64,000 bases of DNA from Psammoneis japonica (Eukaryota): NCBI GenBank assembly GCA_008632985.1, contig QPGO01000116.1, positions 186,001 through 250,000 of the forward strand, written 5' to 3'. Within the stretch, counting starts at the first letter, position 1; the number at the start of each line of letters is the position of its first letter. A model generated the notes under the pieces. That model had not been told where the DNA came from. It worked only from the letters and a program-made list of their open reading frames with translations, and did no database searches. Below are positions 1-64,000 of the stretch, one piece after another. A program made the position numbers and the translations under genes.

Positions 1-48
1 ATAGACTATAAAACTATTTTAGAGATTTTGTGTATAGCAAGAGTTGTA

Positions 49-1700
49 TTAGGATTTGTGCCTTGTAATTGGAGAAAAAGCAATCTGCCCATTGCTCTCC
101 TTCAATTCGTCCATGGCGGATGAAGACACGGCTGTCACAATCGAGAGCGGTCTGACAAATGAAGAATTACCATTATCTGACATCGCCTTGGAATAACCGG
201 AGGAAGAAGAGGATGCTCTGTCCGACTTGTCGCCTGCGACACTTCTTTGAAGAGAAGCAAAAGCTTGCTCCAGTTGGATCTGAGGAGACGATGGTGCTGA
301 CCGCACCATGTTGTTGCATCGCCGTACTGAAGACGTGTCTGAGCCGGACGATGATGATCTACCAGATTTGTCTTCTATAACGCTTCTCTGTGTAGGAGTG
401 AGTACTTGTTCCATCATATGCATTGTTCCCGGTGACGATGGAGCCGACCAAACCATCTTGGTAATCTGTCGAGAATGATCTGACATGGTCTCTGAATCGG
501 AGGATAAAGTTCCTCCCGACGATGACTTGTCATCACCAGAATGTCTTGACACCTGATCTTGTGTTGAATGTGATTGTGTCGCGTACCCGTACATGCCACA
601 CAACTGCTTTGTATGTTGCGCGCTTCCGTATACTTGCGATTGCGACGGGGCATGAGATACAAGGGCTTGGCGTTGCTCTGATTCCATCTCCGTACCAGGT
701 GTAGCCTTGCAATCTGTGGCATCTCCCTGTAATTGTTCCATACTCGTTGCTAGCACGTCCGCTGCTCTTGGATCGGTCAAGACCGTGTTGGGACGTTCAG
801 AAACGCTGCTCGCAACCCGACGCGGCTGCAGTGGCTGAGTAGTGTACAGGGGAGGAGAAGCACTAAGAACCGGTTGCTGTTGAACAATAGCATGTTGGCA
901 CCTGTCAGGATACTGCAGTTGGTGATACTGAGCAATTGAATTTGACGCTTCTTGTGCTTGGGATAGCGCACTGTACGGAAGAGAGGAACTTGCAACGGAA
1001 GATGGTTGTTGCTGTGAATAGAATACACCTTGAACTAAGCCATAGAAAAAGGTCGGCGGGACAGCAGGAGCCTCCCCACTCCATCTTGGAGGGACTAATT
1101 TAGAATTTCCTTGTGATGACGTGGGTGGCCTTGTTGAACCCTTCCTCTTCTTTGGTATCGGCGTTGCTCTCTTCTTACCAATAATCTCTGCTCGTATCTC
1201 AGGGGCGTTTTCTCTCAGTGCTTGACTCGTCTTGTCCCTTGCCTTGGCGTCTCCTATTTCATAATACGCGCCTGTTGCAGAATCTTTGTTCAAGAAACGT
1301 CCTGGTGGATCAAGAGCTCGGATCTCACTAACTATTGTATCTGCAATCAGTCTTTTCTCTTCCTTGAATCGGGCGTTCAAGTACACGATTCTGTACCTTT
1401 TCACTGTCTTTCGAAAATTTTCGTTACCTGAATGAGAAAGTGAATAACATGGTAGTCAGTAAAATCTCGAGAAATCGACAAAGAGAAGAAAGGATGGAAG
1501 AAGAAACAGAGAAAGCACAGGAACCCAAAGTTTTTCTCGATAGAAAAGAACGTAGTGGGTACGCTAGCTTGGGAAATGTTACCTGGATGAGCATTAATGG
1601 TCCCTCCTCTACCACATAGAACATCGTTATGATTTAGAGAGACAGGTGGTATGTTGGAAGTTGACTGAGGTGTTCCCTCGTCATCGTTTTCCGCCGCCAT
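49..1700 (-). CDS. DUF6824-domain protein (2 exons: 1700-1583, 1427-49) with long Ser/Gln/Pro-rich tail
   Basis: Removing the GT-AG intron 1582-1428 joins NDVLCGRGGTINAHPG to NENFRKTVKRYRIVYLNARFKEEKRLIA...PPGRFL...KARDKTSQALRE, the typical diatom DUF6824 signature. Confidence 0.88.
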
Positions 1701-1914
1701 GGTTGCTCACAATTCCATCGGTCATCTGAAAAAAAATGAGCTGCGCGTCGCCGCAGGATTTGTTGATATCGGTCATTGAATACATTTCATGACAGTTTAT
1801 ATCTTATTGGGATAAATAATGTGGCTGGCCAATTATTTGGGTTGATTTTTTGGTATATATTAGTATTCTTATACTTTTAATATACTCTCGACGGTTACAC
1901 GGAGCACTCGACTT

Positions 1915-4900
1915 GTTCGACTCAGTTTTCAAACATTGTTGGGTTTGGCGTTGGGTCATGGGTCATCACACACATCATTCATCATCAGCAATTCAATTCA
2001 AACTCTTAAAACCGACAACAATCTCAGGCATGCCTGATTGTCCTTTCAAGGCACAACTGTGGACAGGGTCAGAGCGTCTGCACATGTCCATTGCAATTTG
2101 TTTGATTTCCTTGGTTTTTCTGTCTTTCCATTTTCCTCCACTTGCTTTTGACACTTTTGCACTTGTGTCTTGCACTTTTCCCAAGTTTGCTTGAAATGCA
2201 ACCTTTTTTGCAATTTCAACAAAACACAGCTGCTTTTGGACTGCATGGATTGGCCCCATTCCTGCTGCTGCTGCTGCCCGGTGGGAGGGGGGGGCAAGAG
2301 CCTCTTGTTGTGCTTCCAGCGATGCAGCGATGGGGCAGCCAAAGCAGTGGTCGCCAAAACAAGGTGGCAAATGTTGCATTTCTTTTGTGGGCAACAGCAG
2401 CTTTGCAACATTCTCTTGTTCTGTCACTTTTGTGTGTGGGAGGCACATGATGCTGCGCACAAAATCTCTTTTTCTGCTTTGGTGTTGTTGCTCCTCTTTT
2501 GCCTCACACACCCAGCAGGCAATGAAAACGAAGATGTGCTGCAAAAGCCCTGCTGTCAAAATCATGAGCTGGTTCATTGTGAAAGTGGAGTCATGCGAAT
2601 GGGAAATCATGCCAAATTCCTGCTTGTTGTGTGGATTGTGTGGGGGGCTTTGGAGTGAATGTGTGTTCTTCCTTTTCGGGCCAAGCTCAACACATCACAC
2701 GAAGGTCCTTTGCACCATTTTGGCACACCAATGTCACAGGGTGAGGTGTTGCCTTCAGAAAGTGAGTTGGCAAACCAGGGTGCATTGCACCACAAATGGC
2801 GCATTGCTGTTGTGAAGAGGTGAGCAGCACTTGGCAAAATCTGAAGGAAGAATGATGGAGCCATGCAGCTCAACCAACTTTCTTGATGCATCTCAAAAGT
2901 GCACACCTCTTGTGGTTGTGGCCAACTTGTGGAGAAGCACGCCAAAACTTGAGAAATGTCAAGAAGAAAATGGAGGCAAAGAACGAATGGCCCTGACCTG
3001 GTTTTGATGATCATGCTGCCAGCTTCTTGTCTGTTGTGTTTGACCCCCCTCCTCTGCTCAAGCAATGACTCAATTGTGACATCATCCACATGTGCACATG
3101 TCACCTGAATGGCACAAGGCCATCTTCTTGACTCATTGCTTGTCACAATCATTTCAACACCAGGTGGCTACAAAAGTTTTGAAAGGTCTTTGCTTGTCCA
3201 AAATCTTCTCAACTCATTGCAGGTCACAAGAATCATTCCCACACCATGTGATCACAAAAGTTTCAAAAGGTCTCAGCTTGTCCCAAATCATTTTCTCATG
3301 CATGGGCCAGTCTTCAAAGCATGTGTGCTTGTGTGGACTCTTCTTCTCACCCTTTTTCTTGACAATTCCCACAATCTTGTTCACGGAATCTTCATCAACA
3401 TGGAAAAGCCATTGTTTGGAAGGTGGGCAACCAACATCTTCATCAAGGTGCCAGCTTTGGAGGCACAAGTCTTGAAAAATGCTCACAGCTCCAGGCAAGA
3501 CTGTCCATCTCATGCTGGAAAGCACACTTTGGTGATTTTTGGAGCATTTGGATGACAGAGGAGGAAAACATGAAAAACATGAGAAATGCAAAGAGCCCAG
3601 ATGTGTTGAAGAAAAGACACACTGTGGCACCTGACATGGCTCATTTGGCAGCTCATTGAGAGCAAGCTTTCACCACCACCAATCTCTCACATTTTAGTTT
3701 CACCTCACTCTTTGGAGTGAATCATTTGGTTTGTCATTTGGCATCACTGTGGGTGCCTGTTGCATCACAAGTTTGAAGTTCACATTGATGACTTCTTCTT
3801 GGCAACCCATGGCTGTTGCAACTGACCAAGGCACAAGTGTGTCAAGCAGCACAGGAAGCCCAACAGGACTTCCTTTTGGAAAAATTGACTTGCCAGCTCA
3901 GCACTCACTCCAAACAATCACCGGCACAATGAGTGTCAGAGTCATGGTTGCAAAATCCCAATGTGTTTTTGATGCAGTTGCATGAAGAGCTTCATTTGAT
4001 TGGCTCAGTTTTCAAACACTGGGTTTGGTTGGCATTGGGTTGTTGGCAGCAGCTCAGCTCACAATGTCAAAACTTGCAACAAGCTTGTCACACCTGATGT
4101 CCTTTCAATCCACAACTGTGAAAAGGGTCAGAGCATCTGCACATGTCTGCACTTGAAGTTCTTGTGTTGTTGTTGCTCTTGTCCCCCAGCATTTGTTGTG
4201 TGCTTTCAACAGCTGCTCAGGGCAATCAGCTTGACAAACTCAGTTTTCAAACATTGGTTTGGTCAGTGTTGGGTCATCATCATCAGCACGTTCAACCATG
4301 TTTGTGTGCGTGTGCGTGTGCCTCACTCTCGCATGTTGAACAAACACCGTGACAGAGGGAGGTGCCCCAGGTGGCAGGCAGCAGAGGCTGCCTGGGTTTG
4401 TTGTTTTTTCTTGCAGCACAATTGGCTGCTTTGTCAAGAACCACAGTTGGGCTTTTCACCAAAAAGAGGAAACAGAAAGCAGCAAATCAAGAAAAATGCC
4501 AAGAAAAAGACCTCAAAAGCCCAGCACCCCTCTTCTTCTTTTTCTCTGTGTGGCATGCAAAAAAATGTGACCAAGGGCAGTGACCAAATGGCAAAAACCA
4601 AACAGCCAACTCCTTTGTGGAAATCTCATGCACTGCATTTTTCTGACCTCTTGGCATCTCCCACTTGCTTTCTAGAGCACAAGCCATTGGGGTCTGGCTG
4701 CCTGGTGGAAATCTGGATTTTTTTAACTCTGCAACCTGTGTGTGTTTTTGGCATGCTGCCAAGCACAATCTAAGAATTGACCCTTTCCAAACAAAAGCAA
4801 CCTGCACACTGTCATTCCCTTGACTTTCTGTTGGATGAGCACACTGATTTCTGCAGCTGGCTTTGTGGGTGTCTGTGCTCCTGGCAAATGCATGGCAACT

Positions 4901-5200
4901 CTGTTGGCTTTCTTGGGTTTTTTATCTTTTTTGTTTCCTGCCAACATTTGACAAACATTGACCCACCCACAGCTTTGTTTTTGTGCCCTGCACTTTGCCA
5001 AAGTTTGCTCACAGCAGCACTGTTTTTGTTTGCAACTTTGACAAAACACTGCTGCTTGCCAGGGGTGGGACAAAGCTGCACAAAAGAATGCACACACAAA
5101 GAAAATTGGCCCATGTTGCATCTCTTTCATGTGCAACAGCAGCTTTCTGACACTCTCGTTCTGGCACATCTGTGTGTGGGATGTACACAGCATCTGCAGC
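1915..5200 (+). repeat. Dispersed diverged repeat family inside block A
   Basis: ctcagttttcaaaca..ggg recurs at about 1921, 4004 and 4239. cctga(t)tgtcctttcaa..cacaactgtg..agggtcagagc.tctgcacatgtc occurs at about 2032 and 4094. atgttgcat.tcttt..gcaacagcagcttt..tgtgtgtggga occurs at about 2371 and 5113. Confidence 0.7.
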
Positions 5201-6528
5201 ATGTTTTTTTGTGCTTGGCAAGAAGATCAATTGACAAGAAACAAAGTTTTCACACACCTGTGATTGCACTCTCCACAGGTGCAACAATTTTTCAAAAATC
5301 AAACAAGGTGGCAACTGCAGCTGCAACTCTGAAGAATGATGTTTGACACTTGCTCATTTTCAGTCACAAATCTGTCATTGCTGAAGCCATCAACCAGGTT
5401 GACAGTCAATTTCTCCAGCAGTCATGGATTTGCAATGTTTTGTTTTGTGGCCCAGCATCTTGTTGAGAGCTCAGTTGACTCACATTTGTTTGGAAGAGCT
5501 TCTTCAGCTTGGTTGCACCAATCCGCTGCTTGCGTGATGATGGTGCACCCCCCTGTTGCAGATGCACCCCAGCCACACATGAACCAAAACATGCACAAAA
5601 AGGCACTTGTGTGATTTTAGAATGGTCTCTGACTTGCAAACCAACTTTTGCCACCAAAGGCATGGGGACTTGTCCAAATTTTAATGTTTTGCAACACCAA
5701 CAAGACTCGTGTCACAGTGTTGCAATGTCATTGTTTTTGTGCGATCAATGTGTTTCATTGCAAAAAACTGGTTGCAACACAACAGATGATTTTTGCCAAA
5801 TTTTTTGAAGATTCACACACCACTGCTGTTTGAAGGTCAATGCAAAACATTTTTCTGTGCATTTTGCGGTGGCAATCCAGCACTCACAAAAAAATTCTCT
5901 GTGGCATGAGTGCCAATGCACAGTTGGCATTGTTTCCGCAGAAAATTTTCACGACACACATTTGATGAAGACTTGAGCACCAATGAAAAAAATGTTCAAA
6001 TGTCCACACTCTTGTCAAGTGCAAAAGCCAGAGTGCACTGGTGTGTGTCCACTGTCTGTGTTGCTCTTCCTTGTTGCTCTGTGAGCACACAAGCTTTTGT
6101 CTCTTGCAGAAGATTGCACAGGGTTGTTCAGATGCTGTGCTTCTTGTGGAAGTGCCGACACCAATTTGCTTGTTGGAGAGAAGGGTGGGCACTCCCCATG
6201 ACCTGACTCCAGGACCCAGACTTGCATGAGTGGGAGTTGCAGCCAAGGCCCCGGAGACAGAAAACTTGTTTGTTGTTGAGGTTTTGCACAGAGGTGAGGG
6301 TGTTGTCAACAAGATTGGCCATGAAGACTCACTTGACAACTGGCAGCAGGAAAGCTTGACAAAGGAAAAATGTGCAGCATGCAAGAGCCAACAAAGCTCA
6401 ATTTCACATTTCTGGCTTGCACCCCCCCAACCAATGCTCCCACGAGACCCACTCTTGCTTGAACTTTTCAGATCACCATGAAATGGAAGATGGCTTGCTT
6501 GTTCATTGCAGTTTTTTGTTGCTTCCTG

Positions 6529-6730
6529 GAAAGTTGACAAAGCTGACAAAGTTGACAAAGTTCATCAAAGCTGACAAAGTTGCCAAAGTTGACAAACTCA
6601 CCAAAGTTGACAAAATCAACAAAGTTGCCAAAGTTGAAAAAATCACCAAAAGTTGACAAAGTCACCAAAACTGACAATTTTGCCAAAGTTGACAGATTTG
6701 CTGAAGTTGACAAAGCTGACAAAGTTGTCA
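6529..6730 (+). repeat. 9-bp minisatellite (consensus AAAGTTGAC), about 20 imperfect units
   Basis: Directly visible: aagttgacaa agctgacaaa gttgacaaag ttcatcaaag ctgacaaagt tgccaaagtt gac... Confidence 0.9.
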
Positions 6731-6764
6731 TTCAGCAACCAAACCTTTGAGTGAGTCACTCTGG

Positions 6765-8545
6765 AGTTGGAAAAGTCAAGTCTGCTGTTGTCAAGAACAA
6801 GGTGATGCTCAACCGCCATTCTCAAAGTGTCGCCTGGCTGGGATCCAGCACCCTGCTGCTGTTGTGGGCAAGGTGACAAGGGGCACAACAATGCCACAAG
6901 ATCGACCTTGCAATGCTCAACCACTGTTCTCAAAGTCTTGCAGGAGATTCGCCAGAGACCACCAGTGCCCTCAGAGTGCTGTTGCCATGGTGGTTGGCAC
7001 CATCGTGACGACCCTGCAGCTTGAGAGCAAAGCCTGCACAGCACAGCTTTCCGTGAACTGCAGCTTTTGTGCAAAACCTGCACCCCGCAGCTTTGTGCAC
7101 CCTGCATCTTTTAAGCAAAACCTGTGCCATGTAGCTTTCTGTGCTGCACAGCTTTTGTGCAAAACCTGCACCCCACAGCTTTCTTTGTGAAGCTGCAGTT
7201 TTTGTGCAAAACCTGCACCCGGCAGCTTTTGTGCAAAACCTGTGACCCAAGTTGAGAAAGTCAAGTCTGCTGCTGTCAAGGACAAGAAGGTGGCATGGGG
7301 CCACAATGCCACAAGATCAACTTTGCAATGCCCAGCCACAGTCCTTGAAGTGTTGCCAGGGATCCTCCAGAGACCGCCCGTGCCCTCAGGTTGCAGCCCT
7401 CAGGTTGGCTATGGCACTGCCCTGTCAGGCAGCTTTTTGTGCTGCACAGCTTTTGTGCAAAACCTGCACCCCACAGCTTTGTGCACTCCACAGCTTTCTT
7501 TTTGAAGCCGCAGTTTTTGTGCAACAAAACCTGCACCCCACAGCTTTTGTGCAAAACCTGCGCCCCAAGTTGAGAAAGCCAAGTCTGCTGCTGTTGAGGA
7601 CAAGGTGGCATGGGGCCACAACACCACAAGATCAACCTTGCAATGCCCAACCACACAGCCCTTGAAGTGTTGCCCCAGGGATCCTCCAGAGACTGCCACA
7701 ATGCCCTCAGCTTGCAGCCCTCAGATTGGCTGGCACTGTCATGGGGTCCTTTCACAGTGGAGAGTTTCAAAGCTCAAAAGTTTGCTCAACACCACAAGAT
7801 CAACCTTGCAATGGTGCTCAACCACAGCCCTTCAAATCTTGCCAGGGGGTCCACCAGACACCACCAGTGTTGTCCTTGGCCTGCTGTTGTCAGGTTGGCT
7901 GGCACTGTCATGGTGTCCTTTCACTGCAGAGTTTGGAAGCTCAAGCATGCTCAACACCACAAGATCAACCTTGCACAGTTTTTTTAAAGTCTTGCTGGGG
8001 GTTCACCAGATGCCACCAGTGTCCTCAGCTTGCTGTTGTTGGGTTGGTTGGTGCTGTCATGGGGTCCTTTCACTCTTGAGTTTAGAAGCTTAAATCTGCT
8101 GCTGTCAGGGACAAGGTGACATGGGGCCACAATGCCACAAGGTCAACCTTGCAATGCTCAGCCACCACTCTTAAAGTCTCACAGGAGGTCCACACCAGAG
8201 ACCACCAATGCCCTCAGCTTGCAGCTGTCAGATTGGCTGGGATGCCATCATGGAGCCCTTCTTCTTTCATTTTGGAGCTCTTGTTGTGAGTTTGAAGTGA
8301 GCTTCTGGCTGGGAGGATGTGACAGGCTGCTGGAACAGCACAACACACTAGCCTCACATTGTGAAATGCTCAACCACAGTTCTTGAAGTGTTGCCTGGGG
8401 TCCACCACCAGAGACCACCGGTGCCCCCAGCCTGCTGTTGCTTGTTGTGTTGGTTGGTGCCTTCACAGGGCCATTTCACTCTGAGAAGCTTGGGAGTTCA
8501 AGTCTGCACCCACCTGCTGGGCACAAGGCAACATGGGGCCACAGC
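6765..8545 (+). repeat. Degenerate complex tandem array (units about 165-420 bp) with nested sub-repeat CAGCTTTTGTGCAAAACCTGCACCCC
   Basis: The core cacaagatcaaccttgcaatg recurs at about 6895, 7311, 7625, 7793, 7958 and 8136. The sub-repeat occurs several times in 7060-7250 and 7447-7567. Confidence 0.85.
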
Positions 8546-11107
8546 AGCACATGACCACAACATGATTGGCATGGGCAACCACCACCTTGTTGGGGAGAAG
8601 GAATGTTGGCAGGAGGTGCTGCAGCTGCAGTGGTGCCCCCAGGGCTGTTGCTCCTCTGGCTCTTTGTGGTGGGCACATCACACTCTGGCTTGACCAACTC
8701 TCTTTCCATGACACCACCTGCTGCATGGCCAACTCCACAACCTCTTCTGACCTCCTGCCTGCAAGGTTTGACCATGATGAGAGTGCATCAGCAGCAAAGG
8801 TTGTTTTGTGCATGAGCCATTTGTGGGTCAGTTGCAAGATCATCAGCAGCAGCAGCCCTGTGCAGACACAAACAACAAACAAACTCCACAGGCTGGCACA
8901 AATGTGAAAATTTCATTCTTGGCAAGAGCCAACTGAGATGACAAAACTGACTTCTCTGACACAAAAACAATGTCAAACATCCAGCTGCTTGACAAATGTG
9001 AGTTTACAAGCAAAAGGCACTGGTTGTGAAAACCAACAAAATGATTTACTTGAGCTGACTCAAACAACCCAAAGTGACACCAAATGAGTGCAACAAAAGG
9101 CTTTTTTCTTAAAAAATGACCACTTGCAAAATGACACAGGCTGTGATCACCAGGCTGGCTAGCTCAGCTCCCACTGTGCCACTCAAAACAACACAAAAAC
9201 ACAGGGTGTGCCCAAGCAGTGCACAAACAAAAATGGCACTGCAGGAAAGCACCAACAAAACCCAGAGCTCTGTGCAGCACACCAACAAAGAAAAGCCATG
9301 GACAGGGCAAGAGGTCAGATGCTTTCATGCTTTCTGCATTTTTTGAAACTCGGTTGAGCCAACAAAAATGGTCAAAGACAAGAAACACAGTGCCGCAACA
9401 TTGTGCATGCAGGCAAGCAGGAACAGCAGCATTGTGCCACCCCAAAGCCAAAGAAAACATGCCAAGCTGACAACTTCTCTGCTGTCTTCTGCCAGGGATT
9501 CCTGTGGCATCTCACAAGGAAGGGCTGTCACAAAAACCAACTCTGTTTGAAACACACAAAATGTTGAAACACAGTGCAATGCCTGTGCAGCTAAGAACAC
9601 CAAGATGTGATGCAGGCTGCCAGAGAGACAATGGGGAGCAGAGGCTTGGGCCCATTCCCACCCCAATGATTGTGGCTGCAAAATTTTGTTCTGCACAAAA
9701 TTCCTGCAGCAACTCTTGCACAAGAAGAGCTGCATGTCTGTTTTTTTATCCATGTCAATTTGCAGCCACAATTGTCAGCAAATTGTGATGACAGACATCA
9801 GTCATCACAAATTCTCTTCCACAAGTGCAGTTTTCATCACAAATGTTTGGCATTTTTGGGAGCTCAAGCATGTCACGTCACAAGTTCTCCCATTTTTCTT
9901 TCTCTAATCCACGCAACCTTCAAGGCTGCTGCCGTGAATGGACCCATCAATGCACAAACAACTCCTCTGTCCACAAAGACAAGAATGCAAAGACATGTGA
10001 ATGAGGCTGTGCTTGATGCAACCAAGTTGTCAGAATTTTGATTTGTTGTTGTTGTTGTGGCTTGCAATGAACATGTTGACCAACAGCGCCATTTTTGATG
10101 TCTTCGTTTCTCTTGTTCAGATTTTGCACTGGGATTTTTCACAAACAATCTGTCTGCATGATGAGACTGTGTGATCTGATGTCACATTGAGGTGGTTCTT
10201 TGGTGTGCACTCCAGGTTTTCTTTTGACAGATGGTCAAGAGTCAAAGAGCACAACAATTTTGATCACACCACACTGCCACCAACAACAAGGCTTTCTGCC
10301 TTGCTGCTGCTCTTTGCTTTCTCTTTCACACAGAACTTTTTTGGGGTGTGGGGGGCATGACATGCCATGTGCTGGCTTGCTGAAAAGAAGCAAAAAAAAA
10401 GACAGCAGTTCTTCAAAAATAGAGCTCTTCCTTCCACTCTCTTGTGTGAAAATGCTTGTGAGAAATGAGGGCCAGAAACATCTTATTCTCTAACGCCATC
10501 CGTTGAGGAAGGAGGTTATTTACCGTTACAAGTTGTCATAAGTAAACAAAAAGCGATGATACTCCGAAAATTTTGCTTGTCTTCGCATTTCTAATGATAA
10601 TAAACGAGATCTTATAATTATATATTGAATAAGTATATATTCATGATCATATACATGTCAATGAAGATAACGGCGTCGGAACTTCACGCGGCAAACATTG
10701 GCACTTGGATGGGACTTCACAGCACGCAAAAATGAAACAAACCATCGAGGCGAGTCGGAGACTGGCACTAAACGATCTCGGCAATACAACGCACTGCTGT
10801 TTAGGGAGAGACAACATCCTTGTCATTCAAAGAACTGCTGTAAGAGTATCTGGTTGAAAGCAGAGAAAGAAGAAGGAGAAAAGAGCGAAAGAAAAAGGAG
10901 AGATAATCGAACTTTACAACTCGGTAATTTTGGCGAGTCGACATGCTAGGCAAGATTTAGGCTTTTTTATCGGTCGCTCTTGTCACGTCGAAAAGCGTCG
11001 AAACGCTCTAGGCCTCGCTTTGAGACTTTAAGGACTTACTGGGCTTGATTTTATCCTTATACATACAAACTTATCGAGATTATTGTGGTCCTAAGTCCTA
11101 ACAGCAT

Positions 11108-12958
11108 ATGAAAATGGCGGCTCCCGATATGGATGAAGGGTCCACATCCACCCAACCTATTAAGTCTCCCAACAACAACGACGTACTGTGTGGACGAGGA
11201 GGAAATATTAACTCCCACCCCGGTAACGAGCGTTTTCGGAGCATGGTGGAGAAGCATAGAAGAGTCTATTTGAATGCTCGCTTCAAAGAGGAGAAGCGAC
11301 TTATCGCGACTACAATTGTGGATGAGATTAGAGCTCTTGATCCACCGGGGCGTTTCTTAAGCAAAGACCTAAACACGGGAACTTGGTGTGATATCGGGGA
11401 CTCCAAGGCAAGGGACAAAACTTCGCAAGCATTGAGGGAGAACGCACCGTCAATACGAGCCGGTATGAACGGGGAGAAGAGGCCAAAACCGAAACGGAAA
11501 AAGAAGACATCAAAGACTTTAGCTCCACCATCGTATATGCAGCAGCCACAGTGGAATGGAGCTTACCCTCCTGCTCCTGGCTACTATGTCCCACCGCAAG
11601 GGGTTCAGCCGCCACATGTTGTCAGTTCTCTTCCTTATGCTACTCATCCAGGGGTACCTCCGAATGCTCAGCCTCAGCTTGTCAATAGCGCTGCTCCACC
11701 ACAACAGCAACAGCAGCATCCCAACATGGTGTGGTCAGCCCCACCGCAGCAGCAAGTGGTTCCTGGAATGATGACTCAAGGTCCGGCGCAGACGAATACT
11801 GCTGCTGCCCCTTCTAGTTCACAAGCAATTCCAGATCAAGCAATTCCAGATCACGTCATGTCTAGTGATTCCGCTCAGCAAAACGGTTCCTTCGCACCGA
11901 CAGCGCCCTCGTCTCTACCACGGGAGCGGAGCCGCGGCAACGAAAAGAGCCAGCTTTCACTTACTCCTCTCAAGCCTACCAACAACCAGGAGGAAGAAAC
12001 TCAAGTTCAACTTATGGATATCGAGGGGGAGGGCAACACCGCTTCATCGTTACTAAACATGGTTGCCACTCACATTTTGGGTGCTTGGGATATGGACGCC
12101 GTATGCGGAGCCGACGAGGATATAATGAGGAAAGCAAAGCAAGAAAACAAGATGCGGTCGAGTGCTCCGTCCGCGGCTATGCCTCCTCCAAAGGAACGGA
12201 GAAACGACAGTACCGACGACTCTTCTCGAGCTTGGGCTGCTGTGGACACAAAGCATTCCTTTGCAAGTCTTGCGGATAATTCCATGATTACTCCAACCGC
12301 TAGTATGGATATGGACGGATGTCCGAAGGAGTGGCAGGGCGTCGCTACAGACATGGATGCCCAGAGCATTGGTTCGTTTTCTTCGGGGCTCATGTCTATG
12401 AATGATCATGTACTGAGCCAAGTGCCTTCGTGGGAAGGGAGCATCATGTCGGCAGCCTCAAAGCAACGAGATTCATTTTCTATTTCCGCTGTGCCATCAC
12501 GGCCTCATCCTCCATATGAGTCTGAAGCTAGCTTTGATACGAACACGATGACTCAAGATTATGCTGATACACGCATGGCTATCGCTCTCCAGCAACAAGA
12601 GAATGTTGCAGCTTTTGAGACTTTCAAGAAGCGTCTGAACACACAAGCCAAGGCTGGTGACAACCGGACTGCTCGCTCCAGTGCCCTGGATCATCTCAAG
12701 GCAGTTCGTGAGAAGGACCCACTCGACCAACGAATGCAGACTTCTTCCCTTGAGCACACATCCTCGTATGTTCCTCCTGTTGACCAAACTAGTCTCCCAC
12801 AAGAGCTTGCCGATCACCAATTGGCTATGGAATTGCAACGGTTTGAGCAGGCACGTGTGGGAACCGTGCAGCAGATGGAGAAGCTACTCAAGCAGGAGCA
12901 AAACAGTGGCAACGACTTTAGTTGCCAACGCACAGGTAGAAGTGTGTACAAATTTTGA
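11108..12958 (+). CDS. DUF6824-domain protein, intronless paralog of 49-1700, with low-complexity middle and C-terminal D..(L/M)A..LQ..E motifs
   Basis: 616-aa ORF with normal TA/CG content: NDVLCGRGGNINSHPGNERFR...YLNARFKEEKRLIA...PPGRFL...KARDKTSQALRE. Confidence 0.9.
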   Translation: MKMAAPDMDEGSTSTQPIKSPNNNDVLCGRGGNINSHPGNERFRSMVEKHRRVYLNARFKEEKRLIATTIVDEIRALDPPGRFLSKDLNTGTWCDIGDSKARDKTSQALRENAPSIRAGMNGEKRPKPKRKKKTSKTLAPPSYMQQPQWNGAYPPAPGYYVPPQGVQPPHVVSSLPYATHPGVPPNAQPQLVNSAAPPQQQQQHPNMVWSAPPQQQVVPGMMTQGPAQTNTAAAPSSSQAIPDQAIPDHVMSSDSAQQNGSFAPTAPSSLPRERSRGNEKSQLSLTPLKPTNNQEEETQVQLMDIEGEGNTASSLLNMVATHILGAWDMDAVCGADEDIMRKAKQENKMRSSAPSAAMPPPKERRNDSTDDSSRAWAAVDTKHSFASLADNSMITPTASMDMDGCPKEWQGVATDMDAQSIGSFSSGLMSMNDHVLSQVPSWEGSIMSAASKQRDSFSISAVPSRPHPPYESEASFDTNTMTQDYADTRMAIALQQQENVAAFETFKKRLNTQAKAGDNRTARSSALDHLKAVREKDPLDQRMQTSSLEHTSSYVPPVDQTSLPQELADHQLAMELQRFEQARVGTVQQMEKLLKQEQNSGNDFSCQRTGRSVYKF

Positions 12959-13023
12959 TTGGTCGTCCTCCGTCTTTTGTCCCACCTGGCGTATGAGAAT
13001 AGATTTTGATTATATCTGTAATG

Positions 13024-15977
13024 CTAGAACCAGTAGTTTACACTTATACTCGTGCTTAGACTTCGGACATAGTGCCACGCCTTTGCTGGAATGAACAGAC
13101 AATCGCCCGGCAGCATGAGCACTTCCACGTACTTGGCATTACGCGCCAATGGATGAGCTCCATCATAATCTTCCATCTCACAGTTCACAGCACTCATGTT
13201 TCCCTGTGCGTATTTTGAAGTTTTGTCGCCGTCTCGAATAATGTATAGATTCTTGCTTTCGTCTGCTTCGTAGATACGCACGTACTTTCCTCCAGCAATC
13301 TGAACAAACAAATTGTCATAACTGTCATAATGAAGCGGTGTCCTTGTCCCACCGGTTCCGATCCACATGTTGACATGCGTCGGTCCCAATTCACCGCAAA
13401 GTCTCGGACTCGATTCAACATCCTCTCGCAATTGAGGAATCTGCTGCAGGAGTGGGTGTTGAGCCAAGTAGGCAACGCCTGGAGAGTGCGAATACTCTAG
13501 TGTCCAAGGACTATGGCGACAACTCGGCGCAAGATACAAATCCACAAATTCTCGAAGAGTAGTAAGCTTTTCTTGCATTCCGTCCCCTCCCTTCATCATG
13601 GAGCCAACTTCAATGGGAACCAGACGGTGCCCATGCGTATGAACAAGAGATTGCATTCGCCTAGAAGACATTTCGGAAAATGAGACAAAGCTTGGTCCCG
13701 CAACGAAAATCAAAATTTTGCTGAAGCATGTCACTCACCTCCACTTTGAAACTGCGGGCCATTCGGAGGCGAACCCTCGAAATACGACTGGTTGTGACTT
13801 TGAAACGTACTCCTGGTTGAACTTTTCCTCTTCGATAGTCTGTTGCAGTTCTTGAATTGGTGAAGTGATTGGTCTCGATAGCGCCTTGTCTGTTAGCAAC
13901 GAGACAAGTGGGGCTTTTTGGTAGTCTGGTATTGTAAACAACATGGGCGGAATGTGTGGGTTGCAAGCCACATGGACAGCGTGATACTCGACGTAATCAA
14001 AGAATTCTCCGACTCGCTCACGTGGAAGGCCCAAAATTGTTGCCTTGTCTAGCATGTATTGAGCGCGTATGAAGCAACCAGCGTGGGCATATCCAATGGC
14101 CGCAATCACTGCACAGCATCCATGCGCCTCGCGGTAGGCAATATGCGGCCATCGTCCTGTGTCTTCTAGCAACTGAAATAGCTCCTTCTCCAACAACGAG
14201 CCCATAGTCTTACACGAGCTGAAACTTCTCGTTTGCACAGCGTCCACTGCAAGTTTCATGTTTCCCAGCAATTTCGAGTCGTCCTCTTGCCTGAGAAGTT
14301 CAGACACAGAGCCACCAATCTGTATCACAAAGCCTGATACCTGAGCAAGAGCTTTTAATGGTATGGTTCCATCAGTTGCAGCATTAGACATTGTGTCTAG
14401 TGTAGCAAGCCGTTCTTGGAGGGAGCTTTCTCCAGTAGCATTAGCGATAGGTTCGGAGCCATTATCTGATTCCGGTTCGTCGTCCGCATCATCGTCGTCA
14501 CCAAACAAGTCGTCTTCATCAAATTCATTAGGATTCACGTCATCTGCCCTAGTTACGAGAGTGGTGGCTTCTTCTTCTTCCACGCATCGATCACAGGTAC
14601 ACTCAAACCCATAGTTGGCGAGTGCAGCTTTTCTCTCTTCCAAAGGCGCGTCCGACTGAATGTAGCTAATACAGAGCTCTTCTCCAGGTTGAATGTCTTG
14701 GAGGGCAACCGCGTAAGCAGCCAATGGATAATTTCTGCCCCAACCATTGCCTTTGTACAACATGACAATGTTTGGATTGCACGAATGATTCATTTTGCAT
14801 GCCGTCGAGTACATGGCTGTCCCGTCCAGAGGCGTAAAGAGAGCGTCCAAGTCGTCTCCAGGCACTTCTGGCTCATCCGCTTTTTCTTCATCATCAGTAA
14901 TTTGTCTGGATTCGGCGTGGCTGCCTTCGTTCATATCGAGTCCGGCAAGAAATACTGCCAGTTCATCGTCACTGTAATCCCATTCCGCATTGTCTTGCTC
15001 TTTCTCCACTTTATTGTGCGCAGCATCCCCCGATCCTTTGTGGTTCTCTTCACCTTCGTCTCCAATCAACCCAACATTCTCCAGACATTTGATCAAGTCT
15101 GATTTGTTGCGGTGTCGAAACTCGGCATCAAACACGCTTCGACACAAGGCATGACGTCGCCGGATTCCAATTGCATTTTGCTCAAAGGATCCAATGATTT
15201 TGGCAAAAAGTCCATGGTACACAGATCCGGAAACTCGTTGAGTGCTTGTCGAGCGCTTTGTGTTGAGCAAGCGCAAGCTTTAGCAGCGAGGAGATTCCAG
15301 CATAATTGTTTCAGAGCCTGTTTTAATTCTGCCGCTTGTTCCAATCCCGTGGGAGATGCTAAAAGCGGAGCAGTAGCCACGTCCCACCATGGAACTAGAG
15401 TAAAATCAAGATACGGTGACAAGAGTGCATCTTTTGATTCGCCGGTTTGTTGTTCCAATTGTCGTATTCTTTGACTGAGAATGCTGCAAATCATGTCGGC
15501 CACCATTAAGAATATTTCATTGTTTTGAACCGCATGAATCTTGAATTGAATCAAAGGATGTAATTCGTCTTCATTTTCTGGCTCGGGTATCAGCCCAGTA
15601 CATAACAGTTCATGCCCACCACAATTCCAATGATCCTCTTCACATTCACTCGAGCAATAGACTTCTCCACAGCCTTGTCGACATGGAACGAGTTGATAGT
15701 CGTCGTCGGTTCGGTGCAAATCATTCTTTTTCCAATACTCATATGCGTCAGCTCGATCTACACGTCCACTGGCCAAGGCAATACAAAGATCGGGACCACC
15801 CACAAAGGCTCGGCAATGGCGACACGCCAGTGCACCGCCGTGAGCGTTTCCCACCGATTGCAGACACAGCAGTGGTCGTTCGCAAAAGACAAGCTCGTGT
15901 TTGGCGATAAATCTGGAAGCTCTCAAATGTCTTCCACGCTCATCACTGTCTTGACGAACATGAGCTGGGTATTTCAT
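13024..15977 (-). CDS. SMYD5-like SET/MYND lysine methyltransferase fused to a C-terminal JmjC (JMJD5/KDM8-like cupin) domain
   Basis: N-SET RGRHLRA, MYND Cys pattern (CRHC..CRQGCGEVYCSSECEEDH), SET motifs MNHSCNPN and GEELCISYI, post-SET FECTCDRC. JmjC motifs YLAQHPL, MWIGTGGTRTPLHYD and GDCLFIPAKAWHYVRSL. A GT-AG intron at 13738-13661 joins the parts in frame. There is an apparent frameshift at a T-run near 15208. Confidence 0.82.
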
Positions 15978-16127
15978 GAATGCCACAATCTACAGCAAGA
16001 TCGATCAGACAAAGACGTCTACCACGCCATTGGCTTCTCCAGAAAAGAAAAAACTTGGAAAAAATGGGAAAAAATAAGGCAATCGTGAGTGGCTCACACG
16101 AATGAGGAGAGTAATTCCAGATTCCTA

Positions 16128-16186
16128 TGACGTCACGTTGGCATCAAACATCTGGGCTTCACCTACGTAGATTTCTACGTAAATTT
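16128..16186. promoter_or_regulatory. Candidate cis-elements in a divergent promoter: TGACGTCA plus tandem CTACGTA(G/A)ATTT
   Basis: TGACGTCA at 16128-16135 and a 12-mer tandem at 16163-16186. The same 12-mer lies upstream of another gene at 21979-21990. Function is inferred only. Confidence 0.3.
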
Positions 16187-16400
16187 CAGTACTCTTCACA
16201 ACACGCACTTCACATCCGCCCATCCATCATCCATCAAAAGCAGCATCACACACATCATCATCACACCGGTGACAGGTGATTGATTGCCACCCATCAACAA
16301 CGACAGAAGAAGCGATTCACACCGCGAAAGGCAATCACTTCCACCCTTATTCAACAACCGTATTGACCACTCTGGTCACCGTCTTAATTCATATCACATC

Positions 16401-18231
16401 ATGACACGAATTAGCACTCTGGCTCTAGCGTTTTGTCTGGCGTTCTCGGCGTCAAATAATTGTTCTGCGTTCTCGTCCTTCCATGCGGGTCGACCGTTGG
16501 CCTTTGCAACGGGCAGCAAGAGCCATGCAAGTATTACTACTGTTCTTCAAATGTCTGCTGCCCCTTCCAAATTAGAGAAGAAACCGAATTCAGCCGTCGA
16601 GGTGACACTTACAGCTCCGGGTCCGTCTACAAAGGCTGCGTATGATAAAGCTTGCACAGAACTCAGCAAGGTGATTGAGATTCCGGGTTTTCGCAAGGGC
16701 GCCAAGGTACCTCCGCAAGTGTTGGAGAATGCCATGGCTGCCAAGGGAGGACGAAATGCTCTCAAGGTGGAAGCCATCAATGCTTTGTTGGGACAGCTGA
16801 TTGAACCTGCCATTAAGGACGAACACGGTCTGGAACCCATTGGACAACCCACTCTGGTCAAGTCGGCGGAAGAATTGGCCGAGACGTTTGTTGCTGGGGA
16901 GCCTCTTGAAATGGTTGTCAAGTGTGATGTGTGGCCGGATATTGAGTGGAAGACTATAGAGGGACAAGAGAAACCCTATTTTGGTCTCGAGGGAAAGTAC
17001 AAGCGGAAACCCTTCAATCAGGAACGCTTTGACTTGGCGCTCAAGGATTTGAGGGAGCGGTATGCGACTCTAGAGCCCATGGAAGAGGGAGGTGTCCTGG
17101 CCATGGGTGATTCGTGTGTTGTCAATATGGAGGGATACATGGCTGAAGCCGATGGTAAGACCAAGGGAGATCCGCTTCCGAACGCTGCTTCTGGTGATAA
17201 TGTCGAGGTTATTCTTGGAAAGGGACGATACATGGAGGGACTTGTGGAAGGACTTATCGGGAAAAAGGTGGGCGACACTACTACGATTTATGTCGGTTTT
17301 CCAGAGGTAAGTTCATGACTGTTAGAGGTGTCGCCTGTTTCTATTTTTGTGAAAAGTGCGATCTTTTGCTGATCGAAAGTTTCCACCCGTTTACGTTGTC
17401 ATAGAACCTAAGGGACAAGACACTTGCAGGGAAAAAGGCCGTCTTTGACGTTAGTATCCTAGAGTCCTCTCACCGATCCTTGCCGGAAGTGACGGATGAA
17501 TTTGCCGAACAGGTTCGTTCTGGGCTTACCGCCGAAACACTCCTAGCAGAGGTAAGTTGTTGTTGTTGCGTGTGTGTGAATTTGAAGCGTTTCTATGTCT
17601 GTGGTTTGGAATCCGCTAATTTCGTATTGCTGCACGCCGTGCGTAGTTGAGAAAGGCGGTCGATGAAGAAGATTCGAAAGAATTTGTTGGCGAACGCAAC
17701 AAGGCTCTAGCCTCATCTCTGGCAGAGAGGATGGACGTGGAGGTTCCCGACACGCTCATTACCAATCAAGCAAGGGAGAAGTTTGCCATGATGATGACGG
17801 AAATGCGTGACGGTGGCACTAGTGATGACGAAATCAAGAAACAAATCACTCCCGAGAATTTCCTCAAGTACAAGGATATTGTTAAGGATGACATTGAGCG
17901 GGATTTCCGCGTTTCAATGGCGACCGATGAGATTGCTCGGTTGGAAGGCATCGAAGTTCCCGATTATCAGGTGGAAGAGCAAATGGAATCGATAAGGAAG
18001 GACGCGGGTGATTCTGAGGATTTTGACGAAAATGTGATTCGAGGTAAGGTGGAAAACACGATTCTTCGCCAGTTAGTAATGGACATGCTCGCGGAACACG
18101 CCAATCTTGAGGTCGAGTACGCTGAAGAAGAGCAGTTTGACGAAGCGCTCATGGCCAAGCTCGCCGAGGAATCTCTTGCACGCGAAAAGGAACTGGCAGT
18201 AAAAGAAGCCACAGAGCAAGCAGCAGACTAA
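16401..18231 (+). CDS. tig: Plastid-targeted trigger factor (3 exons: 16401-17306, 17405-17551, 17647-18231)
   Basis: Signal peptide with CSA-F(SS) plastid motif, ribosome-binding signature IPGFRKG, FKBP-like domain (GRYMEGLVEGLIG), C-terminal domain, and two in-frame GT-AG introns. Confidence 0.93.
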
Positions 18232-18429
18232 TGCAATTGTTGAGCAGTAGGCACGTTGGCACTGCACCGAAATTGGATTTAAAGGAAACGTACCACACTT
18301 GAACTTTTTGCGTAGTGCTTCTTTGAAATACGCGTTTCGATTTTGTTCGCCGTCCCGTAGTGAGCGTGCGGTGACAACGTGACGCGACACCCGAATTGCT
18401 TGAAAGCTAATGTCATCAGTTCGTAGCCG

Positions 18430-21385
18430 ACTCATGAATGTGCCAACCTTGCACAAGCTTGCTCTGGGTTGACCTTGGCTTTGCATTCTTGGAAATTGTC
18501 CAAGTAATTCAGTGGGAGCAATGCCATGATCTCTGCTGGTCAATTCACCTGCTACAGAACACCCACATGCGTGCCACAATTGAAAAACAGTCTCTGCTGA
18601 GCAACCAAAGTCAGGACTTACTGTGATGAGCTTTTTGCCAGCTGTGGGTCCAGGAGCAAGTCTCATTTCAATTTGATGGCCCAGCTCAGTTAACACCCCC
18701 CATCATCCAGTGTGCCCATGCACACATTGCTCATCATTTGCAAATGAAGGATTCCGGGGCTGGTGTGGTTTCCTGTGAGCATGACTGAACAATTTTCTAG
18801 CATGCACAGCGCAGCCCACTTGTTGCCTCTTGCACTTGCCCAGAAATGGGCAGCACACCAACAGAGATTGTTTGACATGGATTGTGGGTTGCAGACTGTC
18901 AGGTTGCCAAACCCAGGGTTGACAGCAACATGAACAATCCCACCAAAATCATCAGCAACACTTCAGAAAAGTGTTGGTGTTCATGATTGCTTTGTGGCCT
19001 GCAGGGCTGCACCTGGAACTCAGGGACCAGGTGCACGGGAGAGTGTCTTTTTGTTGTTGTCAAAGGGCAAAGGACAAACCAACAACAACTCTGGTTTTCC
19101 TTGCCCATGACATTTGGGCTGCTCTTTGCACATTTTCATGCCTTCTTGTTTGACTGCCTGTTTTGCCTGCTGCAAGAAGTGCTGGGGCATCTCTCATGCT
19201 TTTGCGCTGGCGCACCGCAGTGTGCTGTTTTCTGGCCACAGCTGTGTGCTCTGGCTGGTTTGCAAGTGGCTTCCCAAAATGCTTCAACAGGGTGTGCATC
19301 CATCAGGGCACATTGTCATGGAAAAATGCTGTTGCACATGACAAAAGATGAGAGGTGGGCATTTTTGACCAAATCAATGCACACTCTTGTTTTCTGAGGC
19401 ATGTCATGTCATTCATCCAGCTCACCTTTTGAAACTTCTCTGCATCAAGGGTTGCACTCATGATCACCAACTTGAGAACTGACTCTTGCAGCTGCCTTTC
19501 TTCAACTTTGGCAGGACTTCTGACAAAATTCTTGCAAGCACGTCAGTGGCAAGAGTCAGCTCATGAGCTTTGTCCAGAACAGCCACACATGGCGCTGCGT
19601 CAAGAGAGGGTCAGATGTGGTTTCCTGCAGCTGTGCACAGTCTGTCTCAAACTTGAACACTGTTGTGCGTAGATTGCTTTGTGACATCATCAAAACAAGT
19701 GCCCAACATGCTGTCCCAACTCAGCATCCATGTCATCAACTGCGTGAGGTGATCATCAAAAAATGATGCCCTTGCATGTCATGTTTGCTGTGCAAACACT
19801 CCATTTCCCATCCAGTCTTGTTTTGGTCTGATGTGTCCATCTTTCTCAAATTCACCATCCACAAGGCTCAGCAACAGTGCTTTGTTGTGGGGAATCTCTT
19901 GTTCTTTGTTCCTTGAGCTCTTCTCCATCACCACCTCTTGCTCTCTTCCATTCTGTCTTTGTCCAGCTTTCTTTCCCAGTGTTCTCAAAATTTGACAGCT
20001 GGTGAAGGCGCAGTTGCAAATGGCGCACTGATGAAGCAAGTTCTTTCCTCAAGTCACTTCCAGATCTGTCAAACAAAGAAAATGCAAATGTTGCCACAAA
20101 GCTTGAGCTTGACTCCAGCATGCCAGTGACATCTGCTGCACATGGCTGGCAAATCACTGGGGCCCTTTGCAGCAAAACATGTTGAGATTGCTGCTTGTTG
20201 GCAACAATCAAAATTGGTGCTTTGTCACACACCCCACACCCCATGTGTGCTGACAGGCAGACTTTGTTCAGCTGGCAGCTGGCAGGAGGTGGTGTTCCCT
20301 GAGATGTGTGGCTGCTTTGGTGTGCAACCACTCTCCAGGAGCGTTCCAAGCCATGCACTGGAGTGCTCAGAATCTTGGCAGTTTGGGTGTCGCCACTTGC
20401 AACAAGAATTGCAATGTGGCAGGCAGTCCATCTGTGCGAAGGTTTCTGCGCACATTTTCAGTTTTGTCATCCATCCCTGCCACCTCCAGCTCAAACTCAA
20501 CCAACCCAATTCCAATTGGATTGGGCCAGAGGTGGTTGGGATGGACAAAAGCACAAAACATGTGCGGAGAAATCACTGCATGGACAGACCGCACCACTGC
20601 GACTCTCATTGCAAGTGGCAACACCCAGGTTGACCTCTTGTGTTGCAGCCTTTGCATCACCAACAGCCCAGTTTTTTCATTGCTGAAGAGAGAGGGAGAG
20701 TGAGAGAGAGAGTGAAAAAGACAGAGAGACTGCATTGAGTTGAGAGTCAAACCAGTTGACTCAGCTGCTGGTCTGTTGACCCTTCAGCCACAAACACCTT
20801 GGATCTTTCTGACACAACAGCCTCAACCACATCAACAACAACAGCAGGCTGCTGATGAAGCCACCATGAAAGTCACACTCCTGACTTTGGCCAACATCAC
20901 TGTGTCTGCTGTTGTGGTTGAGCGAGCGCAGCTGGATGAATGTCTGAAGCACGCGGCCGTGCTTTGCCTTGGCCACACTCTGCTTTTTTTGTTCTTTGTT
21001 GTCATTGTCTTCACTTGGCAGATTGCTGCCATGACAGATCAATCATGTGAGAGAAAAAGAGAGAAAGAAGAGAAAGAGGAAGAAAGGGAACAAAAGCCTC
21101 CCTCAGGAGCTTTGCAGCGATGCTTTGGGGCGCCCCACCTCTCCTTGTTCAAAAAGCTTTTTTTGTGTGTGGTTTGTGAGTTTTCTCTTGTGGCTGGGCA
21201 CCGCCTCACATGCTTTGTGCTCTTGAACCCCCCTTTTCCCTCGCCAGTGGCTCTGCTCATTGTGCAGTGCGCTAGAATCTCTCTAATGCTGAGTGGTTTC
21301 CTTTCGTCGCTTTTGTCGGATGGGATGAATCTCTCCACTGTGAAAGCTGAGGGAGTCATCGCAGACACTTCGAGTTCTGGGACAA
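18430..21385. mobile_element. Block B: TpA/CpG-depleted degenerate region containing a DEAH-helicase gene fragment
   Basis: Compositional switch at both ends and no intact ORF. Confidence 0.55.
19425..19800 (-). pseudogene. Degraded fragment of a DHX15/Prp43-like DEAH-box RNA helicase
   Basis: Across frameshifts the minus strand reads DDMDAELGQHVGH, TTVFKFETD..LQETTSDPLL, AVLDKAHELTLATDVL and LKLVIMSATLDAEKFQK, then a GTGAG donor. This matches the region after motif Ia, motif II (DEAHERT) and motif III (MSAT). Confidence 0.8.
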
Positions 21386-22123
21386 GATATTTGACAAAAC
21401 GAAGTCTGTCATCACTGTGTCCTACGCAACTTCAAAACTGACTCCTTCGGTACGATATTTGTCCATCATTTAAGCCCCGACAACCAAAACTGTCATTACT
21501 CAAAGTCATTTGTCGAAATGACTGCATAATTAGAGGCTTAATCGTAATTTTTCGATCAGTCACGATTTAGTTATTTATTTAAAGCAGTCATTTAGATTTC
21601 AGCGCGATTAGCAAAAAAAACCGGGATCGGCGATACCGAAACTATTCAAGTCAATATAAAAATTATGATGATCTGTCATTTTTGTCGATCGTAGAATTTG
21701 TACCATAGATATGATGGATAAGACAATAATGCACTTATAGATCTTTATAAATACGACATGAATTGTATCGAAAGACATGTCAGAGTGTGTCGACGTGTTT
21801 TCAAATCAAAAATTATTGGTTATTCACCAATGAGGAGCGTCTATTTCGATATGATATCATTTAGACTCGAATATAATCAATTGAGAAATTTTTGGTGAGG
21901 GCAATGTCAACCACCAAATTTATGAATTTTATGTCGGGTGAGGTCGCCCCGTAGACTTTGGTACAAAAAATGCCACGACTACGTAAATTTTCAAAAAGTG
22001 GTTTCTCGCGGGCATGTATGTGGGTGAGGTACCGTAGGGCCCTAGAGGTTCAAGTGCGTCCCTCCGCTCCTTCCCTGACCCTTTTGACAACAAACCAACT
22101 TCATACCGGTAGAACTACTCACC

Positions 22124-23971
22124 ATGGTGTTTCTAGGACGATGTCGAAAAAGAGTCGACGATGAGCCAGAGACAGACAGCAGTTGTCCTGACAAGGTGTC
22201 TGCTGATGATGATGGCTCGGAGACATCGAGTCAGGCCACAGAAGTAGCCAACATTGATGATGAGCTCGATATGATGCTCGAAGTCATACTGAAGCTCCGA
22301 GAAGACCCCGAGTTTGCAAAACAAATGTATGCCAATTGTCCTCGATTACAACACTTACTGAATAAACACCCTGATCTTAGACCTATATACGAAGATCCGA
22401 GGCTTATATGTATAAACTTTGAACAAGTGTACCGAAATGCGGGCGGACGATTGCCAGAAGACTTGGAAAATGAGACTTGGTTCCAAAGAACGAAAAGGAA
22501 AGTACTGAGAACGGTCAAGGCCATTACCGAGACACGGGCATTCAAAGTGTTTAAATGTTTACTGCTCATCAAGAAGGTGATGGGATTCTTGAATCCAATG
22601 AAGTTTGTGGGATGCGCCAAGGGGTGTTGTGCTAGCATGTGTTGTTTTGTGGAGGACGCTGAGGATATGCTGGAAGAAGCGGACGGCGATGCAGATGGGG
22701 ACGATCCGCACAAGGATACACGAGAGGCTGCAAACAGAGCAGCGGACTATATGGAAGACCCCGACGTGCAAGAGGAAATGAATCAAATAATGGAAAACCC
22801 CGAGACGATGGAGGATGCGATTGAACAAAACGATCAACTGCGAGAATTGCGAGACTCCAACCCTGTCTGCGCAGAGCTCATGAGTGACCCCGATTCAATG
22901 AAGATTATAACCGATCCTGATAACTTGAGAGCACTCGGGGATGCACCAGAATTGTTGGAAGCTGATTTTGCAGACGGTGGTTTTGAACCTCCAGAAACAC
23001 AAGTGGATTATGGAGGGGAAACCGACGTGGCCGGAGTCGACGAGGTGCCTACTGAGCCACAAGAGAGTGGCGCTATGGAAGTCGAAGCGGAGCTAGAAGC
23101 AGACGAAGAGGAAGGAATGGAAGGTCCAACCGCAGATGACTTTGAGGACGTGGAGTACGAGGAAAGTAAAGGAGGTTCAAAAGCAAGAGGGAAAGCAGCA
23201 CAGCAGAAGAAGGGGCAACAGCAAAAAGGAGGTCAAAAGGGCAAGTTTGGCGGTGTCACAGAGTCAGCATTTGGCTTTCTTGGCGGCGCGATTATGGGAG
23301 AACTTGTGGGCGACCTTCCCTTTGGCAGTGGTGGGGATGAGCTCGAGGGTATTGAGGTAGACGAAATGGAAACTGAAGAGGTGCCAGAAGTCGATGCACC
23401 AGATGATGCGCCCGAGATCGATGAATCAGCTATGGAAGACGCAGCATTGGCTGCCATGGTTGGGGCTTCTGTTGTTGCGGCTGCAACTGACGCAGACGCA
23501 ATTGACGATTTTGCAGATACTGCGCAGGACCAGGTTGACAACATGGAAGACGTTGCCGATGAAGCCGAGGATGATCGTAACCGCGATGGACGTGCAGCAG
23601 CTGCTGGGGCAGGTGTTGCAGTTGGTGCCGATGGAAAGCGATCTGGCAACGATAACGAGGAGGATGAAGAGGAAGAGGACGACGGTCCGAAGGGCTTCCG
23701 AGGCTTCCTGAGTAGTGCTGCAACTGGAATCAAGGATGCTGCTAAGGAGTCTCTTATGGCCGCCGTCATCGGTGAAGATGCTACGGAATTCATTATCGAT
23801 GATATGGCAGCGGAAGAAGAGGAGGAGGAGGAGGAAGAAGACGATAAGAAAGATTCCAAAAAGAACAACCGAGACAAGGAATCCCAAAGCGACGTACCCA
23901 CAGATGAAATCGAAGAACCAGCCAACGCGAGCGGTGGTGAGGGCAATTTTGCAGACAGCCTCGATAGCTGA
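22124..23971 (+). CDS. Highly acidic protein with STI1-like (DP/NP) helical repeats; function unknown
   Basis: Intact 615-aa ORF. Motifs EDPEFAKQMYANCPRLQHLLNKHPDLRPIYEDP and EQNDQLRELRDSNPVCAELMSDPDSMK resemble the STI1 repeats of ubiquilin-type proteins. Confidence 0.7.
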   Translation: MVFLGRCRKRVDDEPETDSSCPDKVSADDDGSETSSQATEVANIDDELDMMLEVILKLREDPEFAKQMYANCPRLQHLLNKHPDLRPIYEDPRLICINFEQVYRNAGGRLPEDLENETWFQRTKRKVLRTVKAITETRAFKVFKCLLLIKKVMGFLNPMKFVGCAKGCCASMCCFVEDAEDMLEEADGDADGDDPHKDTREAANRAADYMEDPDVQEEMNQIMENPETMEDAIEQNDQLRELRDSNPVCAELMSDPDSMKIITDPDNLRALGDAPELLEADFADGGFEPPETQVDYGGETDVAGVDEVPTEPQESGAMEVEAELEADEEEGMEGPTADDFEDVEYEESKGGSKARGKAAQQKKGQQQKGGQKGKFGGVTESAFGFLGGAIMGELVGDLPFGSGGDELEGIEVDEMETEEVPEVDAPDDAPEIDESAMEDAALAAMVGASVVAAATDADAIDDFADTAQDQVDNMEDVADEAEDDRNRDGRAAAAGAGVAVGADGKRSGNDNEEDEEEEDDGPKGFRGFLSSAATGIKDAAKESLMAAVIGEDATEFIIDDMAAEEEEEEEEEDDKKDSKKNNRDKESQSDVPTDEIEEPANASGGEGNFADSLDS

Positions 23972-24051
23972 CGTGATCCTATTGTACACAAAGCTTAAAG
24001 TTTAAATAGGAGTTTTATGAATGCAAGTTTTGTCTCCCCTTGTTGATTCTC

Positions 24052-27000
24052 TTATGGAGCTCCTTTCTCGAACCGGTTCATTTCGCGAATCTGAACTAGC
24101 CTCTCCTCCCAGTTTGACGCCAAGCCAAGGCGATCTTCGGTTGTAGAACGACAAGCGAGGTCAGCCAAAACAGCGACCCGCCTAACGTAACTGGGGGCGA
24201 CAGTCTTTGGTACAATTGATGTACCGACAAGACTTGATAGCGCAAGCTTTACGTGGTTCGAAAGCCCTGCTTTGGTTCGGACTGAAACTCGAGCCATGTC
24301 GAGGTGCTTCAACCACTCTACAAAGATTGTGACAAAGCCGAATTCTCCGCTCACTATTTCCGACTGCAGTTCACTTTGATTACCGGTCTGGGACCAATTC
24401 TCTACATCGTGTTGCAAAAGATACCCTCGATCGACATAAATGATGTGGACATTGTCGTTTCCGACATGCCGCTTTCGATTGTTCACTCCACTAGGCATAA
24501 GTGTGACAAGATGAAACACCACCATCGTTTGCGCAACGCCTGTGGATTCAGCTTCGTCAATCCATACAGCAGCATAGGTCCCGTCTGATTTGTAGCTTGA
24601 GGTGTCGAGACCGCCGGAGAAGTAGTCGAGACGACGGATCGGCACAATGTTCGAGATCGCGGTCGTGAACTCGAGAAATGAAGCAGAACCATGCATCGCT
24701 CGCAGCAAATGTTCTCCGAACGGAGGGTCTGGGTCGGATTCGTTATCGAATTCGCAGAGTCCATCAGATGCATGCCCAGCAAAAAGCAACGCAATTTTGT
24801 GAGTTTGAAGAGTTGTGGTTCGATCAAGGATGGCAAGTGCGCGGCTAAGTCTTGGTCCATTCGAAAGAGGCAACACGGGAGAAAATCCGTATTCTTTCCT
24901 ACCCCGATCATCATTCTGAAGCGGTCCCGGGGTTGACACATGCGTGATATCGTCCGAAAATCCGAGAAGTTGAAGCTGATCTTTGACTTCACTGACATTT
25001 GTTGTGTCGCCAAGAATTTCATTTAGCCATTCGACAAGGCTACCTTGAACCGGTTCTGGTACCATCTGTCGAGAATGCGTGATATGGGGAGCTCCTCGAC
25101 TAATTTCTTCTGTGGCTGAGTGCTTCAGCTGATTCAGCGTACTGTTTCTCGGATGAGAGTGTTGCGACAGGTCGTTTTCGGCACTGAATAGTGAAAGGGA
25201 TGCGTCGCACCTCTCCATTACGAGAAGAGCCTTAGCAATTACATCCGAGTCACCCATAGTTTTGATTTTCAGGTGTCGAGAGCTGATGGAGCTTTTCTTT
25301 TTCGATACATTTTCCTCACGAAACAACGAGGTTGATAACAGCTCAGGATTTGCAACTGATACCTGACCTGAAAGACGGACCAGTCGCCGTTTCCGGACAA
25401 AGGGGGACCGAACGACTAATTCGATCCAACCACGGAACCTTGAAGCCCCGAGTCGACAAGTCAGAATACTATCGCCACATATCCACGCCATGCTTGCATC
25501 GCTATTGGCTACAAAGTTCTTGACAGCTTTGGCTTCCTTTGAGTACCTATCAATACATGACGTACGATTGATCCGATCCACGCTGTTGCCTTCCACAGCA
25601 TTTTGGTACCGACGTAGTAGCAAGTCAATAATCAGCGCCAAACCTCTCTGAACTTCCTCGTCATTCCTTTCTTCCTTTTTGTCCGACAAAGTAATGGATT
25701 TCTCACGCGCAGTCGAAAACGCTTCGGCAACTTTGTCTACCGAGATGCGATTTACGACCAAAGCAGCGCATTGTAGTGCCATAAGACGACAAATGCGACT
25801 GATCCACGGATATGATGACGAACAAATCCCAAAACAGATGTGGTAAGCCTGTGTCCCCAGATCTGATTCAAAAACCGACGTTACCTTCTCTGTAGATGAC
25901 AAAGCAGCAATTAAAACAGACAGCAGTGCCGTAGGCGCCGTCGCATTCTCTCCCCACTGTGTTTCAATCGACCCAGACAGAGAGCTTTGTAGCCTTGTCA
26001 CTAAAACTTCGCACATATCTTTTACCCAACTCTGGATTTCGTTCGCATTTGTCGCTGTACATGAAATTCCTAAAACTATAGCCCTGAGACCATGACAGGC
26101 ACTCGTGACTTCAACTTGATCTTCTGATTCGCAAAGAAGAAAAAGAACATCGCGCATTGTTGTGCCGACAGTGGAGAAGTTATCATCAACCAGTTGAAAA
26201 TTGTGAACGTATTCTGCTACTGCTGCAATAGCTCTGCATCGTGCGATTCTCTCTTGTCTAGTATACGGCATCTCTGGCATCATCACAGGTGAAGTAACTG
26301 CTCCACCGATAGTTTTTGGCAATTCAATTGTCACACCTGCAAAAATCAGATTAGCCAAAATATCGAAGCTCATTTTCCGAAAATACGAAACAACCTCTTG
26401 TGTAGTCATCCTCATACCGAGTACTCGACTGACATCACTGCTTCCCCTTGCGTATTTTGAATCAGCGAAGGATTCGAGAAGGAATGAGATAACGAGAACT
26501 AGGCGATCAAAGGAGAACGTGATCTTTTCTGTCTTTTGACTGCGAGTCGACGAGACCGCGGAAATGCTGTCTCCTACTTCCTGGGACGAGAGGACGACTC
26601 CACAATTACAAAGGGAGCAACGACGGGCTCTTTGTCAGCAATTTCGGTCGGTCGAGACTTGACGTAGTAGAAGCCTTCGCCAGGTCGACGGAGCTTCCAG
26701 AGGAGCTCGATTATATGTCTTTCTACCATTTCATTCTGTACAATGCTGAGATGCCCATCATAAGACATACTAAGCTTACTCAAAGGCACAAGCGCCGCCA
26801 AAACCAACACCGCCATAAGAGTAGGACCAATAAAACCCTTGTTTGCTTGGTTGGAGGTCAGAATTTCTCCATATGACTGGATCAGAGAGAACAAAGCGTC
26901 AACGACAGACGGAAGGCTTTGGTGCTTATCGGGTATATCATGAAACAAAGCATTGAGGCATAGATCCAACTGACGGATTGCCTCCAAAGAGATATAGAAT

Positions 27001-30000
27001 ATCATGCTAAGACGACCCGATGAACTTCCTTGCTCCTTTTCGTTGATATGTAAATCGAATTTCCCGACACTTTCACGGCAGGCGTCGATGGGTTTGCTGG
27101 ATTTTAAAGCGACCGACAGCAACATCTGGACAATGATTTCTCGATGCCGAGCTTCGCATACGTGACTGCGAAATAATCTTCCCAAGAGCTGTACTGCATA
27201 CGCCAAGAGTTCCAACTCTTCTACCCCTGTCGCAATCCTTTTGTCTGTTCCGCGTTCCTTTTCGTCAGCTGATGCCTGTTCATCTTGTCTATAAGAAGCA
27301 ATACGCGAAGATCGCTTTCTACGTGCCGGTAGGATAACAGCTGAAAATGGCTTGATATCAGTCGCCACGTCAGCCACGTCAATGGCTAGAAGAGAGACAA
27401 TAGTGGGAAGGAGAGTGATGCGAAGAAGCTCAGAATGCTGGTCACGCGACGGTATTGAGAGCGTCAACGGTGAAAGAGAGGCAGCGCCTCCATCTTCGCA
27501 AGGCGATTCGCCATGGAAGCCGGTCTCCTGAAAGTCACGCATTTGGTCTCCCTTGCTATGGGTAATGGACTTCAACGCTTCCAAACGTATTCTCGGTGAG
27601 TGCACGTACGCTGCTCTGCCCCCGTCGCCATTGTCATATACAGCAAACGCATTAGCAAGGATATCATATGAAATTTTGCACCATTCAGAACTTTTCCAGG
27701 GTGAAAAACCGACAGCTGCCCAAGAATGGATTACAGCTACTGCAAGTCTTGTTGCAGGCTTTTCATTCATATATGGAACAGCCTTTCTCATCAACAACAT
27801 ATGCAACTGCCTTTCACCTGCATCATCCACCAACAGGTGATAATTTCCTGAATCTAATGTAGATCCTCTCTCAAGAAATTCTGCTACTTGAGCGAGGACT
27901 GAATAAATCTCCAAGCATAATTCATCTTCGATGGATTCATCCATGCTGGCCACAGCAATTTCGTGATTCCGGTGCCCTGTACTTGCGTTATCGAAACGCA
28001 CTAGCCACGGAATCACGCAAGTGTCGACAGCGAGGACAAATGCATCCCATTCGCAGGGCGTCAGCAAGCCGTCGCCATGGACGAGTTCGGAGTATGCCAA
28101 CATCTTGATGGCAGTAGTGATCTCTAGGCCCAAACGAAGTAGGGACTGGTCATGGCTCAACAAATCAGAGTTGTGTTTGCCTTCACGATAACCCTCTTGA
28201 TTTACCAAGTCGAGAATGTCTGAACCAAGTTCACAGAAAAGGTCGATGACCTTTAGCCAAAATATGCGTAGTGACGGTAAACCGGCAATGTCGGAATCGC
28301 CACCCCAAAGCGAAGCACCCAAGAAGCGAATCGCAACAGCCGCATCCAACGTGCCAGGTTGGTAAAGATCAATAGAGCTGATGCCAGCGGATATTCTTGA
28401 AGCGTCGGTCATACGGCTATCTCCCCGAAATGACTTGGACAAATCCACGTTTGCTAACATCAAGAGAGCAGTTACAGTTGTGATTTCTGAAGACGGGTGA
28501 CTTAACATGACTCTGAGAAGATCGATTGTATCAGCGAAACATGAGTCTCGCTGCGTAACGAAGGTTTCCTTTTCTAACTCCCACTCTTCGTCTTCCCACG
28601 GCTGAGGATTACTTCCAACAGGATACATGATTGAAGTGGCTGTTGCGGATGTGGTTGCAGCAGCTTGTATTCTGCATAGAATAGCAACCGTCCGAGAATG
28701 AGTTTTCTGAGGAATAAACCCAGCAGATCCAAGGGTGACAAGTGCAGACACAGCTTCAGCAGCACTCGAAGCAGCCGCCAGGCGCTCTTCTCGCGCTTCT
28801 CGGTCTGTAGCTGATGGATCATACCGTAAATCGGTCGAGTGTAGCAGAGATCCCTTGTCCGCTAATCGCAGAAGGCAGAGAACAACATTTGCGCCAACGT
28901 TGCTATTTGGAGGTGGGCGCCAGCCATTCGAAACGAGGTCGGTTGCAGCTCTTGTCACTTGAAGGGAAAACCACCAGTCTAAGGGGCTACTTTGACTCAC
29001 ATGAGTTTTCTTCGATTGGCAAAGTGAATCCTGAATCATACCCTTCGAGGCACTCTCATGGTCAGATCCCGAGATGGCTTTTCTCATGCTTGCCCCCTCG
29101 TTGACGTCTGTGCTTTCGCCACATGGATCAACGGTGTTTGAATTCAAGCTTTGCTTTGCGGAAGAAGCCTCACTCGTTCGGGATGCAGCCGTCAAAGAAG
29201 AAGAAGAAGACTGATCACTCAACGCAATGTTAGCTTTTCGTGCCAACCATGTGTTTGTTGCAAACTCTAACCAAAATAACAGCATAAACGCAACAGGTTC
29301 GTGCGCCCCAATGATGGACCAATCTCCGCCTTTGCCCAGATAGGCATCAAACGGCTCTTCTGTTGTAGTGCAGCATAAGGCTAACACTAGCTCCCTCTGG
29401 GCCTCACAAATTTGCAATCGTCTTTGAGCAGCATAGTTTTCGACTTGAAAAGAATCCTTCGGCGCACCAGATACGGCACTAGATCTTTCTGGGTCTGGGA
29501 GTCTAGCGATCGTTTCGATGGAAGACGCCCCGAAACGAAGCATTGCGGCAGGAAGAACCTCCGGAATCTGTGGATACCATTTATCATATCTAACACCAGA
29601 CATGTTGCCAAACGATGAGGCAGTCATGGGCGAGTACGACTTGGGGGGCGTACCATGTGAGACGATATCTGGCGGATGTTTGCGATCTTCCAATACGTGA
29701 GTCGAGTCCTCCGTTGCGTTTGATGCGCCATTATTCTGAATATCATGACTACCGTCGAGCCATGCGCGCCGTTGATGTAGTTGCAGTCTCCACGCTGGTC
29801 CAACACACACACGTGCTAGTGCCGCTGAAGCCCACATGGCTTCCTCCCAAATCTGCCAAATTCCTTCGTCATAATTAGCTGCTTCCACTTCGTCTGCTTC
29901 TTCTCGCTCAGAAATTTCCTTGTATAGAGTATGAAATCGAAGTACTGATTCTTGAATACAAACAAACGTTTCCGAAGGAGCGTATGAATCTAGACTGCCC

Positions 30001-30173
30001 CTCAGGATGGCTTGATGAAGCAGCTGGAAGAGGTATGCAGCCTCAGAGAGATCTTGACAATAGTGCAATCCATCACAAATACCATTGACCGTGAGCAACC
30101 CACCGTTTTGTTGATTCGGCGCCAACAAGACTCCACCAAACCCGACATCATCTAAACCTTCGGGTTCCGACAT
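24052..30173 (-). CDS. Large tuberin (TSC2)-like protein with C-terminal Rap/Ran-GAP domain
   Basis: THKIALLF, FSGGLDTS..DG, VVFHLVTLMP and RKRHVGNDNVHIIY (asparagine-thumb motif). The two long ORFs are joined by an apparent single frameshift near 26590. TSC2 versus RalGAP orthology is not resolved. Confidence 0.78.
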
Positions 30174-30680
30174 AAGATTTGATTGCTTTCCACTTTGATG
30201 GATATATCTTGACTTTGACACGGAAGAACAAAAGTCCGACACCAATCACCAATCACTCACGAATCATCAACACTTCTAAAAATCAGATGTTCACAATTCA
30301 CGAATACTCATTCTGTTAAATCAGTCTACTGAAATGGCTCATCTTCTTTCGTTCAATTCCGTCCAACTGAGATTCACAGTTCACAGAATTCGATTCTGGC
30401 CGGGATATAATATCAACAGCGAATAGCGATCGATCTCCAGCGCCATGTGCCTTGGTGTCCTTCCAGCATCCACACGATTTCGCGCCTTTTCTCGTTCATG
30501 CGTGTTTCGGTGTCGGACTGACAGGCAGGCAGGCGCGCGGAAACCAAAATGATTCGGAATTTTGGATTTTCGCGCGCATCTTGATAAATGGAGAGTGATG
30601 TGTTTTTATTTGTTCTTTGCTTCGCTTGGGTTCACTTATTCCGTGTACGAGATACAAATAATCAACACATACTGTTGACT

Positions 30681-31127
30681 ATGAAGTCTACCATTCAAGC
30701 TGCAGCTGCATTGACCGCTGGCACATTGGCTTTGGTAAAAGCTGACCGTGAGAATGAGGGGATCAACCAGAAACGCGGCTCGATTTCGCCAGGTCACGAT
30801 CTTTCCACCCAGTCAGAACTTCACGGCAGTCGTCGGCTGGTCAGTTCATGCTCTAGCTGCCACATTAGCTACGAAGGACCCGGGCCTCAAGGAGCAGTCG
30901 CAGGTTCTACCGGCCCCAACATTCAATGCGTCTTTGGAACGCCGGCAGGCACGTCGGATCAAGGCTTTGCCAGCTGTGCACGTGCCTTGCAGGACAGTGG
31001 CATCGTTTGGGATGAGCAATCGTTGGATAAATGGTTTGAGAATCCTCAAGAATACGTCAATGGAACCTCGGAGACGGCCGCTCCCATTGACAACCCGGAC
31101 CTGCGTGCCGACATCATTGCCATCTAA
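30681..31127 (+). CDS. Secreted class I cytochrome c-like protein (C-terminus probably extends past a frameshift at about 31122)
   Basis: Signal peptide MKSTIQAAAALTAGTLALVKA, an RRL motif, heme motif CSSCH, TGPNI..VFG..AG, GIVWDEQSLDKWFENP and RADIIA. Confidence 0.8.
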   Translation: MKSTIQAAAALTAGTLALVKADRENEGINQKRGSISPGHDLSTQSELHGSRRLVSSCSSCHISYEGPGPQGAVAGSTGPNIQCVFGTPAGTSDQGFASCARALQDSGIVWDEQSLDKWFENPQEYVNGTSETAAPIDNPDLRADIIAI

Positions 31128-31674
31128 AAGAAAGCTGCGCGGATGACAAAACCAGCGGTGGAAATTCCAACAGTTCTTGGTGGACTGCTGCCACAATGTC
31201 ATTGCTTTCTGGCTTTCTCATGTTTGCTAGTGGTGGACGCAAGCAGGTCTGTCGCATTTGGGAATGTCAGATTAAACATGAATTCTCTGCCACGCAGCAG
31301 AGTTGCGAGTGCGAGCAGTCGAGGGTCAAGTGACACTGGCATGCAAGCAAAAGTCGTTAACATATTAAAATGGAGCTTTCTCTGTTTTCGTTGCGGTGCA
31401 ATCTAGGGCGTAGAGCTAGTAGCTAGTCTCCGGCGTACTTAGTACATTGAACATAGCAGAACAGCAGATTTTGCGATCCTCTCTATAATCCATGCGGATT
31501 TTTCAGTCGAAGCATTCAACCCCTTCTGCATCACGCGGGGGCGGGACGACGGGGGTTCGCTCATGACGCAACGGCCACATAACGGCTATTTCTGTCGCTC
31601 GTTCGCCTTCAACTTCAACCTGCCGATTCGATCGCCGCCATGACGAGGAAATACTTCTGCGTGTTGTTGTGAGA

Positions 31675-33188
31675 ATGTCGCCCGCTGCCGCTTCGACTAC
31701 TACTGGGGAATGTTCGAGCAGTCAAAGTCCCGTGTACACCAACGCGTATTTACAGAAACGTGAACGAAGCATAAAGGAGGTGGTGGGTTTCTTGTCGGAA
31801 GAATTCAATTGCTCCCACAACAACTACCGTGGTGCTCTGTTTGTTGGCTCTGAAGGAGTTTTGTTTGAGGGATTTTTGTTTTTCTTTCAACAAAAAGTGG
31901 TGGCGCTGAAATGGGTACATGTAGTTCGTATCGACAAGACGGAACATTCCATCACGATTGTCGCCAAGAAGAAAGATGAGGAAACCTACTATGAGTTCAA
32001 ATCGATACAGAATGCAGAGCGCCTGTGGTCGACACTCATGTCGTTGTATCACGAAACGTTGACGGGTACGCCGCGGGCGAGATCAAACTCGTTTCAAGCT
32101 AGAATACCGCTACGTCGAAACTTGTCGGACCCACTTCCTGAAATGCACGAAGACGCCATGGACATGGACGATGATGTGTCAGAGTCAGAGCAAGACTATC
32201 CTGCGGCTAGTGGAGTACCAACCATCAGGAGTAGCAGCAATGTTTCGTCCGCCTTTCGATCTATCAAGTCACTACCGACGTTTAGATCCGATTCTGATGT
32301 CCCCGAAGACAGCGATAGCGCAAACACGGAGCCGCAAAGTCGTGATTCGATGACTTCAAAAGAAGAGTGGGACGACGTTGTGGCAGAAAGCAATACCTCC
32401 TTTTCTGTGTGCGTATTGAAGGTAAGTTCATACGATCCGAACATCCATTGGCCATTCATTTGTATAGTAGGCATAACTGCCTTGAACTCTTTGTATTGTA
32501 GAATGTCGAGTTGGATTGCGATTTGGACACCTTTGTCGAAAAGTTTCTAGCCAACGACGCTCAGGACTCTATTCCATCGTACATGCAGAAAATGGGTGAC
32601 AAGGATGTGGTGGTATCACCGTGGAGATCATGTATGGATGATGTTTCAAACAACAGAACCATTGAATACAGCCATCCCGTAAACGCGCCGCTGGCACCAC
32701 CAATGGCTCGAGCCAAAAAGGAACAACAATACCGGCGATATGGCGATTATGGTTTGGTGGTGACGACTGAAACACACGTTCAAGACGTCCCCATGACGGA
32801 TTGTTTCTTTGTAATTGATCAAATACTTGTCGAGTCGACCGACAATGAAGAAAGCCTGAAGCTGACGACGGTGTTTGATATTCGCTTTGTCAAGAACACC
32901 ATGTTTCGTTCCATTATCGCAAACACCACGCGTAGCGAGTTTCAGGAATGGTTTGAGGGATTGGGCGATGTCATGTGCACGGCACTTGGAGGAGCACCTA
33001 CTGGTGCGGCTCTGGCGGAAAAGAGCACGGAAGGGCTGGCACCACCGTCACCAATCTCGACAAATTTGCTCGTTGGTTTGGCGCTTGCACTACTTGTTCT
33101 CATACTGCTACTACAGGTATACATTATACTTGAAATCAAGATCCTCAAAGCCTCACAATTGAGTCTGATAAGTCAAGTCTGTTCATGA
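31675..33188 (+). CDS. GRAM + VASt domain sterol-transfer protein (Lam/Aster family) with C-terminal TM helix (exons 31675-32421, 32502-33188)
   Basis: GRAM-like FNCSHNNYRGALFV, VASt motif DVPMTDCFFV, a hydrophobic tail, and an in-frame GT-AG intron. Confidence 0.85.
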
Positions 33189-33229
33189 GAAGGCATGTCA
33201 TAATCATTCGTAATTTACAACAATAGAGT

Positions 33230-34515
33230 TCAGTGCTGCATTGGTACGTTGTCGTCCATTCGCAATCTCTTGGATGAAGAGGATACACCATTCTCCTCCA
33301 TCTCGCATGTTTCTCGCTTTTCATTGTTTGATTCTAGTCCTTGGTTGTTTTGCTGTTGTGCCAAAAACTCGGCATTCCACGTGACTCGGGGTAGATAATA
33401 GGTATCGCGTCCGTGCCAGTACTTGCGTCGCACTCCATCCCAAACGCTGTCATCCACTTGAATCTCGCACGGTACAAATTCGGCATCCAATCCCAACTTG
33501 GCCAGCTGCAGCTTGACACACTGACACGCGACACCGTGGAAGAACAAATTATCTGGCGCCAAGCCATTGAAAAAGGAGTAAATGCCATGGGGGCGGCTCA
33601 AGATTTGAGGCAAGTACGCATGAAAGTCCTCCATATCCAAAAAATCCTCGCCATATGTATCAAAAAAGATCCCATCCAACACAATACCCTCTTGAATCAA
33701 TTGTGGAATCACATCTTGCCACTTTCCAAAGTAGATACGGACACCGGGTTTCTTGTCCCAATCATTGGCAATCATTTGCTTGTAAACATCCTGATGCGCT
33801 TCAATAATAACATGGAGAGCTGGCTTTAGTTGTTGCAGCGCCGAATCAATAATTCCCATTCCAAAGCCAACATTGAGTACCCGTCGTTGCGGTGTTTCCA
33901 TTAGAATTTGTGCGTGTGCCTCCATGAGAGGACGCTCCCATTCCATCATGACGGCATCCTTGTCTTGATCGAGCAACGCCGTTTTGGACGAATTGTAACA
34001 AACACTTTGATTCAAATAATCTGGTTTTGTAGACGGCTCGTGTTGGACGGGACCATTATGACGAGGATTGGTGGACCACGTGTCAGTCACAACGGCTGGT
34101 GATAATGTTGGATTTTCCCTTGTCGCTCCAAATCTCGCTTTAATCGCATGGACGCTCCCAAGAGCAACTCGGCACGCGTTCCAGCATCCACCAACAAATT
34201 CACAACGTCCCAGTGTTGTGCATTAGTAGCGTAGTTTCCGGCGCACTGCCCCATGCGATCAATGGCATTCCACGGAGCACCATTGTCCAATAAAAAAGCG
34301 CACAACTCGACATGTCCCATACTCGCAGCCACCATGAGCGGACTCTTGCCGGTCGCGTCGTCTTGTAGACTGACGAGAATGGGACGTTGATCCATCATGG
34401 TCTTGACGGCTTGAATATCGCCTCGAGAACACGCTTCCAACACAACAAGGACATCCTTATCAACAACAGGTGATGACTCGGTATTCACCTCGGCATCCAT
34501 CGTTGTCGTTGCCAT
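33230..34515 (-). CDS. RMT2: Ankyrin-repeat protein arginine N-methyltransferase 2 (RMT2/GAMT-like)
   Basis: Ankyrin TGKSPLMVAA..GAPWNAID, plus AVMMEWERPLM, VLNVGFGMGIID, DGIFFDTY and YSFFNGL. There is a one-base frameshift at a G-run near 34118. Confidence 0.9.
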
Positions 34516-34699
34516 GATTGTTGTTTGTTGATCGCAGAAGAAGAAGATGCTGGATGCTCTGTTTATCGCGGTATCGGTTGCAAAAAACAAAAAATGAGCA
34601 GATTTCTTGTGGTCCTCGCCGCACCACGAGGGATGGACAGACGCTTTGTCAATGCATTCACATCATTGCGTCATTTTCTTCATTCATTCCGTTGTCATT

Positions 34700-35440
34700 G
34701 AACGAGCTTCAAGAGCGAGAAAACTGGCGTCACAGTCTTTTATTATATTTTCCTTGTTGCAACACGAAGGCGGTTGTCTGTTGTTGTTGTTGCTGTTGTT
34801 GCTGCATTGCAACGTTGTTGCATTTCACCTGGTGTGCTTTTGAGACTTTCGCTGACTCGATGAGCCACAAGAATTCATCACGGTGGTGGTGATTCAGTGA
34901 AGAACAGTGGAGTGGAACATGTGAAAAAGCCAAAAACAGAGATGCTGCAGTTGGAGCCCCAAAGAGGAACATGCTGTTTTGTTCATTTGTTTCTGTGATT
35001 GGACAAAGGCGCAGCTCAGTCAAGACTTGCAATGACGTGCTGGCTTAAAATTCACAGCAAGTGCCCGCAAATCATGAGACAAAAATCACATCACATTCAT
35101 TGGCAAGGGCTGAATGTGGTGCATCTGCAGTGACTTGAACATCAGAAGCTGCCTGTGCCAAGGATGCGACACAATTGATTTGAGACAAGCAGCGCTGCCG
35201 CTCCCCTCTCCCATGAGCGCATCTGCGTCCAAAGACATGGGTGCCCTTGTCTTGGTGGGAACCATTTTTGAACACTTTGGAGTCAAGTTTGAGCACAAAC
35301 CACCCTTTCCAACGAGCAAGCCCTTTCACATGGTGCAGTGTCTTGTGCTGTCTGAGATGCCTCTGGAGGTGCAGGATGCCATGGTGGGGTGTCTCTTGGA
35401 GTGGTGTGGAGCAATCAACAAGAAATCACATCAGTTGAAG
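34700..35440 (+). pseudogene. Hypermutated duplicate of the upstream region and first ~118 codons of the PH-domain gene at 39658
   Basis: Aligns by eye to 39331-40013, carries stops and indels, and its TpA sites are converted to TpG/CpA. Confidence 0.92.
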
Positions 35441-35443
35441 CCA

Positions 35444-37700
35444 GTCTCTGATGGGCAGGCATTGCAAATCGAGCTGCAAATGGGACCCACATTTGGCGGC
35501 AACATTTTGAGTCAACAGTGACTTTGCAGAGCTGTTCTGGGGTGGAATGTTGTCACAGAGCTTCAAGGGAAGTGCGGTTGTGCACTTGTGTTGAAAAGGG
35601 TCATGCTGCACTGAAGCATGGCTCCAAAACCATGGAGAACGGCCATTGCAAAATCTGTCCAAGTGTTCACAATCAGTGTTTTACAAGATTCTTGCAGAGT
35701 CCTTTTTATTTCCCCCTTGCACTTCACAGTTCCTGCTCAAGCTTCTTCCGTTGCTCCTTTCAGTTGGCCTTTCCTTTGTTCTTGGCAGGGGTTGGGTGCA
35801 TTTGGGGCATCGGACGTGTGTCAGTGGTGCCGTTGGCCATCAACAGTGAGGCACAATTGTCATTGTCAAAAAGACACTTTCTGCTGGTGATCTCTCTCTT
35901 GTCAGCAGTGGCCCGGGTCCATTGTTTTGTCCTTGATTCGGCTTTTCGGACTTTCTCGTTTGGAACAAGCGAAGTGCCTCTTGGCCACACCATGCTTTGT
36001 CCGCTTCTGACTTTGGATTCCCTCGGTTTATTTCCTTGACAACTTCGCAATCGGGAATCTTCCTGCTTCCAATGCCCACAACATTGCAACCACCCGCTGC
36101 TTGTTCGCTCATTTCAACAACGGGTCGATTTTCTGTTGGTGTTCTCACCGCTCTGCATGGCACTCCTCCGCCGCAAGGTCACAGTCTTCATGGAAAGTGT
36201 GACTTCTAATGCACTGCACGATTTTGCAACCGTTCTTGTTGTTGCCTTGGGTGGGAGCTTGGGCAGCAGTCGCGGACCTGCCGCCAGGTTGCTCCGAGTG
36301 AGGAGAACTGGTCGACTGGTCACCCCAGAGAAGTGCAAATGCTTTGGTCAAGACTGGGGAGTTAAGGCCCGGCCGCCCTGAGACTAAGGAGTTCGGGCCC
36401 GGCCCAGTCGAGATTGAGGGTGCGGGCAAGGCTGACCTGACGAATCCTGGGATGAGTCAGGTTTGGCCTGCGATCATCAAAGACAGGAGCGGAGAGAACA
36501 ATCAAAGGCAGTGAGTGAGGGATGACTCGCGGTCAACACAAACAAGATGGAGAAGCAACTGAATGCACTGACTGCTGCTGTTGCGGGACGCTGCTGGCTC
36601 TTCGATGCGTTTTTCCAATTTGGCAATCGTCGCTTCGAACTTGGCCTTGTCGGCTTCCGCCCGGTCGGCCCGGAGTGTCTCGTCTGCTTTCTCCTCTTTC
36701 AACTTGCTCCAATCGAAGCTGGCGATTGGTGGCTTCCGCCCGGTCGGCCTGGAGTTTCTCGTCGATTTTCTTCACTGCCAACTCAGCCATGTCTTTGTGG
36801 CAAGAAACGACTGCCGCCAATGCCGAACTCTCCAAATCTCGTACACCCAACAAGAGACGCTTGAACGATTCTTCATTCTCCTTGGTGGATCCATTCACCT
36901 TGCTGATGGCATTCGCCTCCTTTCGGCACCCATCGGCTTTTGCCTGGAAGCTTCCCTTCTCGGGATGGTTGGGGTTGATCACAGGAAGAAAAGCATCCAC
37001 CGTCCAAAGTGCCGTGAAAAGTCGATGTTCCACCGAAGGGTAAATTGTAGACCGAATGCTTTGACAACAATTTTTTACAGAATGGCTCTTACGGAGTATG
37101 ATCATGCCTCAAATGGCGCGCTGTTGGAGACGGCATGTGGGCTTTGTGATTTCGCAAGGCAGGCTTTGGAGTTCATGTCGAGTGTGCGGGTGCTGGAGAA
37201 ATGGTCCAACAAGTCGCGAGATGGTTTCTTCCATGCGTCGGAGAAGGTGGTCGGGGTGGCATCCGAGAAAGAACTAACGGTTGTCACATGGTCATGGTCC
37301 GCGTGGATCGAGTCAGGGATTTCACGATTTTGACTCTTCCGGTCTTTGGAATTTTTTCTTGCTTGATTTTTTTCCAGATGTTTCTTCCATGCGTCGGAGA
37401 AGGTGGTCGGGGTGGCATCCGAGAACGAACTAACGGTTGTCACACAGCATGGTCCGCGTGGATCGAGTCAGGGATTTCACGATTTTGACTCTTCCGGTCT
37501 TTGGAATCTTCTTCCTCCTTGGCCTTGATTTTCTTTTCCACATTGGACTGGTCGATTTTGCAATGCTTTTGGAAAAGCATTGATGCCATGATTGCATTGC
37601 TGGGCAAAGCAAGTGGCTTGGCATAGATCCTCCTGCGACTGGAAGACCTTCTTGATGACTTCGATTTGTTGTCTAGTGTTGCATCGAAGGTGCCATGGCA
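35444..37700. mobile_element. Middle of block C: unassigned TpA-depleted but CpG-rich insertion with short internal duplications
   Basis: Fragmented minus-strand coding-like stretches (for example 36533-37105) with no recognised domain. Confidence 0.4.
37225..37507 (+). repeat. Near-tandem duplication of ~127 bp (37225-37352 and 37381-37507)
   Basis: tttcttccatgcgtcggagaaggtggtcggggtggcatccgagaa...gatttcacgattttgactcttccggtctttggaat is present twice. Confidence 0.9.
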
Positions 37701-37707
37701 TGCTGCG

Positions 37708-39184
37708 CTACCGCATGTGCTTCTTGACACCATTGCACAGACCTTCATAGTCACACGCATTTGCGGCCTCGAATGCTTCCGCACAGGTGGAGTGCCGCGC
37801 ACCAGTGTTTGTACCAGGCATTGTCAGCTGAGCCAGAGATGACACCAACGAATGTAAATCATGCTGCGGAGCTGGTTGACACCACTCTGCCAAGGGAATT
37901 TGCGGGTGAATGTGTGGTTCGGGGGCCCCAGCATACAACGTCCTCTCGTTTGCCGGCACACTGGATCCCCAGTCGTTGAGGAGTGCTTCATTGTCGCTCA
38001 AACTAAAAACATTCGATGCCCGAACATCCCGATGAATGATGCCAGCCGCGTGAATTATCTTCAACTTTTGGACAAGTTGTTCAACATGAGCTTTCGTAAC
38101 ATCTTCATGCTCAGTGGAGTGCCTTGCGGTGTTGTAAGAGAGCATCTTCCTTCTGTCGCAACAACACAAGGCACCTGCACAATTGGCGTTGTGGTGTCCC
38201 TTGTCGCATCCGAAACAATCTTCCAAGCTTTCTCTGTTCGAGAAGCATTTTCCTAGCGACACCACCATCGTCACACAGTTTCGCAACAACTGACTCCCCT
38301 CCATGCGTTGCCCCGAATGCACGACAAGTCCCTCCAGGTCAGAGAGGTTCACGAAAGGTGACAGGCAATCCATTGACAACGGGTGGTTGACGATGCCCTG
38401 TGTCTTCACACATCAGTTGAAGCCAAATTTTCATACCATGTTCAAAATTCATGACGTTTGACATGCACCATCGAACGAGAAATGGTGATGTAGTAGATCT
38501 GCAACCTTTGACGAGAACAATGAGGTGGTTGTCAGTGACAAATCCATGCCGAACTGCCTCGCAGGTTGAGGTCGAGCATTCGATGCACGTAGAGCATTAT
38601 TTGGCCTTTTTCTGACGCAGATGTTCCCGTCCAAGTGCTTCCCTTGCAGTCTCCTGCTGCAACAAAGTCTGTCGCTAATGGCTTAGCCACACCTGAAGAG
38701 AAAAAGGAAATGTCAGGGATCTTTGTGCCAAGATGTGCGATCTCATAACCGTTGTTCAATGGCGGTAGGATGTTGTGTTGGCTCAGAACGGCGTTCCAAT
38801 ACGGTTTGACGGTATTTCTTTCCGACCCACTGTTGTCTGAAGCTTGTTTGAGGTTTGAGGCACGCTGGTGGCTCAACGGAGCTTGAGTTGATGGGCATCA
38901 GTGCCTCTGGTTGCCAAGCTTCGATCCTGTCCTCTCGTGCTTTCTCATCGTAGTATTCCGCATAGCTCACAGCTCTCGATTCGTTGATCAAGCTTTTTCA
39001 ATGCCCGTAGATCCTCTTGCGCTACGCTGCGCTCCTGCTTCTGTTGTGTGAGCTGTTCAAACCGTGTCTTGAATTCCACTCGTTCGGCAACAGATACAGC
39101 ATTGAACTCTTCAGGTTCGATTGGAATATCTATTAACCATTTCTTATAGGCTTCGTTGGTTATCCTATCCCAAGGAGTCGTCAT
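37708..39184 (-). pseudogene. Disrupted gene for a restriction-endonuclease-fold + protein kinase protein (Crinkler/FunK1-like architecture)
   Basis: N-terminal helical header, KIPDISFF...AAGDCKG (PD-(D/E)xK-like), GQIMLY, and kinase motifs GIIHRDVRASN, LNDWG and HDLHSL. Several frameshifts, and apparent Tyr->His/Cys changes in the 3' half. Confidence 0.72.
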
Positions 39185-39657
39185 GATGCTTGTCTCGTTG
39201 TACTTCTGTAGCTAGCGGTATGTAGATACGGTAGATAGAGTAGCAGCTGTTGTACCTATGTCTGCACTCGCGCTGTTTGCTTTTTAGTTCCATTACTGTA
39301 TCCAATTCTACAATTATGTATGTTGTATTTGAACGAGCTCCAAGAGCGAGAAAACTCGCCTCACAGTCTTTTCTTGTTGTCTGTTGTTGTTGCTGCTGCG
39401 CCGCTGCTGCGTTGCAACGTTATTGCATTTTACCTGTGCTTTTGAGAGTTTCGCTGACTCGATAAGCTACAAGAATTCATCACGGTGGTTGTTTAGTAAA
39501 GAATAGTGGAGTGGAACACGTGAAAAAAGTGAAAAAAGACACTGTAATTGGAACTCCAACGAGGAACATACCGTTTTATTTCTGTGCATAACGACGACTC
39601 AATCAAGACTTACAATGACGTGCTGATTTAAAATTCATACTGAGTTTTTCGTAAATC

Positions 39658-41349
39658 ATGAGACAAGAATCACATCGCATTCATTGGCAAGGGCCGAATA
39701 GCACGTCTGCAGCAATTCGAATATCAGAAGCTGCCTGTGCCAAGGACGTGACACAATTGATTCGACAAGCTTTGTCGCTCCCCTTTCCCGTGAATGCGTC
39801 CGAGTCCAAAGACGCGGATGCCCTCGTCTTGGTGGGAACCATTTTTGAATACTTTGGAATCAAGTTTGAACACGAACCGCCCTTTCCAAAGAGTGAGCAA
39901 TTTCACGTGGTGCGGTCTCTCCTACCGTCCGAGCGGCCTCTGGAGGTGCGGGATGCCATGGTGGGGTGTCTCTTGGAGCGGTACGGAGCGACCGATAAGA
40001 AATCATATCAATTGCAGTGGTTCTTTGTGCCTGGGACAGAGCCATCGGGGAATATACCAAATGTTGTAGAGCTAGATGGATACTGCACATCCATGGAGGA
40101 TGACTATAGTGATGATGAAAACGACGAGGAGAGTGACAGCATCGAGGAGAGTGACAGCATCAGCAGGGAAAGCATAGCAAGGGAAAACGGGCCAGCAGCA
40201 CAAAATTTAAACAACACCAGCGCTGATGTTCCCTGGTGGAAACGAAACTCTTGTACCAAGCAACGACAAGAACAATGTCAAATGAGTAAAGCAGATCGTA
40301 TTGTTGCACGAGAACAACGTCGCCTGATGGAATTGAGCAATTGCAAATCATCTCTGGACCATCACTGTGTCTCGGGCTACCTTTTGAAGAGATCCAAACG
40401 TGACGTTCATGTTTGGAGACGTGTACATGCAAACCTGTGGTACGTGACCCGTATTCAGCAAAACAACTTGGCGCGACATGGAAAATTGACGCTGAGTCGG
40501 GCGCACCTCGAGGAACCACAACATTCGTATCGAATTCCATATGCGTTTGAACTTGTCGAGTCTGGAACATCCCATGTATTCCGTGCTTCCACCAAGAATT
40601 TACAAGCGCGGTGGGTAGCAAGTATACGACAACGCATACTGACGTGTCTGGACAATGGATCCATGGAGTATGCCGAACTGATTGTACAGGATGAAACAGA
40701 AGCACGCAACAAGCGACAGGCACAAGTGGCACTCCCAGCAGCGCTCATCGAAAACATTTCAGCCAATGATTCATTATCTTTACAACAACAAATGACGAGT
40801 GTGGTTCGTTTCGGAATGGCAGTGGCCAAGTACAGAGAGCGGTGTCGACACGTGCACGCCGTGCTTCCCCGCGAGACAATGGTTGTCGCGGCTTCCACAC
40901 GACCGCAGGACCCAAGTAGTAATGGCCCGTCAATGAGTACTACTGAGCAACCAACTCCCAAGAAACAATTGTTGGACCCAATCACGAGAGAAATGATTCG
41001 ATCTGCATGGGAAGAGGCAGCGTTGTTACTCACCGAAGCTACTCAAGTTGCGTTTGCCCTTCCAGGTGGGACAATTGCGGGATTGAACAATGGCAAGCGC
41101 TTGAATCGAACAGTGGAAACCGCATGTCGGCATGTAGATTATGTCCTTACAGGCCGATTTCGCAGCATGAATGAGAATGGTCTTTTTGAAGGAAAAGAAC
41201 ATGCAGCCCCGCCGGTTCGCAACGATGCTGATGATCCACCACCGACTGACCTGTTTGATCATTTGTTGGTGGAAATACAGGCACTCTGTTCAGCCAAGCA
41301 ATCAAAAGAACACCCGGAGACAAATGGTACATCCAATGGGGGAAACTGA
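39658..41349 (+). CDS. PH-domain protein with an N-terminal ubiquitin/RA-like region
   Basis: Intact 563-aa ORF with PH motifs SGYLLKRSKRDVHVWRRV...YAFEL...HVFRASTKNLQARWVASI. Confidence 0.82.
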   Translation: MRQESHRIHWQGPNSTSAAIRISEAACAKDVTQLIRQALSLPFPVNASESKDADALVLVGTIFEYFGIKFEHEPPFPKSEQFHVVRSLLPSERPLEVRDAMVGCLLERYGATDKKSYQLQWFFVPGTEPSGNIPNVVELDGYCTSMEDDYSDDENDEESDSIEESDSISRESIARENGPAAQNLNNTSADVPWWKRNSCTKQRQEQCQMSKADRIVAREQRRLMELSNCKSSLDHHCVSGYLLKRSKRDVHVWRRVHANLWYVTRIQQNNLARHGKLTLSRAHLEEPQHSYRIPYAFELVESGTSHVFRASTKNLQARWVASIRQRILTCLDNGSMEYAELIVQDETEARNKRQAQVALPAALIENISANDSLSLQQQMTSVVRFGMAVAKYRERCRHVHAVLPRETMVVAASTRPQDPSSNGPSMSTTEQPTPKKQLLDPITREMIRSAWEEAALLLTEATQVAFALPGGTIAGLNNGKRLNRTVETACRHVDYVLTGRFRSMNENGLFEGKEHAAPPVRNDADDPPPTDLFDHLLVEIQALCSAKQSKEHPETNGTSNGGN

Positions 41350-41442
41350 GAGACTAGAGTTATAATCTCAACCGACATATAATCATTGCTAATAACTACA
41401 GAAATTTTGGAAGACTTGAAGGCAGTACTACGTTATCATTTT

Positions 41443-42136
41443 TCAGCGCATAACTCCTCCCTGGATAGTCGGGCATTTGCAAGGTCCAGCAGAAGTCATA
41501 AAGACATGGCCATTCCATGCAGCTGCTCCCTCGTCTGTCGTTTTCATTCCTTCCATGCACGCAGCGAATACCTTCTTCTTTTCCACCTGCGATGCACTCC
41601 ACGGCTCGGGTTTGGGCAATCCATCAAACGTAATCACTTCACCTAGCGGAGCTCCTTCAGGTGGTTCAATAAATTCCACTTTTTCAGATCCATCTTCTTT
41701 TGTTTCGGCTGCACACAATACCATACCGTGACTCTTGAATCCCACCAAATTCTTGGCTTTTAGATTAGATACAACCAACAGCCTCCGATTTAGCATGCCC
41801 TCCTCCGTGTAGTGAGGCCGGAGCCCCGATGCAATCTGACGGGGAGCCTCTCACCAACATCAATTTCTTCACAATACAACTTATCAGCTTTTGGATGGAC
41901 CCATACCTTGGTAATGACGCCCACCTTGAACTCGAGCTTGCAAATGTCGGGCTGATTCTCATTCTTTTGGTTTTCGGCGGTGCTTTGGCACGTTGTTGCT
42001 GCTGCTGTTGCTTTTTCGGTTTCTTGTTGCTATCCTTCTTCTTCTTTACACCTTCTGGAATACCACCGGGAGGGAGGTTCAACTTGGCCTCCAGTTCGGC
42101 AATAAGATCGTCGACAAGGTCGAGTGCGTTCGCCAT
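41443..42136 (-). CDS. tRNA-binding OB-fold protein (Arc1p/EMAP II/MetRS C-terminal-like)
   Basis: Across frameshifts it reads ICKLEFKVGVITKVWVHPKADKLYCEEIDVG..RQIASGLR and VVSNLKAKNLVGFKSHGMVLCA. Frameshifts lie near 41965, 41850 and 41800. Confidence 0.85.
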
Positions 42137-42311
42137 GGTGTTGCCGCTTTTGTTTTTGTCGTTCGCATCGGTTGGGGGGGCGGCCAGGCGCTGACGGTGG
42201 GGAGAAGGCAAGGTAGGATCAGTTCGACTAGAATCACGCGAAATTTCGCGCGGTACAATATTCGAGCTCTCGGCACCTCGCACACTGAAAACAATACACA
42301 GGCAGCCCACC

Positions 42312-43586
42312 ATGACGACGACAACAACAACTGAATTAGATGTGACGGTCCCATCGACTGTGTTAAAAATTCAAGAGTGGATTCTCACTGTGGGAAGAGA
42401 TGTTCGTAGCAATGGTATGCTTGTCAAAGAATTGGCGTTTGAGATGCGACGCCACAACATCCCGGTCGACCGAGTATGGATGGGCACAATATTGATTCAC
42501 CCACAGTGCTCCGCGTGGGTAGTGAAATGGGAGAGCAGTAGCCCTGAAGAAGTGACAGAAGTTCCAATTGAAAAGTCCATCTATGATCGTCGCTTTGAAC
42601 TGGGTGGTCATAATGCGCCAATGCATCAACTGGAGCTAGGCTCTCAGTCTGTCAGGATACGAGCATCCGACGAAGACATTCCAGAAAACAGCCGAGATCA
42701 GTTTGTCGAGAGAGGGTATACTGAAATGTATTGCAGACGACTGAACTTTCGTAAAGAGTTTGCTGGGGGTATTACATTCAACACCAAGAATACCGATGGA
42801 TGGAGTGAGGAGCAAATAGCGTTATTTGATGCAATCCTGCCCTCGCTTTGCACAGTCATTATGCTCCACTTGAAAGAATCATGCTTGCATTCACTGCTAT
42901 GCACCTACCTGGGCAAAGATCCAGGAAACCGTGTGTTTCAAGGGTCAATCGAACGAGGCCAAGGGAGAACGGTAAGAGCCGTTGTCTGGTTTTCCGATGT
43001 GCGAGGATTCACTAAGATGTCAGGAGAATTACCACGCGATACAGTGATTGCGCTGATCAACGATGTCTTTGAAGCCACCGAAAAGGCCTTGTCCAATCAC
43101 GGAGGAGATGTGTTAAAGTATATGGGAGATGGGCTACTTGGCGTGTTTATATCAGAGGGCGAAGAATTTCATGAGGATCCACAAGCCACGGACAGTCTGA
43201 ACGCAGCACGGCAGGCTGATCTGTTTCGGAATGCACGAGAGGCTGCGACAGAGTTGCAAACTTCTTTGAGCAAAATTAGGCACGGAAGAGCATCCAAGGG
43301 TTTGCCTGGGCTGATCTCCAGGTAGGAGTCGGGTTGCACTACGGGGATACTAGTTATGGGAACATTGGTGCTCCAACAAGATTAGATTTTACAGTCATGG
43401 GCCCTCGGTAAATCTCGCTTCACGGGTGGAGGGTCTTTGTGGGAAGCTAAAGTGCCTGTGCTTGCTACAGATGATTTTGTGAGGCGAGATCAACAATTGG
43501 ACGCTTGGAAAAGCCGAGGGCACCACGAGTTGAAAGGAGTGTCAATGCCAGTTGAAGTTTATGAGCTGATACAAGACGAGAGGTAA
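42312..43586 (+). CDS. Class III adenylate/guanylate cyclase with N-terminal GAF-like region, bacterial type
   Basis: YLGKDPGNRVFQGSIERG, VWFSDVRGFT and VLKYMGDGLL. After frameshifts it continues VGVGLHYG..YGNIGAPTRLDFTVMGP..VNLASRVEGLC..HELKGV, with the stop at 43584-43586. Confidence 0.85.
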
Positions 43587-44147
43587 TGTTATATTCTCAT
43601 CGCGAGAAGGGAAAGTTCATTTGCTAGCGTTTGTGTGCGTATATACCGGTATGTGCGAGGTTTGTACAGTCAAACACGGGGATATCTCAGTATCTGATAT
43701 CCAGCGGTCAGCAGTCTTCAGTGTCGTTTAGCGCCGTGTGATTTCTCTCCGCGCTCAGGAACCAAGGATTAATAATTGAAGAAGGTTTTGCACAAAATAA
43801 TTTTCCAAATTAAAACGTTTCTGACAGTCGAGATCGAAATGTCGGGACCATACCTACTAGCTACTAGCTAGAGTCTGCTCTAGCCCTATGAATGTGGACG
43901 ACTAATCCGAATCATTTGCTTTCCCGCGCGTTTTCAATTTTGCTTTTTGCGCGCCAGTGCTCAACTGTCGTCACTCGCCACACTCCACACTGTTCATCAT
44001 TGTGTCACTGGCGGTTTGGAGGTTACCAGGGTATATATTATTACCTTCATGCAAATTGCAAATGCAAGTCTGTTGCATTTGTGTTTCAATCGTCTTGTTT
44101 CGCTTTTTGTCTTTATCCAGCTACCCATACTTGGTTTTCACTCTGTA

Positions 44148-45437
44148 ATGATACGCACATGGACCACCACTTTTTTCCTTGTCGCGACTGCACTACTCAG
44201 TCATGCATGGACATTTTCTCCAATCACACATCACAACTTCAAATCTTGTGAAAGAGCATGTGCACGCCTATTCGCTACAGTATCAGGAAGATACCCTGAA
44301 AAAAGTAAATGTAAAGATGGCAATGATTCCATTGAATCGAGCAAACGAAGACAAGTTGGCGCCGCTATCATAGGAGGCATCCTTTTCACTCCACAGGCCG
44401 CTCCGGCTGGCGAGGTGGGAGCACGAATTACAAAGGCTGTGACACAGTCTGACTTGGGAGTATCGGTCCGAAAATCTGTTGTTCGAGGAGCCCAGGTCTT
44501 TGATCAGGTTGATGGAAAATGGGAACAATTTTCGGATCGATTCGGATTGGGTGCCGAACGATCCAAACAAGGCGGTCGGCCCACTCCAAAGGTGATACCC
44601 GACCCAAAACCGCTTGATTCAAACACTGCTAGGCAAATCATTGATATTTCTGATGCAGCTTTTATAAGCTTGACTGGGATTTCTGCCGATGACTTGCAGA
44701 AACGAGTTGACAAGCTTCAAGAGTTGGCACGACCCTCGTTTGAACGATCAGGGCTTGCGTCCTCCGCCGACGGGACCATTTCGACGGCAGACCAATTCAA
44801 CTTTGCTTCGTACGTGCATTTTAAGGCATACGGAGATTATATGGTACAATCCAAGAAGCCATTCCCTCCCTTCTATAAGGACTTCACAAGTCAAGTGGGG
44901 CAAAACGTTCTTTCCATTCTTGTATCTCCTGAAGAGCTACAAAACAATGAGGCTTCCAAGGAAACGCAACTTAAATCAGCTCTCAAATCGGTGGACGTAC
45001 TTTGTGAGTCCCTAGTGTCAAGAGGACTTGTGGCTGCGACAGACAAGAGCGAAATCGACACGGATCGATACTTGGATTGGCTGGAGGATGATGAAGATCT
45101 GCAGTTCAGCGTGGCGTTGGACGGTGACATTACAAGAGGAGCTCAAATCTTGCTTCAAGAGCAAGGATTTCGACTCTACCCAAACTATGGACGGTTCGCA
45201 ATGTCATGCCTGCTATCGAATCTTTTGCCTACACAAAAGGTGACGGTTGATGAATACTATATGGTGAGTACCGGTACATGAACCAACCCATCCCAAAGAA
45301 AATGAGACGAGCCACTCCTGACTGCTTCATCGTTTCTGCTTCGTCACTTGCATCAACAGGACACTGACTATAACAGCGACCCTAATCTGTATGAAGTCAA
45401 GGAGGTGTTGCTTAACATAGTTTTAGAGAATCAATAG
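44148..45437 (+). CDS. Plastid (probably thylakoid-lumen) protein of unknown function (exons 44148-45263, 45360-45437)
   Basis: Signal peptide ending SHA-W, a transit peptide, twin-arginine KRRQV with a hydrophobic stretch and APA cleavage site, and an in-frame GT-AG intron. Confidence 0.72.
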
Positions 45438-45500
45438 CCGCTATCAGTCTTATAGCTGCATTCAGCTTGTAAACGTTTCTCGCACATTCACACAACTACA

Positions 45501-47489
45501 CTACTTGGAGTCAATCACATGCTTGGGAGGGATGGTGACTCCTTCCGACTCGTCAGTATCAATATCCAAAAGCTTTACCACTTCCTTTGGTTTCTTCTCC
45601 ATCCCATCAGCGAGTTGATCGACAAAATCCATGCACTTGTCTTTTCTCGTCTTCCACTCTTGCCTCATGGCATTGATACGCATCTTGGTCCGTCGAGGAC
45701 ACTGTTCCCTGGCCAACTGTGCTGCACTTTTGGGAGGTCCACGTTTCATTAACGATTGTGGCGGCCTCTTGGGTGGTGCATTGATACGATCCTTGACGGC
45801 CTTAACTTTTTGTTTTAGGGTGTCGACTTCTTCTTGAGCCTTTTGAAGTTGCTCTGCCAATTCATCATTGCTGGCTACTTGTAGCACGACATTAAGTTCC
45901 TTGGCAATGGCCGCATCCTTTTGGCGTAATGATTCAAACTCACGGCTGGCATCTTGCATTTCCTGAGGATTCGTCACGAGTGCCATGATTTCTTTAGCTT
46001 TACTATCTTGATTTGCCCAATACAAGACCTTTGTTGTCTTTTTGGTTTCAAATTCCTTTTTGAACACGAGGTTCTTATCTAACAACGATAGCATAACGTG
46101 ATTGAGAGCCGTATCGGTCGTTTTCAAATCGTGTGCCAACGTCTTGAGAGAAAAGGGCTTGCAACTAAAAAGCATATGGTGCAACACATCTTCCTGAAAT
46201 GTCCTCTTCTTTTGTTTCTTTTTTTTCGGCGGAGCCGTCCTTTGATCTAAAGTTTGGAGGTCACCCTTTTCAGTACTTGCTGCCTTGGGTCTACCATTCG
46301 AACTCGAGCCTACAGCTTCCTTCGGCGGTTTCGTTTCGGTATCCTTCTTGCTCTTGCTACTCTCGTGGATAGTAGAAGTACCCGGCTCCTTGGGTTTGCT
46401 AGCAGAAGTCAAGGCTGCAGCTTCCCTGAGGGATTTCGTTTCGGAATCCTTCTTCTTCTTACTGCTGCTAGTTGAAGGTGCTTTTTTGGCCGACTCTGCA
46501 CTTTCGCCAGGCGTAGGATGGTGCTTTGCTACCTTGCGCTTCCTCTTGACTGGTTTCTGTTGGGATTTCGGAGTGGCCGCGCTCTTTGAATTAGATGTTG
46601 GCTTTGCATGTGTTGAGGCAGGCTTCGAATCAGTCGCACCTGACTTTTTGTTGGCTTTTGGTGTCGTCGACTTGGTTTCGGGTTTCTTATCCTGACTCTC
46701 GGGGATGGCTTTCGAGACCGTTGCGCTTGATACGTCAGATTTTGGATTCGCAGCTTTTCGAGACTGACTTTCACCTGTAACTTTCGAGTCATCTGTGCTT
46801 GATACGTCAGACTTTGGCTTTGCAAGTTTTGACTCTTTTAGAACTGTGGATTTCGCTGCGGGTTTCTCGACGTCATCAATCTCAATGATTCTCGACGCAG
46901 CTGTCTTCTTTTTTTCCTGTACGCTACTTTCTTTCTTCTCGGTATTGATTGCCTTACTCTCCTTATTACTGGCTGTATTCTTGACTGTAGGCTTTTTGGG
47001 AGTGTTCTTCTTCTTCTTGGGCGTGGCATTTTTCTTTTTCGGCGTTGGCTCTCCAAATTGCATATCAAATGACTCCTCTGACGCTGCGGTTAGTGTCAAG
47101 AGCGAATCTGGGGTATGGTTTTTCTTTGGACGAGGAGTACCCTTTCGTTTGAGCTTGGGACTTGGATCTTGAGATCCCTTGAGGGGTTGAGAGTATTGCT
47201 GAGAACCCAGCAAGGCATACGGTTGAGAAATGTCCTCTTGGGTACCTATGAGAGGGGATACTTCGTCTTCAGGAACAACTATCGATTCTTCGTCGCTGCT
47301 ACTGTCCGATTCTGTGTCGGGTAAGGAACCAAGATCCTCAGAAGATGAAGACTCATGGTCGCTGTTGTCGTTGCCTTTGAATGAAAACACGTCGCTTTCT
47401 TCGGATGACGACGATTCACCATCATCTGTCGTATCGGCGATATCAACAACGACACGACGCCTCTTTTTTGATGAATTCTGCCTGGACAT
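45501..47489 (-). CDS. HOP2: Hop2/TBPIP-like protein with a long acidic then Lys/Ser/Thr-rich N-terminal extension
   Basis: C-terminal winged helix (KPFSLKTLA..LLDKNLVFKKEF..KVLYWANQ), a coiled coil and WKTRKDKCMD, matching the Hop2 layout. Confidence 0.7.
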   Translation of the reverse strand: MSRQNSSKKRRRVVVDIADTTDDGESSSSEESDVFSFKGNDNSDHESSSSEDLGSLPDTESDSSSDEESIVVPEDEVSPLIGTQEDISQPYALLGSQQYSQPLKGSQDPSPKLKRKGTPRPKKNHTPDSLLTLTAASEESFDMQFGEPTPKKKNATPKKKKNTPKKPTVKNTASNKESKAINTEKKESSVQEKKKTAASRIIEIDDVEKPAAKSTVLKESKLAKPKSDVSSTDDSKVTGESQSRKAANPKSDVSSATVSKAIPESQDKKPETKSTTPKANKKSGATDSKPASTHAKPTSNSKSAATPKSQQKPVKRKRKVAKHHPTPGESAESAKKAPSTSSSKKKKDSETKSLREAAALTSASKPKEPGTSTIHESSKSKKDTETKPPKEAVGSSSNGRPKAASTEKGDLQTLDQRTAPPKKKKQKKRTFQEDVLHHMLFSCKPFSLKTLAHDLKTTDTALNHVMLSLLDKNLVFKKEFETKKTTKVLYWANQDSKAKEIMALVTNPQEMQDASREFESLRQKDAAIAKELNVVLQVASNDELAEQLQKAQEEVDTLKQKVKAVKDRINAPPKRPPQSLMKRGPPKSAAQLAREQCPRRTKMRINAMRQEWKTRKDKCMDFVDQLADGMEKKPKEVVKLLDIDTDESEGVTIPPKHVIDSK

Positions 47490-48168
47490 GGCTAAGAAAA
47501 TTCAGCTATCGTGGGAAGTTGCGTTTCTGCAGCAACAACGAAAATTCAGACGAGTACATCAAGGCATGTGAAATGGGACCGAGAGGAGGAGTCGTCGTCG
47601 TCGAGTGATGACAACAACTCCTGTTTTGTGTTTGATGATGGTGCAGAAAGTTTGGCAAGTTCTCTCGAGGCTTGGGCTGAATTCAAATTGCTTTATGCTA
47701 CCTTAAAATACTCATAATGTATAAGATATAAATAATATTCCACTAATGAGGAAAAAGAGCAAGTGAATTGTAATCATAATTATATATGGATATTGATTTT
47801 GTATTCGTACAGTAATAATAAAATATTGGCATAATTTGACTACATACACCCGAAGGCACTGACACACTGACAAGGTCACAAATTTCGAGCATGGCATGAC
47901 GGAAGATGAAGCGAAAGAAGGCAACTTGTCTCTAATAGCAACTTCAAACTGCGTTGGAAATGAGATTTTCAGCGGAGTCGCTGCGTTGCTAATGGAAACC
48001 ACGAAGCGGCACACGATCACAATACAGTATACAGTCAATAGGAATCGACATAGCCGACACAGGCTTCAGAAAAGTGCCGGGATTGAAACACTGCTGAATA
48101 AGAAGCCACAGGTAAGAACACGGAAAGAATACTGCTAGAAATTATTAGCGCATCTTTATACCAGTTTC

Positions 48169-49212
48169 TTATACTAAGCTTGATTGAGAGAATGGAGTCT
48201 TCTTTTTATCACGCAGCGCCTGACTCACTTTCCGGCGTGCTTCTCGGTCATGAACGACATACCACTTTTGCTCGAGAGAATCCCACTCCAAGAAGCGACC
48301 ACCCAAATCGTGTTGAATGAACGCCACCACTTCTTTCACCATATCTGTCTTATCTTGCTTGACAGTCAATTCCTTGTAGTGGGGACGGTATTCTTCGATG
48401 ATCGCACGGTAGGAAATGTTGCCCACGTGGTGATTTGACTCACCACCACGACCGAACAAGATATCCGAATCCGTCTTGTCGACGAATTGAATGTTATCCG
48501 ATTCGACAAGTCGCTTCTTTCGTGGTGTCTTTTCGACGACTGGAAGAGCTTGAGCAAGAGACCTGGCGTGTCGGCCTTGTAGACATTTCAAGTCTTCATC
48601 AGAGCAATATGAAACTGGCTCGGGCTCTTCTTGTGGAGGGGCAGCTTCTGCTACTTTTTCATTAATGTCGAGAAGCTGATCGTAGAATTCATGCAGCCAC
48701 TCACCCGAGGTGCAGCGGTTTTCTTCTTGGGTGGCAGCTTTGCTGACTACGGGACTACCGGAATCAACGGAAACAGGATGATTCTCAACCAAGTCTACGA
48801 ATACGAGAGAGCAGTACGACTGGCTCGATGTACTGCGCTTCCTCTTGGGAGGTGGCGGGCAGATCAGTGCCTCGGGAAGGGCTTGAGCCAGAGACGCTGC
48901 ATGACGACCTTGTAGACATTCTTCTTTTGTCGAAGAAAGCTCTTCTTGATCTCGTAGGTCTTCAATGGTGCTTTCTTGGAGGGACGTTACCTCTACGGAT
49001 GTGTATCGACGTAGGTCTTCGGGTGCTCCAGTTTCCATCACGGCTGAGAAGAATTCGTCCATCCACTCACCGCTGGCGGTACGTTGCTCATGGAGAGCCC
49101 TCGTTGGAATATCCACGCAACGGTCGTTGCCGGAATCAATGTTGCTCTGAGCGACATCGTCCGTGTCGGGGAGAGCAGTGAAACTCGTCATTTTGAAATG
49201 TGTAGTCACCAT
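48169..49212 (-). CDS. Protein with C-terminal DUF6824 domain and an internally duplicated N-terminal motif
   Basis: SDILFGRGGESNHHVGNISYR...GGRFL...ARRKVSQALRD, with the repeat SGEW..EF / CLQGRHA.SLAQALP present twice. Confidence 0.85.
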   Translation of the reverse strand: MVTTHFKMTSFTALPDTDDVAQSNIDSGNDRCVDIPTRALHEQRTASGEWMDEFFSAVMETGAPEDLRRYTSVEVTSLQESTIEDLRDQEELSSTKEECLQGRHAASLAQALPEALICPPPPKRKRSTSSQSYCSLVFVDLVENHPVSVDSGSPVVSKAATQEENRCTSGEWLHEFYDQLLDINEKVAEAAPPQEEPEPVSYCSDEDLKCLQGRHARSLAQALPVVEKTPRKKRLVESDNIQFVDKTDSDILFGRGGESNHHVGNISYRAIIEEYRPHYKELTVKQDKTDMVKEVVAFIQHDLGGRFLEWDSLEQKWYVVHDREARRKVSQALRDKKKTPFSQSSLV

Positions 49213-49588
49213 AATTCTTACACGTCGTGAGCAATCAAGGTCTTGTTGCCGTGATTTTTAACTTTTGAGATGAATGGCCCTTGCTTGGAGCTGCCGTGGT
49301 GGACAAAGTTGAGGTTTTATGGGAATGCCAAGGAGTTCATCGAACTTCCTCTGTGACAAACTTCAATGCATGTCTGAGAACCACGACTAAACGCGGTGAC
49401 CCAAGTAAGACCCAAAATACGCGTTTTCTCCCTGTCCGTCGATCCGTTTTTCTTTTAGTTCGCGGATGCTTGATTCGCAGTTCGCGGATGCGATGGCTAT
49501 GGAAGTCATCATTTGACCATTCTCAAGAGTAGGATCCTTCCATCGACTGAAGAGATGACTGATGTTGGAATCCGGTTCATATCAACGA

Positions 49589-51852
49589 GTGAACCCAGAC
49601 TCGAGCAGCGCCTTTTCTGCCGTAAATGCTGACAAGATTGTCTTTGCCATCGCCACTGAAGTCGCCAACCAACCACTTTTGACTGTCCCAGAAGCTCAAA
49701 GAGATGACTGAAATTCAAATCTGTTTCCTGTTGGTGAACCCAGGCTCAAGCTGTGAAGCCACAGAAGTCACCAACAAACACTTCTCAGCCTGTCCCAGAA
49801 GTCTGCTGTTGTGTCTGGAAAGATGACCTGCAGTTGAATCTGCTTGCCATGAAGAATTGAAACCAGATTTAAGACATGTCATCTTGTGGGACACCAATCA
49901 TGTCACAGGCTGCATGGATGTCATCATCCTCATGACCTTGTCTGATGCAAATGTTGGCATCAGCAAAGCACTTCATTTCTTCAAAGTCGAAAGATCGCAC
50001 AAGAGACACTTGGTTTGACGCAGCAAGTTGTCTTGGTTGCTGCTTTCAAAGATTTGTCAAAGCCAAATGGGCTGCAGGAAAATTTGAGGAAGTCTTGCCT
50101 CTGGGGAGTGCAACCCCTGCGTTGCACTTGCAGAGCAAGCAACGCCAAATTTGCAAAGTGTCAGAGCTCTGGTGGATTTTGCAGTTGTCGGCAAACCCAG
50201 TGTGACAGCTGGCCCTGTTCCAAAGGGCTTTTCTGCTTGCAGTGCTTGGCACACAGGCTTGCTTGCCTGATGACCATGCATGCCAGCTCTGGAGGCACAT
50301 CCTTCCTGACAATTGGCAGCCCAGAAGCCACAGCACAGCTCTGCGCTTCATTCAAAAAGTGCCAGATGTGCCACGGCAAGCAAGGCCAGGTGTGTCTCCT
50401 GCATGATGTCATTTCATGTTTCCAACCAGAAAGGCGGAGGGGGCGCAGTGCTCAAAGGTGCCAGACTTGCTGGAGCAGCAACTGCAGACAAGAACAAGCA
50501 GCACCCAACAGCACAAGGGGAGAGGACAATGACTTGCCACTTCCATTTTGGCGTTTCATTTTGAGCTCCACTCCAAAAAAATGCAATGTTGTGGCATGTG
50601 ACCTGGTGACCTCTCTGGGCGTCAAAGCTTGACATGATTTTTTTTGGGAAAAAAGCTGCAAGACAGAACCAGTCAACAGGATTGTCACAAGCACCGTCAG
50701 TTGCTTCTCACAGCCAGCGTTGATCTTGTCAGCACTGGGGCTGACAGACAGGCAGCTGCAGCTTTGGCTGCAACAACAATTGCGCCAAGTTCCAGCAGCA
50801 CATTGTGCAGACTTTTGGGCAGTGCTGCAAGGTCACCTGTTCCTTGTTGTGCTGGAAAAGAGCACATTGTTGTGTTGGAGAGATGTCTGCTTCTGCACAC
50901 CAAAGTGCCTGTGCCATTGGTGGCCGCACATGCACAGCCACAAGCCCACAAGGGTGCCCTCAAGCAACTTTTTTTCTGTCTTGAACTTGTGATTGCTAAA
51001 GATCAGTGACAACAACGGCGCACCATTGTGGCTTTTTTGGAAATGCTGCCTTCCAAGACAAATTTGTGGTTGCTGATGACAGCAAGAACAACCTTGCCAA
51101 TCTCTTGTCATTCACGTGCATCATGGCCAAAGTGGTGCCACCCATTTTCGTGCCATTGTGCACCTTGTTTTCCAAGCAAATGTGCAACCTGCCTTTGTGA
51201 TCATCTTTGAAAATCTTGTGGGAGTTGAAGAGTGATCTTTTCTTGTCTCACTTGTGGCACCAAATTCATGCATGACAATTTCCTTGAGCATCTCGCTGGA
51301 TGCAAGCATCAACCTGCGGGCCCACCCCTGCTTTGTCTGCTGCAACTTTTCCCCAAAATGCCTTGACAGTGATGCAGTTTCCATTTGAGACAAGTGTCAC
51401 AGCCAAAACCAAAGGAAGAAACCAGTGCTTGAACTTGTTTGCCTTTAGTTTTTGTGGTGGATTGATGAACAATTCAGCAAAAATGCATCAGCTTGTTCCT
51501 TTTCCCGTGTGTGAACCCCACCTTGTTTTTTTTTGGAGTGGAACAGTCTCTTCTTTCTTGAAATCAAGTCACATCATGCCAGCAAACATTGTTGAACATT
51601 GTGGTCATTCAATGAACAAGAAAGAACAACAGATTATCTTGCCACAATTGAACAAATGAACAATGTTCACAGTGTTTCAAGCTTGTCGAATGGACCCGCT
51701 CAACAAACAGATTTCGTTTCACAAAAACAACAGAAGAATCAATTGTCTTGACACAACTGAAAAACAATGAATGTATGTTCTCCTTGAATGGCCAGAAAAT
51801 GAAGTAGTGCCTTCTGCTCAATCACTCGACGTTCTCTCGAGTCCCGGTGCAC
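49589..51852. mobile_element. Block D: TpA/CpG-depleted degenerate element bounded by imperfect 17-bp inverted repeats
   Basis: gtgaacccagactcgag (49589-49605) versus the reverse complement of 51836-51852, gtgcaccgggactcgag (14/17 identical). The interior is TA-poor. No transposase was recognised. Confidence 0.5.
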
Positions 51853-52047
51853 AGGTGAGTTGGCAACTGTTGTTGTCCTAGGATCAGCTTTGTACTGTAT
51901 GAATGAGTTATGCTATTGCCACAACCTTATCTCCGCCTCATCTCGAAGCGTAGCCTCACGCTACCTCAAACTCACATGAATAAAGAATGCTACATTAGAA
52001 AGAACATGATTAAGCTACTTCTACTTCAACACGCTACCAGCCCATCA

Positions 52048-53484
52048 TTACGTCGAGCCATTCTCGTTGGATTGTAGGGAGATTTGCTGTTTCTTCATGT
52101 ATTCCGAAACCATCTCATTGGATGGCTGGTGATTGGGTTGCTTTTTCAGATATTCCGAGATCAGCTGTGCACATCGTTCGCGAGAAACATTCGTGAAGCG
52201 CTGAATGATTTCGACGGCATTATTCGCAAAGTACGAGAGTGGAATGTATCCCACCATGTCCTTGTCCATGGCAAAGTACACTTCTCCAACTTCGGAGCTT
52301 TCCACTCCGAGTGGCGAAAGAAGTTTGAACAAAGCACAAAAGGTGACAGTGTTGGGAGGCGCATCTCGTCCCAACCGCCGCAAGTCGCGAAAGGGGCACA
52401 TGCAATCCGGATCGTCGTCGCTGCTATCTTGATCACTCTCCGTTTCGGACGACACGGTTGTGGCTGTGAGCAAGCTATCCACACGGAATACTTTGGCAAC
52501 TTCGCCTTTGCGATGCCGATGGTGTTGATCCTTGTGAAGCAAACTCACGCCCTCCAGGATTTCATCGACTGTACTTGCAGGATCCGGCTCCTTGACGCGA
52601 CCAATAATCCGAGCAGGGGCTCCCACCGCTGTGGCACCCGACGGAATAGATCTTAGCACAATGCTGCCAGCTCCAATCTTTGCGTTGTCGCCAACATGAA
52701 TATTACCAAGGATACAGGCACCCGCCCCCACCAAAACGTGTGCGCCGATTTTTGGATGCCGATCACCGGAATCTTTTCCCGTGCCACCAAGAGTTACACC
52801 ATGAAGCAGGGTACATCCATCTCCCAGAACGGCGGTTTCTCCAATCACAACACCTGTGCCGTGGTCCAGCAAGACTCCAGCCCCAATCTGCGCCGCAGGA
52901 TGAATGTCAACTCCAAAGACGGCTGATGCCTGTGACTGGAAGAAGAAGGAGAGCATGCTCCTCTTTTTCTGAGCAAGCTTTTTTAGATACAAATGCCTCG
53001 CCGCCCGATGACACACCAACGATGCAAATCCCTTGAAGAAGAGCACCACTTCCAGTATCGTCTGACAGGCTGGATCGCGATTTAGAACGGCCAGTGCATC
53101 CTTACGAACCGCCTCGCCCATGGTATGGCCCAGTTCTAGATATTCTAGAGCCTCACTCGTCTCGTCCAGAGCTGACGAAATAATATTTCGGACGGTCTCC
53201 AGAGAGCAACAGGTACCAGTGGTACCATTGAGCAGACGATATGCAATCGTGGTGGCAACCGCATCGTCAAACGTTTCCACGTGAGGAGCTAGAACGGTCT
53301 GATCTAGCAGATACTGTAGCTCCGGCTCATTCTCGAGGGCCTGCAAAGCTTCATTGCGCAGCTGTTGGGACATGTCAGTTGTGGAAGTTCCGTTCATTTC
53401 TTCGTTATCAGAGGTTACACTTATGACAGGTGAAGCGTGTAAGAGGGGAGTCGCAATCGCAACGCCGTTGGTTGCGGCCATCAT
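52048..53484 (-). CDS. cysE: Serine O-acetyltransferase with C-terminal extension
   Basis: RDPAC..LFFKGF, FGVDIHPAAQIG, DHGTGVVIGETA and GVTLGGTGKDSGDRHPKIG hexapeptide domain. Confidence 0.95.
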   Translation of the reverse strand: MMAATNGVAIATPLLHASPVISVTSDNEEMNGTSTTDMSQQLRNEALQALENEPELQYLLDQTVLAPHVETFDDAVATTIAYRLLNGTTGTCCSLETVRNIISSALDETSEALEYLELGHTMGEAVRKDALAVLNRDPACQTILEVVLFFKGFASLVCHRAARHLYLKKLAQKKRSMLSFFFQSQASAVFGVDIHPAAQIGAGVLLDHGTGVVIGETAVLGDGCTLLHGVTLGGTGKDSGDRHPKIGAHVLVGAGACILGNIHVGDNAKIGAGSIVLRSIPSGATAVGAPARIIGRVKEPDPASTVDEILEGVSLLHKDQHHRHRKGEVAKVFRVDSLLTATTVSSETESDQDSSDDDPDCMCPFRDLRRLGRDAPPNTVTFCALFKLLSPLGVESSEVGEVYFAMDKDMVGYIPLSYFANNAVEIIQRFTNVSRERCAQLISEYLKKQPNHQPSNEMVSEYMKKQQISLQSNENGST

Positions 53485-53642
53485 GGTTGATTATTTCTTT
53501 CTTGCGTTGCCTGCAGAGCAGACATGACCGAAGATGAAATCTTTCCATGCGCGCGAACATTTTCGACGACCGTCGAACGCGCACTCCGTCGTGTAGATAC
53601 AGACAAAAACAAACCACGGACGCACAAGCAAATCGACAATGC

Positions 53643-54451
53643 AAGATGCTCTGTGATTTTTGAACCCTTCGACTGTCGCGATGCCAGTCCAAAATGCAAG
53701 AAAACAGCATGAAGACTAAGTGCAAAGGTTGATGGTCCAAGACACTGACATCTTTTCAGACCATTCAATCAAGGTTTTTGTCTCCCCTCCATGCTCCTCC
53801 GAGTTTGTTCAAAGCCCAGCACATCGCAGTGCACCTGGGTGCCCTCAGAGTGCGTGCACGCCCTTCTCTCGCGAGAGGAAAAAGAGCTGCTTTTTTCCAA
53901 GGAGAGCACAACTTGTGTTTCACCTCTCAACAACAACAGCACCACAGGTTGAGTCAAACACAGCCAAAGCACAGCCTCAGAGGAGGATGGGGCAAGAAAG
54001 AAAATTCTCTCTCTCGAGCGGCAAACATGCTCTCTCAAGATGAGCCAAAGATGCTCTGTGATTTTTGAACCCTTCGACTGCCATGATGCCAGCAGCCCAA
54101 AACACAAGAAAACAGCATGAAGGCTCCCTGCAATGGTTGATGGTGCAAGACACTGACATCTTTTCAGACCACCAGTCAATCAAGGTTTTTGTCTCCCCTT
54201 CATGCTGCTCCTCCTCTCCGAGTTTGTTCAAAGCCCAGCATGTCGCAGCACACCTGGGTGTCCTCAGAGTGCGTGCACACCCTTCTCTTGTGAGAGGAGA
54301 GAGAGCTGCTTTGGAAAACACAACTTGCGTTTCACCTCTCAACAACAACAGCACCACAGATTGAATCAAACACAGCCAAAGCACAGCCTCAGAGGAGGAT
54401 GGGGCAAGAAAGAAAATTCTCTCTTGAGCGGCAGACATGCTCTCTTAAGAT
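53643..54451 (+). repeat. Tandem duplication of ~405 bp (about 53643-54040 and 54047-54451) upstream of the SAT gene, followed by a 20-G run
   Basis: aagatgctctgtgatttttgaacccttcgactg...ggggcaagaaag(a)aaattctctct..gagcggca.acatgctctct.aagatg is present twice. Confidence 0.92.
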
Positions 54452-54479
54452 GGTGGGGGGGGGGGGGGGGGGGGCAGCT

Positions 54480-57400
54480 CTCCTCATTCTGAAATGCACC
54501 AGCTCTCTGCACACACCAGTTGATTTGACAGTGTTTTTGTCAAGCCACTGGGCTTTTTTGCAAACTTTTTTTGCGCTGACATTCATGCAGAAACACGACT
54601 GCAAAGAAAAACAAAGCTTTCCTGTCTCACAGAGGTTGGTGCTGGTGCTTTAAACTGCCATCTGCAGACATTGTGCCACTTGCAGCTCACCTCTGCTGGT
54701 GCAGACAGATCTTCAAATGAGAGACTTTTGAACGAATCACAAGGTTTTTGGTGCATTCATGTGTGTTGTGCACCATGTTTAGCGCCAAACCCATGCAAGA
54801 AGATTGAGCTCCTAAATGAAGATGAGCCAACAGCCATCATGACCAAGGCAAGAATGCAAAAATTCCAAAAAACAGGTTGACAAGGCTGCATTCCATGTGT
54901 GGTCATTTGGCTGAAATTTGAGTTTGGTCTTTTTCTTTGTCTTGTGGAGAGCTCGCTGATTTTTGCTTGTGTTTGGTGTCACTCTTTCTCTCTCCTTCAG
55001 ATTGTTCAGCAGCTCTTTTCACAGTGCTTGTCTCTGTCAACTTGGTGCCAGCTGCAAACAACAACAACAACAGGAGCATCTCAATGAGGTGCACTTGCAC
55101 ACTTTTTGCACGGTGTTGTTGTGGACGATGCCTTGCAAGCACACATCAATTTTTTTTTTGCAAACAAAAGAGACACTCTCTGCACTCAGTGTTTTGAGAG
55201 TGCATGGCAGCCAGCCAAAATGCCCGCAGGCAAGTGCAAAAAGTGTGCCCAACATTGCAAGCCAGGGTGACAAGAACATTGGCAATGTTCTGGTGTTGTG
55301 GCCATTTTGCTTCACTTTGAGGCAGCAGAACTTCTTCTTGTCCAAGCAATGAAATTTGTCAACATTTTGTCACCACCTCTTCTGCCACCTTTTGTGTTGA
55401 ACAGCTGCTCTGCAGTCAACAATCTTTTCTTCTGTGCCAGTGTGCAACTCACTCAAGACTCCACCACACAGGACAGTGAACAACTTGATCTTTCTGACAG
55501 CCAGCAGCAAACAAAAAAGAGGCAAGTCAGCTTCCCCAATTTTTCTGCCCAAACAAGTGCAGTCAGAAGGTTGCTCTTTTGCATCTGAGCTTTTTGTTGC
55601 ACTGTGAAAAATGTCAGCATTTTTTGTCAAACAACAGCTGGGCATGGTGGAAGAAACAGAAAAAAAGTGGCTCAAAGAGGCAGCAAAAACAGCCGCACAC
55701 AACAGAGTTTCCTGTCAAGTTGTTCTCAGAAAAAATGACTGCCTTTTGAAGATTTTTCATCATTTGTTGTCCACACTGCCCAAGAAATGAGAATGATGGC
55801 CAGCACTTCAAAGAGAGCAGACTTGAGGAAAGAAGCAACAGAAATTGGGCAGAAGCCCACTCAAACTTGCTCACACAACATGCGTCAGCAGCATCACACT
55901 GTCTCCAACCAGCTCTGTTGAGATTCACTCTTCTGGCAACCATTTCAGAGCTGCCTCAGTCCTCCAAGGTCTGATCCTGAGGGCAAAATGGACAAGCTTG
56001 TTGTCACAACACTTTCTAAAAGTCAAAGAAGAATGACGACTGCTTCTGCAGCAGTCCACATGCTTCACGTGGAGCACATGAGTGCTGATGCACATGCCCT
56101 CTTTGCACCATCTAATTTCAGTGCTTGAGCCTTTAAATCTTGATTTCCAAAACACTCCTGTTGACCAATGACAAGATCCTTGCCAGACTCCAATGTGCCA
56201 TCTTGGGGTTGGGGGGTTGGCCTCTTCTTGCTGCATTGTGTGCCCTGGAGCTCCCCTTGCTCAAATGCCCAGCAGAGTTTCTCTGGATGCACATTTGCAA
56301 AAACATGTTGGCTTGGTGATCACTGTGCTGCAGTGCCCTCTTTCTCATTCTTTTTGTGCATGCTGAAAAAGAAAGAGGTGTGCTGATCTCATTCTCAGCT
56401 GTCTAGCATGATTTTGCCACTCTCCAAAATGAACACTCTCCAAAAAGAACAACCTCTTGTTTTGCTTTGCTCAACCTTTGTTTTGTTTTGCTCAATGAAA
56501 AAATCATCTCATGATGTGTGTGAGAGACTCTTTTTGCAGCTCCACTGCAAGACAGGGGCACTCCAGAATGAAAAGTCAAACATGACCCACTGTCAAACAA
56601 AGCAAGCATGCTTGTGAGTGACACATCATGTTTTTGTCAGTGCTGGTGCTGGCTGCATTTCAGCAGATGTTGACAAGTTTAAGTTGTCTTGTGTGTCCTC
56701 CATTGTGCTTGGTTTGACAATTTTTGATCCAGTGGGCTGTTGACTTGCACTTGGCACAAGTGAGCAACTCATGGCTGTTGTCCTTTTTTCATTGACAAAG
56801 ACTGCACCCCAAAGCCCCCAACTCACCCTGATGGCAAGTGTGCCAGTGCCAGCAAAAATCTCACAAAAGAGCACCAGTCACTGCACATGTTTCTGTGTGG
56901 CTTTTTAAAAGCAGCCAAGCAGTGGGTGCCTCAGTGCAACTGAACTCTCAGATGCCCCCCTGGCTGATGCCCCACCTGCTTCTCAACTTTTTTTTTTGTG
57001 TTGGCTGGCAGGCTTTTGCTCACAGTTGTTCAAAAAGAAAATGAGGTGTCACCTCTCCAGGTGGTTGGCTGGTCAGATTTGGCAAAGTCTCCTCACTTTG
57101 GCAAGCTGAGAATCTGGACATCCCATTGGCAACTTTGAGCACTTTGGACCACCACATCCTGGTGACTTGAGGCCAAATCTTGGGCTCACCCTTCACACCA
57201 AGTTTGCTGCACCACACATTGTCGCTGCCCAAAAAGCCACAAATTTTCATGGTGCTTGATGTCACAACTTGAAATTGCACCCAATGCAGTGCACAGTGCA
57301 CACAACAAACAATGCCACATCTTCTGCTGTGGGGCTTGTTTTTTGTTCATGTGTTCTTGGTTGTCACATCATTGATCAAGGTGCAAGTGATGTTTTGCAA

Positions 57401-58100
57401 CAACAAGATGGTGGTTGACTTGAGGGTGGCCATGTTGGATTTCTTGTTGCTGCTGACCATCATGCAATGTTTGGACATGCTGGATGCTGGCAAGCAGTGG
57501 CATGCTTTGCAAACTTTTGCAGCACTCTCATGACTGTGGCACACTTGAGTTTACAGCCACTGGGGGTTTGTTGCCACCATTGATGGCACTGTCTGCATCT
57601 GCAACATTTTCAGTTTCCAAGTGTGAGGCAGTCATTGTGTGGACAATGTGCCACACATGATTTTCAGCAAGGAGCAGTGGAAATGGGCAGCAGCGGTGGG
57701 CCTTGCAGCGCTGAGCCAAAATGTTCACAGTCATGGTTGCCCTTCCTTGTTGCACCCACATGTTGTTTGTGCAGCACTTTTTTTTTGCCAGCTGGCTGCC
57801 CCTCTTGCAGGAGTCTGCTGTGCCAGAGCTGCTGCCCTGGCTGGTGATTGGCCACCCAGTGCTGTGTGTTCATCACATCTGTGGCCACCCCTCTTGCAGA
57901 AATCTGCTGTGCCAAAACAAACTTCACCAGGAGGGTTGGGGTCTTGCAGCAGTGTGCAAGATGTGTGCTCATTGCATCCATGGTGTGGTGCCAAAGCCAC
58001 TTTTGGCTTTTGTTTCAAATGTGCTGCTCACTGGACAGTGGATTTTTTGATCTTCCACTGGTGCATGTCCTGCCACATGCATTGCAGCTCTTGACTGCTT
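54480..58100. mobile_element. Middle of block E: strongly TpA/CpG-depleted degenerate sequence, unassigned
   Basis: Composition only; no recognisable domain. Confidence 0.4.
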
Positions 58101-60010
58101 TCTTCTGTTTTTTTTCTCTTCTTTTGGTTTTGTCTCGGGAGTGAGGTTTTTGTTAGAATGATTGGGGTCTGTGGTGTTGGAAGAGGTTGGTCTGGGGAAA
58201 TGTGTGGTGGGAGGGGTGTGCGAAGCGCGCTTGGGGATGGAGAGAAAAAGGGTGGGCCCAAAGTGCAGACAGATGGTTGAAGTGAGGAGTTGTCAGCAAG
58301 GGCAGGATGGCGAAGTGGCTGAGCTTGGCAAGAAGAGAGATGGTGGGAGAGAGCACAGCCAAAGTTGAGGCTGAGGATTTGAGAGGCCCAGAGTTGAGGT
58401 GTGACGGTGTGACAAGAGGAGCCAAAGTGGTCTGGGGAAAGTTGTTTCCAGGCCATGTCAGAGTGGGTGAGGAGGTTGGAAGGGGCAAGCAGTGAATTGG
58501 CAAAGGCAGAGAAGGATGCTTGAGAGTTGGAGAAGGAGGATGGGTTTGTCCAGGGTGTGGTTTGGGAGGAAGGGGTGGGATGGAGGCGGATGTTGAAGAG
58601 GAGGAGCCAAAGAAAAAGACGTGAAAATGGTGCCCAATGCTGCCCAGGTGGTCAAATGTAAAAGGGAGGAGGAAGAGTCCAGCTTGTTTGATGGCATCAA
58701 TGACACATCAGAGCTGGGGGCAGATTGTGCAGAGCAACCAAGAAGCTTGTCCCGTGTGCTGCTGAGGTGAACCTTGTTTGGTGGGTTTTCAGGGACAGGC
58801 AACCGGGTGCAGGAAGTGGGGGAGCTGGTGGTGCGGTGACATCAACAGCCAAGAAGTGATGAGTGGACAGATGGGGCGTTGGGTGGTGTGGAGCCAGGAG
58901 TGAGTTGAGCGCTGATGTCAGCAGGGCATTGAGGGGTGGTCAGCTGGGAGACCTGCTGGTTCAAGGTGGGCTTGTTGGTGGGAGAGGCACAGGCCACAAA
59001 GGGGGGCCCAGGGTGTCAATGATGGTGTGGATGGTGTCACAAACATGGTTGGACAGCGGGCTTTTGTGCATTTTGGAGCATGCAAAGGCGCGGTCACCGA
59101 AAGGGTCAGGGCGGGCGTGGCCACATGGGCAGTCATGTTGGAGCAAAGCAGAGGAGATCATTGGGAGGCACAGCTTGCAGAGGAGAAGGAGTGTGAAAAG
59201 GTGTGATGGAAGTTGGTTGGCAGCAGAGGATCGGGAGGGAGAGTGCAGGCAAAGGCTTGTCAGAGGAGACAGAAGGGGTGGAAGGGCTGGTTGTGTGGAA
59301 GGATCAGCAAGGATCAGAGGAAGGGTGTTGGTTTTGTGGTGGTGCAAATGAAGGTGTTGTGCAAGACTGCACAGGTCATGGTGTTTGATGGCATGCTTGA
59401 GAGAGGCAAAGGAGGGGGAGTCAAAACGGAGGAGAATGGGAGCACAGTGAAGGAAGATGCGGCAGAGGGAGGAGAGGGTGGAGCGCGGGTTGGACCATGA
59501 GCTAAGAGAGGCAGAACAGCTCAGAGGGAGGTGAAAGACGTCACCACCATTGAGTGGGATGCCATGCTTTGTGCAGCACATTGATTTTGTCAGAGAGGTG
59601 ATGAGAGCTGGGGTGGCGATGGCGGAGATGTCGCGACATCCGACACCGCCTGAAGGAGCGGGCAGGTTGGCGATGAGTTTGGCAGCTGAGGGGAAAGGGG
59701 GAGAGTGTTGAGCAAGGCAAGCAAGGAAATGCAAGGAATGGCCAATGATTTTGTTGACAAAAGGCAATGCCCATTGGAAAGGGGGGTTGAGAGATCGTTG
59801 GAGTGCGCGAGGTTGAAGCACGCATCAGCCACGAGGATGTGGGTGGCAGAAGGGATGGAGCATTTCTGGAAGAGGGTGCTTTGTGTTTGTTCATTGGTGA
59901 GGCGGTTGGCGAGGTGTCGGAGGTCTGAGGCAAAGGATGTGGCTTTGTCTTGAATGAAGTTTGCTGTGGCAGAGTCGCAGTCATGTGCTCTCCTGCCTGC
60001 GACTCCCGAC
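58100..60010 (-). mobile_element. 5'-truncated, degenerate CRE-like non-LTR retrotransposon (post-RT region, Zn knuckle, restriction-like endonuclease)
   Basis: LIANLPAPSGGVGCRD, CPCG..DPFGDRAFAC..HKSPLSNHVCD, EPAGL, PADI-like, FLAVDVT and LLPFTFDHLGSIG occur in the order typical of CRE-clade RLE elements. An A-rich tail lies on the minus strand at about 58100-58130. Confidence 0.82.
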
Positions 60011-60879
60011 AAAAAAAGCGGGGGCCCAGTTTTTGGAATGCGTCATCACACTGCCTGTTAAACCTAGAGGATCACACCCCACAGTGTAGGGCCCTGGGTT
60101 AAACCATCATCATGCAATCTGTTGCACACATTAAACTGCAGTCTGCTCCAGCTGGGCACATGGACAGGCCTTTTGTTGCACGCAAGAAGGAGAGTGAGTG
60201 GGATCTTGTCTGAGAACTCTTGTTTGATTCTCATTGAACAAGTTCCTCAGGAGAGAAAAGACTCGTCTGCAGCATATGGCAGGCGCATCATCCTCCATGG
60301 CACATTCGTTCAATGGCATCTTCTTGAAATGGATGGTGTCTGCCATTGCGGTTCGTTTGCGTGCACTGTGTGTGCTGCACTGTGCACGCACCATGCGCTC
60401 GTCGTGGTCCGTCTGCGTGGTGCGGCACGTAGCACTTGGTACGTCCTAAGTGGCTCATAACCCACCTCGCCAGACAAAATAAACTGGGGAGCCCCAGCTC
60501 CCGCCTAAACCCATAAGCCTACTGGTGGGCCGATTGATTGATTCCCAGATTGTCGAAAGAGTTCGCCAAACCGTTAAATCTATATATCTTTTATACATTG
60601 CTAATGATTGACGTTAACTCGACGGACTCGATTTCCGCGAAAGGGCGACAAGCCAAAGCGACAAGCGACATTACATCGCTCACAAACTCGCAAAAAAAGC
60701 ACACACACACGAATATCCACCAAGGCCACAACGTGGTAGGCGGGAATAAAGCGAACAACGCGGAGCTCCAACGGCAAATAAGAACCTGCCGACTGTCGAG
60801 AACCGAGAAACTCCTGCCAACAGTCGTAAGCCACAAAGGGCCAAGTGGACTAGACGAGAAGAAGAAAAGTAGTGTGACG

Positions 60880-62627
60880 ATGTTGGTGCCACCACTCTTG
60901 GCAAGTTTTTGTTTATTTCTATCATGGATACCGATCGCTGCCACTAATCATAGTTTTTTCCTACCCGAGGGGTTTAGCCTTCCAGAAGGCGTTTCTTTGG
61001 ATATGATGGAAGAGGCTGGTCGGACAGCTTTCAAGAAACTCTTGAGCAAGCTCTTCGCCGACAAATTCAGATCGTCATCAGCACGTGCATTGAACACTTA
61101 TGAGTGTAATAGCGTAATCGATGTTGTTTCAGCAAGTGATTTTAGGGAAGAAGTTCGAAAGTTTTTTCTAGAAAACGCGGGTGACAACGATCTTGTAATG
61201 ATTATCGCAACGGAACTAATCCTCCTTAGGCTCCAGACCGACTTTCAGGTTTGGAAGGTTTGCGCTAAATGCGAAGACATTGAGGAGCCACCAGAATTTG
61301 GTTGTAGTGCTGATGATTACGGTATGCACCAATCGGTTTCTATGTATTTGTGCGGTGCTTTTTCCAACAATTCTCCTGATGTTTCGACATTCTTCGCGTA
61401 GGATACGATGCTATGCATTCGGGTCTCCTTCTCGCGCCCTACGATATCGACCAAGGGCGTATCATTCACGGAACTCGATCTGTAACTCTAGTTTTGCCGG
61501 CCGGTGGTGCTGCTTCAAGTGAGTCTTGGTCTTTTCCCATTGAGAACGTAGTAGTTATCCCTTCCGTCATTTTCGCTACATTATCCAACAGCTACGCTCT
61601 TCTCCCCGATTCCATTGGCTTTGGTGAAAGCTGGGATTACAACAGGACTTTTGCAATCCGTCGACCAATTGCTACTGCCACTGCTCCTTTAATTGCCAAG
61701 GCGGAAAGCATCGTTCGGGAACAGACGGACTGTACTTCTGCAATGGCCGATGCCTTCTCGATCTTGGGGTACAGTGAAGGAGCCCACAGCTCCGTGGTGG
61801 TTGCTGACATGTTGGACAAGATGGGAAAGACGGTCATTTCTCTTCACGCAGGTACTGCATTTTAAATATTACTTTGCTGCCCCCTTTTGGTCATCAACTC
61901 ACTGGACGTTGTTTGTTCTTGGACCTCAGGTGGAGGCCCATATAGATTGTCATCGGCGCAAATTATCTTTGGCTTTCAAGAGCTCAAATCAGGAACCTAT
62001 TCAGAAGGTCTACCCTTGATGACTGCGCATTTGGCCTCAGCATACTCCTCGACTGTTCAAGGTATCGCGAACTATCAACAGGGTCAAGATTTTTTGGATC
62101 CGAATTACCGTGAAGCTGTTGTCTATGCCGCGAATAACGGGGAATGGTTTAATGCTGGCAAGGCCCTGCCGGATTTCCCACTTGATGCGTTGAATCAGGA
62201 CATGCTTGCCATCATTGACGAAGCAATTCAGGTAGGGGAATCTAAGCCGTGTGAAAGATATGTGGACGACAAGACGGATAAAATCTGCGAGGCACTCATG
62301 GACAACGATGTTGTTGAGATCCTTGAAGCTGTTACAGGATACCCCGTGTATCTCTGCCACTCAGAAGAGGATGATTATGTAGCTTATGAGAATCTTCCTG
62401 ATTTGAGCAATCCGAATTTGCAGCTTACCACCGTATCGGGCACACATATCGAGGCCTACGGAGAGTGCTTTGCGGAGACGTTGCCTTACTGGCTTGACGA
62501 CGCCAACGTACGAAACTTTGAAGTGACGGACAAGACCGTTCCGGGAGGTTGTTCTGGCACGTCGCCGTTGCCGTCGCCGCCTTCAAGTTGCAGTGCCATT
62601 CTTAGATTCTTTGGACTGTGCGACTGA
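60880..62627 (+). CDS. Secreted alpha/beta-hydrolase (lipase-like); exons 60880-61321, 61402-61851, 61930-62627
   Basis: Signal peptide, PDSIGFGES, nucleophile elbow GYSEG, GGGPY, LCHSEEDDYV and GTH, with two in-frame GT-AG introns. Confidence 0.85.
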
Positions 62628-62927
62628 GGGCTGTCAAAATGTTTAGAGCTGGTAGTGATATTCTAAAGATGTCGCTACTTCAAATCTCTTGTTGCAAACC
62701 ATCTTGGAAATTCTGTTGATTGCTTCAACATACGTATGTGTTCGTTTGGAGTGAACAAACTTTGATAGGAACATTGCGTCCCGTAGGGGAAATGAGTGAA
62801 AGTACTACTCTAATTCAGGCTTGCGCTACGACTAGAGTAGTGCACCTGTCGCCTGATGTGGTGAGAAAGACCAGTGGCGCAGTCAGAGGGTGCATAAGTA
62901 TCCAGACAAATGACACTGAAACTTGTG

Positions 62928-63869
62928 TTACTTTTTCCCAAAATACGCCGTCAGCGGTTTGCTATTCGTGACGACCGGCTGTGTGGCCGCCGACTTGTTT
63001 TGTTTTTGCTGCTTGTGTTGTCGACTCTGTTCACGAATCAAATCGCGAACGTCTTCACGCAAAAACAAAAACTGTTCTCGCGATGAGCACACTTGAGCCA
63101 CATCCTCAGGCAACAACTTGCGGCGGTTTTGCAGTTGGCAACCTTTACCGATTCCTGTCCCAATTTGATTAAAGCCATTTCCGTGCATTTCGTAATCAAC
63201 AGAGTAGCTTCTTTGGACATACCCTTGACTTCTGGATCTAATTTGCATATTTTACGAATCCGAGCCACAGGCATGACTAGATCGGTTTGGGACGATTGCT
63301 GCTGAGGCAAAGCGACGTCACCGTACTTGGCCTTGTATTCTTCCAGCTCCTTGGCAACCCTTTCACGTTCTTGTGCGGCTAATTCTTGGTATGGAACTTT
63401 GTCTTCTGCGCTCAATTCCGACCAAGCTTGACCCGTCAAGCGAGCAATGATACCAACGCCTTCTCCGGGGTGCTGTATTAATAAGAAGTCAACAATACAG
63501 AAAAAGGGTTTCAGAAATGAGAAAAATCAGAAATTCCTAACCGTATGATACAAGGCACTATTCATAACCTACAGCAGCTTGAAACTCTGGTCGTTTTTCT
63601 TCTGCAAAGAGAAAATACGCCGTTCGAGCCTTCTTGATGGGACGCGGCGGAGGAGGTGGCTTTTCCGGAGTTTCATTTTTCTTTTCTGACAAGCCGTCCG
63701 ACTTTTTCTCTGGCGACTCTTCTGTCGTCGCTTCTTCTTCTTCCGCTTCCTCTTTGGTCTCGGGCTTTTCCAAAGGTTCTTTGGAGGGTTCTCTTTCCTT
63801 TGAAATGTCCATAGCTTCGTTTGCTTTGTTGGATGGCGGTACGTTTTCTTCTTCGACAGCGACCGTCAT
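62928..63869 (-). CDS. HMG-box + histone-fold (POLE4/DPB3/CHRAC-type) protein; intron 63572-63473
   Basis: HMG motifs KKARTAYFLF..HPG..GQAWSELSAEDKVPY and histone fold MPVARIRKICKLDPEV..RRKLLPEDV..EQFLFL. There is a frameshift near 63137. Confidence 0.85.
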
Positions 63870-64000
63870 TTTCAATTTTGCGCTGTCGGAGTTGGATTTT
63901 TTGTGCGCCCGACTTTTTGGCGCGACAGACAGAGTACCTTAGTCGAATAAGTCGAAAGATTTTTCGCGCAGAATCGTTCGCGAGCGCGCGTTCCCAAATC

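Follow-up and report, generated by a model that had tools for sequence, protein, structure and literature searches.

Clustered loss of TpA in five non-coding blocks of a diatom contig suggests locally targeted mutation that outpaces CpG decay

Five sharply bounded blocks, all non-coding and covering 24.5 kb of the window (the whole 64-kb stretch of diatom DNA analysed here), are strongly depleted of TpA dinucleotides and correspondingly rich in TpG and CpA (Table 1). Pooled over 24,480 bp, they hold 94 TA, where about 904 were expected from the window's own background rate (Poisson p ~1e-261), which bears out both the coordinates and the TA loss with its flood of TG and CA described in an earlier note on this DNA. 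We consider it likely, with a probability of about 0.75, that the footprint was left by a domain-targeted activity, presumably an enzyme, that edits TpA, is faster than methyl-CpG decay and is co-localised with it. To date, a single study of an unrelated alga describes a targeted mutation process with such a footprint, and we found no report of TpA hypermutation in diatoms in the literature.

Table 1. Positions of the TA-poor blocks and of the gene copies and repeats associated with them (o/e, observed/expected ratio)
Feature	Position	Strand	Description
Block 1	1897..10483	.	TA o/e 0.04, CG 0.12, TG 1.83, CA 1.85; tandem arrays and short dispersed repeats
Block 2	18425..21387	.	TA o/e 0.04, CG 0.20; contains 1603-bp TA-free gap
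Block 3	34747..38700	.	TA o/e 0.14, CG 0.69; least advanced; both gene relics inside
Block 4	49624..51773	.	TA o/e 0.03, CG 0.26; single-copy
Block 5	53599..60429	.	TA o/e 0.05, CG 0.23; 412-bp x2 tandem repeat at left end
Dead partial gene copy	34691..35440	+	77% identity to parent segment 39322..40017
Parent segment, unmutated reference	39322..40017	+	Intact, in normal DNA; TA and CG retained
Protein-kinase fragment, second host-gene relic in block 3	37711..38412	-	Pfam PF00069, E 3.4e-8
Tandem and dispersed repeat cluster, block 1	6530..8543	.	9-nt, 44-nt and ~300-nt units
412-bp tandem duplication, block 5	53643..54452	.	86% identity

Among the blocks, TA o/e ranged from 0.03 to 0.14 and CG o/e from 0.12 to 0.69, with TG and CA raised almost twofold. 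Pooled values were 0.06 for TA, 0.27 for CG (396 occurrences), 1.67 for TG (2683) and 1.80 for CA (2602), compared with 0.56 (1530), 0.98 (2180), 1.15 and 1.18, respectively, in the 39,520 bp outside. On the scale of 1 kb, TA o/e fell from approximately 0.4-0.8 outside to 0.00-0.10 within the blocks, while TG+CA o/e rose from approximately 1.0-1.3 to 1.5-2.07, and the longest TA-free gap was the one in block 2. TA o/e was below 0.2 in 85 of 253 windows of the 64-kb stretch. A null control of 65 environmental diatom loci (370 kb) had none below 0.36 among 1256 1-kb windows, so either diatoms do not generally share the process or metagenome contigs centred on genes fail to capture such DNA. The restriction to sharply bounded domains also held, as most edges fall within about 100 bp; fuzzy stretches occur at the left edge of block 2 (to ~18800) and the right edges of blocks 3 (from ~38250) and 5 (from ~60060). 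Block 5 includes a G-rich stretch (58100-60430). Hits were shared evenly between the strands and fell at individual sites, with no runs coordinated by strand: the TG share was close to 0.5 in nearly all 500-bp bins, with a chi2/df of 1.65 in the blocks versus 2.56 in normal DNA.

Such a pattern could in principle be produced by sequencing or assembly, if modified bases were systematically miscalled in long reads and kept in the consensus. The blocks are probably methylated, and small indels of the kind frequent in long-read assemblies separate the window from two read sets, X1 and X2. Nevertheless, a read-derived X1 contig of 14,125 bp (depth 56; 39432-53527), which spans the whole of block 4, differs from the window by only 26 letters and 35 gaps, whereas about 200 differences would be needed, as estimated from ~9 TA+CG sites per 100 bp of normal DNA. 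Depth in block 4 equals that of the flanking genes, indicating single-copy DNA. Applying the 40 X1 differences listed for block 3 restored neither dinucleotide (TA 34 before and after; CG 176 to 174). The X1 reads appear accurate, given a longest contig of 315 kb and clean 31-mers at depth 56. X1 is one sample, its platform not on record, possibly the assembly's own source and hence not fully independent; at three small insertions, however, X1 and X2 agree with each other and not with the window, which shows that the reads were not copied from the assembly. No error mode known to us converts ~90% of both TA and CG to TG and CA in equal proportions. The earlier note had proposed looking for TA in the reads as a sign of miscalling, and the read-derived contigs carry the TA-free sequence. 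The relic in block 3 is also pseudogene-like. Overall, an artefact is highly improbable.

Direct evidence on the ancestral state comes from that one 0.7-kb relic, which corresponds to the gene at 39655-41349 from its upstream region through about codon 120. Run X2, RNA-like in its behaviour, covers the parent segment, which lies 4.6 kb away and is unaffected. Twenty of its 23 TpA are TG or CA in the relic (9 and 11, respectively) and one is kept, while 28 of its 41 CpG are TG or CA (14 each) and nine are kept. In well-aligned columns, A>G per strand had occurred at 17 of 34 TpA sites, all 17 dinucleotides being struck once, as against 10/93 at ApA, 5/84 at CpA and 5/70 at GpA (TpA versus rest, Fisher p 1.4e-8). 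Likewise, C>T affected 26/61 CpG sites versus 9/184 in other contexts (p 2e-11). The TpA specificity is not absolute, because A>G at ApA is weakly in excess of the reverse direction (10/93 versus 3/84). Two CGA codons of the parent have become TGA stops, and the relic also has the indels and additional substitutions expected of a genuine pseudogene. The kinase fragment, which matches only positions 88-150 of the 263-position profile, is the second of the two dead gene copies, a kind of content that the earlier note had correctly listed for the blocks. The mutated tract continues 3.3 kb past the end of homology, and single-copy DNA (block 4) is mutated as well; domain edges are thus positional and do not follow the limits of the duplicated segment.

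The relic also bears on whether the blocks might be retro-copies of RNA that underwent A-to-I hyper-editing by an ADAR/ADAT-like enzyme with 5'-U preference, followed by reverse transcription and integration. A>G after T/U, and more weakly after A (10/93), does resemble RNA adenosine deaminases as they are described. However, TG and CA outcomes interleave within a few bases on one strand over the 0.7 kb, which rules out a single edited RNA strand as the source. Further, the relic includes upstream non-coding sequence of the parent, repeat copies within blocks were hit independently, and no reverse-transcriptase remnant was found among block ORFs with Pfam. We regard this origin as extremely unlikely.

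Tandem repeats within the blocks, rightly reported in the earlier note, include the block 1 cluster and the block 5 pair, and repeat copies point to mutation in place. Block 1 contains a 9-nt unit repeated ~22 times (6530-6727), a 44-nt unit repeated five times (7014-7233) and ~300-nt units at 7125-7738 with more copies up to 8543. CA<->TG swaps are the most frequent double mismatch among these copies, and the 412-bp copies in block 5 differ by 28 transitions, 5 transversions and 3 CA<->TG double swaps. Overall, such swaps account for 21 of 52 adjacent double mismatches in nine intra-block repeat pairs versus 1 of 26 in two pairs from normal DNA, which implies for blocks 1, 3 and 5 that the change arose in place, ancestral TA or CG sites being resolved independently in each copy. 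The youngest tandem pairs carry 3 swaps in 391 aligned bp, far below expectation for conversion wholly after duplication, so most conversion is older than these duplications. Blocks 2 and 4, with neither an outgroup nor an internal repeat, were presumably mutated in place as well. It is very unlikely that the blocks instead arrived as foreign or mobile insertions that natively lacked TA and CG, their composition being simply inherited. Their edges are as sharp as those of insertions, and blocks 1, 2, 4 and 5 have no recognisable homolog to give the ancestral state, but the host-gene fragment in block 3 has lost TA and CG relative to its parent, repeat copies show the swaps, and the same signature recurs in five blocks without common sequence or termini. 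Together, the paralog pair and the swaps uphold the claim of a second, context-specific A:T>G:C process at TpA beside CpG decay, and the predicted destruction of Tyr codons is seen in the relic (3/3, to His or Cys).

CpG depletion, which the earlier note did not stress, is weaker and later than that of TA. TA and CG o/e were correlated over 64 windows (Spearman rho 0.71); five of these had TA below 0.3 with CG above 0.7, and none had CG below 0.5 with TA above 0.4. Between 36000 and 38700 in block 3, TA is depleted and CG mostly retained, and the windows starting at 36001, 37001 and 38001 gave TA o/e of 0.10-0.29 with CG o/e of 0.79-0.88. TpA removal is also the more complete in blocks 1, 2, 4 and 5 (o/e 0.03-0.05 versus 0.12-0.26). 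CpG>TpG/CpA decay thus shares the domains but lags, TA loss without CG loss being seen and the opposite order never, and since TpA removal is both deeper and earlier, its rate is apparently above that of 5mC deamination. That rate is hard to reconcile with a passive by-product of silent chromatin, i.e., a bias rather than a defence, arising from a context-biased error-prone polymerase or repair in methylated heterochromatin. Co-location of the two losses, the striking of a host-gene fragment and of single-copy DNA, and the want of recognisable foreign or TE content would all suit such a by-product. In B. natans, however, the rate is reported to be >1000-fold over background and to be on in some lines only (10.64898/2026.01.13.699255), which looks regulated, and nothing comparable is seen at the 65 environmental diatom loci. 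A passive origin is therefore judged improbable.

At a Pfam cutoff of E<=0.05, none of 255 block ORFs of at least 60 aa matched a TE or viral family, and no coding periodicity was found in the blocks, so the TE relics of the earlier note could not be recovered and a genome-defence role would be conjectural. Its proposal that repetitive DNA is the target fared no better, as the blocks lack similarity to one another, block 4 is single-copy and the parent of the duplication is untouched. No gene for a polynucleotide adenosine deaminase (ADAR; ADAT2/ADAT3, TadA) was found in the 64-kb window.

The blocks may best be viewed as silent, non-coding domains in the genome of a raphid pennate diatom, under locally targeted mutational activity that would have converted one A:T pair of essentially every TpA step to G:C, giving TpG or CpA. 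A struck site ceases to be TpA, so the process runs until its substrate is exhausted. As to chemistry, an enzyme that prefers T on the 5' side might deaminate adenine within double-stranded DNA, and the resulting hypoxanthine would be read as G in the next replication. The cue could be silenced, cytosine-methylated chromatin, the presumed common cause of the CpG decay; methylation of the blocks is itself suggested by the co-location of that decay. The activity is probably persistent or recent, because ordinary C>T at the abundant CpA and TpG would remake TpA. It would irreversibly inactivate the content of a domain by replacing Tyr with His or Cys, turning CGA codons into TGA and removing signals that contain TA.

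An alternative is that T in silent DNA is converted to 5hmU or 5-formyl-U by a thymine-modifying enzyme, a hydroxylase of the TET/JBP type, and that mispairing with G then gives T>C at TpA. 5-Formyluracil does mispair with G, and T>C on one strand is indistinguishable by sequence from A>G on the other. To our knowledge, neither a TET/JBP-type enzyme nor the bases 5hmU or 5fU are known in diatoms. TET/JBP thymidine hydroxylases are present in dinoflagellates, another SAR lineage, where they are described as silencing transposable elements (PMC11572971). Against this, the base-resolution map of 5hmU in Breviolum minutum, as described, has no sequence motif (PMC11071213), so that a TpA preference of 5hmU is undocumented. 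Nothing in the window bears on such an enzyme, and we consider this explanation unlikely.

Among known systems, RIP of ascomycete fungi converts C:G to T:A, mostly CpA>TpA, and thereby creates TpA; duplication sets it off, and both copies are mutated along the length of homology. The diatom blocks resemble RIP, as far as it is described, in showing irreversible dinucleotide-context transitions that destroy coding capacity in silenced and, here presumably, cytosine-methylated tracts. They differ in that A:T>G:C removes TpA, the parent has escaped mutation, mutated sequence continues past the homology and single-copy DNA (block 4) is struck. Methyl-CpG decay by 5mC deamination accounts for the CG>TG/CA half (28/41 relic CpG) and for the restriction to silent domains, in keeping with a report that diatoms methylate silent DNA at CG (PMC9998398), but it cannot remove TpA. 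Polynucleotide adenosine deaminases are described as converting A to I, read as G, with U/T favoured 5' (10.64898/2026.01.13.699255), and the relic shows the same order of 5' neighbours, T leading by a wide margin and A equalling or exceeding G and C. These are known mainly as RNA enzymes, whereas the substrate here must be genomic DNA, because both DNA strands are struck at interleaved sites.

The closest parallel comes from Bigelowiella natans, in which viral DNA integrated into the genome undergoes A>G/T>C hypermutation at TpA only (Mettrop et al., 2026 preprint, bioRxiv 10.64898/2026.01.13.699255), on account of which the process can no longer be called undescribed. According to that preprint, 231 of 302 new mutations in mutation accumulation (MA) lines fell within two integrated viral regions, and 230 of the 231 were A>G or T>C, on TpA. 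In both systems, the process makes exclusively A>G/T>C changes within TpA, which becomes TpG/CpA, in delimited regions adjoining normally mutating DNA, a single-copy region is affected, and the long-term footprint is TpA depletion with CpA+TpG enrichment in clustered 1-kb windows. For B. natans, an ADAT2-like adenine deaminase is proposed as the enzyme. The B. natans mutations were caught de novo, whereas those in the diatom are known from their footprint. The B. natans targets are recognisable NCLDV, virophage or TE genes; none is recognisable here, and a host-gene fragment was struck. Depletion is near saturation in the diatom (TA o/e 0.03-0.14), compared with a Rho of 0.45 in the B. natans NCLDV region, and CpG decay occurs in the same domains, whereas the preprint mentions neither CpG nor diatoms. 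The same kind of process as in the rhizarian B. natans is thus suggested for a stramenopile, where it is saturated and spatially coupled to CpG decay.

Sliding 1-kb windows divided the DNA into two compositional states. The observed/expected ratio (o/e) of TA fell from approximately 0.4-0.8 in ordinary DNA to 0.00-0.10 in five blocks (blocks 1-5), and that of TG+CA rose from approximately 1.0-1.3 to 1.5-2.07. Pooled, the blocks cover 24,480 bp (38% of the window) and hold 94 TA (o/e 0.06) and 396 CG (o/e 0.27), with TG and CA at 1.67 and 1.80, compared with 1530 TA (0.56), 2180 CG (0.98), TG 1.15 and CA 1.18 in the remaining 39,520 bp. TpA is depleted roughly tenfold relative to the approximately 904 sites expected in the blocks at the window's own background (p about 1e-261), and CpA and TpG are enriched, so the TA-poor, TG/CA-rich blocks described in the earlier note are real. 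The longest TA-free gap measures 1603 bp, and the block edges are sharp, as at the left of block 1, with TA every few bases up to 1896, the next at 2007 and the one after at 3169. Furthermore, AT was lowered to 0.70 and GC raised to 1.23 in the blocks, which would be the side effects expected of A>G at TpA (TAT>TGT, TAC>TGC). A separate feature was seen at 58100-60430 in block 5, where the + strand is markedly rich in G and poor in C (186-213 G and 51-91 C per 500 nt; GC skew reaching 0.47; one bin with TG:CA 62:21); as A and T are near normal there, transitions do not explain this skew.

The direction of change could be read from a dead partial gene copy in block 3 (the relic) and its intact parent in normal DNA, which were found by self-comparison of the window and are 77% identical. 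The parent consists of the upstream region and the first ~120 codons of the ORF at 39655-41349. Its 23 TpA appear in the relic as 11 CA, 9 TG, 2 other dinucleotides and 1 TA, and its 41 CpG as 14 TG, 14 CA, 9 CG and 4 others; TG or CA thus replaced 20/23 TpA and 28/41 CpG. Context rates were counted per strand in the well-aligned columns of this alignment only. A>G reached 17/34 at TpA, corresponding to 17 dinucleotides each hit exactly once, compared with 20/247 at other A (ApA 10/93, CpA 5/84 and GpA 5/70; Fisher p 1.4e-8). C>T reached 26/61 at CpG vs 9/184 in other contexts (Fisher p 2e-11), and 4/82 at CpA. The A:T>G:C change at TpA giving TpG/CpA that the earlier note had proposed is therefore supported, as is the loss of Tyr codons, since all three in the reading frame of the gene turned into His or Cys in the relic. 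Two CGA codons became TGA.

A comparison that needs no outgroup was made among repeat copies. CA<->TG was the commonest adjacent double mismatch between copies inside blocks 1, 3 and 5 (21/52), compared with 1/26 in two repeat pairs from normal DNA. Nine intra-block pairs were used; three share one partner and so are non-independent. Such an excess is expected if an ancestral TA or CG was resolved independently in each copy. Had all conversion followed duplication, more swaps would have been seen, so much of it is older than the youngest duplications.

As the TA-poor sequence might have arisen in sequencing, contigs built from two coded runs of one sample (X1 and X2) were aligned to 34001-54000 at 80% likeness, X1 being of unrecorded platform and possibly from the assembled sample itself. 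One X1 contig of 14,125 bp (word depth 56.2) spans 39432-53527 and passes from normal genes through the whole of block 4 and back into normal genes, differing from the window by 26 letters and 35 gaps (0.2% difference). Had block 4 been converted by artefact, approximately 200 differences would be expected, by our own estimate from ~9 TA+CG per 100 bp of normal DNA, and an artefact was rejected for this block. Long, clean contigs at depth 56, the longest of 315 kb, argue for accurate reads. Since block 4 lies within one contig at a depth equal to that of the flanking genes, it is physically linked, single-copy host DNA. X1 and X2 share three small insertions that the window lacks, and one X2 contig omits a 96-nt stretch bounded by GT..AG at 45262-45359, a spliced intron of the gene around 43884-45281. 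X2 thus behaves as an RNA run, and together these features indicate that the reads do not simply restate the assembly. X2 gave zero cover on blocks 3 and 4, which we did not count as evidence of silence. The shared insertions (1 nt, 14 nt and 1 nt, at 40429-40431 and 41972) were placed in the ORF at 39655-41349 and reflect an error of assembly or a difference between alleles; they would change the reading frame.

In block 3, too, the listed read differences did not restore TA or CG: applying the 40 listed X1 differences (of 222) left TA at 34 and changed CG from 176 to 174. The listed differences include TA<->CA/TG, CG<->TG and CA<->TG swaps, with CA<->TG double swaps at 35988-9, 36676-7 and 37443-6. 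The TA<->CA/TG and CA<->TG swaps may be a hint, the sole one here, of mutation accumulating in real time. At 35700-38100, X1 contigs were short (222-594 bp) and differed from the window by approximately 1-5%, mostly by transitions. This may reflect exceptional polymorphism of block 3, or the alignment of paralogous copies at the 80% threshold.

The changes fell equally on both strands. In the relic, the 9 TG and 11 CA outcomes are interleaved without runs; editing confined to a single RNA or cDNA strand cannot give such a pattern, and a processive single-strand deaminase would be unlikely to. Further, the TG share is approximately 0.5 in nearly all 500-bp bins of the blocks, with dispersion below that of normal DNA, and no strand-coordinated clusters of the single-stranded-DNA type were seen among the relic sites or these bins. 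The chemistry would fit deamination of double-stranded DNA at adenines preferentially preceded by T, and the weak ApA excess agrees with the order of neighbours that adenosine deaminases prefer. Oxidation of thymine (T>C) would leave a sequence footprint identical to that of adenine deamination; against 5hmU as a TpA-specific mark, no motif is reported in the one base-resolution map consulted, that of B. minutum (PMC11071213).

Targeting was positional. The parent retains its TA and CG and is untouched, mutation reaches 38700, 3.3 kb beyond the point at 35440 where homology stops, and single-copy DNA (block 4) was hit as well. TA and CG depletion are correlated (Spearman 0.71); five windows had TA<0.3 with CG>0.7 and none the reverse pattern, so TpA loss is the faster process. 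The targeting cue would be silent chromatin with methylated cytosines, the state from which the CpG decay arises. The activity is probably persistent or recent, because TpA would otherwise be regained through C>T at CpA/TpG, which are abundant.

The content of the blocks gave few clues to their origin. Among 255 stop-to-stop ORFs of at least 60 aa, no TE or viral Pfam family was found at E<=0.05; a search of the 30 ORFs of at least 150 aa, and then of all 255, returned chance-level matches and one protein-kinase fragment, the sole real match. Three-base periodicity was absent from the blocks (median score 1.24, 0/67 windows >4; normal DNA 3.89, 55/115 windows; shuffled sequence 0.95). The five blocks showed no similarity to one another by blastn or tblastx and no common termini, TIRs or LTRs. 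A tblastn search of 1210 diatom ORFs against them returned the known relic and two scraps at E~3e-4 only, and the block-1 ORF at 4000-4770 had no relative among 5.8 billion proteins, for lengths of 141-450 aa. The blocks are thus non-coding or fully decayed DNA, in part host-derived and in at least one block single-copy. They may be of foreign origin and decayed beyond recognition; the recognisable content is confined to two host-gene relics, and none of the 255 ORFs matched a TE or viral family. Accordingly, of the content listed in the earlier note, the dead gene copies and tandem repeats are present, whereas TE relics were not recovered; nor is its view of repetitive DNA as the target supported, given single-copy block 4 and the absence of block-to-block similarity. 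One of the tandem arrays, at 6530-6727 in block 1, repeats a 9-nt unit ~22 times (consensus AAAGTTGAC, 65% matches) and is also readable as 64- or 82-nt units.

Ordinary diatom genes flank the blocks; they encode three DUF6824 proteins, a SET/JmjC protein, trigger factor, ubiquilin, RapGAP and a serine acetyltransferase whose best relatives are from raphid pennate diatoms (55-65% identity). The DUF6824 genes border blocks, which may be coincidence as the family is large in diatoms.

Coordinates of the TA-poor blocks and of features within and beside them
Feature	Positions	Strand or remark
Block 1	1897-10483	
Block 2	18425-21387	
Block 3	34747-38700	
Block 4	49624-51773	
Block 5	53599-60429	
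Relic (dead partial copy)	34691-35440	block 3
Parent (intact segment)	39322-40017	normal DNA
Protein-kinase fragment	37711-38412	block 3, host-gene relic
DUF6824 gene	49-1455	-; directly adjoins block 1
DUF6824 gene	11102-12958	+; directly adjoins block 1, other side
DUF6824 gene	48169-49257	-; directly adjoins block 4, left
SET plus JmjC/cupin_8 protein, chromatin-type	13024-15279	-
HMG-box plus histone-fold (CBFD_NFYB_HMF) protein, chromatin-type	63038-63526	-

Both the enzyme and its role in genome defence are putative, deduced from the footprint. We give a probability of roughly 0.3 to the reading that a chromatin- or methylation-guided, TpA-erasing DNA editor forms an irreversible silencing system across SAR lineages (diatom and chlorarachniophyte), whose targets would be all stably silenced DNA, single-copy and host-derived sequence as well as repeats and viruses. 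If this reading is correct, the gene content of carriers and non-carriers could reveal the first natural eukaryotic adenine (or thymine) editor of double-stranded genomic DNA. The diatom offers a second genome for identifying the enzyme by comparison. A natural TpA-specific editor of double-stranded DNA would be of interest to genome-defence biology and to base-editing technology. The footprint shares its domains with CpG decay and is thus probably tied to methylated silent chromatin, a targeting cue open to testing. Moreover, domains lacking TAA/TAG stops, Tyr codons, and TATA or AATAAA signals will mislead gene finders and repeat annotators.

The carrier comparison is useful because this diatom is saturated while other diatom loci show nothing. 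In 65 environmental diatom loci found via the DUF6824 domain (370 kb), none of 1256 1-kb windows was TA-free (minimum TA o/e 0.36), which is weak evidence since these loci are gene-centred and mostly short contigs; in the present window, 85/253 had TA o/e <0.2. One 11.3-kb metagenome contig (L003), which carries an environmental domain tied as closest to the DUF6824 domain of the window (70% identity), has GC 0.48, TA o/e 0.56 and CG 1.04, the base composition of the window's normal DNA, and includes no TA-free window.

Among known systems, methyl-CpG decay probably operates here too, its CpG>TpG/CpA change being seen in the affected DNA, but accounts for the CG half only. Fungal RIP proceeds by C>T (CpA>TpA) and enriches TpA, the opposite of the loss seen here; it is triggered by duplication and mutates both copies along their homology, whereas here the parent is intact, the tract extends beyond homology and block 4 is single-copy. 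The closest likeness is to Bigelowiella natans, the one alga from which targeted A:T>G:C genomic hypermutation has so far been reported, in a single 2026 preprint (Mettrop et al., bioRxiv 10.64898/2026.01.13.699255). In 15 mutation-accumulation lines, 231 of 302 new mutations fell in two integrated viral regions, 230 of the 231 being A>G or T>C on TpA, at a rate of about 6e-7 (>1000-fold background) in some lines only; an ADAT2-like protein was the proposed candidate. The preprint makes no mention of diatoms, stramenopiles or CpG, and we found no report in the literature of TpA hypermutation in a diatom. The same substitutions were seen at TpA in the relic, and by the preprint's window criteria 20/64 windows qualify here, with three clusters of at least three windows (2001-10000, 18001-21000 and 54001-60000) and runs of 1 and 2 windows in blocks 3 and 4. 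The signature, which the earlier note had called undescribed, was thus already described. Unlike the integrated virus, virophage and TE targeted in B. natans, the blocks gave no sign of foreign origin, and the process is known here from its footprint in sequence, not from mutation-accumulation lines. The diatom footprint shows that the process is no peculiarity of one rhizarian and is able to act on single-copy and host-derived DNA. It is the first such footprint seen in a stramenopile, at saturation, co-located with CpG decay.

Follow-up and report, generated by a model that had tools for sequence, protein, structure and literature searches.

Five blocks in the window, the whole 64-kb stretch of Psammoneis japonica DNA analyzed here, have lost nearly every TA and CG dinucleotide to TG or CA, and survival of the few TA steps left depends on the base that follows the adenine on each strand. 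The genome is diatom-like, and the purged stretches sit between genes and are sharply bounded. The changes run from TA and CG toward TG and CA, fall on both strands and form no strand runs. We favor, at about even confidence, a domain-restricted, strand-symmetric transition process that acts site by site in silent DNA through a CpG arm and a TpA arm. The observation followed up here, a block purged of TA with a bias among its survivors, is real.

Position and content of the purged blocks

In the blocks, observed-to-expected ratios (o/e) are 0.04 for TA and 0.22 for CG, TA loss being the more complete of the two, and 1.82 for CA and 1.70 for TG; the flanks have 0.57 for TA and 0.97 for CG. Base composition, G+C included, is equal in blocks and flanks. 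AA and TT are raised in the blocks (1.32 and 1.33), and ApT is mildly lowered (0.68). Simulation of the TA and CG rules alone on flank DNA gave 1.83 for CA and 1.78 for TG, near the observed values, but fell short for AT (0.87 versus 0.68 observed) and GC (1.12 versus 1.25 observed). These rules yield only part of the AT loss and GC gain; either A>G changes also occur at ApT or elsewhere, or the ancestral composition differed.

Block A (1950 to 10420) is intergenic, flanked by two DUF6824 paralogues in inverted orientation, and retains 25 TA over 8.4 kb, including 17 YTAR. The last normal TA and CG before it lie at 1896 and 1949, and the first TA and CG beyond it at 10420 and 10494; the blocks in general begin and end abruptly, within tens of bases. 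Block B (18430 to 21270) has four TA left and contains a decayed palindrome of approximately 250 bp (20379-20632), with a self-complementarity of 66% as letters and 88% in purine/pyrimidine code. Five TA remain in block D (49625 to 51770). Block E (53600 to 60050) retains 15, 13 of which are YTAR; its left end carries a tandem duplication of approximately 410 bp (53643-54043 and 54048-54453), and its right end is G-rich, with CG just half depleted. No strand is assigned to blocks A, B, D and E.

The core of block C (34890 to 36000, plus strand) is a mutated partial duplicate of the promoter and first 120 or so codons of a neighboring gene. The homology spans 34691-35440; over 91 residues, the amino-acid identity with the ORF at 39655-41346 is 65%. 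The intact source copy (39322 to 40017, plus strand), which comprises the upstream region and the 5′ part of the 564-aa ORF at 39655-41349, has normal TA and CG content and provided the unmutated reference with which block C was compared. The tail that follows the core, to about 37040, is TA-poor and CG-normal. For 36950-38950, a reading as a TA-only zone was discarded: 7 of its 30 TA are YTAR, and since its TA contexts are flank-like we read it as an ordinary TA-poor gene region.

No Pfam family was found inside any block core among the 104 block ORFs of at least 100 aa, nor among the 150 scanned of the 178 ORFs of 55 to 99 aa; the lone match at the curated cut-off, a kinase fragment at 37711-38412, lies outside the block core. 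In a tblastn search with 61 flank ORFs against the blocks, the known block C paralogue alone matched, and purine/pyrimidine-coded comparison of the blocks with the rest of the window gave nothing new above a reversed-sequence control. The window had no Rfam match. The serine acetyltransferase adjoining blocks D and E, used as the query of a metagenome scan, gave 20 loci, all distant, with partial matches of 31-63%, none of them syntenic. The proteins from a protein search were 41-65% identical, and the species-named matches were mostly raphid pennate diatoms. One DNA sequencing run contained 0.93 of the window's words and two runs of the same sample next to none; among the runs listed, no RNA run carried the window sequence. 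In our literature search, neither a joint purging of TA and CG nor a hypermutation of repeats by A:T>G:C turned up.

Direction and strand of the changes

The mutation spectrum was derived from a single paralogue pair (555 columns) together with five pairs of repeats inside the blocks. Over its 555 aligned columns, block C differs from the intact paralogue by 87 transitions (A>G 24, T>C 25, C>T 19, G>A 19), 22 transversions and several indels. The 18 TA of the intact copy became CA (nine), TG (seven) or AA (one) in block C, with one kept, and its 33 CG gave 13 TG and 13 CA, with four kept. Unchanged in block C were 31/37 CA and 36/44 TG. The CpG excess rate would be roughly tenfold, as estimated from the counts in this alignment. 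A>G changes were found at 16/35 TAN sites, compared with 32/253 sites with another 5′ base. The 23 TG and 25 CA outcomes fell into 28 runs versus 25.0 expected (z = 0.89); strand choice is thus random for each site.

In the five within-block repeat pairs we counted 138 transitions and 57 transversions between copies, the differences including 19 CA-versus-TG doubles, 14 CG-versus-CA/TG and 9 TA-versus-CA/TG, as expected when each copy resolves its sites independently. These repeats are 92-93% identical in purine/pyrimidine code where letters give 77-86%. Since 4% transversions as well as indels separate the block C copies, the process appears to be long-term, with no single burst.

This history bears on an alternative that we regard as unlikely, namely a RIP-like burst that is premeiotic, triggered by duplication, limited to one or a few rounds and possibly driven by a RID-related DNMT4, with the context rule being that of the enzyme. 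Block C does duplicate a nearby gene segment, the within-block repeats were mutated after duplication, and the block edges are sharp. RIP in Neurospora and other ascomycetes is likewise transition-only, sharply bounded, directed at non-functional or duplicated DNA, selective for a dinucleotide and destructive of coding sequence. According to one survey (PMC9998398), DNMT4/RID-like genes are present in many diatoms, and diatom DNMT4, whose function is given there as unknown, groups with fungal RID. However, RIP as described in PMC2621366 consists of C:G>T:A changes only, mostly at CpA, and raises TpA while lowering G+C, whereas the blocks lose TpA at unchanged G+C. Mutation of both copies over the duplicated length is not observed either: the intact copy is untouched, neither copy is mutated in the first 200 bp or so of the shared segment, and mutation continues past the segment end. 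The five blocks have no detectable similarity to each other or to other DNA of the window, even when purine/pyrimidine-coded. The absence of strand runs and the long history indicated by transversions and indels also argue against such a burst.

Context of the surviving TA steps

As the original prediction held, most TA remaining between 1900 and 10480 are YTAR, with 17 of 26, the others being six YTAY, two RTAR and one RTAY. The 17 YTAR sites and three exceptions that it listed were all found, within 1-3 bases of the positions given. Non-YTAR sites are still a minority, but there are six more than listed, at 4923 (tttTAtct), 7132 (atgTAgct), 9005 (gttTAcaa), 9047 (attTActt), 9747 (tttTAtcc) and 10420 (aaaTAgag). 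In the core of block A (2000-10400; 17/25), the YTAR excess has a binomial p of 2e-8 against the flank share of 17% and of 1e-3 against its own first-order expectation of 36%.

The five blocks together have 39 YTAR among 57 TA (68%), compared with 252/1500 in the flanks (p = 8e-18), 86/406 (21%) in non-ORF flank DNA (p = 3e-14), 36% expected from block composition (p = 7e-7) and 24% for the context of CA and TG within the blocks (p = 2e-12). Blocks A (17/25) and E (13/15) each show the bias on their own; in blocks B (2/4), C (4/8) and D (3/5) the sites are too few for single tests. Scaled to flank density, survival is 0.275 for YTAR (39 versus 141.8 expected), 0.058 for YTAY (12 versus 206.5), 0.019 for RTAR (4 versus 212.6) and 0.007 for RTAY (2 versus 283.0). 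Thus, normalization of the NTAN counts in blocks versus flanks does not make YTAR as depleted as the other classes, and the proposal that RTA and TAY are preferentially struck is borne out. No ATAN is present in the blocks, compared with 470 in the flanks, and TTAA is barely depleted. Within YTAR, survival spreads approximately fivefold: 0.59 for TTAA, 0.32 for CTAA, 0.16 for TTAG and 0.12 for CTAG.

These values are accounted for by a rule that acts on each strand separately. Per-strand survival of TA by the base 3′ of the adenine is 0.77 for A, 0.32 for G, 0.11 for C and 0.04 for T, with a flank baseline that assumes that the blocks once resembled flank DNA. The 16 NTAN counts all agree with the product of the two strand effects (deviance 16.25, 12 df, p = 0.18), and the one-base 3′ model is better than a purine/pyrimidine rule (likelihood ratio test, chi2 = 20.9, 2 df, p = 3e-5). 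The order of contexts is unchanged with ORF, non-ORF or uniform baselines, and also in A, E and B+C+D taken separately. The next base contributes as well, A at +2 being found at 51% of block TA sites versus 25% in flanks. The paralogue alignment gives the same preference, with A>G at 13/21 TAY versus 3/14 TAR (Fisher p = 0.036) and, at adenines without a 5′ T, at 22/118 NAY versus 10/135 NAR (p = 0.008). YTAY outnumbers RTAR 12 to 4 (p = 0.08), a possible mild strand asymmetry outside the model.

The 4-base context rule of the original prediction is therefore a real sequence preference, but YTAR does not itself constitute the rule. For a TA to survive, its context must be poor on both strands, which yields the order TTAA >> CTAA/TTAG > CTAG, together read as YTAR. 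The fivefold spread within YTAR and the second-base effect indicate two 3-base half-rules with some further reach rather than a 4-base word. To take the preference as a sign of an enzyme or a specific lesion is a reasonable inference, one that does not single out an enzyme.

It follows from these data that true palindromic recognition, the 4-base rule in the sense of the original prediction, is improbable; in it TTAA, CTAG and CTAA/TTAG would be protected as 4-base words, for instance through a site-specific methylase or a bound protein. While 68% of survivors are YTAR and two of the four words are palindromes, the product of two independent one-base effects fits the 16 classes and predicts the variation within YTAR. 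It also predicts the intermediate survival of half-good sites, TTAC/GTAA (seven sites) and TTAT (five sites), and the 3′ effect on A>G holds away from TA too.

Also quite improbable is an assembly or base-calling artifact, whereby modified DNA (5mC at CG, a modified T or A at TA) would be misread as TG or CA by a long-read caller. Both targets are palindromic, like those of maintenance-type modifications, and the single sequencing run that contains the stretch is possibly the source of the assembly itself. However, strand-majority misreading should give long runs in the same direction, whereas TG and CA alternate randomly over tens of bases. Repeat copies differ at the 19 CA-versus-TG sites and by 57 transversions, and block C differs from its paralogue by transversions and indels besides transitions. 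Moreover, approximately 10% changed bases should leave domains detectable, yet the 254 block ORFs of at least 55 aa have no Pfam family in a core. The graded context rule for survival argues against misreading as well.

We consider it highly doubtful that the residual TA are new arrivals, regenerated by ordinary mutation with a preference for T-rich or A-rich surroundings. The enrichment of AA and TT in the blocks would fit, and the nine repeat-pair sites with TA versus CA/TG can be read in either direction. Nevertheless, random origin from block CA and TG predicts 24% YTAR rather than 68%, and the removal rates measured in the alignment follow the same context order. One TTAAAA (TA at 35046 to 35047, no strand assigned) is retained in both the mutated block C copy and the intact copy. 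Even with some new TA, the standing distribution reflects context-dependent removal.

Least probable of all is selection or foreign origin, with transcribed or virus-derived DNA kept low in UpA and CpG and its remaining TA tolerated or functional: RNA viruses and cytoplasmic RNAs are described as combining CpG and UpA suppression with CpA/UpG excess (PMC3829696, PMC3985648), but an o/e of 0.04 goes far beyond mere suppression of the viral kind, block C is a broken host gene copy with 16/18 TA lost to transitions, the scanned block ORFs contain no viral or other protein family, and the within-block repeats drift freely.

Proposed process and known systems

In the domain-restricted transition process that we favor, the blocks would be non-coding or pseudogenic stretches of silent DNA, including at least one dead partial gene duplicate. 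Both self-complementary pyrimidine-purine steps are converted to TpG or CpA, TpA by A:T>G:C and CpG by G:C>A:T; composition stays unchanged. On each strand the adenine of T-A-N becomes G, with a hazard that depends on the next base (T > C > G >> A, in a ratio of roughly 12:8:4:1) and more weakly on the base after it. The CpG arm would probably be 5-methylcytosine deamination in CG-methylated silent DNA, and the TpA arm a separate activity limited to the same domains, which would either deaminate adenine, preferring T-A-Y, or modify the thymine of R-T-A so that it mispairs with G. The process would act over long periods. To our knowledge, there is no natural enzyme with A:T>G:C activity on TpA in duplex DNA. 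We infer that these blocks are silent methylated domains; diatom transposable elements are reported to be CG-methylated, a methylation removed by loss of DNMT5a (PMC9998398).

More tentatively, diatoms or this lineage may possess a G+C-neutral counterpart of RIP, a pathway limited to chromatin domains in which both steps would be edited chemically in duplex DNA; its TpA arm would be the first natural nuclear A:T>G:C hypermutation system. The T-A-N rule would then be the footprint of an enzyme, either a T-A-Y adenine deaminase or a 5-methylpyrimidine oxidase acting on 5mC-G and T-A. The known heritable hypermutation of eukaryotic silent DNA (RIP, methyl-CpG decay and APOBEC footprints) is C-to-T chemistry; if TpA is removed by A:T>G:C in restricted domains, nuclear genomes would have a mutational chemistry that is new for them, one that here equals or exceeds CpG loss in efficiency and leaves a three-base footprint that can be measured. 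It would account for DNA that is scrambled with no shift toward AT, and points to a natural adenine- or thymine-modifying activity on duplex DNA, with a bearing on genome defense and base editing. Any candidate enzyme must match the order T > C > G >> A 3′ of the adenine. Other algae can be searched for the signature, i.e., TA and CG near zero, CA and TG doubled, and survivors in the order TTAA > CTAA/TTAG > CTAG.

The CpG arm resembles the methyl-CpG decay of vertebrate and plant silenced transposons, which is also confined to silent DNA and converts CG to TG and CA equally on both strands (13:13 here). A mild preference for 5′ T or A at CG in the blocks is a further likeness, per-strand CG survival by the 5′ base being 0.27 for T, 0.34 for A, 0.40 for C and 0.68 for G. 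Basidiomycete fungi have a TCG/CG-targeted hypermutation of silenced transposons, with a TCG preference. Methyl-CpG decay leaves TpA untouched, whereas block C keeps 1/18 TA versus 4/33 CG; since TA is lost besides CG, such decay covers half of the phenomenon.

The TpA arm shares with adenosine deaminases (ADAR, TadA/ADAT, fungal Tad2/Tad3) the A>G outcome and a strong need for a 5′ T (U). The natural TadA target is U-A-C, the TadA/ADAT signature being T (U) at −1 and C at +1. In the blocks T at −1 does boost A>G, and TAC is favored but not uniquely, TAT being struck at least as much (+1 order T >= C > G >> A). Their substrate is RNA, edited on one strand and frequently within hairpin loops, whereas here both DNA strands are affected, at random for each site: instead of the one-strand A>G clusters of ADAR type, 23 outcomes on the plus strand are mixed at random with 25 on the minus strand. 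TAG and TAA, favored in fungal editing, are the contexts that are protected in the blocks. Fungal A-to-I mRNA editing is described as strongly requiring U at −1 (PMC11156358). APOBEC3 editing of retroelements is similar in its context-dependent deamination and its inherited hypermutated copies. The substrate of APOBEC3 is single-stranded DNA, where its C>U conversion leaves strand-coordinated runs of G>A, with no A>G arm or palindromic targets; the blocks lack strand runs.

The view that 6mA at ApT alone is insufficient agrees with the data. 6mA is described as marking transcribed genes, with no obvious mutagenic effect in that account (PMC12695648). The main target in the blocks is TpA in all 5′ contexts, with ATA, GTA and CTA all lost, to 0.01, 0.03 and 0.09 of their flank frequencies, respectively.

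Five purged blocks in a gene-dense region

The analysis covered one 64-kb window, in which gene density is high and ORFs are long and intron-poor. Five intergenic stretches are nearly devoid of both TA and CG: blocks A (about 1950-10420), B (18430-21270), C (34890-36000), D (49625-51770) and E (53600-60050). Pooled observed/expected ratios in the blocks and in the flanks were 0.04 and 0.57 for TA and 0.22 and 0.97 for CG, with an excess of CA (1.82 against 1.17) and TG (1.70 against 1.15), a deficit of AT (0.68 against 0.96) and a gain of GC (1.25 against 1.04). Blocks and flanks do not differ in base composition. The process is G+C-neutral, and it is limited to non-coding or pseudogenic stretches with sharp borders, within tens of bases. 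No Pfam family was found within the block cores, either among 104 ORFs of at least 100 aa, the lone kinase fragment falling outside the core, or among the 150 ORFs scanned out of 178 of 55 to 99 aa. The five blocks show no similarity to one another, even with purine/pyrimidine recoding.

Three window ORFs carry DUF6824 (49-1455 and 48169-49257, minus strand; 11102-12958, plus strand), and each adjoins a purged block. Block A lies between the first two, which are inverted paralogues with arms at 1143-1437 and 11213-11507 (72%). Other ORFs belong to SET, Rap-GAP, ubiquilin-like, trigger-factor-like and serine acetyltransferase families. In a protein search, the serine acetyltransferase matched only proteins 41-65% identical to it; the minority of matches with a species name came mostly from raphid pennate diatoms (Epithemia, Amphora, Seminavis, Nitzschia, Cylindrotheca, Fistulifera). 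This argues for a diatom-like source, of which no close relative was found with this query in the collections searched.

Direction of change

At its start, block C carries a duplicate (34691-35440) that covers the region upstream of an intact ORF (39655-41349) and the first ~120 codons of that ORF. Identity between the two is 77% at the letter level and 92% after purine/pyrimidine recoding, with 65% amino-acid identity over 91 residues. The mutation spectrum was drawn from 555 aligned columns of this pair, which hold 87 transitions and 22 transversions, and from five repeat pairs internal to blocks A and E. The 18 TA sites of the intact sequence became CA (9), TG (7) or AA (1), and one was kept (TTAAAA); the 33 CG sites became TG (13), CA (13) or other dinucleotides (3), and 4 were kept. 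Conversely, 31 of 37 CA were unchanged and 3 became TG, while 36 of 44 TG were unchanged and 3 became CA. The change therefore ran from normal sequence to TG/CA. Both strands were affected, site by site, and the strand hit was random along block C (23 TG and 25 CA outcomes in 28 runs, 25.0 expected).

Comparison of the five repeat pairs gave 138 transitions and 57 transversions. Among them are 19 double differences with CA in one copy and TG in the other, the outcome to be expected when each copy converts an ancestral CG or TA on its own. When flank DNA was subjected in silico to the TA and CG rules alone, the block excess of CA (1.83) and TG (1.78) was reproduced. The AT loss and GC gain were recovered only in part, so that some A>G outside TpA, or another starting composition, is needed.

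Other repeats within the blocks bear similar traces. In block B, a palindrome of about 250 bp (20379-20632) is self-complementary at 66% as letters and 88% in purine/pyrimidine code, indicating a former near-perfect hairpin that transitions later eroded. Block A holds nested tandem arrays (6512-6729, 7000-7200 and 6850-8560) with a 9-bp unit resembling AAAGTTGAC, a 44-bp unit and 165-420-bp units; in all of them mutation came after amplification. CG-rich, normal sequence just outside block A (1885-1959) aligns with 4203-4277 inside it over 75 nt (71%), with CG/TA replaced by CA/TG in the block. This alignment, which fell under the control threshold when searched for in purine/pyrimidine code, hints that block A may also include a decayed copy of adjacent gene-proximal sequence.

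The strongest rival explanation is a RIP-like burst triggered by duplication. One block is indeed a duplicate, and RID-related DNMT4 is frequent in diatoms according to excerpts of PMC9998398. Nevertheless, we consider such a burst unlikely, as the duplicate's intact counterpart escaped mutation, the window's blocks are not related to one another, and RIP makes only C>T changes according to PMC2621366. The block process shares with RIP and methyl-CpG decay context-dependent transitions limited to domains of silent DNA. It differs from RIP in the latter's defining features, since its changes are not C>T only, bring no TpA gain and do not hit both copies, and it goes beyond CpG decay in also removing TA.

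Context of the surviving TA sites

The original prediction held that TA sites surviving between 1900 and 10480 are mostly YTAR (Y, pyrimidine; R, purine), reflecting a 4-base context rule. All the sites it listed exist, although six non-YTAR sites had been overlooked, and YTAR indeed accounts for 17 of the 26 (the rest being 6 YTAY, 2 RTAR and 1 RTAY). Across the five blocks the proportion is 39/57, against 252/1500 in the flanks (p = 8e-18), 86/406 in flank DNA outside ORFs (p = 3e-14), 36% predicted by neighbour frequencies within the blocks (p = 7e-7) and 24% if TA had arisen randomly from block CA/TG (p = 2e-12). The bias is visible singly in blocks A (17/25) and E (13/15). Scaled to flank density, which presupposes that the blocks originally resembled flank DNA, survival was 0.275 for YTAR, 0.058 for YTAY, 0.019 for RTAR and 0.007 for RTAY, and depletion thus remains unequal after normalization, the outcome that speaks for the original observation.

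Individual tetranucleotides are graded. TTAA is hardly depleted (17 in blocks, 51 in flanks; survival 0.59), followed by CTAA (11 and 61), TTAG (6 and 66) and CTAG (5 and 74), and ATAN is absent from the blocks (0 and 470). We fitted a Poisson model with an independent survival factor for each strand, set by the base 3' of that strand's adenine. The factors were 0.77 for A, 0.32 for G, 0.11 for C and 0.04 for T, and the model fits the 16 NTAN classes (deviance 16.25, 12 df, p = 0.18); it also outperformed a purine/pyrimidine version (chi2 = 20.9, 2 df, p = 3e-5). The order A > G > C > T was stable whether the baseline was ORF, non-ORF or uniform, and it recurred in each of the subsets A, E and B+C+D. 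As independent per-strand factors fit all classes, YTAR is the product of two T-A-N half-rules, one per strand. The predicted context preference is therefore real, but two 3-base half-rules take the place of the 4-base word, and the per-strand fit makes a true 4-base word improbable. The +2 position adds an effect: A occupies it in 51% of half-sites within blocks and in 25% within flanks. YTAY and RTAR survivors (12 versus 4) do not differ significantly (p = 0.08).

TA loss obeys the T-A-N rule in the block C alignment as well. Per strand, A>G occurred at 7/11 TAT, 6/10 TAC, 1/4 TAG and 2/10 TAA sites (TAY 13/21 versus TAR 3/14, p = 0.036), and, with a 5' base other than T, at 22/118 NAY versus 10/135 NAR (p = 0.008). 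Thus, the 3' preference recurs in an independent type of evidence. Surviving CG sites follow a weaker rule: over all blocks, per-strand survival was 0.68 where G precedes the C, 0.40 where C does, 0.34 where A does and 0.27 where T does (likelihood ratio test, p = 1e-9), with GCGC surviving best (24 versus 52.8 expected).

A base-calling artefact from modified DNA is quite improbable, given the graded context rule, the random interleaving of TG and CA outcomes, and the presence of transversions and indels. That residual TA sites are new arrivals rather than survivors is slightly more doubtful again, being contradicted by the paralogue alignment; the same alignment makes it barely credible that the blocks derive from a virus or were shaped by selection against UpA/CpG.

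Candidate activities

The CG arm (CpG to TG/CA by G:C>A:T) would reflect 5-methylcytosine deamination in silent, presumably CG-methylated DNA; in excerpts of PMC9998398, CG methylation of diatom transposable elements depends on DNMT5a. The TA arm (TpA to TG/CA by A:T>G:C) would call for a second activity restricted to the same domains. With transversion divergence at 4%, indels present and strand runs lacking, slow, site-autonomous decay appears preferable to a single processive burst. One candidate chemistry for the TA arm is adenine deamination preferring T-A-Y, which would resemble tRNA-type adenosine deaminases in their T at -1 and C at +1 of the target adenine. Alternatively, the thymine of R-T-A might be modified and then mispair with G, as oxidised thymine mispairs. 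PMC3239186 predicts deaminase families, of unknown function, that are specific to stramenopiles. The original proposal was that 6mA at ApT does not suffice on its own; it is indeed improbable as the cause, since the target is TpA in every 5' context; excerpts of PMC12695648 place 6mA on transcribed genes in the species studied, without obvious mutagenic effect. Neither joint purging of TA and CG nor A:T>G:C hypermutation of nuclear repeats is described in the literature searched. We see a considerable, though less than even, chance that the TA arm represents a categorically new DNA-editing pathway.

Block C is followed by a TA-poor, CG-normal stretch (36000-37040; 5 TA and about 58 CG per 950 bp; G+C 0.546), which may represent either a stage at which the process has removed TA alone or simply a G+C-rich gene. 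At the right end of block E (58000-60050; GC skew +0.47), TA is gone (o/e 0.02-0.04) and CG only half-depleted (o/e 0.24-0.49); thus, either TA has been lost more completely than CG, or A>G at CpA is regenerating CG. Finally, a 156-bp tandem duplication adjoining block C (37219-37543; 90-98% identity) consists of normal, unmutated DNA, indicating that this young local duplicate escaped attack.

Follow-up and report, generated by a model that had tools for sequence, protein, structure and literature searches.

Sharply bounded domains of diatom nuclear DNA have lost nearly all TpA and most of their CpG

RIP, known from Neurospora and other ascomycetes, changes C:G to T:A mainly at CpA and leaves DNA AT- and TpA-rich. 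It needs a homologue of the RID-type DNA methyltransferase and acts before meiosis. Repeats of Pucciniomycotina basidiomycetes are hypermutated from TCG to TTG. To our knowledge, every hypermutation described so far in connection with repeats or heterochromatin acts by loss of C:G pairs, be it RIP, CpG decay or the APOBEC type. Adenosine is the target of ADAR, which makes one-strand clusters and prefers neighbours in the order U~A>C>G on the 5ʹ side and G on the 3ʹ side. The target of TadA is U-A-C, in which the A is preceded by T/U as in the anticodon loop U33-A34. In fungi, A-to-I mRNA editing by Tad2/Tad3 has been described (PMC11087585), and methylation of transposons has been reported in diatoms (PMC12344493).

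Here we describe a pattern in which T:A pairs were removed at TpA. The window, which is the whole 64-kb stretch of DNA that was analysed and to which all positions refer, is diatom nuclear DNA in which non-functional DNA forms discrete domains with sharp boundaries. These domains are probably silenced repeats and pseudogenes.

A dead copy of a gene start and its intact source

An intact gene at 39658-41349 on the plus strand encodes 563 amino acids. Its relatives are diatom PH-domain proteins with 38-41% identity, and conservation extends over its N-terminal 120 residues. The segment at 39322-40017 (+), consisting of 336 bp 5ʹ of the ATG and codons 1-120, is the source of a dead copy at 34691-35440 (+) that holds promoter-proximal DNA and the first 120 codons. 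The initial annotation was thus right that the copy takes in upstream non-coding DNA. The copy has stops at codons 21 and 36, plus indels. TA and CG content is normal in the source (23 TA and 42 CG in total), and the copy has 4 TA and 18 CG.

Local alignment of the intact 39329-40017 with the copy 34691-35440 gave 686 columns at 83.8% identity, with 87 transitions and 24 transversions in addition to indels in the copy. When both were coded as purines and pyrimidines, identity was 91.9% over 681 columns. In the dead copy, background divergence amounts to 5-9%. At the 22 TA sites of the intact gene, the copy reads TG in 9 cases and CA in 12, keeps TA in one (TTAA at 39629), and never reads CG. 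About 20 of the 22 had been counted as converted before, and the formal alignment raises this to 21: the 9 TG and the one kept site stood, while the CA count rose from 11 to 12 and the site taken as unalignable could be aligned. With A>G at its background rate, only 3.5 of the 22 would be expected to change (P = 4e-16 for at least 21). Counted per strand, 21 of the 43 A that belong to TpA had become G, compared with 26 of the 310 A elsewhere (Fisher p = 7e-10), a per-base rate about 18 times the background, so that the comparison with non-TA sites that the initial annotation had proposed as a check came out in its favour.

CG sites were also converted. In the copy, 27 of the 41 CG sites of the intact gene were changed, 14 to TG and 13 to CA, against 12 of 231 C>T changes outside CpG. 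This is about 10-fold, and the signature of CpG decay is therefore present in the dead copy. C>T change at CpA was found in 5 of 98 cases, and 17 of the 39 AT sites of the intact gene read GT, AC or GC. Double hits were absent (TA to CG, 0/22; CG to TA, 0/41). The reverse change was absent as well: 48 of the 147 TG or CA of the copy stand opposite TA or CG of the intact gene, and the sole new TA of the copy stands opposite TC.

Both strands were hit, as had been claimed from the near-equal numbers of TG and CA. The TG:CA ratio was 9:12 at TA and 14:13 at CG, and hits were unclustered, with 29 strand runs compared with 25.8 +/- 3.5 in shuffles. A split close to 50:50 would also come from a sequencing or assembly artefact, if modified bases at a palindromic site were miscalled in a strand-specific way. 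However, an independent contig set from the same organism (public run X1, depth ~56-60, longest contig 315 kb) carries the same converted letters. The X1 contigs cover 33500-34974 and 35266-35861 without a difference inside the copy, and 34691-34974 and 35266-35440 are single paths there, without a bubble at each site. As the copy also has indels and the 24 transversions, we consider an artefact extremely unlikely. The region 34975-39430 was split in X1 into short variant contigs, as expected of repeats or diverged haplotypes. Among 40 listed differences between the window and X1, four were CA<->TG double differences, an excess whose P varies from 0.001 to 0.2 with the local divergence assumed. 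These doubles suggest that conversion is possibly still active.

Direction and flanking bases of the changes

The intact gene had been taken as the ancestral state, and 11 diatom orthologues agree: among the 38 codons that differ between the two copies, they have the residue of the intact gene at 22 and that of the copy at 5, with 11 ties. All informative CG codons (R7, R21, R36, V84, R86, P90, R98 and R108) polarise the intact gene as ancestral, and so does the sole informative TA codon, I22 (ATA>ACA). Direct polarisation of TA sites comes from I22 and the Tyr codons described below, and polarity at most single TA sites is taken from the overall pattern. Because the dead copy retains the ancestral residue at 5 of the 38 codons, some of the "background" differences arose in the intact gene, and the rate ratios given above are therefore conservative but also inexact.

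With reverse polarity, the dead copy would be ancestral-like and TA and CG would be gains of the intact gene, made for instance by CpA>TpA change of the RIP type; RIP makes TpA from CpA and TpG. This has next to no probability, given that the orthologues match the intact residue at 22 of the 27 informative codons, including every CG-codon case, that the TA and CG content of the intact gene equals that of the rest of the window, and that Tyr codons of an unrelated family changed in the same direction.

A repeat at the edge of the largest converted block (block 1, below) also bears on direction. The unit at 1894-2118 (+) still has TA and CG where the inner copy at 3977-4180 has TG or CA: 2 of 2 TA and 4 of 6 CG were changed in this way, and 0 of 38 in reverse. 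The edge of block 1 cuts across this repeat unit, not along a unit boundary.

The changes in the copy depended on both neighbours. A>G was most frequent after a 5ʹ T (21/43), compared with A (13/117), C (7/97) and G (6/96), and before a 3ʹ T (19/78) or C (14/78), compared with A (9/121) and G (5/76). TAY was changed at 15 of 25 and TAR at 6 of 18, and outside TA the values were 18/131 for A followed by Y and 8/179 for A followed by R. Among the 43 TA left in the core blocks, 30 were YTAR and one was RTAY; of 1545 TA outside, 264 were YTAR (p = 1e-13 for YTAR) and 515 were RTAY. Conversion is thus fastest at R-TA-Y and slowest at Y-TA-R. The TAY rule forecasts the TG or CA outcome weakly (9 of 14 mixed-class sites). 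The T-A-Y preference agrees with a hypothetical TadA/ADAT-like DNA adenine deaminase, and equally with a thymine-directed R-T-A process. Sparing of CG after A, suggested by block tetranucleotides, was absent in the copy (ACG 8/27, CCG 8/16, GCG 5/17, TCG 6/22).

The 5ʹ T preference resembles that of adenosine deaminases acting on RNA. If RNA or cDNA had been edited prior to insertion, by ADAR- or ADAT-like A>I together with APOBEC-like C>U activity, the blocks would be retro-inserted hyperedited copies, and sharp edges suit inserted units. However, the strands are equal and without runs, 5ʹ A is not favoured and 3ʹ G is disfavoured, and the copy includes 336 bp 5ʹ of the ATG. In addition, conversion reaches part-way into a resident pseudogene, and tandem repeats were converted in place with some sites differing between units. 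We regard this origin as very improbable, and the earlier preference for a process on chromosomal DNA over ADAR-type editing is upheld by the missing one-strand clusters, the wrong neighbours and a converted domain that extends past the duplicate.

Converted domains and their limits

The initial annotation was correct on TpA conversion, its direction and the involvement of both strands, but it missed the CpG conversion (27/41) and the fact that the copy is one edge of a 3.8-kb converted domain (34750-38560), itself part of a block pattern across the window. Converted composition fills ~23.5 kb, or ~37%, of the window. Blocks have TpA o/e of 0.04-0.05, CpG o/e of 0.17-0.26 and TG/CA of ~1.8. 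For all 23.5 kb of blocks the TA value is 0.05 and the CG value 0.26; the corresponding figures are 0.60 and 1.00 for non-ORF DNA outside (14.5 kb) and 0.53 and 0.94 for ORFs. Because non-ORF DNA outside the blocks resembles ORFs, conversion is domain-limited and is no general fate of non-coding DNA. Block edges are less than 100 bp wide with TA-rich spacers alongside, and the longest gap without TA spans 1603 bp (P = 3e-27 given the TA density outside blocks).

Tandem repeats lie within block 1 (1901-10450), the largest TA-free, CG-poor block, which lacks any Pfam domain. TA-free, CG-poor blocks were also found at 18651-21270, with the 1603-bp gap, and at 49551-51800. The TA-free block at 53601-60050 is CG-poor up to ~59050, and its last kb is CG-normal and purine-skewed. 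The domain around the dead copy is CpG-poor only in a core at ~34880-35900. TpA loss was more complete than CpG loss (o/e 0.04 vs 0.17) and reached CG-normal DNA, with TA-low, CG-normal stretches at 20851-21250, 35651-37650, 53751-54150 and 58801-60050. Tandem copies within blocks differ by 1-3 CA/TG doubles per pair, and they have no dating value for the process because most conversions are common to both.

The right end of the 3.8-kb domain lies at ~38560 within a kinase-like pseudogene (37711-38997, minus strand), whose family is unrelated to the PH-domain gene. The pseudogene consists of five frame pieces, reached the curated Pfam score and was compared with relatives. At 38341 it has TGA in a position that is Arg in 6 of 6 relatives, and judging from the frames it may have started at an ATG near 39183. 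Its conserved Tyr codons outside the domain (38964-38591) are TAY in 5 of 5 cases, and those inside (38548-37749) read CAT or TGT in 5 of 6, the converted ones lying at 38548-37854. The conserved Arg codons include six that are still CGN and one that is now TGA, while Tyr was converted at 5 of 6. Together with the TA-low, CG-normal stretches, this shows that CpG loss and the TpA process can be separated.

Blocks could also arise without targeting, from an ordinary mutation spectrum biased against TpA and CpG, as old unconstrained DNA at equilibrium while the rest is under selection. The background divergence of 5-9% is time enough to saturate a process that is 10-18-fold faster, and no coding signal remains in the blocks: in Pfam comparisons of 28 block ORFs and of the 150 longest among 172 stop-to-stop ORFs (at least 75 aa), only the kinase fragment exceeded the curated score. 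We nevertheless find this quite unlikely, since the 14.5 kb of non-ORF DNA outside is like genes in TA and CG, the narrow edges lie beside TA-rich spacers, and the frameshifted 5ʹ part of the pseudogene keeps its Tyr codons and a normal TA density although the 3ʹ part is converted.

The longest block ORFs translate to Cys/His/Leu-rich strings unlike proteins. A homologue search with the ORF at 36536-37108 (-) gave no match at E <= 0.001, and no tRNA and no Rfam family was found in the window. Purine/pyrimidine-coded self-comparison of the window gave no gene-to-block pair besides the known copy and the edge repeat. In seven diatom-like metagenome loci (69,432 bp) no 500-bp bin had fewer than 12 TA; these are short, gene-dense contigs and are uninformative on how widespread the blocks are.

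The duplicate and the domain have left ends that lie within ~60-90 bp of each other, and the domain continues 3 kb past the duplicate into neighbouring non-duplicate DNA. The first of these facts favours a RIP-like burst triggered by homology, for example before meiosis, with one or a few rounds that target TpA (and CpG) instead of CpA. The best-resolved victim is a duplicate, the blocks have internal repeats and sharp edges, 34975-39430 is fragmented in X1 like repeats or diverged haplotypes, and the same sites were resolved as CA or TG in different copies or haplotypes. On the other hand, the intact partner ~4 kb away is unmutated, the domain ends in a pseudogene of another family, and the edge of block 1 cuts through a repeat unit. 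A saturating burst on two strands should leave the double hits that were absent above, and RIP indices are reversed in the blocks. Such a burst is therefore fairly unlikely.

Proposed process and comparison with known systems

The reading we consider probable is domain-limited hypermutation of chromosomal DNA, with a TpA process beside 5mC decay at CpG. Two context-specific transition processes would act on both strands through single hits: CpG would become TpG or CpA by the usual decay of methylated cytosine, and TpA would become TpG or CpA through A:T-to-G:C change of a T:A pair within the step. The TpA process would be faster and slightly wider than CpG decay. The domains would correspond to silent chromatin, the CpG part is presumably caused by 5mC, and we infer an enzyme or a base modification behind the TpA part, with adenine deamination of T-A-Y preference or thymine oxidation of R-T-A preference as candidates. 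6mA as the cause is disfavoured; a preprint (10.1101/2024.10.28.620566) reports that Phaeodactylum carries only 5mC, and sees no sign of mutagenicity for 6mA. By this domain-limited reading, the dead gene start owes its conversion to its place in such a domain, with no sign that its status as a duplicate mattered. The sharp edges are equally compatible with inserted units mutated as units.

We tentatively raise the possibility, which we hold to be less than even, that diatoms or this lineage have a chromatin-targeted system turning the T:A pairs of TpA in double-stranded chromosomal DNA into C:G or G:C as an irreversible genome defence. It might rely on an adenine deaminase that naturally acts on DNA, or on an enzyme that oxidises thymine to a mispairing product. 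If so, silenced DNA would lose, with its TpA, TATA elements, Tyr and Ile codons and two of the three stop codons, and this TpA defence would accompany 5mC decay and outpace it.

Full-text literature searches found no paper on TpA hypermutation. With no described counterpart found, the pattern points to an undescribed A:T-to-G:C mutation process. Near-complete, sharply bordered removal of T:A at one dinucleotide would be a new mutational process, and would hint at a natural counterpart of the activity engineered for adenine base editors. TA-free blocks obscure the origin of repeats, leaving no Pfam domain (150 ORFs) and long false Cys/His/Leu-rich ORFs, and annotation of diatom repeats and genes will therefore be misled. 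The TA-free signature is easy to scan and could map long-term silent chromatin in diatoms from sequence alone.

Like RIP, the pattern is context-dependent transition hypermutation of discrete non-functional or repeated segments with sharp limits and irreversible loss of coding capacity. Unlike RIP products, the blocks are dominated by A:T>G:C at TpA with GC unchanged (0.484 vs 0.476), and both indices are the opposite of RIP: TpA/ApT is 0.049 in blocks and 0.579 outside, and (CpA+TpG)/(ApC+GpT) is 1.91 and 1.28. RIP mutates both copies within the duplicated stretch, whereas here the partner was spared and the domain is 3 kb longer. Decay of CpG in methylated repeats shares the change of CG to TG or CA on both strands of silent DNA at ~10 times the background, and 5mC decay is enough to explain the CpG half of the signature. 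However, CpG decay leaves TpA alone, and here TpA loss was faster, more complete and extended into CG-normal DNA. ADAR hyperediting and fungal Tad2/Tad3 editing share A>G change with a favoured 5ʹ U or T, but they act on RNA, whereas the changes here are heritable, in DNA, on both strands, unclustered and favoured by a 3ʹ pyrimidine. The TCG>TTG hypermutation of Pucciniomycotina is likewise lineage-specific, acts on repeats and has its own context, but it is cytosine deamination and has no A:T>G:C component.

Conversion of TpA and CpG in the dead copy

Local alignment of 39329-40017, which comprises 336 bp upstream and codons 1-120 of the intact PH-domain gene, with the duplicate at 34691-35440 gave 686 aligned columns at 83.8% identity, with 87 transitions and 24 transversions. 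Stops interrupt the duplicate at codons 21 and 36, and it has several indels; it is therefore dead. The 22 TA sites of the intact copy appear in the dead copy as 9 TG, 12 CA and 0 CG, with one kept (TTAA). The initial annotation had reported about 20 of 22 TpA sites converted, that is, now read as TG or CA, in a copy that extended into upstream non-coding DNA; the alignment confirmed its counts and coordinates, and the upstream 336 bp bore out the extension. It had also proposed a comparison of rates at TpA and at other A, which upheld the excess: counted per strand, A>G was seen at 21/43 A after T versus 26/310 other A (Fisher p = 7e-10), 3.5 changed TA sites were expected at the background rate (P = 4e-16), and the corrected per-base rate was ~18x background. 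Outside TpA, A>G was also elevated at A before pyrimidine (18/131 versus 8/179, p = 0.006), and for this reason 17 of 39 AT were changed. CG sites were converted as well, at 27 of 41 (14 TG, 13 CA), ~10x the non-CpG C>T rate.

The TG:CA ratio at TA was 9:12, and TG and CA outcomes followed each other at random along the dead copy (29 runs versus 25.8 +/- 3.5 in 10,000 shuffles), in agreement with the earlier claim that both strands were hit. ADAR-type editing failed on clustering and on both neighbour preferences, so the preference of the initial annotation for a DNA-level process was supported. Double changes were absent from the dead copy, with no TA -> CG at 22 TA and no CG -> TA at 41 CG. 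The single changes per site fit events that were fixed singly, not a simultaneous saturating attack on both strands; later CpG decay could mask part of any TA>CG doubles.

At the extreme edge of the converted domain (34741-34746), the dead copy has a 28-bp stretch absent from the intact copy, in which three TA (TTATTATAT) are unconverted. This stretch either was inserted later or marks the true left border.

Direction of change and reality of the sequence

Polarity was tested by three independent controls, namely orthologues, an edge repeat and a neighbouring pseudogene, and all were concordant. The 563-aa ORF at 39658-41349 (+) had only PH-domain proteins among its best 100 relatives, none above 41% identity, and those named by organism were all from diatoms (Cylindrotheca, Fistulifera, Bacillariaceae, Attheya and an MMETSP record beginning 'Asteri'). 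When the 38 codons differing between the copies were compared with 11 diatom orthologues, 22 favoured the intact residue and 5 the dead-copy residue (S40P, E49A, I68V, K78T, Q81P), with 11 ties. The five reverse codons show that the living gene acquired a few of the background differences. The intact gene was ancestral at all CG codons informative on polarity (R7, R21, R36, V84, R86, P90, R98, R108) and at the sole informative TA codon, I22 (ATA>ACA). At the edge of block 1, repeat unit 1894-2118 retains TA and CG; its inner copy at 3977-4180 reads TG or CA at 2/2 TA and 4/6 CG, and 0/38 TG/CA sites went in the reverse direction. The orthologues, the edge repeat and the tyrosine codons of the pseudogene thus agreed with the initial annotation that the intact gene is ancestral.

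Contigs assembled independently from public reads of this organism (run X1; depth ~56-60, longest 315 kb) give a single path through each of 33500-34974 and 35266-35861, and none of the listed differences from the window falls in the dead copy. If modified bases had been misread, a bubble would be expected at each site; no per-site bubbles were seen in X1 over the dead copy, and X1 may be the assembly's own source. At other places X1 does depart from the window; one case is an insertion of 15 bases (1 + 14) at 40429-40431, shared by contigs of a second run (X2). These bases fall in an acidic, low-complexity segment of the intact gene and represent in-frame length variation between haplotypes or strains. 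The conversion is genuine and far from random, and its polarity was assigned correctly.

Blocks across the window

The window is gene-dense eukaryotic DNA of 46-50% GC, whose ORFs include trigger factor, serine acetyltransferase, Rap-GAP and SET/JmjC. Its composition is bimodal: five TA-poor blocks, at ~1901-10450 (block 1), ~18651-21270, ~34750-38560 (holding the dead copy), ~49551-51800 and ~53601-60050, sum to ~23.5 kb, or 37% of the window; block 1 and those at ~18651-21270 and ~49551-51800 are also CG-poor in composition. Observed/expected ratios in the blocks were 0.05 for TA, 0.26 for CG and 1.7-1.8 for TG/CA with GC unchanged, versus 0.53 (TA) and 0.94 (CG) in ORFs outside blocks (26 kb) and 0.60 and 1.00 in non-ORF DNA outside blocks (14.5 kb). 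The longest TA-free gap spans 1603 bp, against a normal spacing of one TA per 26 bp (P = 3e-27). Block edges are <100 bp wide, and TA-rich spacers often adjoin. The dead copy is not special, being one part of this window-wide pattern; its conversion stood as initially described, but the annotation had missed both the CpG conversion and the blocks, and the finding is larger than reported.

Pfam search of the 150 longest of 172 block ORFs gave nothing above the curated score except a kinase fragment, and the plausible-looking ORF 36536-37108 (-) had no relatives in a homologue search. This kinase-like pseudogene (38997-37711, -) lies in five frame pieces; its relatives reach 64% identity where they match best and 43-57% in a multiple alignment. 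Because tyrosine codons must contain TA, conserved-Tyr columns are a clean probe. Among 11 such columns, 5/5 at 38964-38591 are still TAT or TAC, and those at 38548-37749 read CAT (4/6), TGT (1/6) and TAT (1/6). The domain therefore ends within the pseudogene near 38560. Cys and His are conspicuously frequent in the translation of the converted part (37711-38412, -). This is the trace left in the protein by TAY and CGY codons that have become TGY and CAY, and it could help to find converted pseudogenes in protein sets.

Some stretches are TA-low and CG-normal (20851-21250, 35651-37650, 53751-54150, 58801-60050), and the dead copy kept its CG over its leftmost 190 bp. Conserved Arg codons of the pseudogene remain CGN at 6 positions and read TGA at 1, while 5/6 conserved Tyr in the domain were converted. 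The TpA process is therefore faster or further-reaching than the CpG decay. Residual TA in core blocks was mostly Y-TA-R (30/43 versus 264/1545 outside, p = 1e-13) and hardly ever R-TA-Y (1/43 versus 515/1545), and in the dead copy TAY was changed at 15/25 versus 6/18 for TAR. On a single strand, this preference can be written as T-A-Y, with the A being changed, or just as well as R-T-A, with the T being changed.

Four CA<->TG doubles (35988/9, 36676/7, 37443/4, 37445/6) are among the 40 differences listed for X1 versus the window, as are single differences of TA or CG versus CA or TG. The excess of doubles, with P from 0.001 to 0.2 depending on the assumed local divergence, is only suggestive, and the process is possibly still active. 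X1 splits 34975-39430 into variant contigs in a pattern like that of repeats or diverged haplotypes.

Blocks contain internal tandem repeats. Arrays at 6530-8500 and 53643-54452 were noted, with a 9-bp unit AAAGTTGAC repeated ~22 times, a 44-bp unit 5 times, units of ~160-315 bp, and a 412-bp unit twice (86% matches); the same site can be CG, CA or TA depending on the copy. The last 2 kb of the largest right-hand block (58100-60050) is TA-free and CG-normal, has a strong purine skew on the + strand (GC skew 0.47 at 58001-60000), and contains a 287-aa (-) ORF with a Pro/Ser/Leu/Cys/His-rich translation without Pfam relatives.

By domain match, three DUF6824 ORFs (49-1404, 11108-12958, 48169-49212) lie within this one 64-kb window, and an inverted pair (1143-1428/11222-11507) shares 70% identity. 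The SET-domain ORF (13735-15276, -) adjoins a JmjC/Cupin_8 ORF on the same strand (13024-13734, -); because the Cupin_8 match starts at the end of the first ORF, they are probably one gene (13024-15276) split by a stop, short intron or frame change.

Possible mechanisms

In non-functional domains of this diatom genome, TpA is erased at the DNA level, on both strands alike and within sharp borders, and CpG decay trails behind. For the CpG half, deamination of 5mC in methylated silent DNA would suffice, and transposon methylation is reported for diatoms (PMC12344493). RIP does not account for the pattern: mutation ran in the opposite direction, both RIP indices point the other way, the partner has stayed unmutated, and the converted domain is larger than the duplicate. 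6mA is an unlikely cause, being described in 10.1101/2024.10.28.620566 as absent in Phaeodactylum and without mutagenic footprint. As far as full-text literature searches found, no counterpart of the TpA half has been described.

The TpA half might arise from adenine deamination in DNA with a 5' T rule, a rule followed by tRNA adenosine deaminases. It might also arise from thymine modification, for example oxidation to 5-formyluracil, a mispairing oxidation product of thymine; 5mC before G and T before A would then share one rule, '5-methylpyrimidine before purine'. Stramenopiles encode uncharacterised deaminases, including stramenopile-specific deaminase-SAM-Tudor fusions, according to PMC3239186, and these are a lead only as a source of the TpA process. 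We consider it somewhat unlikely that the erasure is the work of an enzyme system dedicated to T:A pairs; such a system, if real, would be categorically new. Hypermutation of silent or repeated DNA is a known phenomenon, and we rank the TpA erasure described here as a new variant of it.
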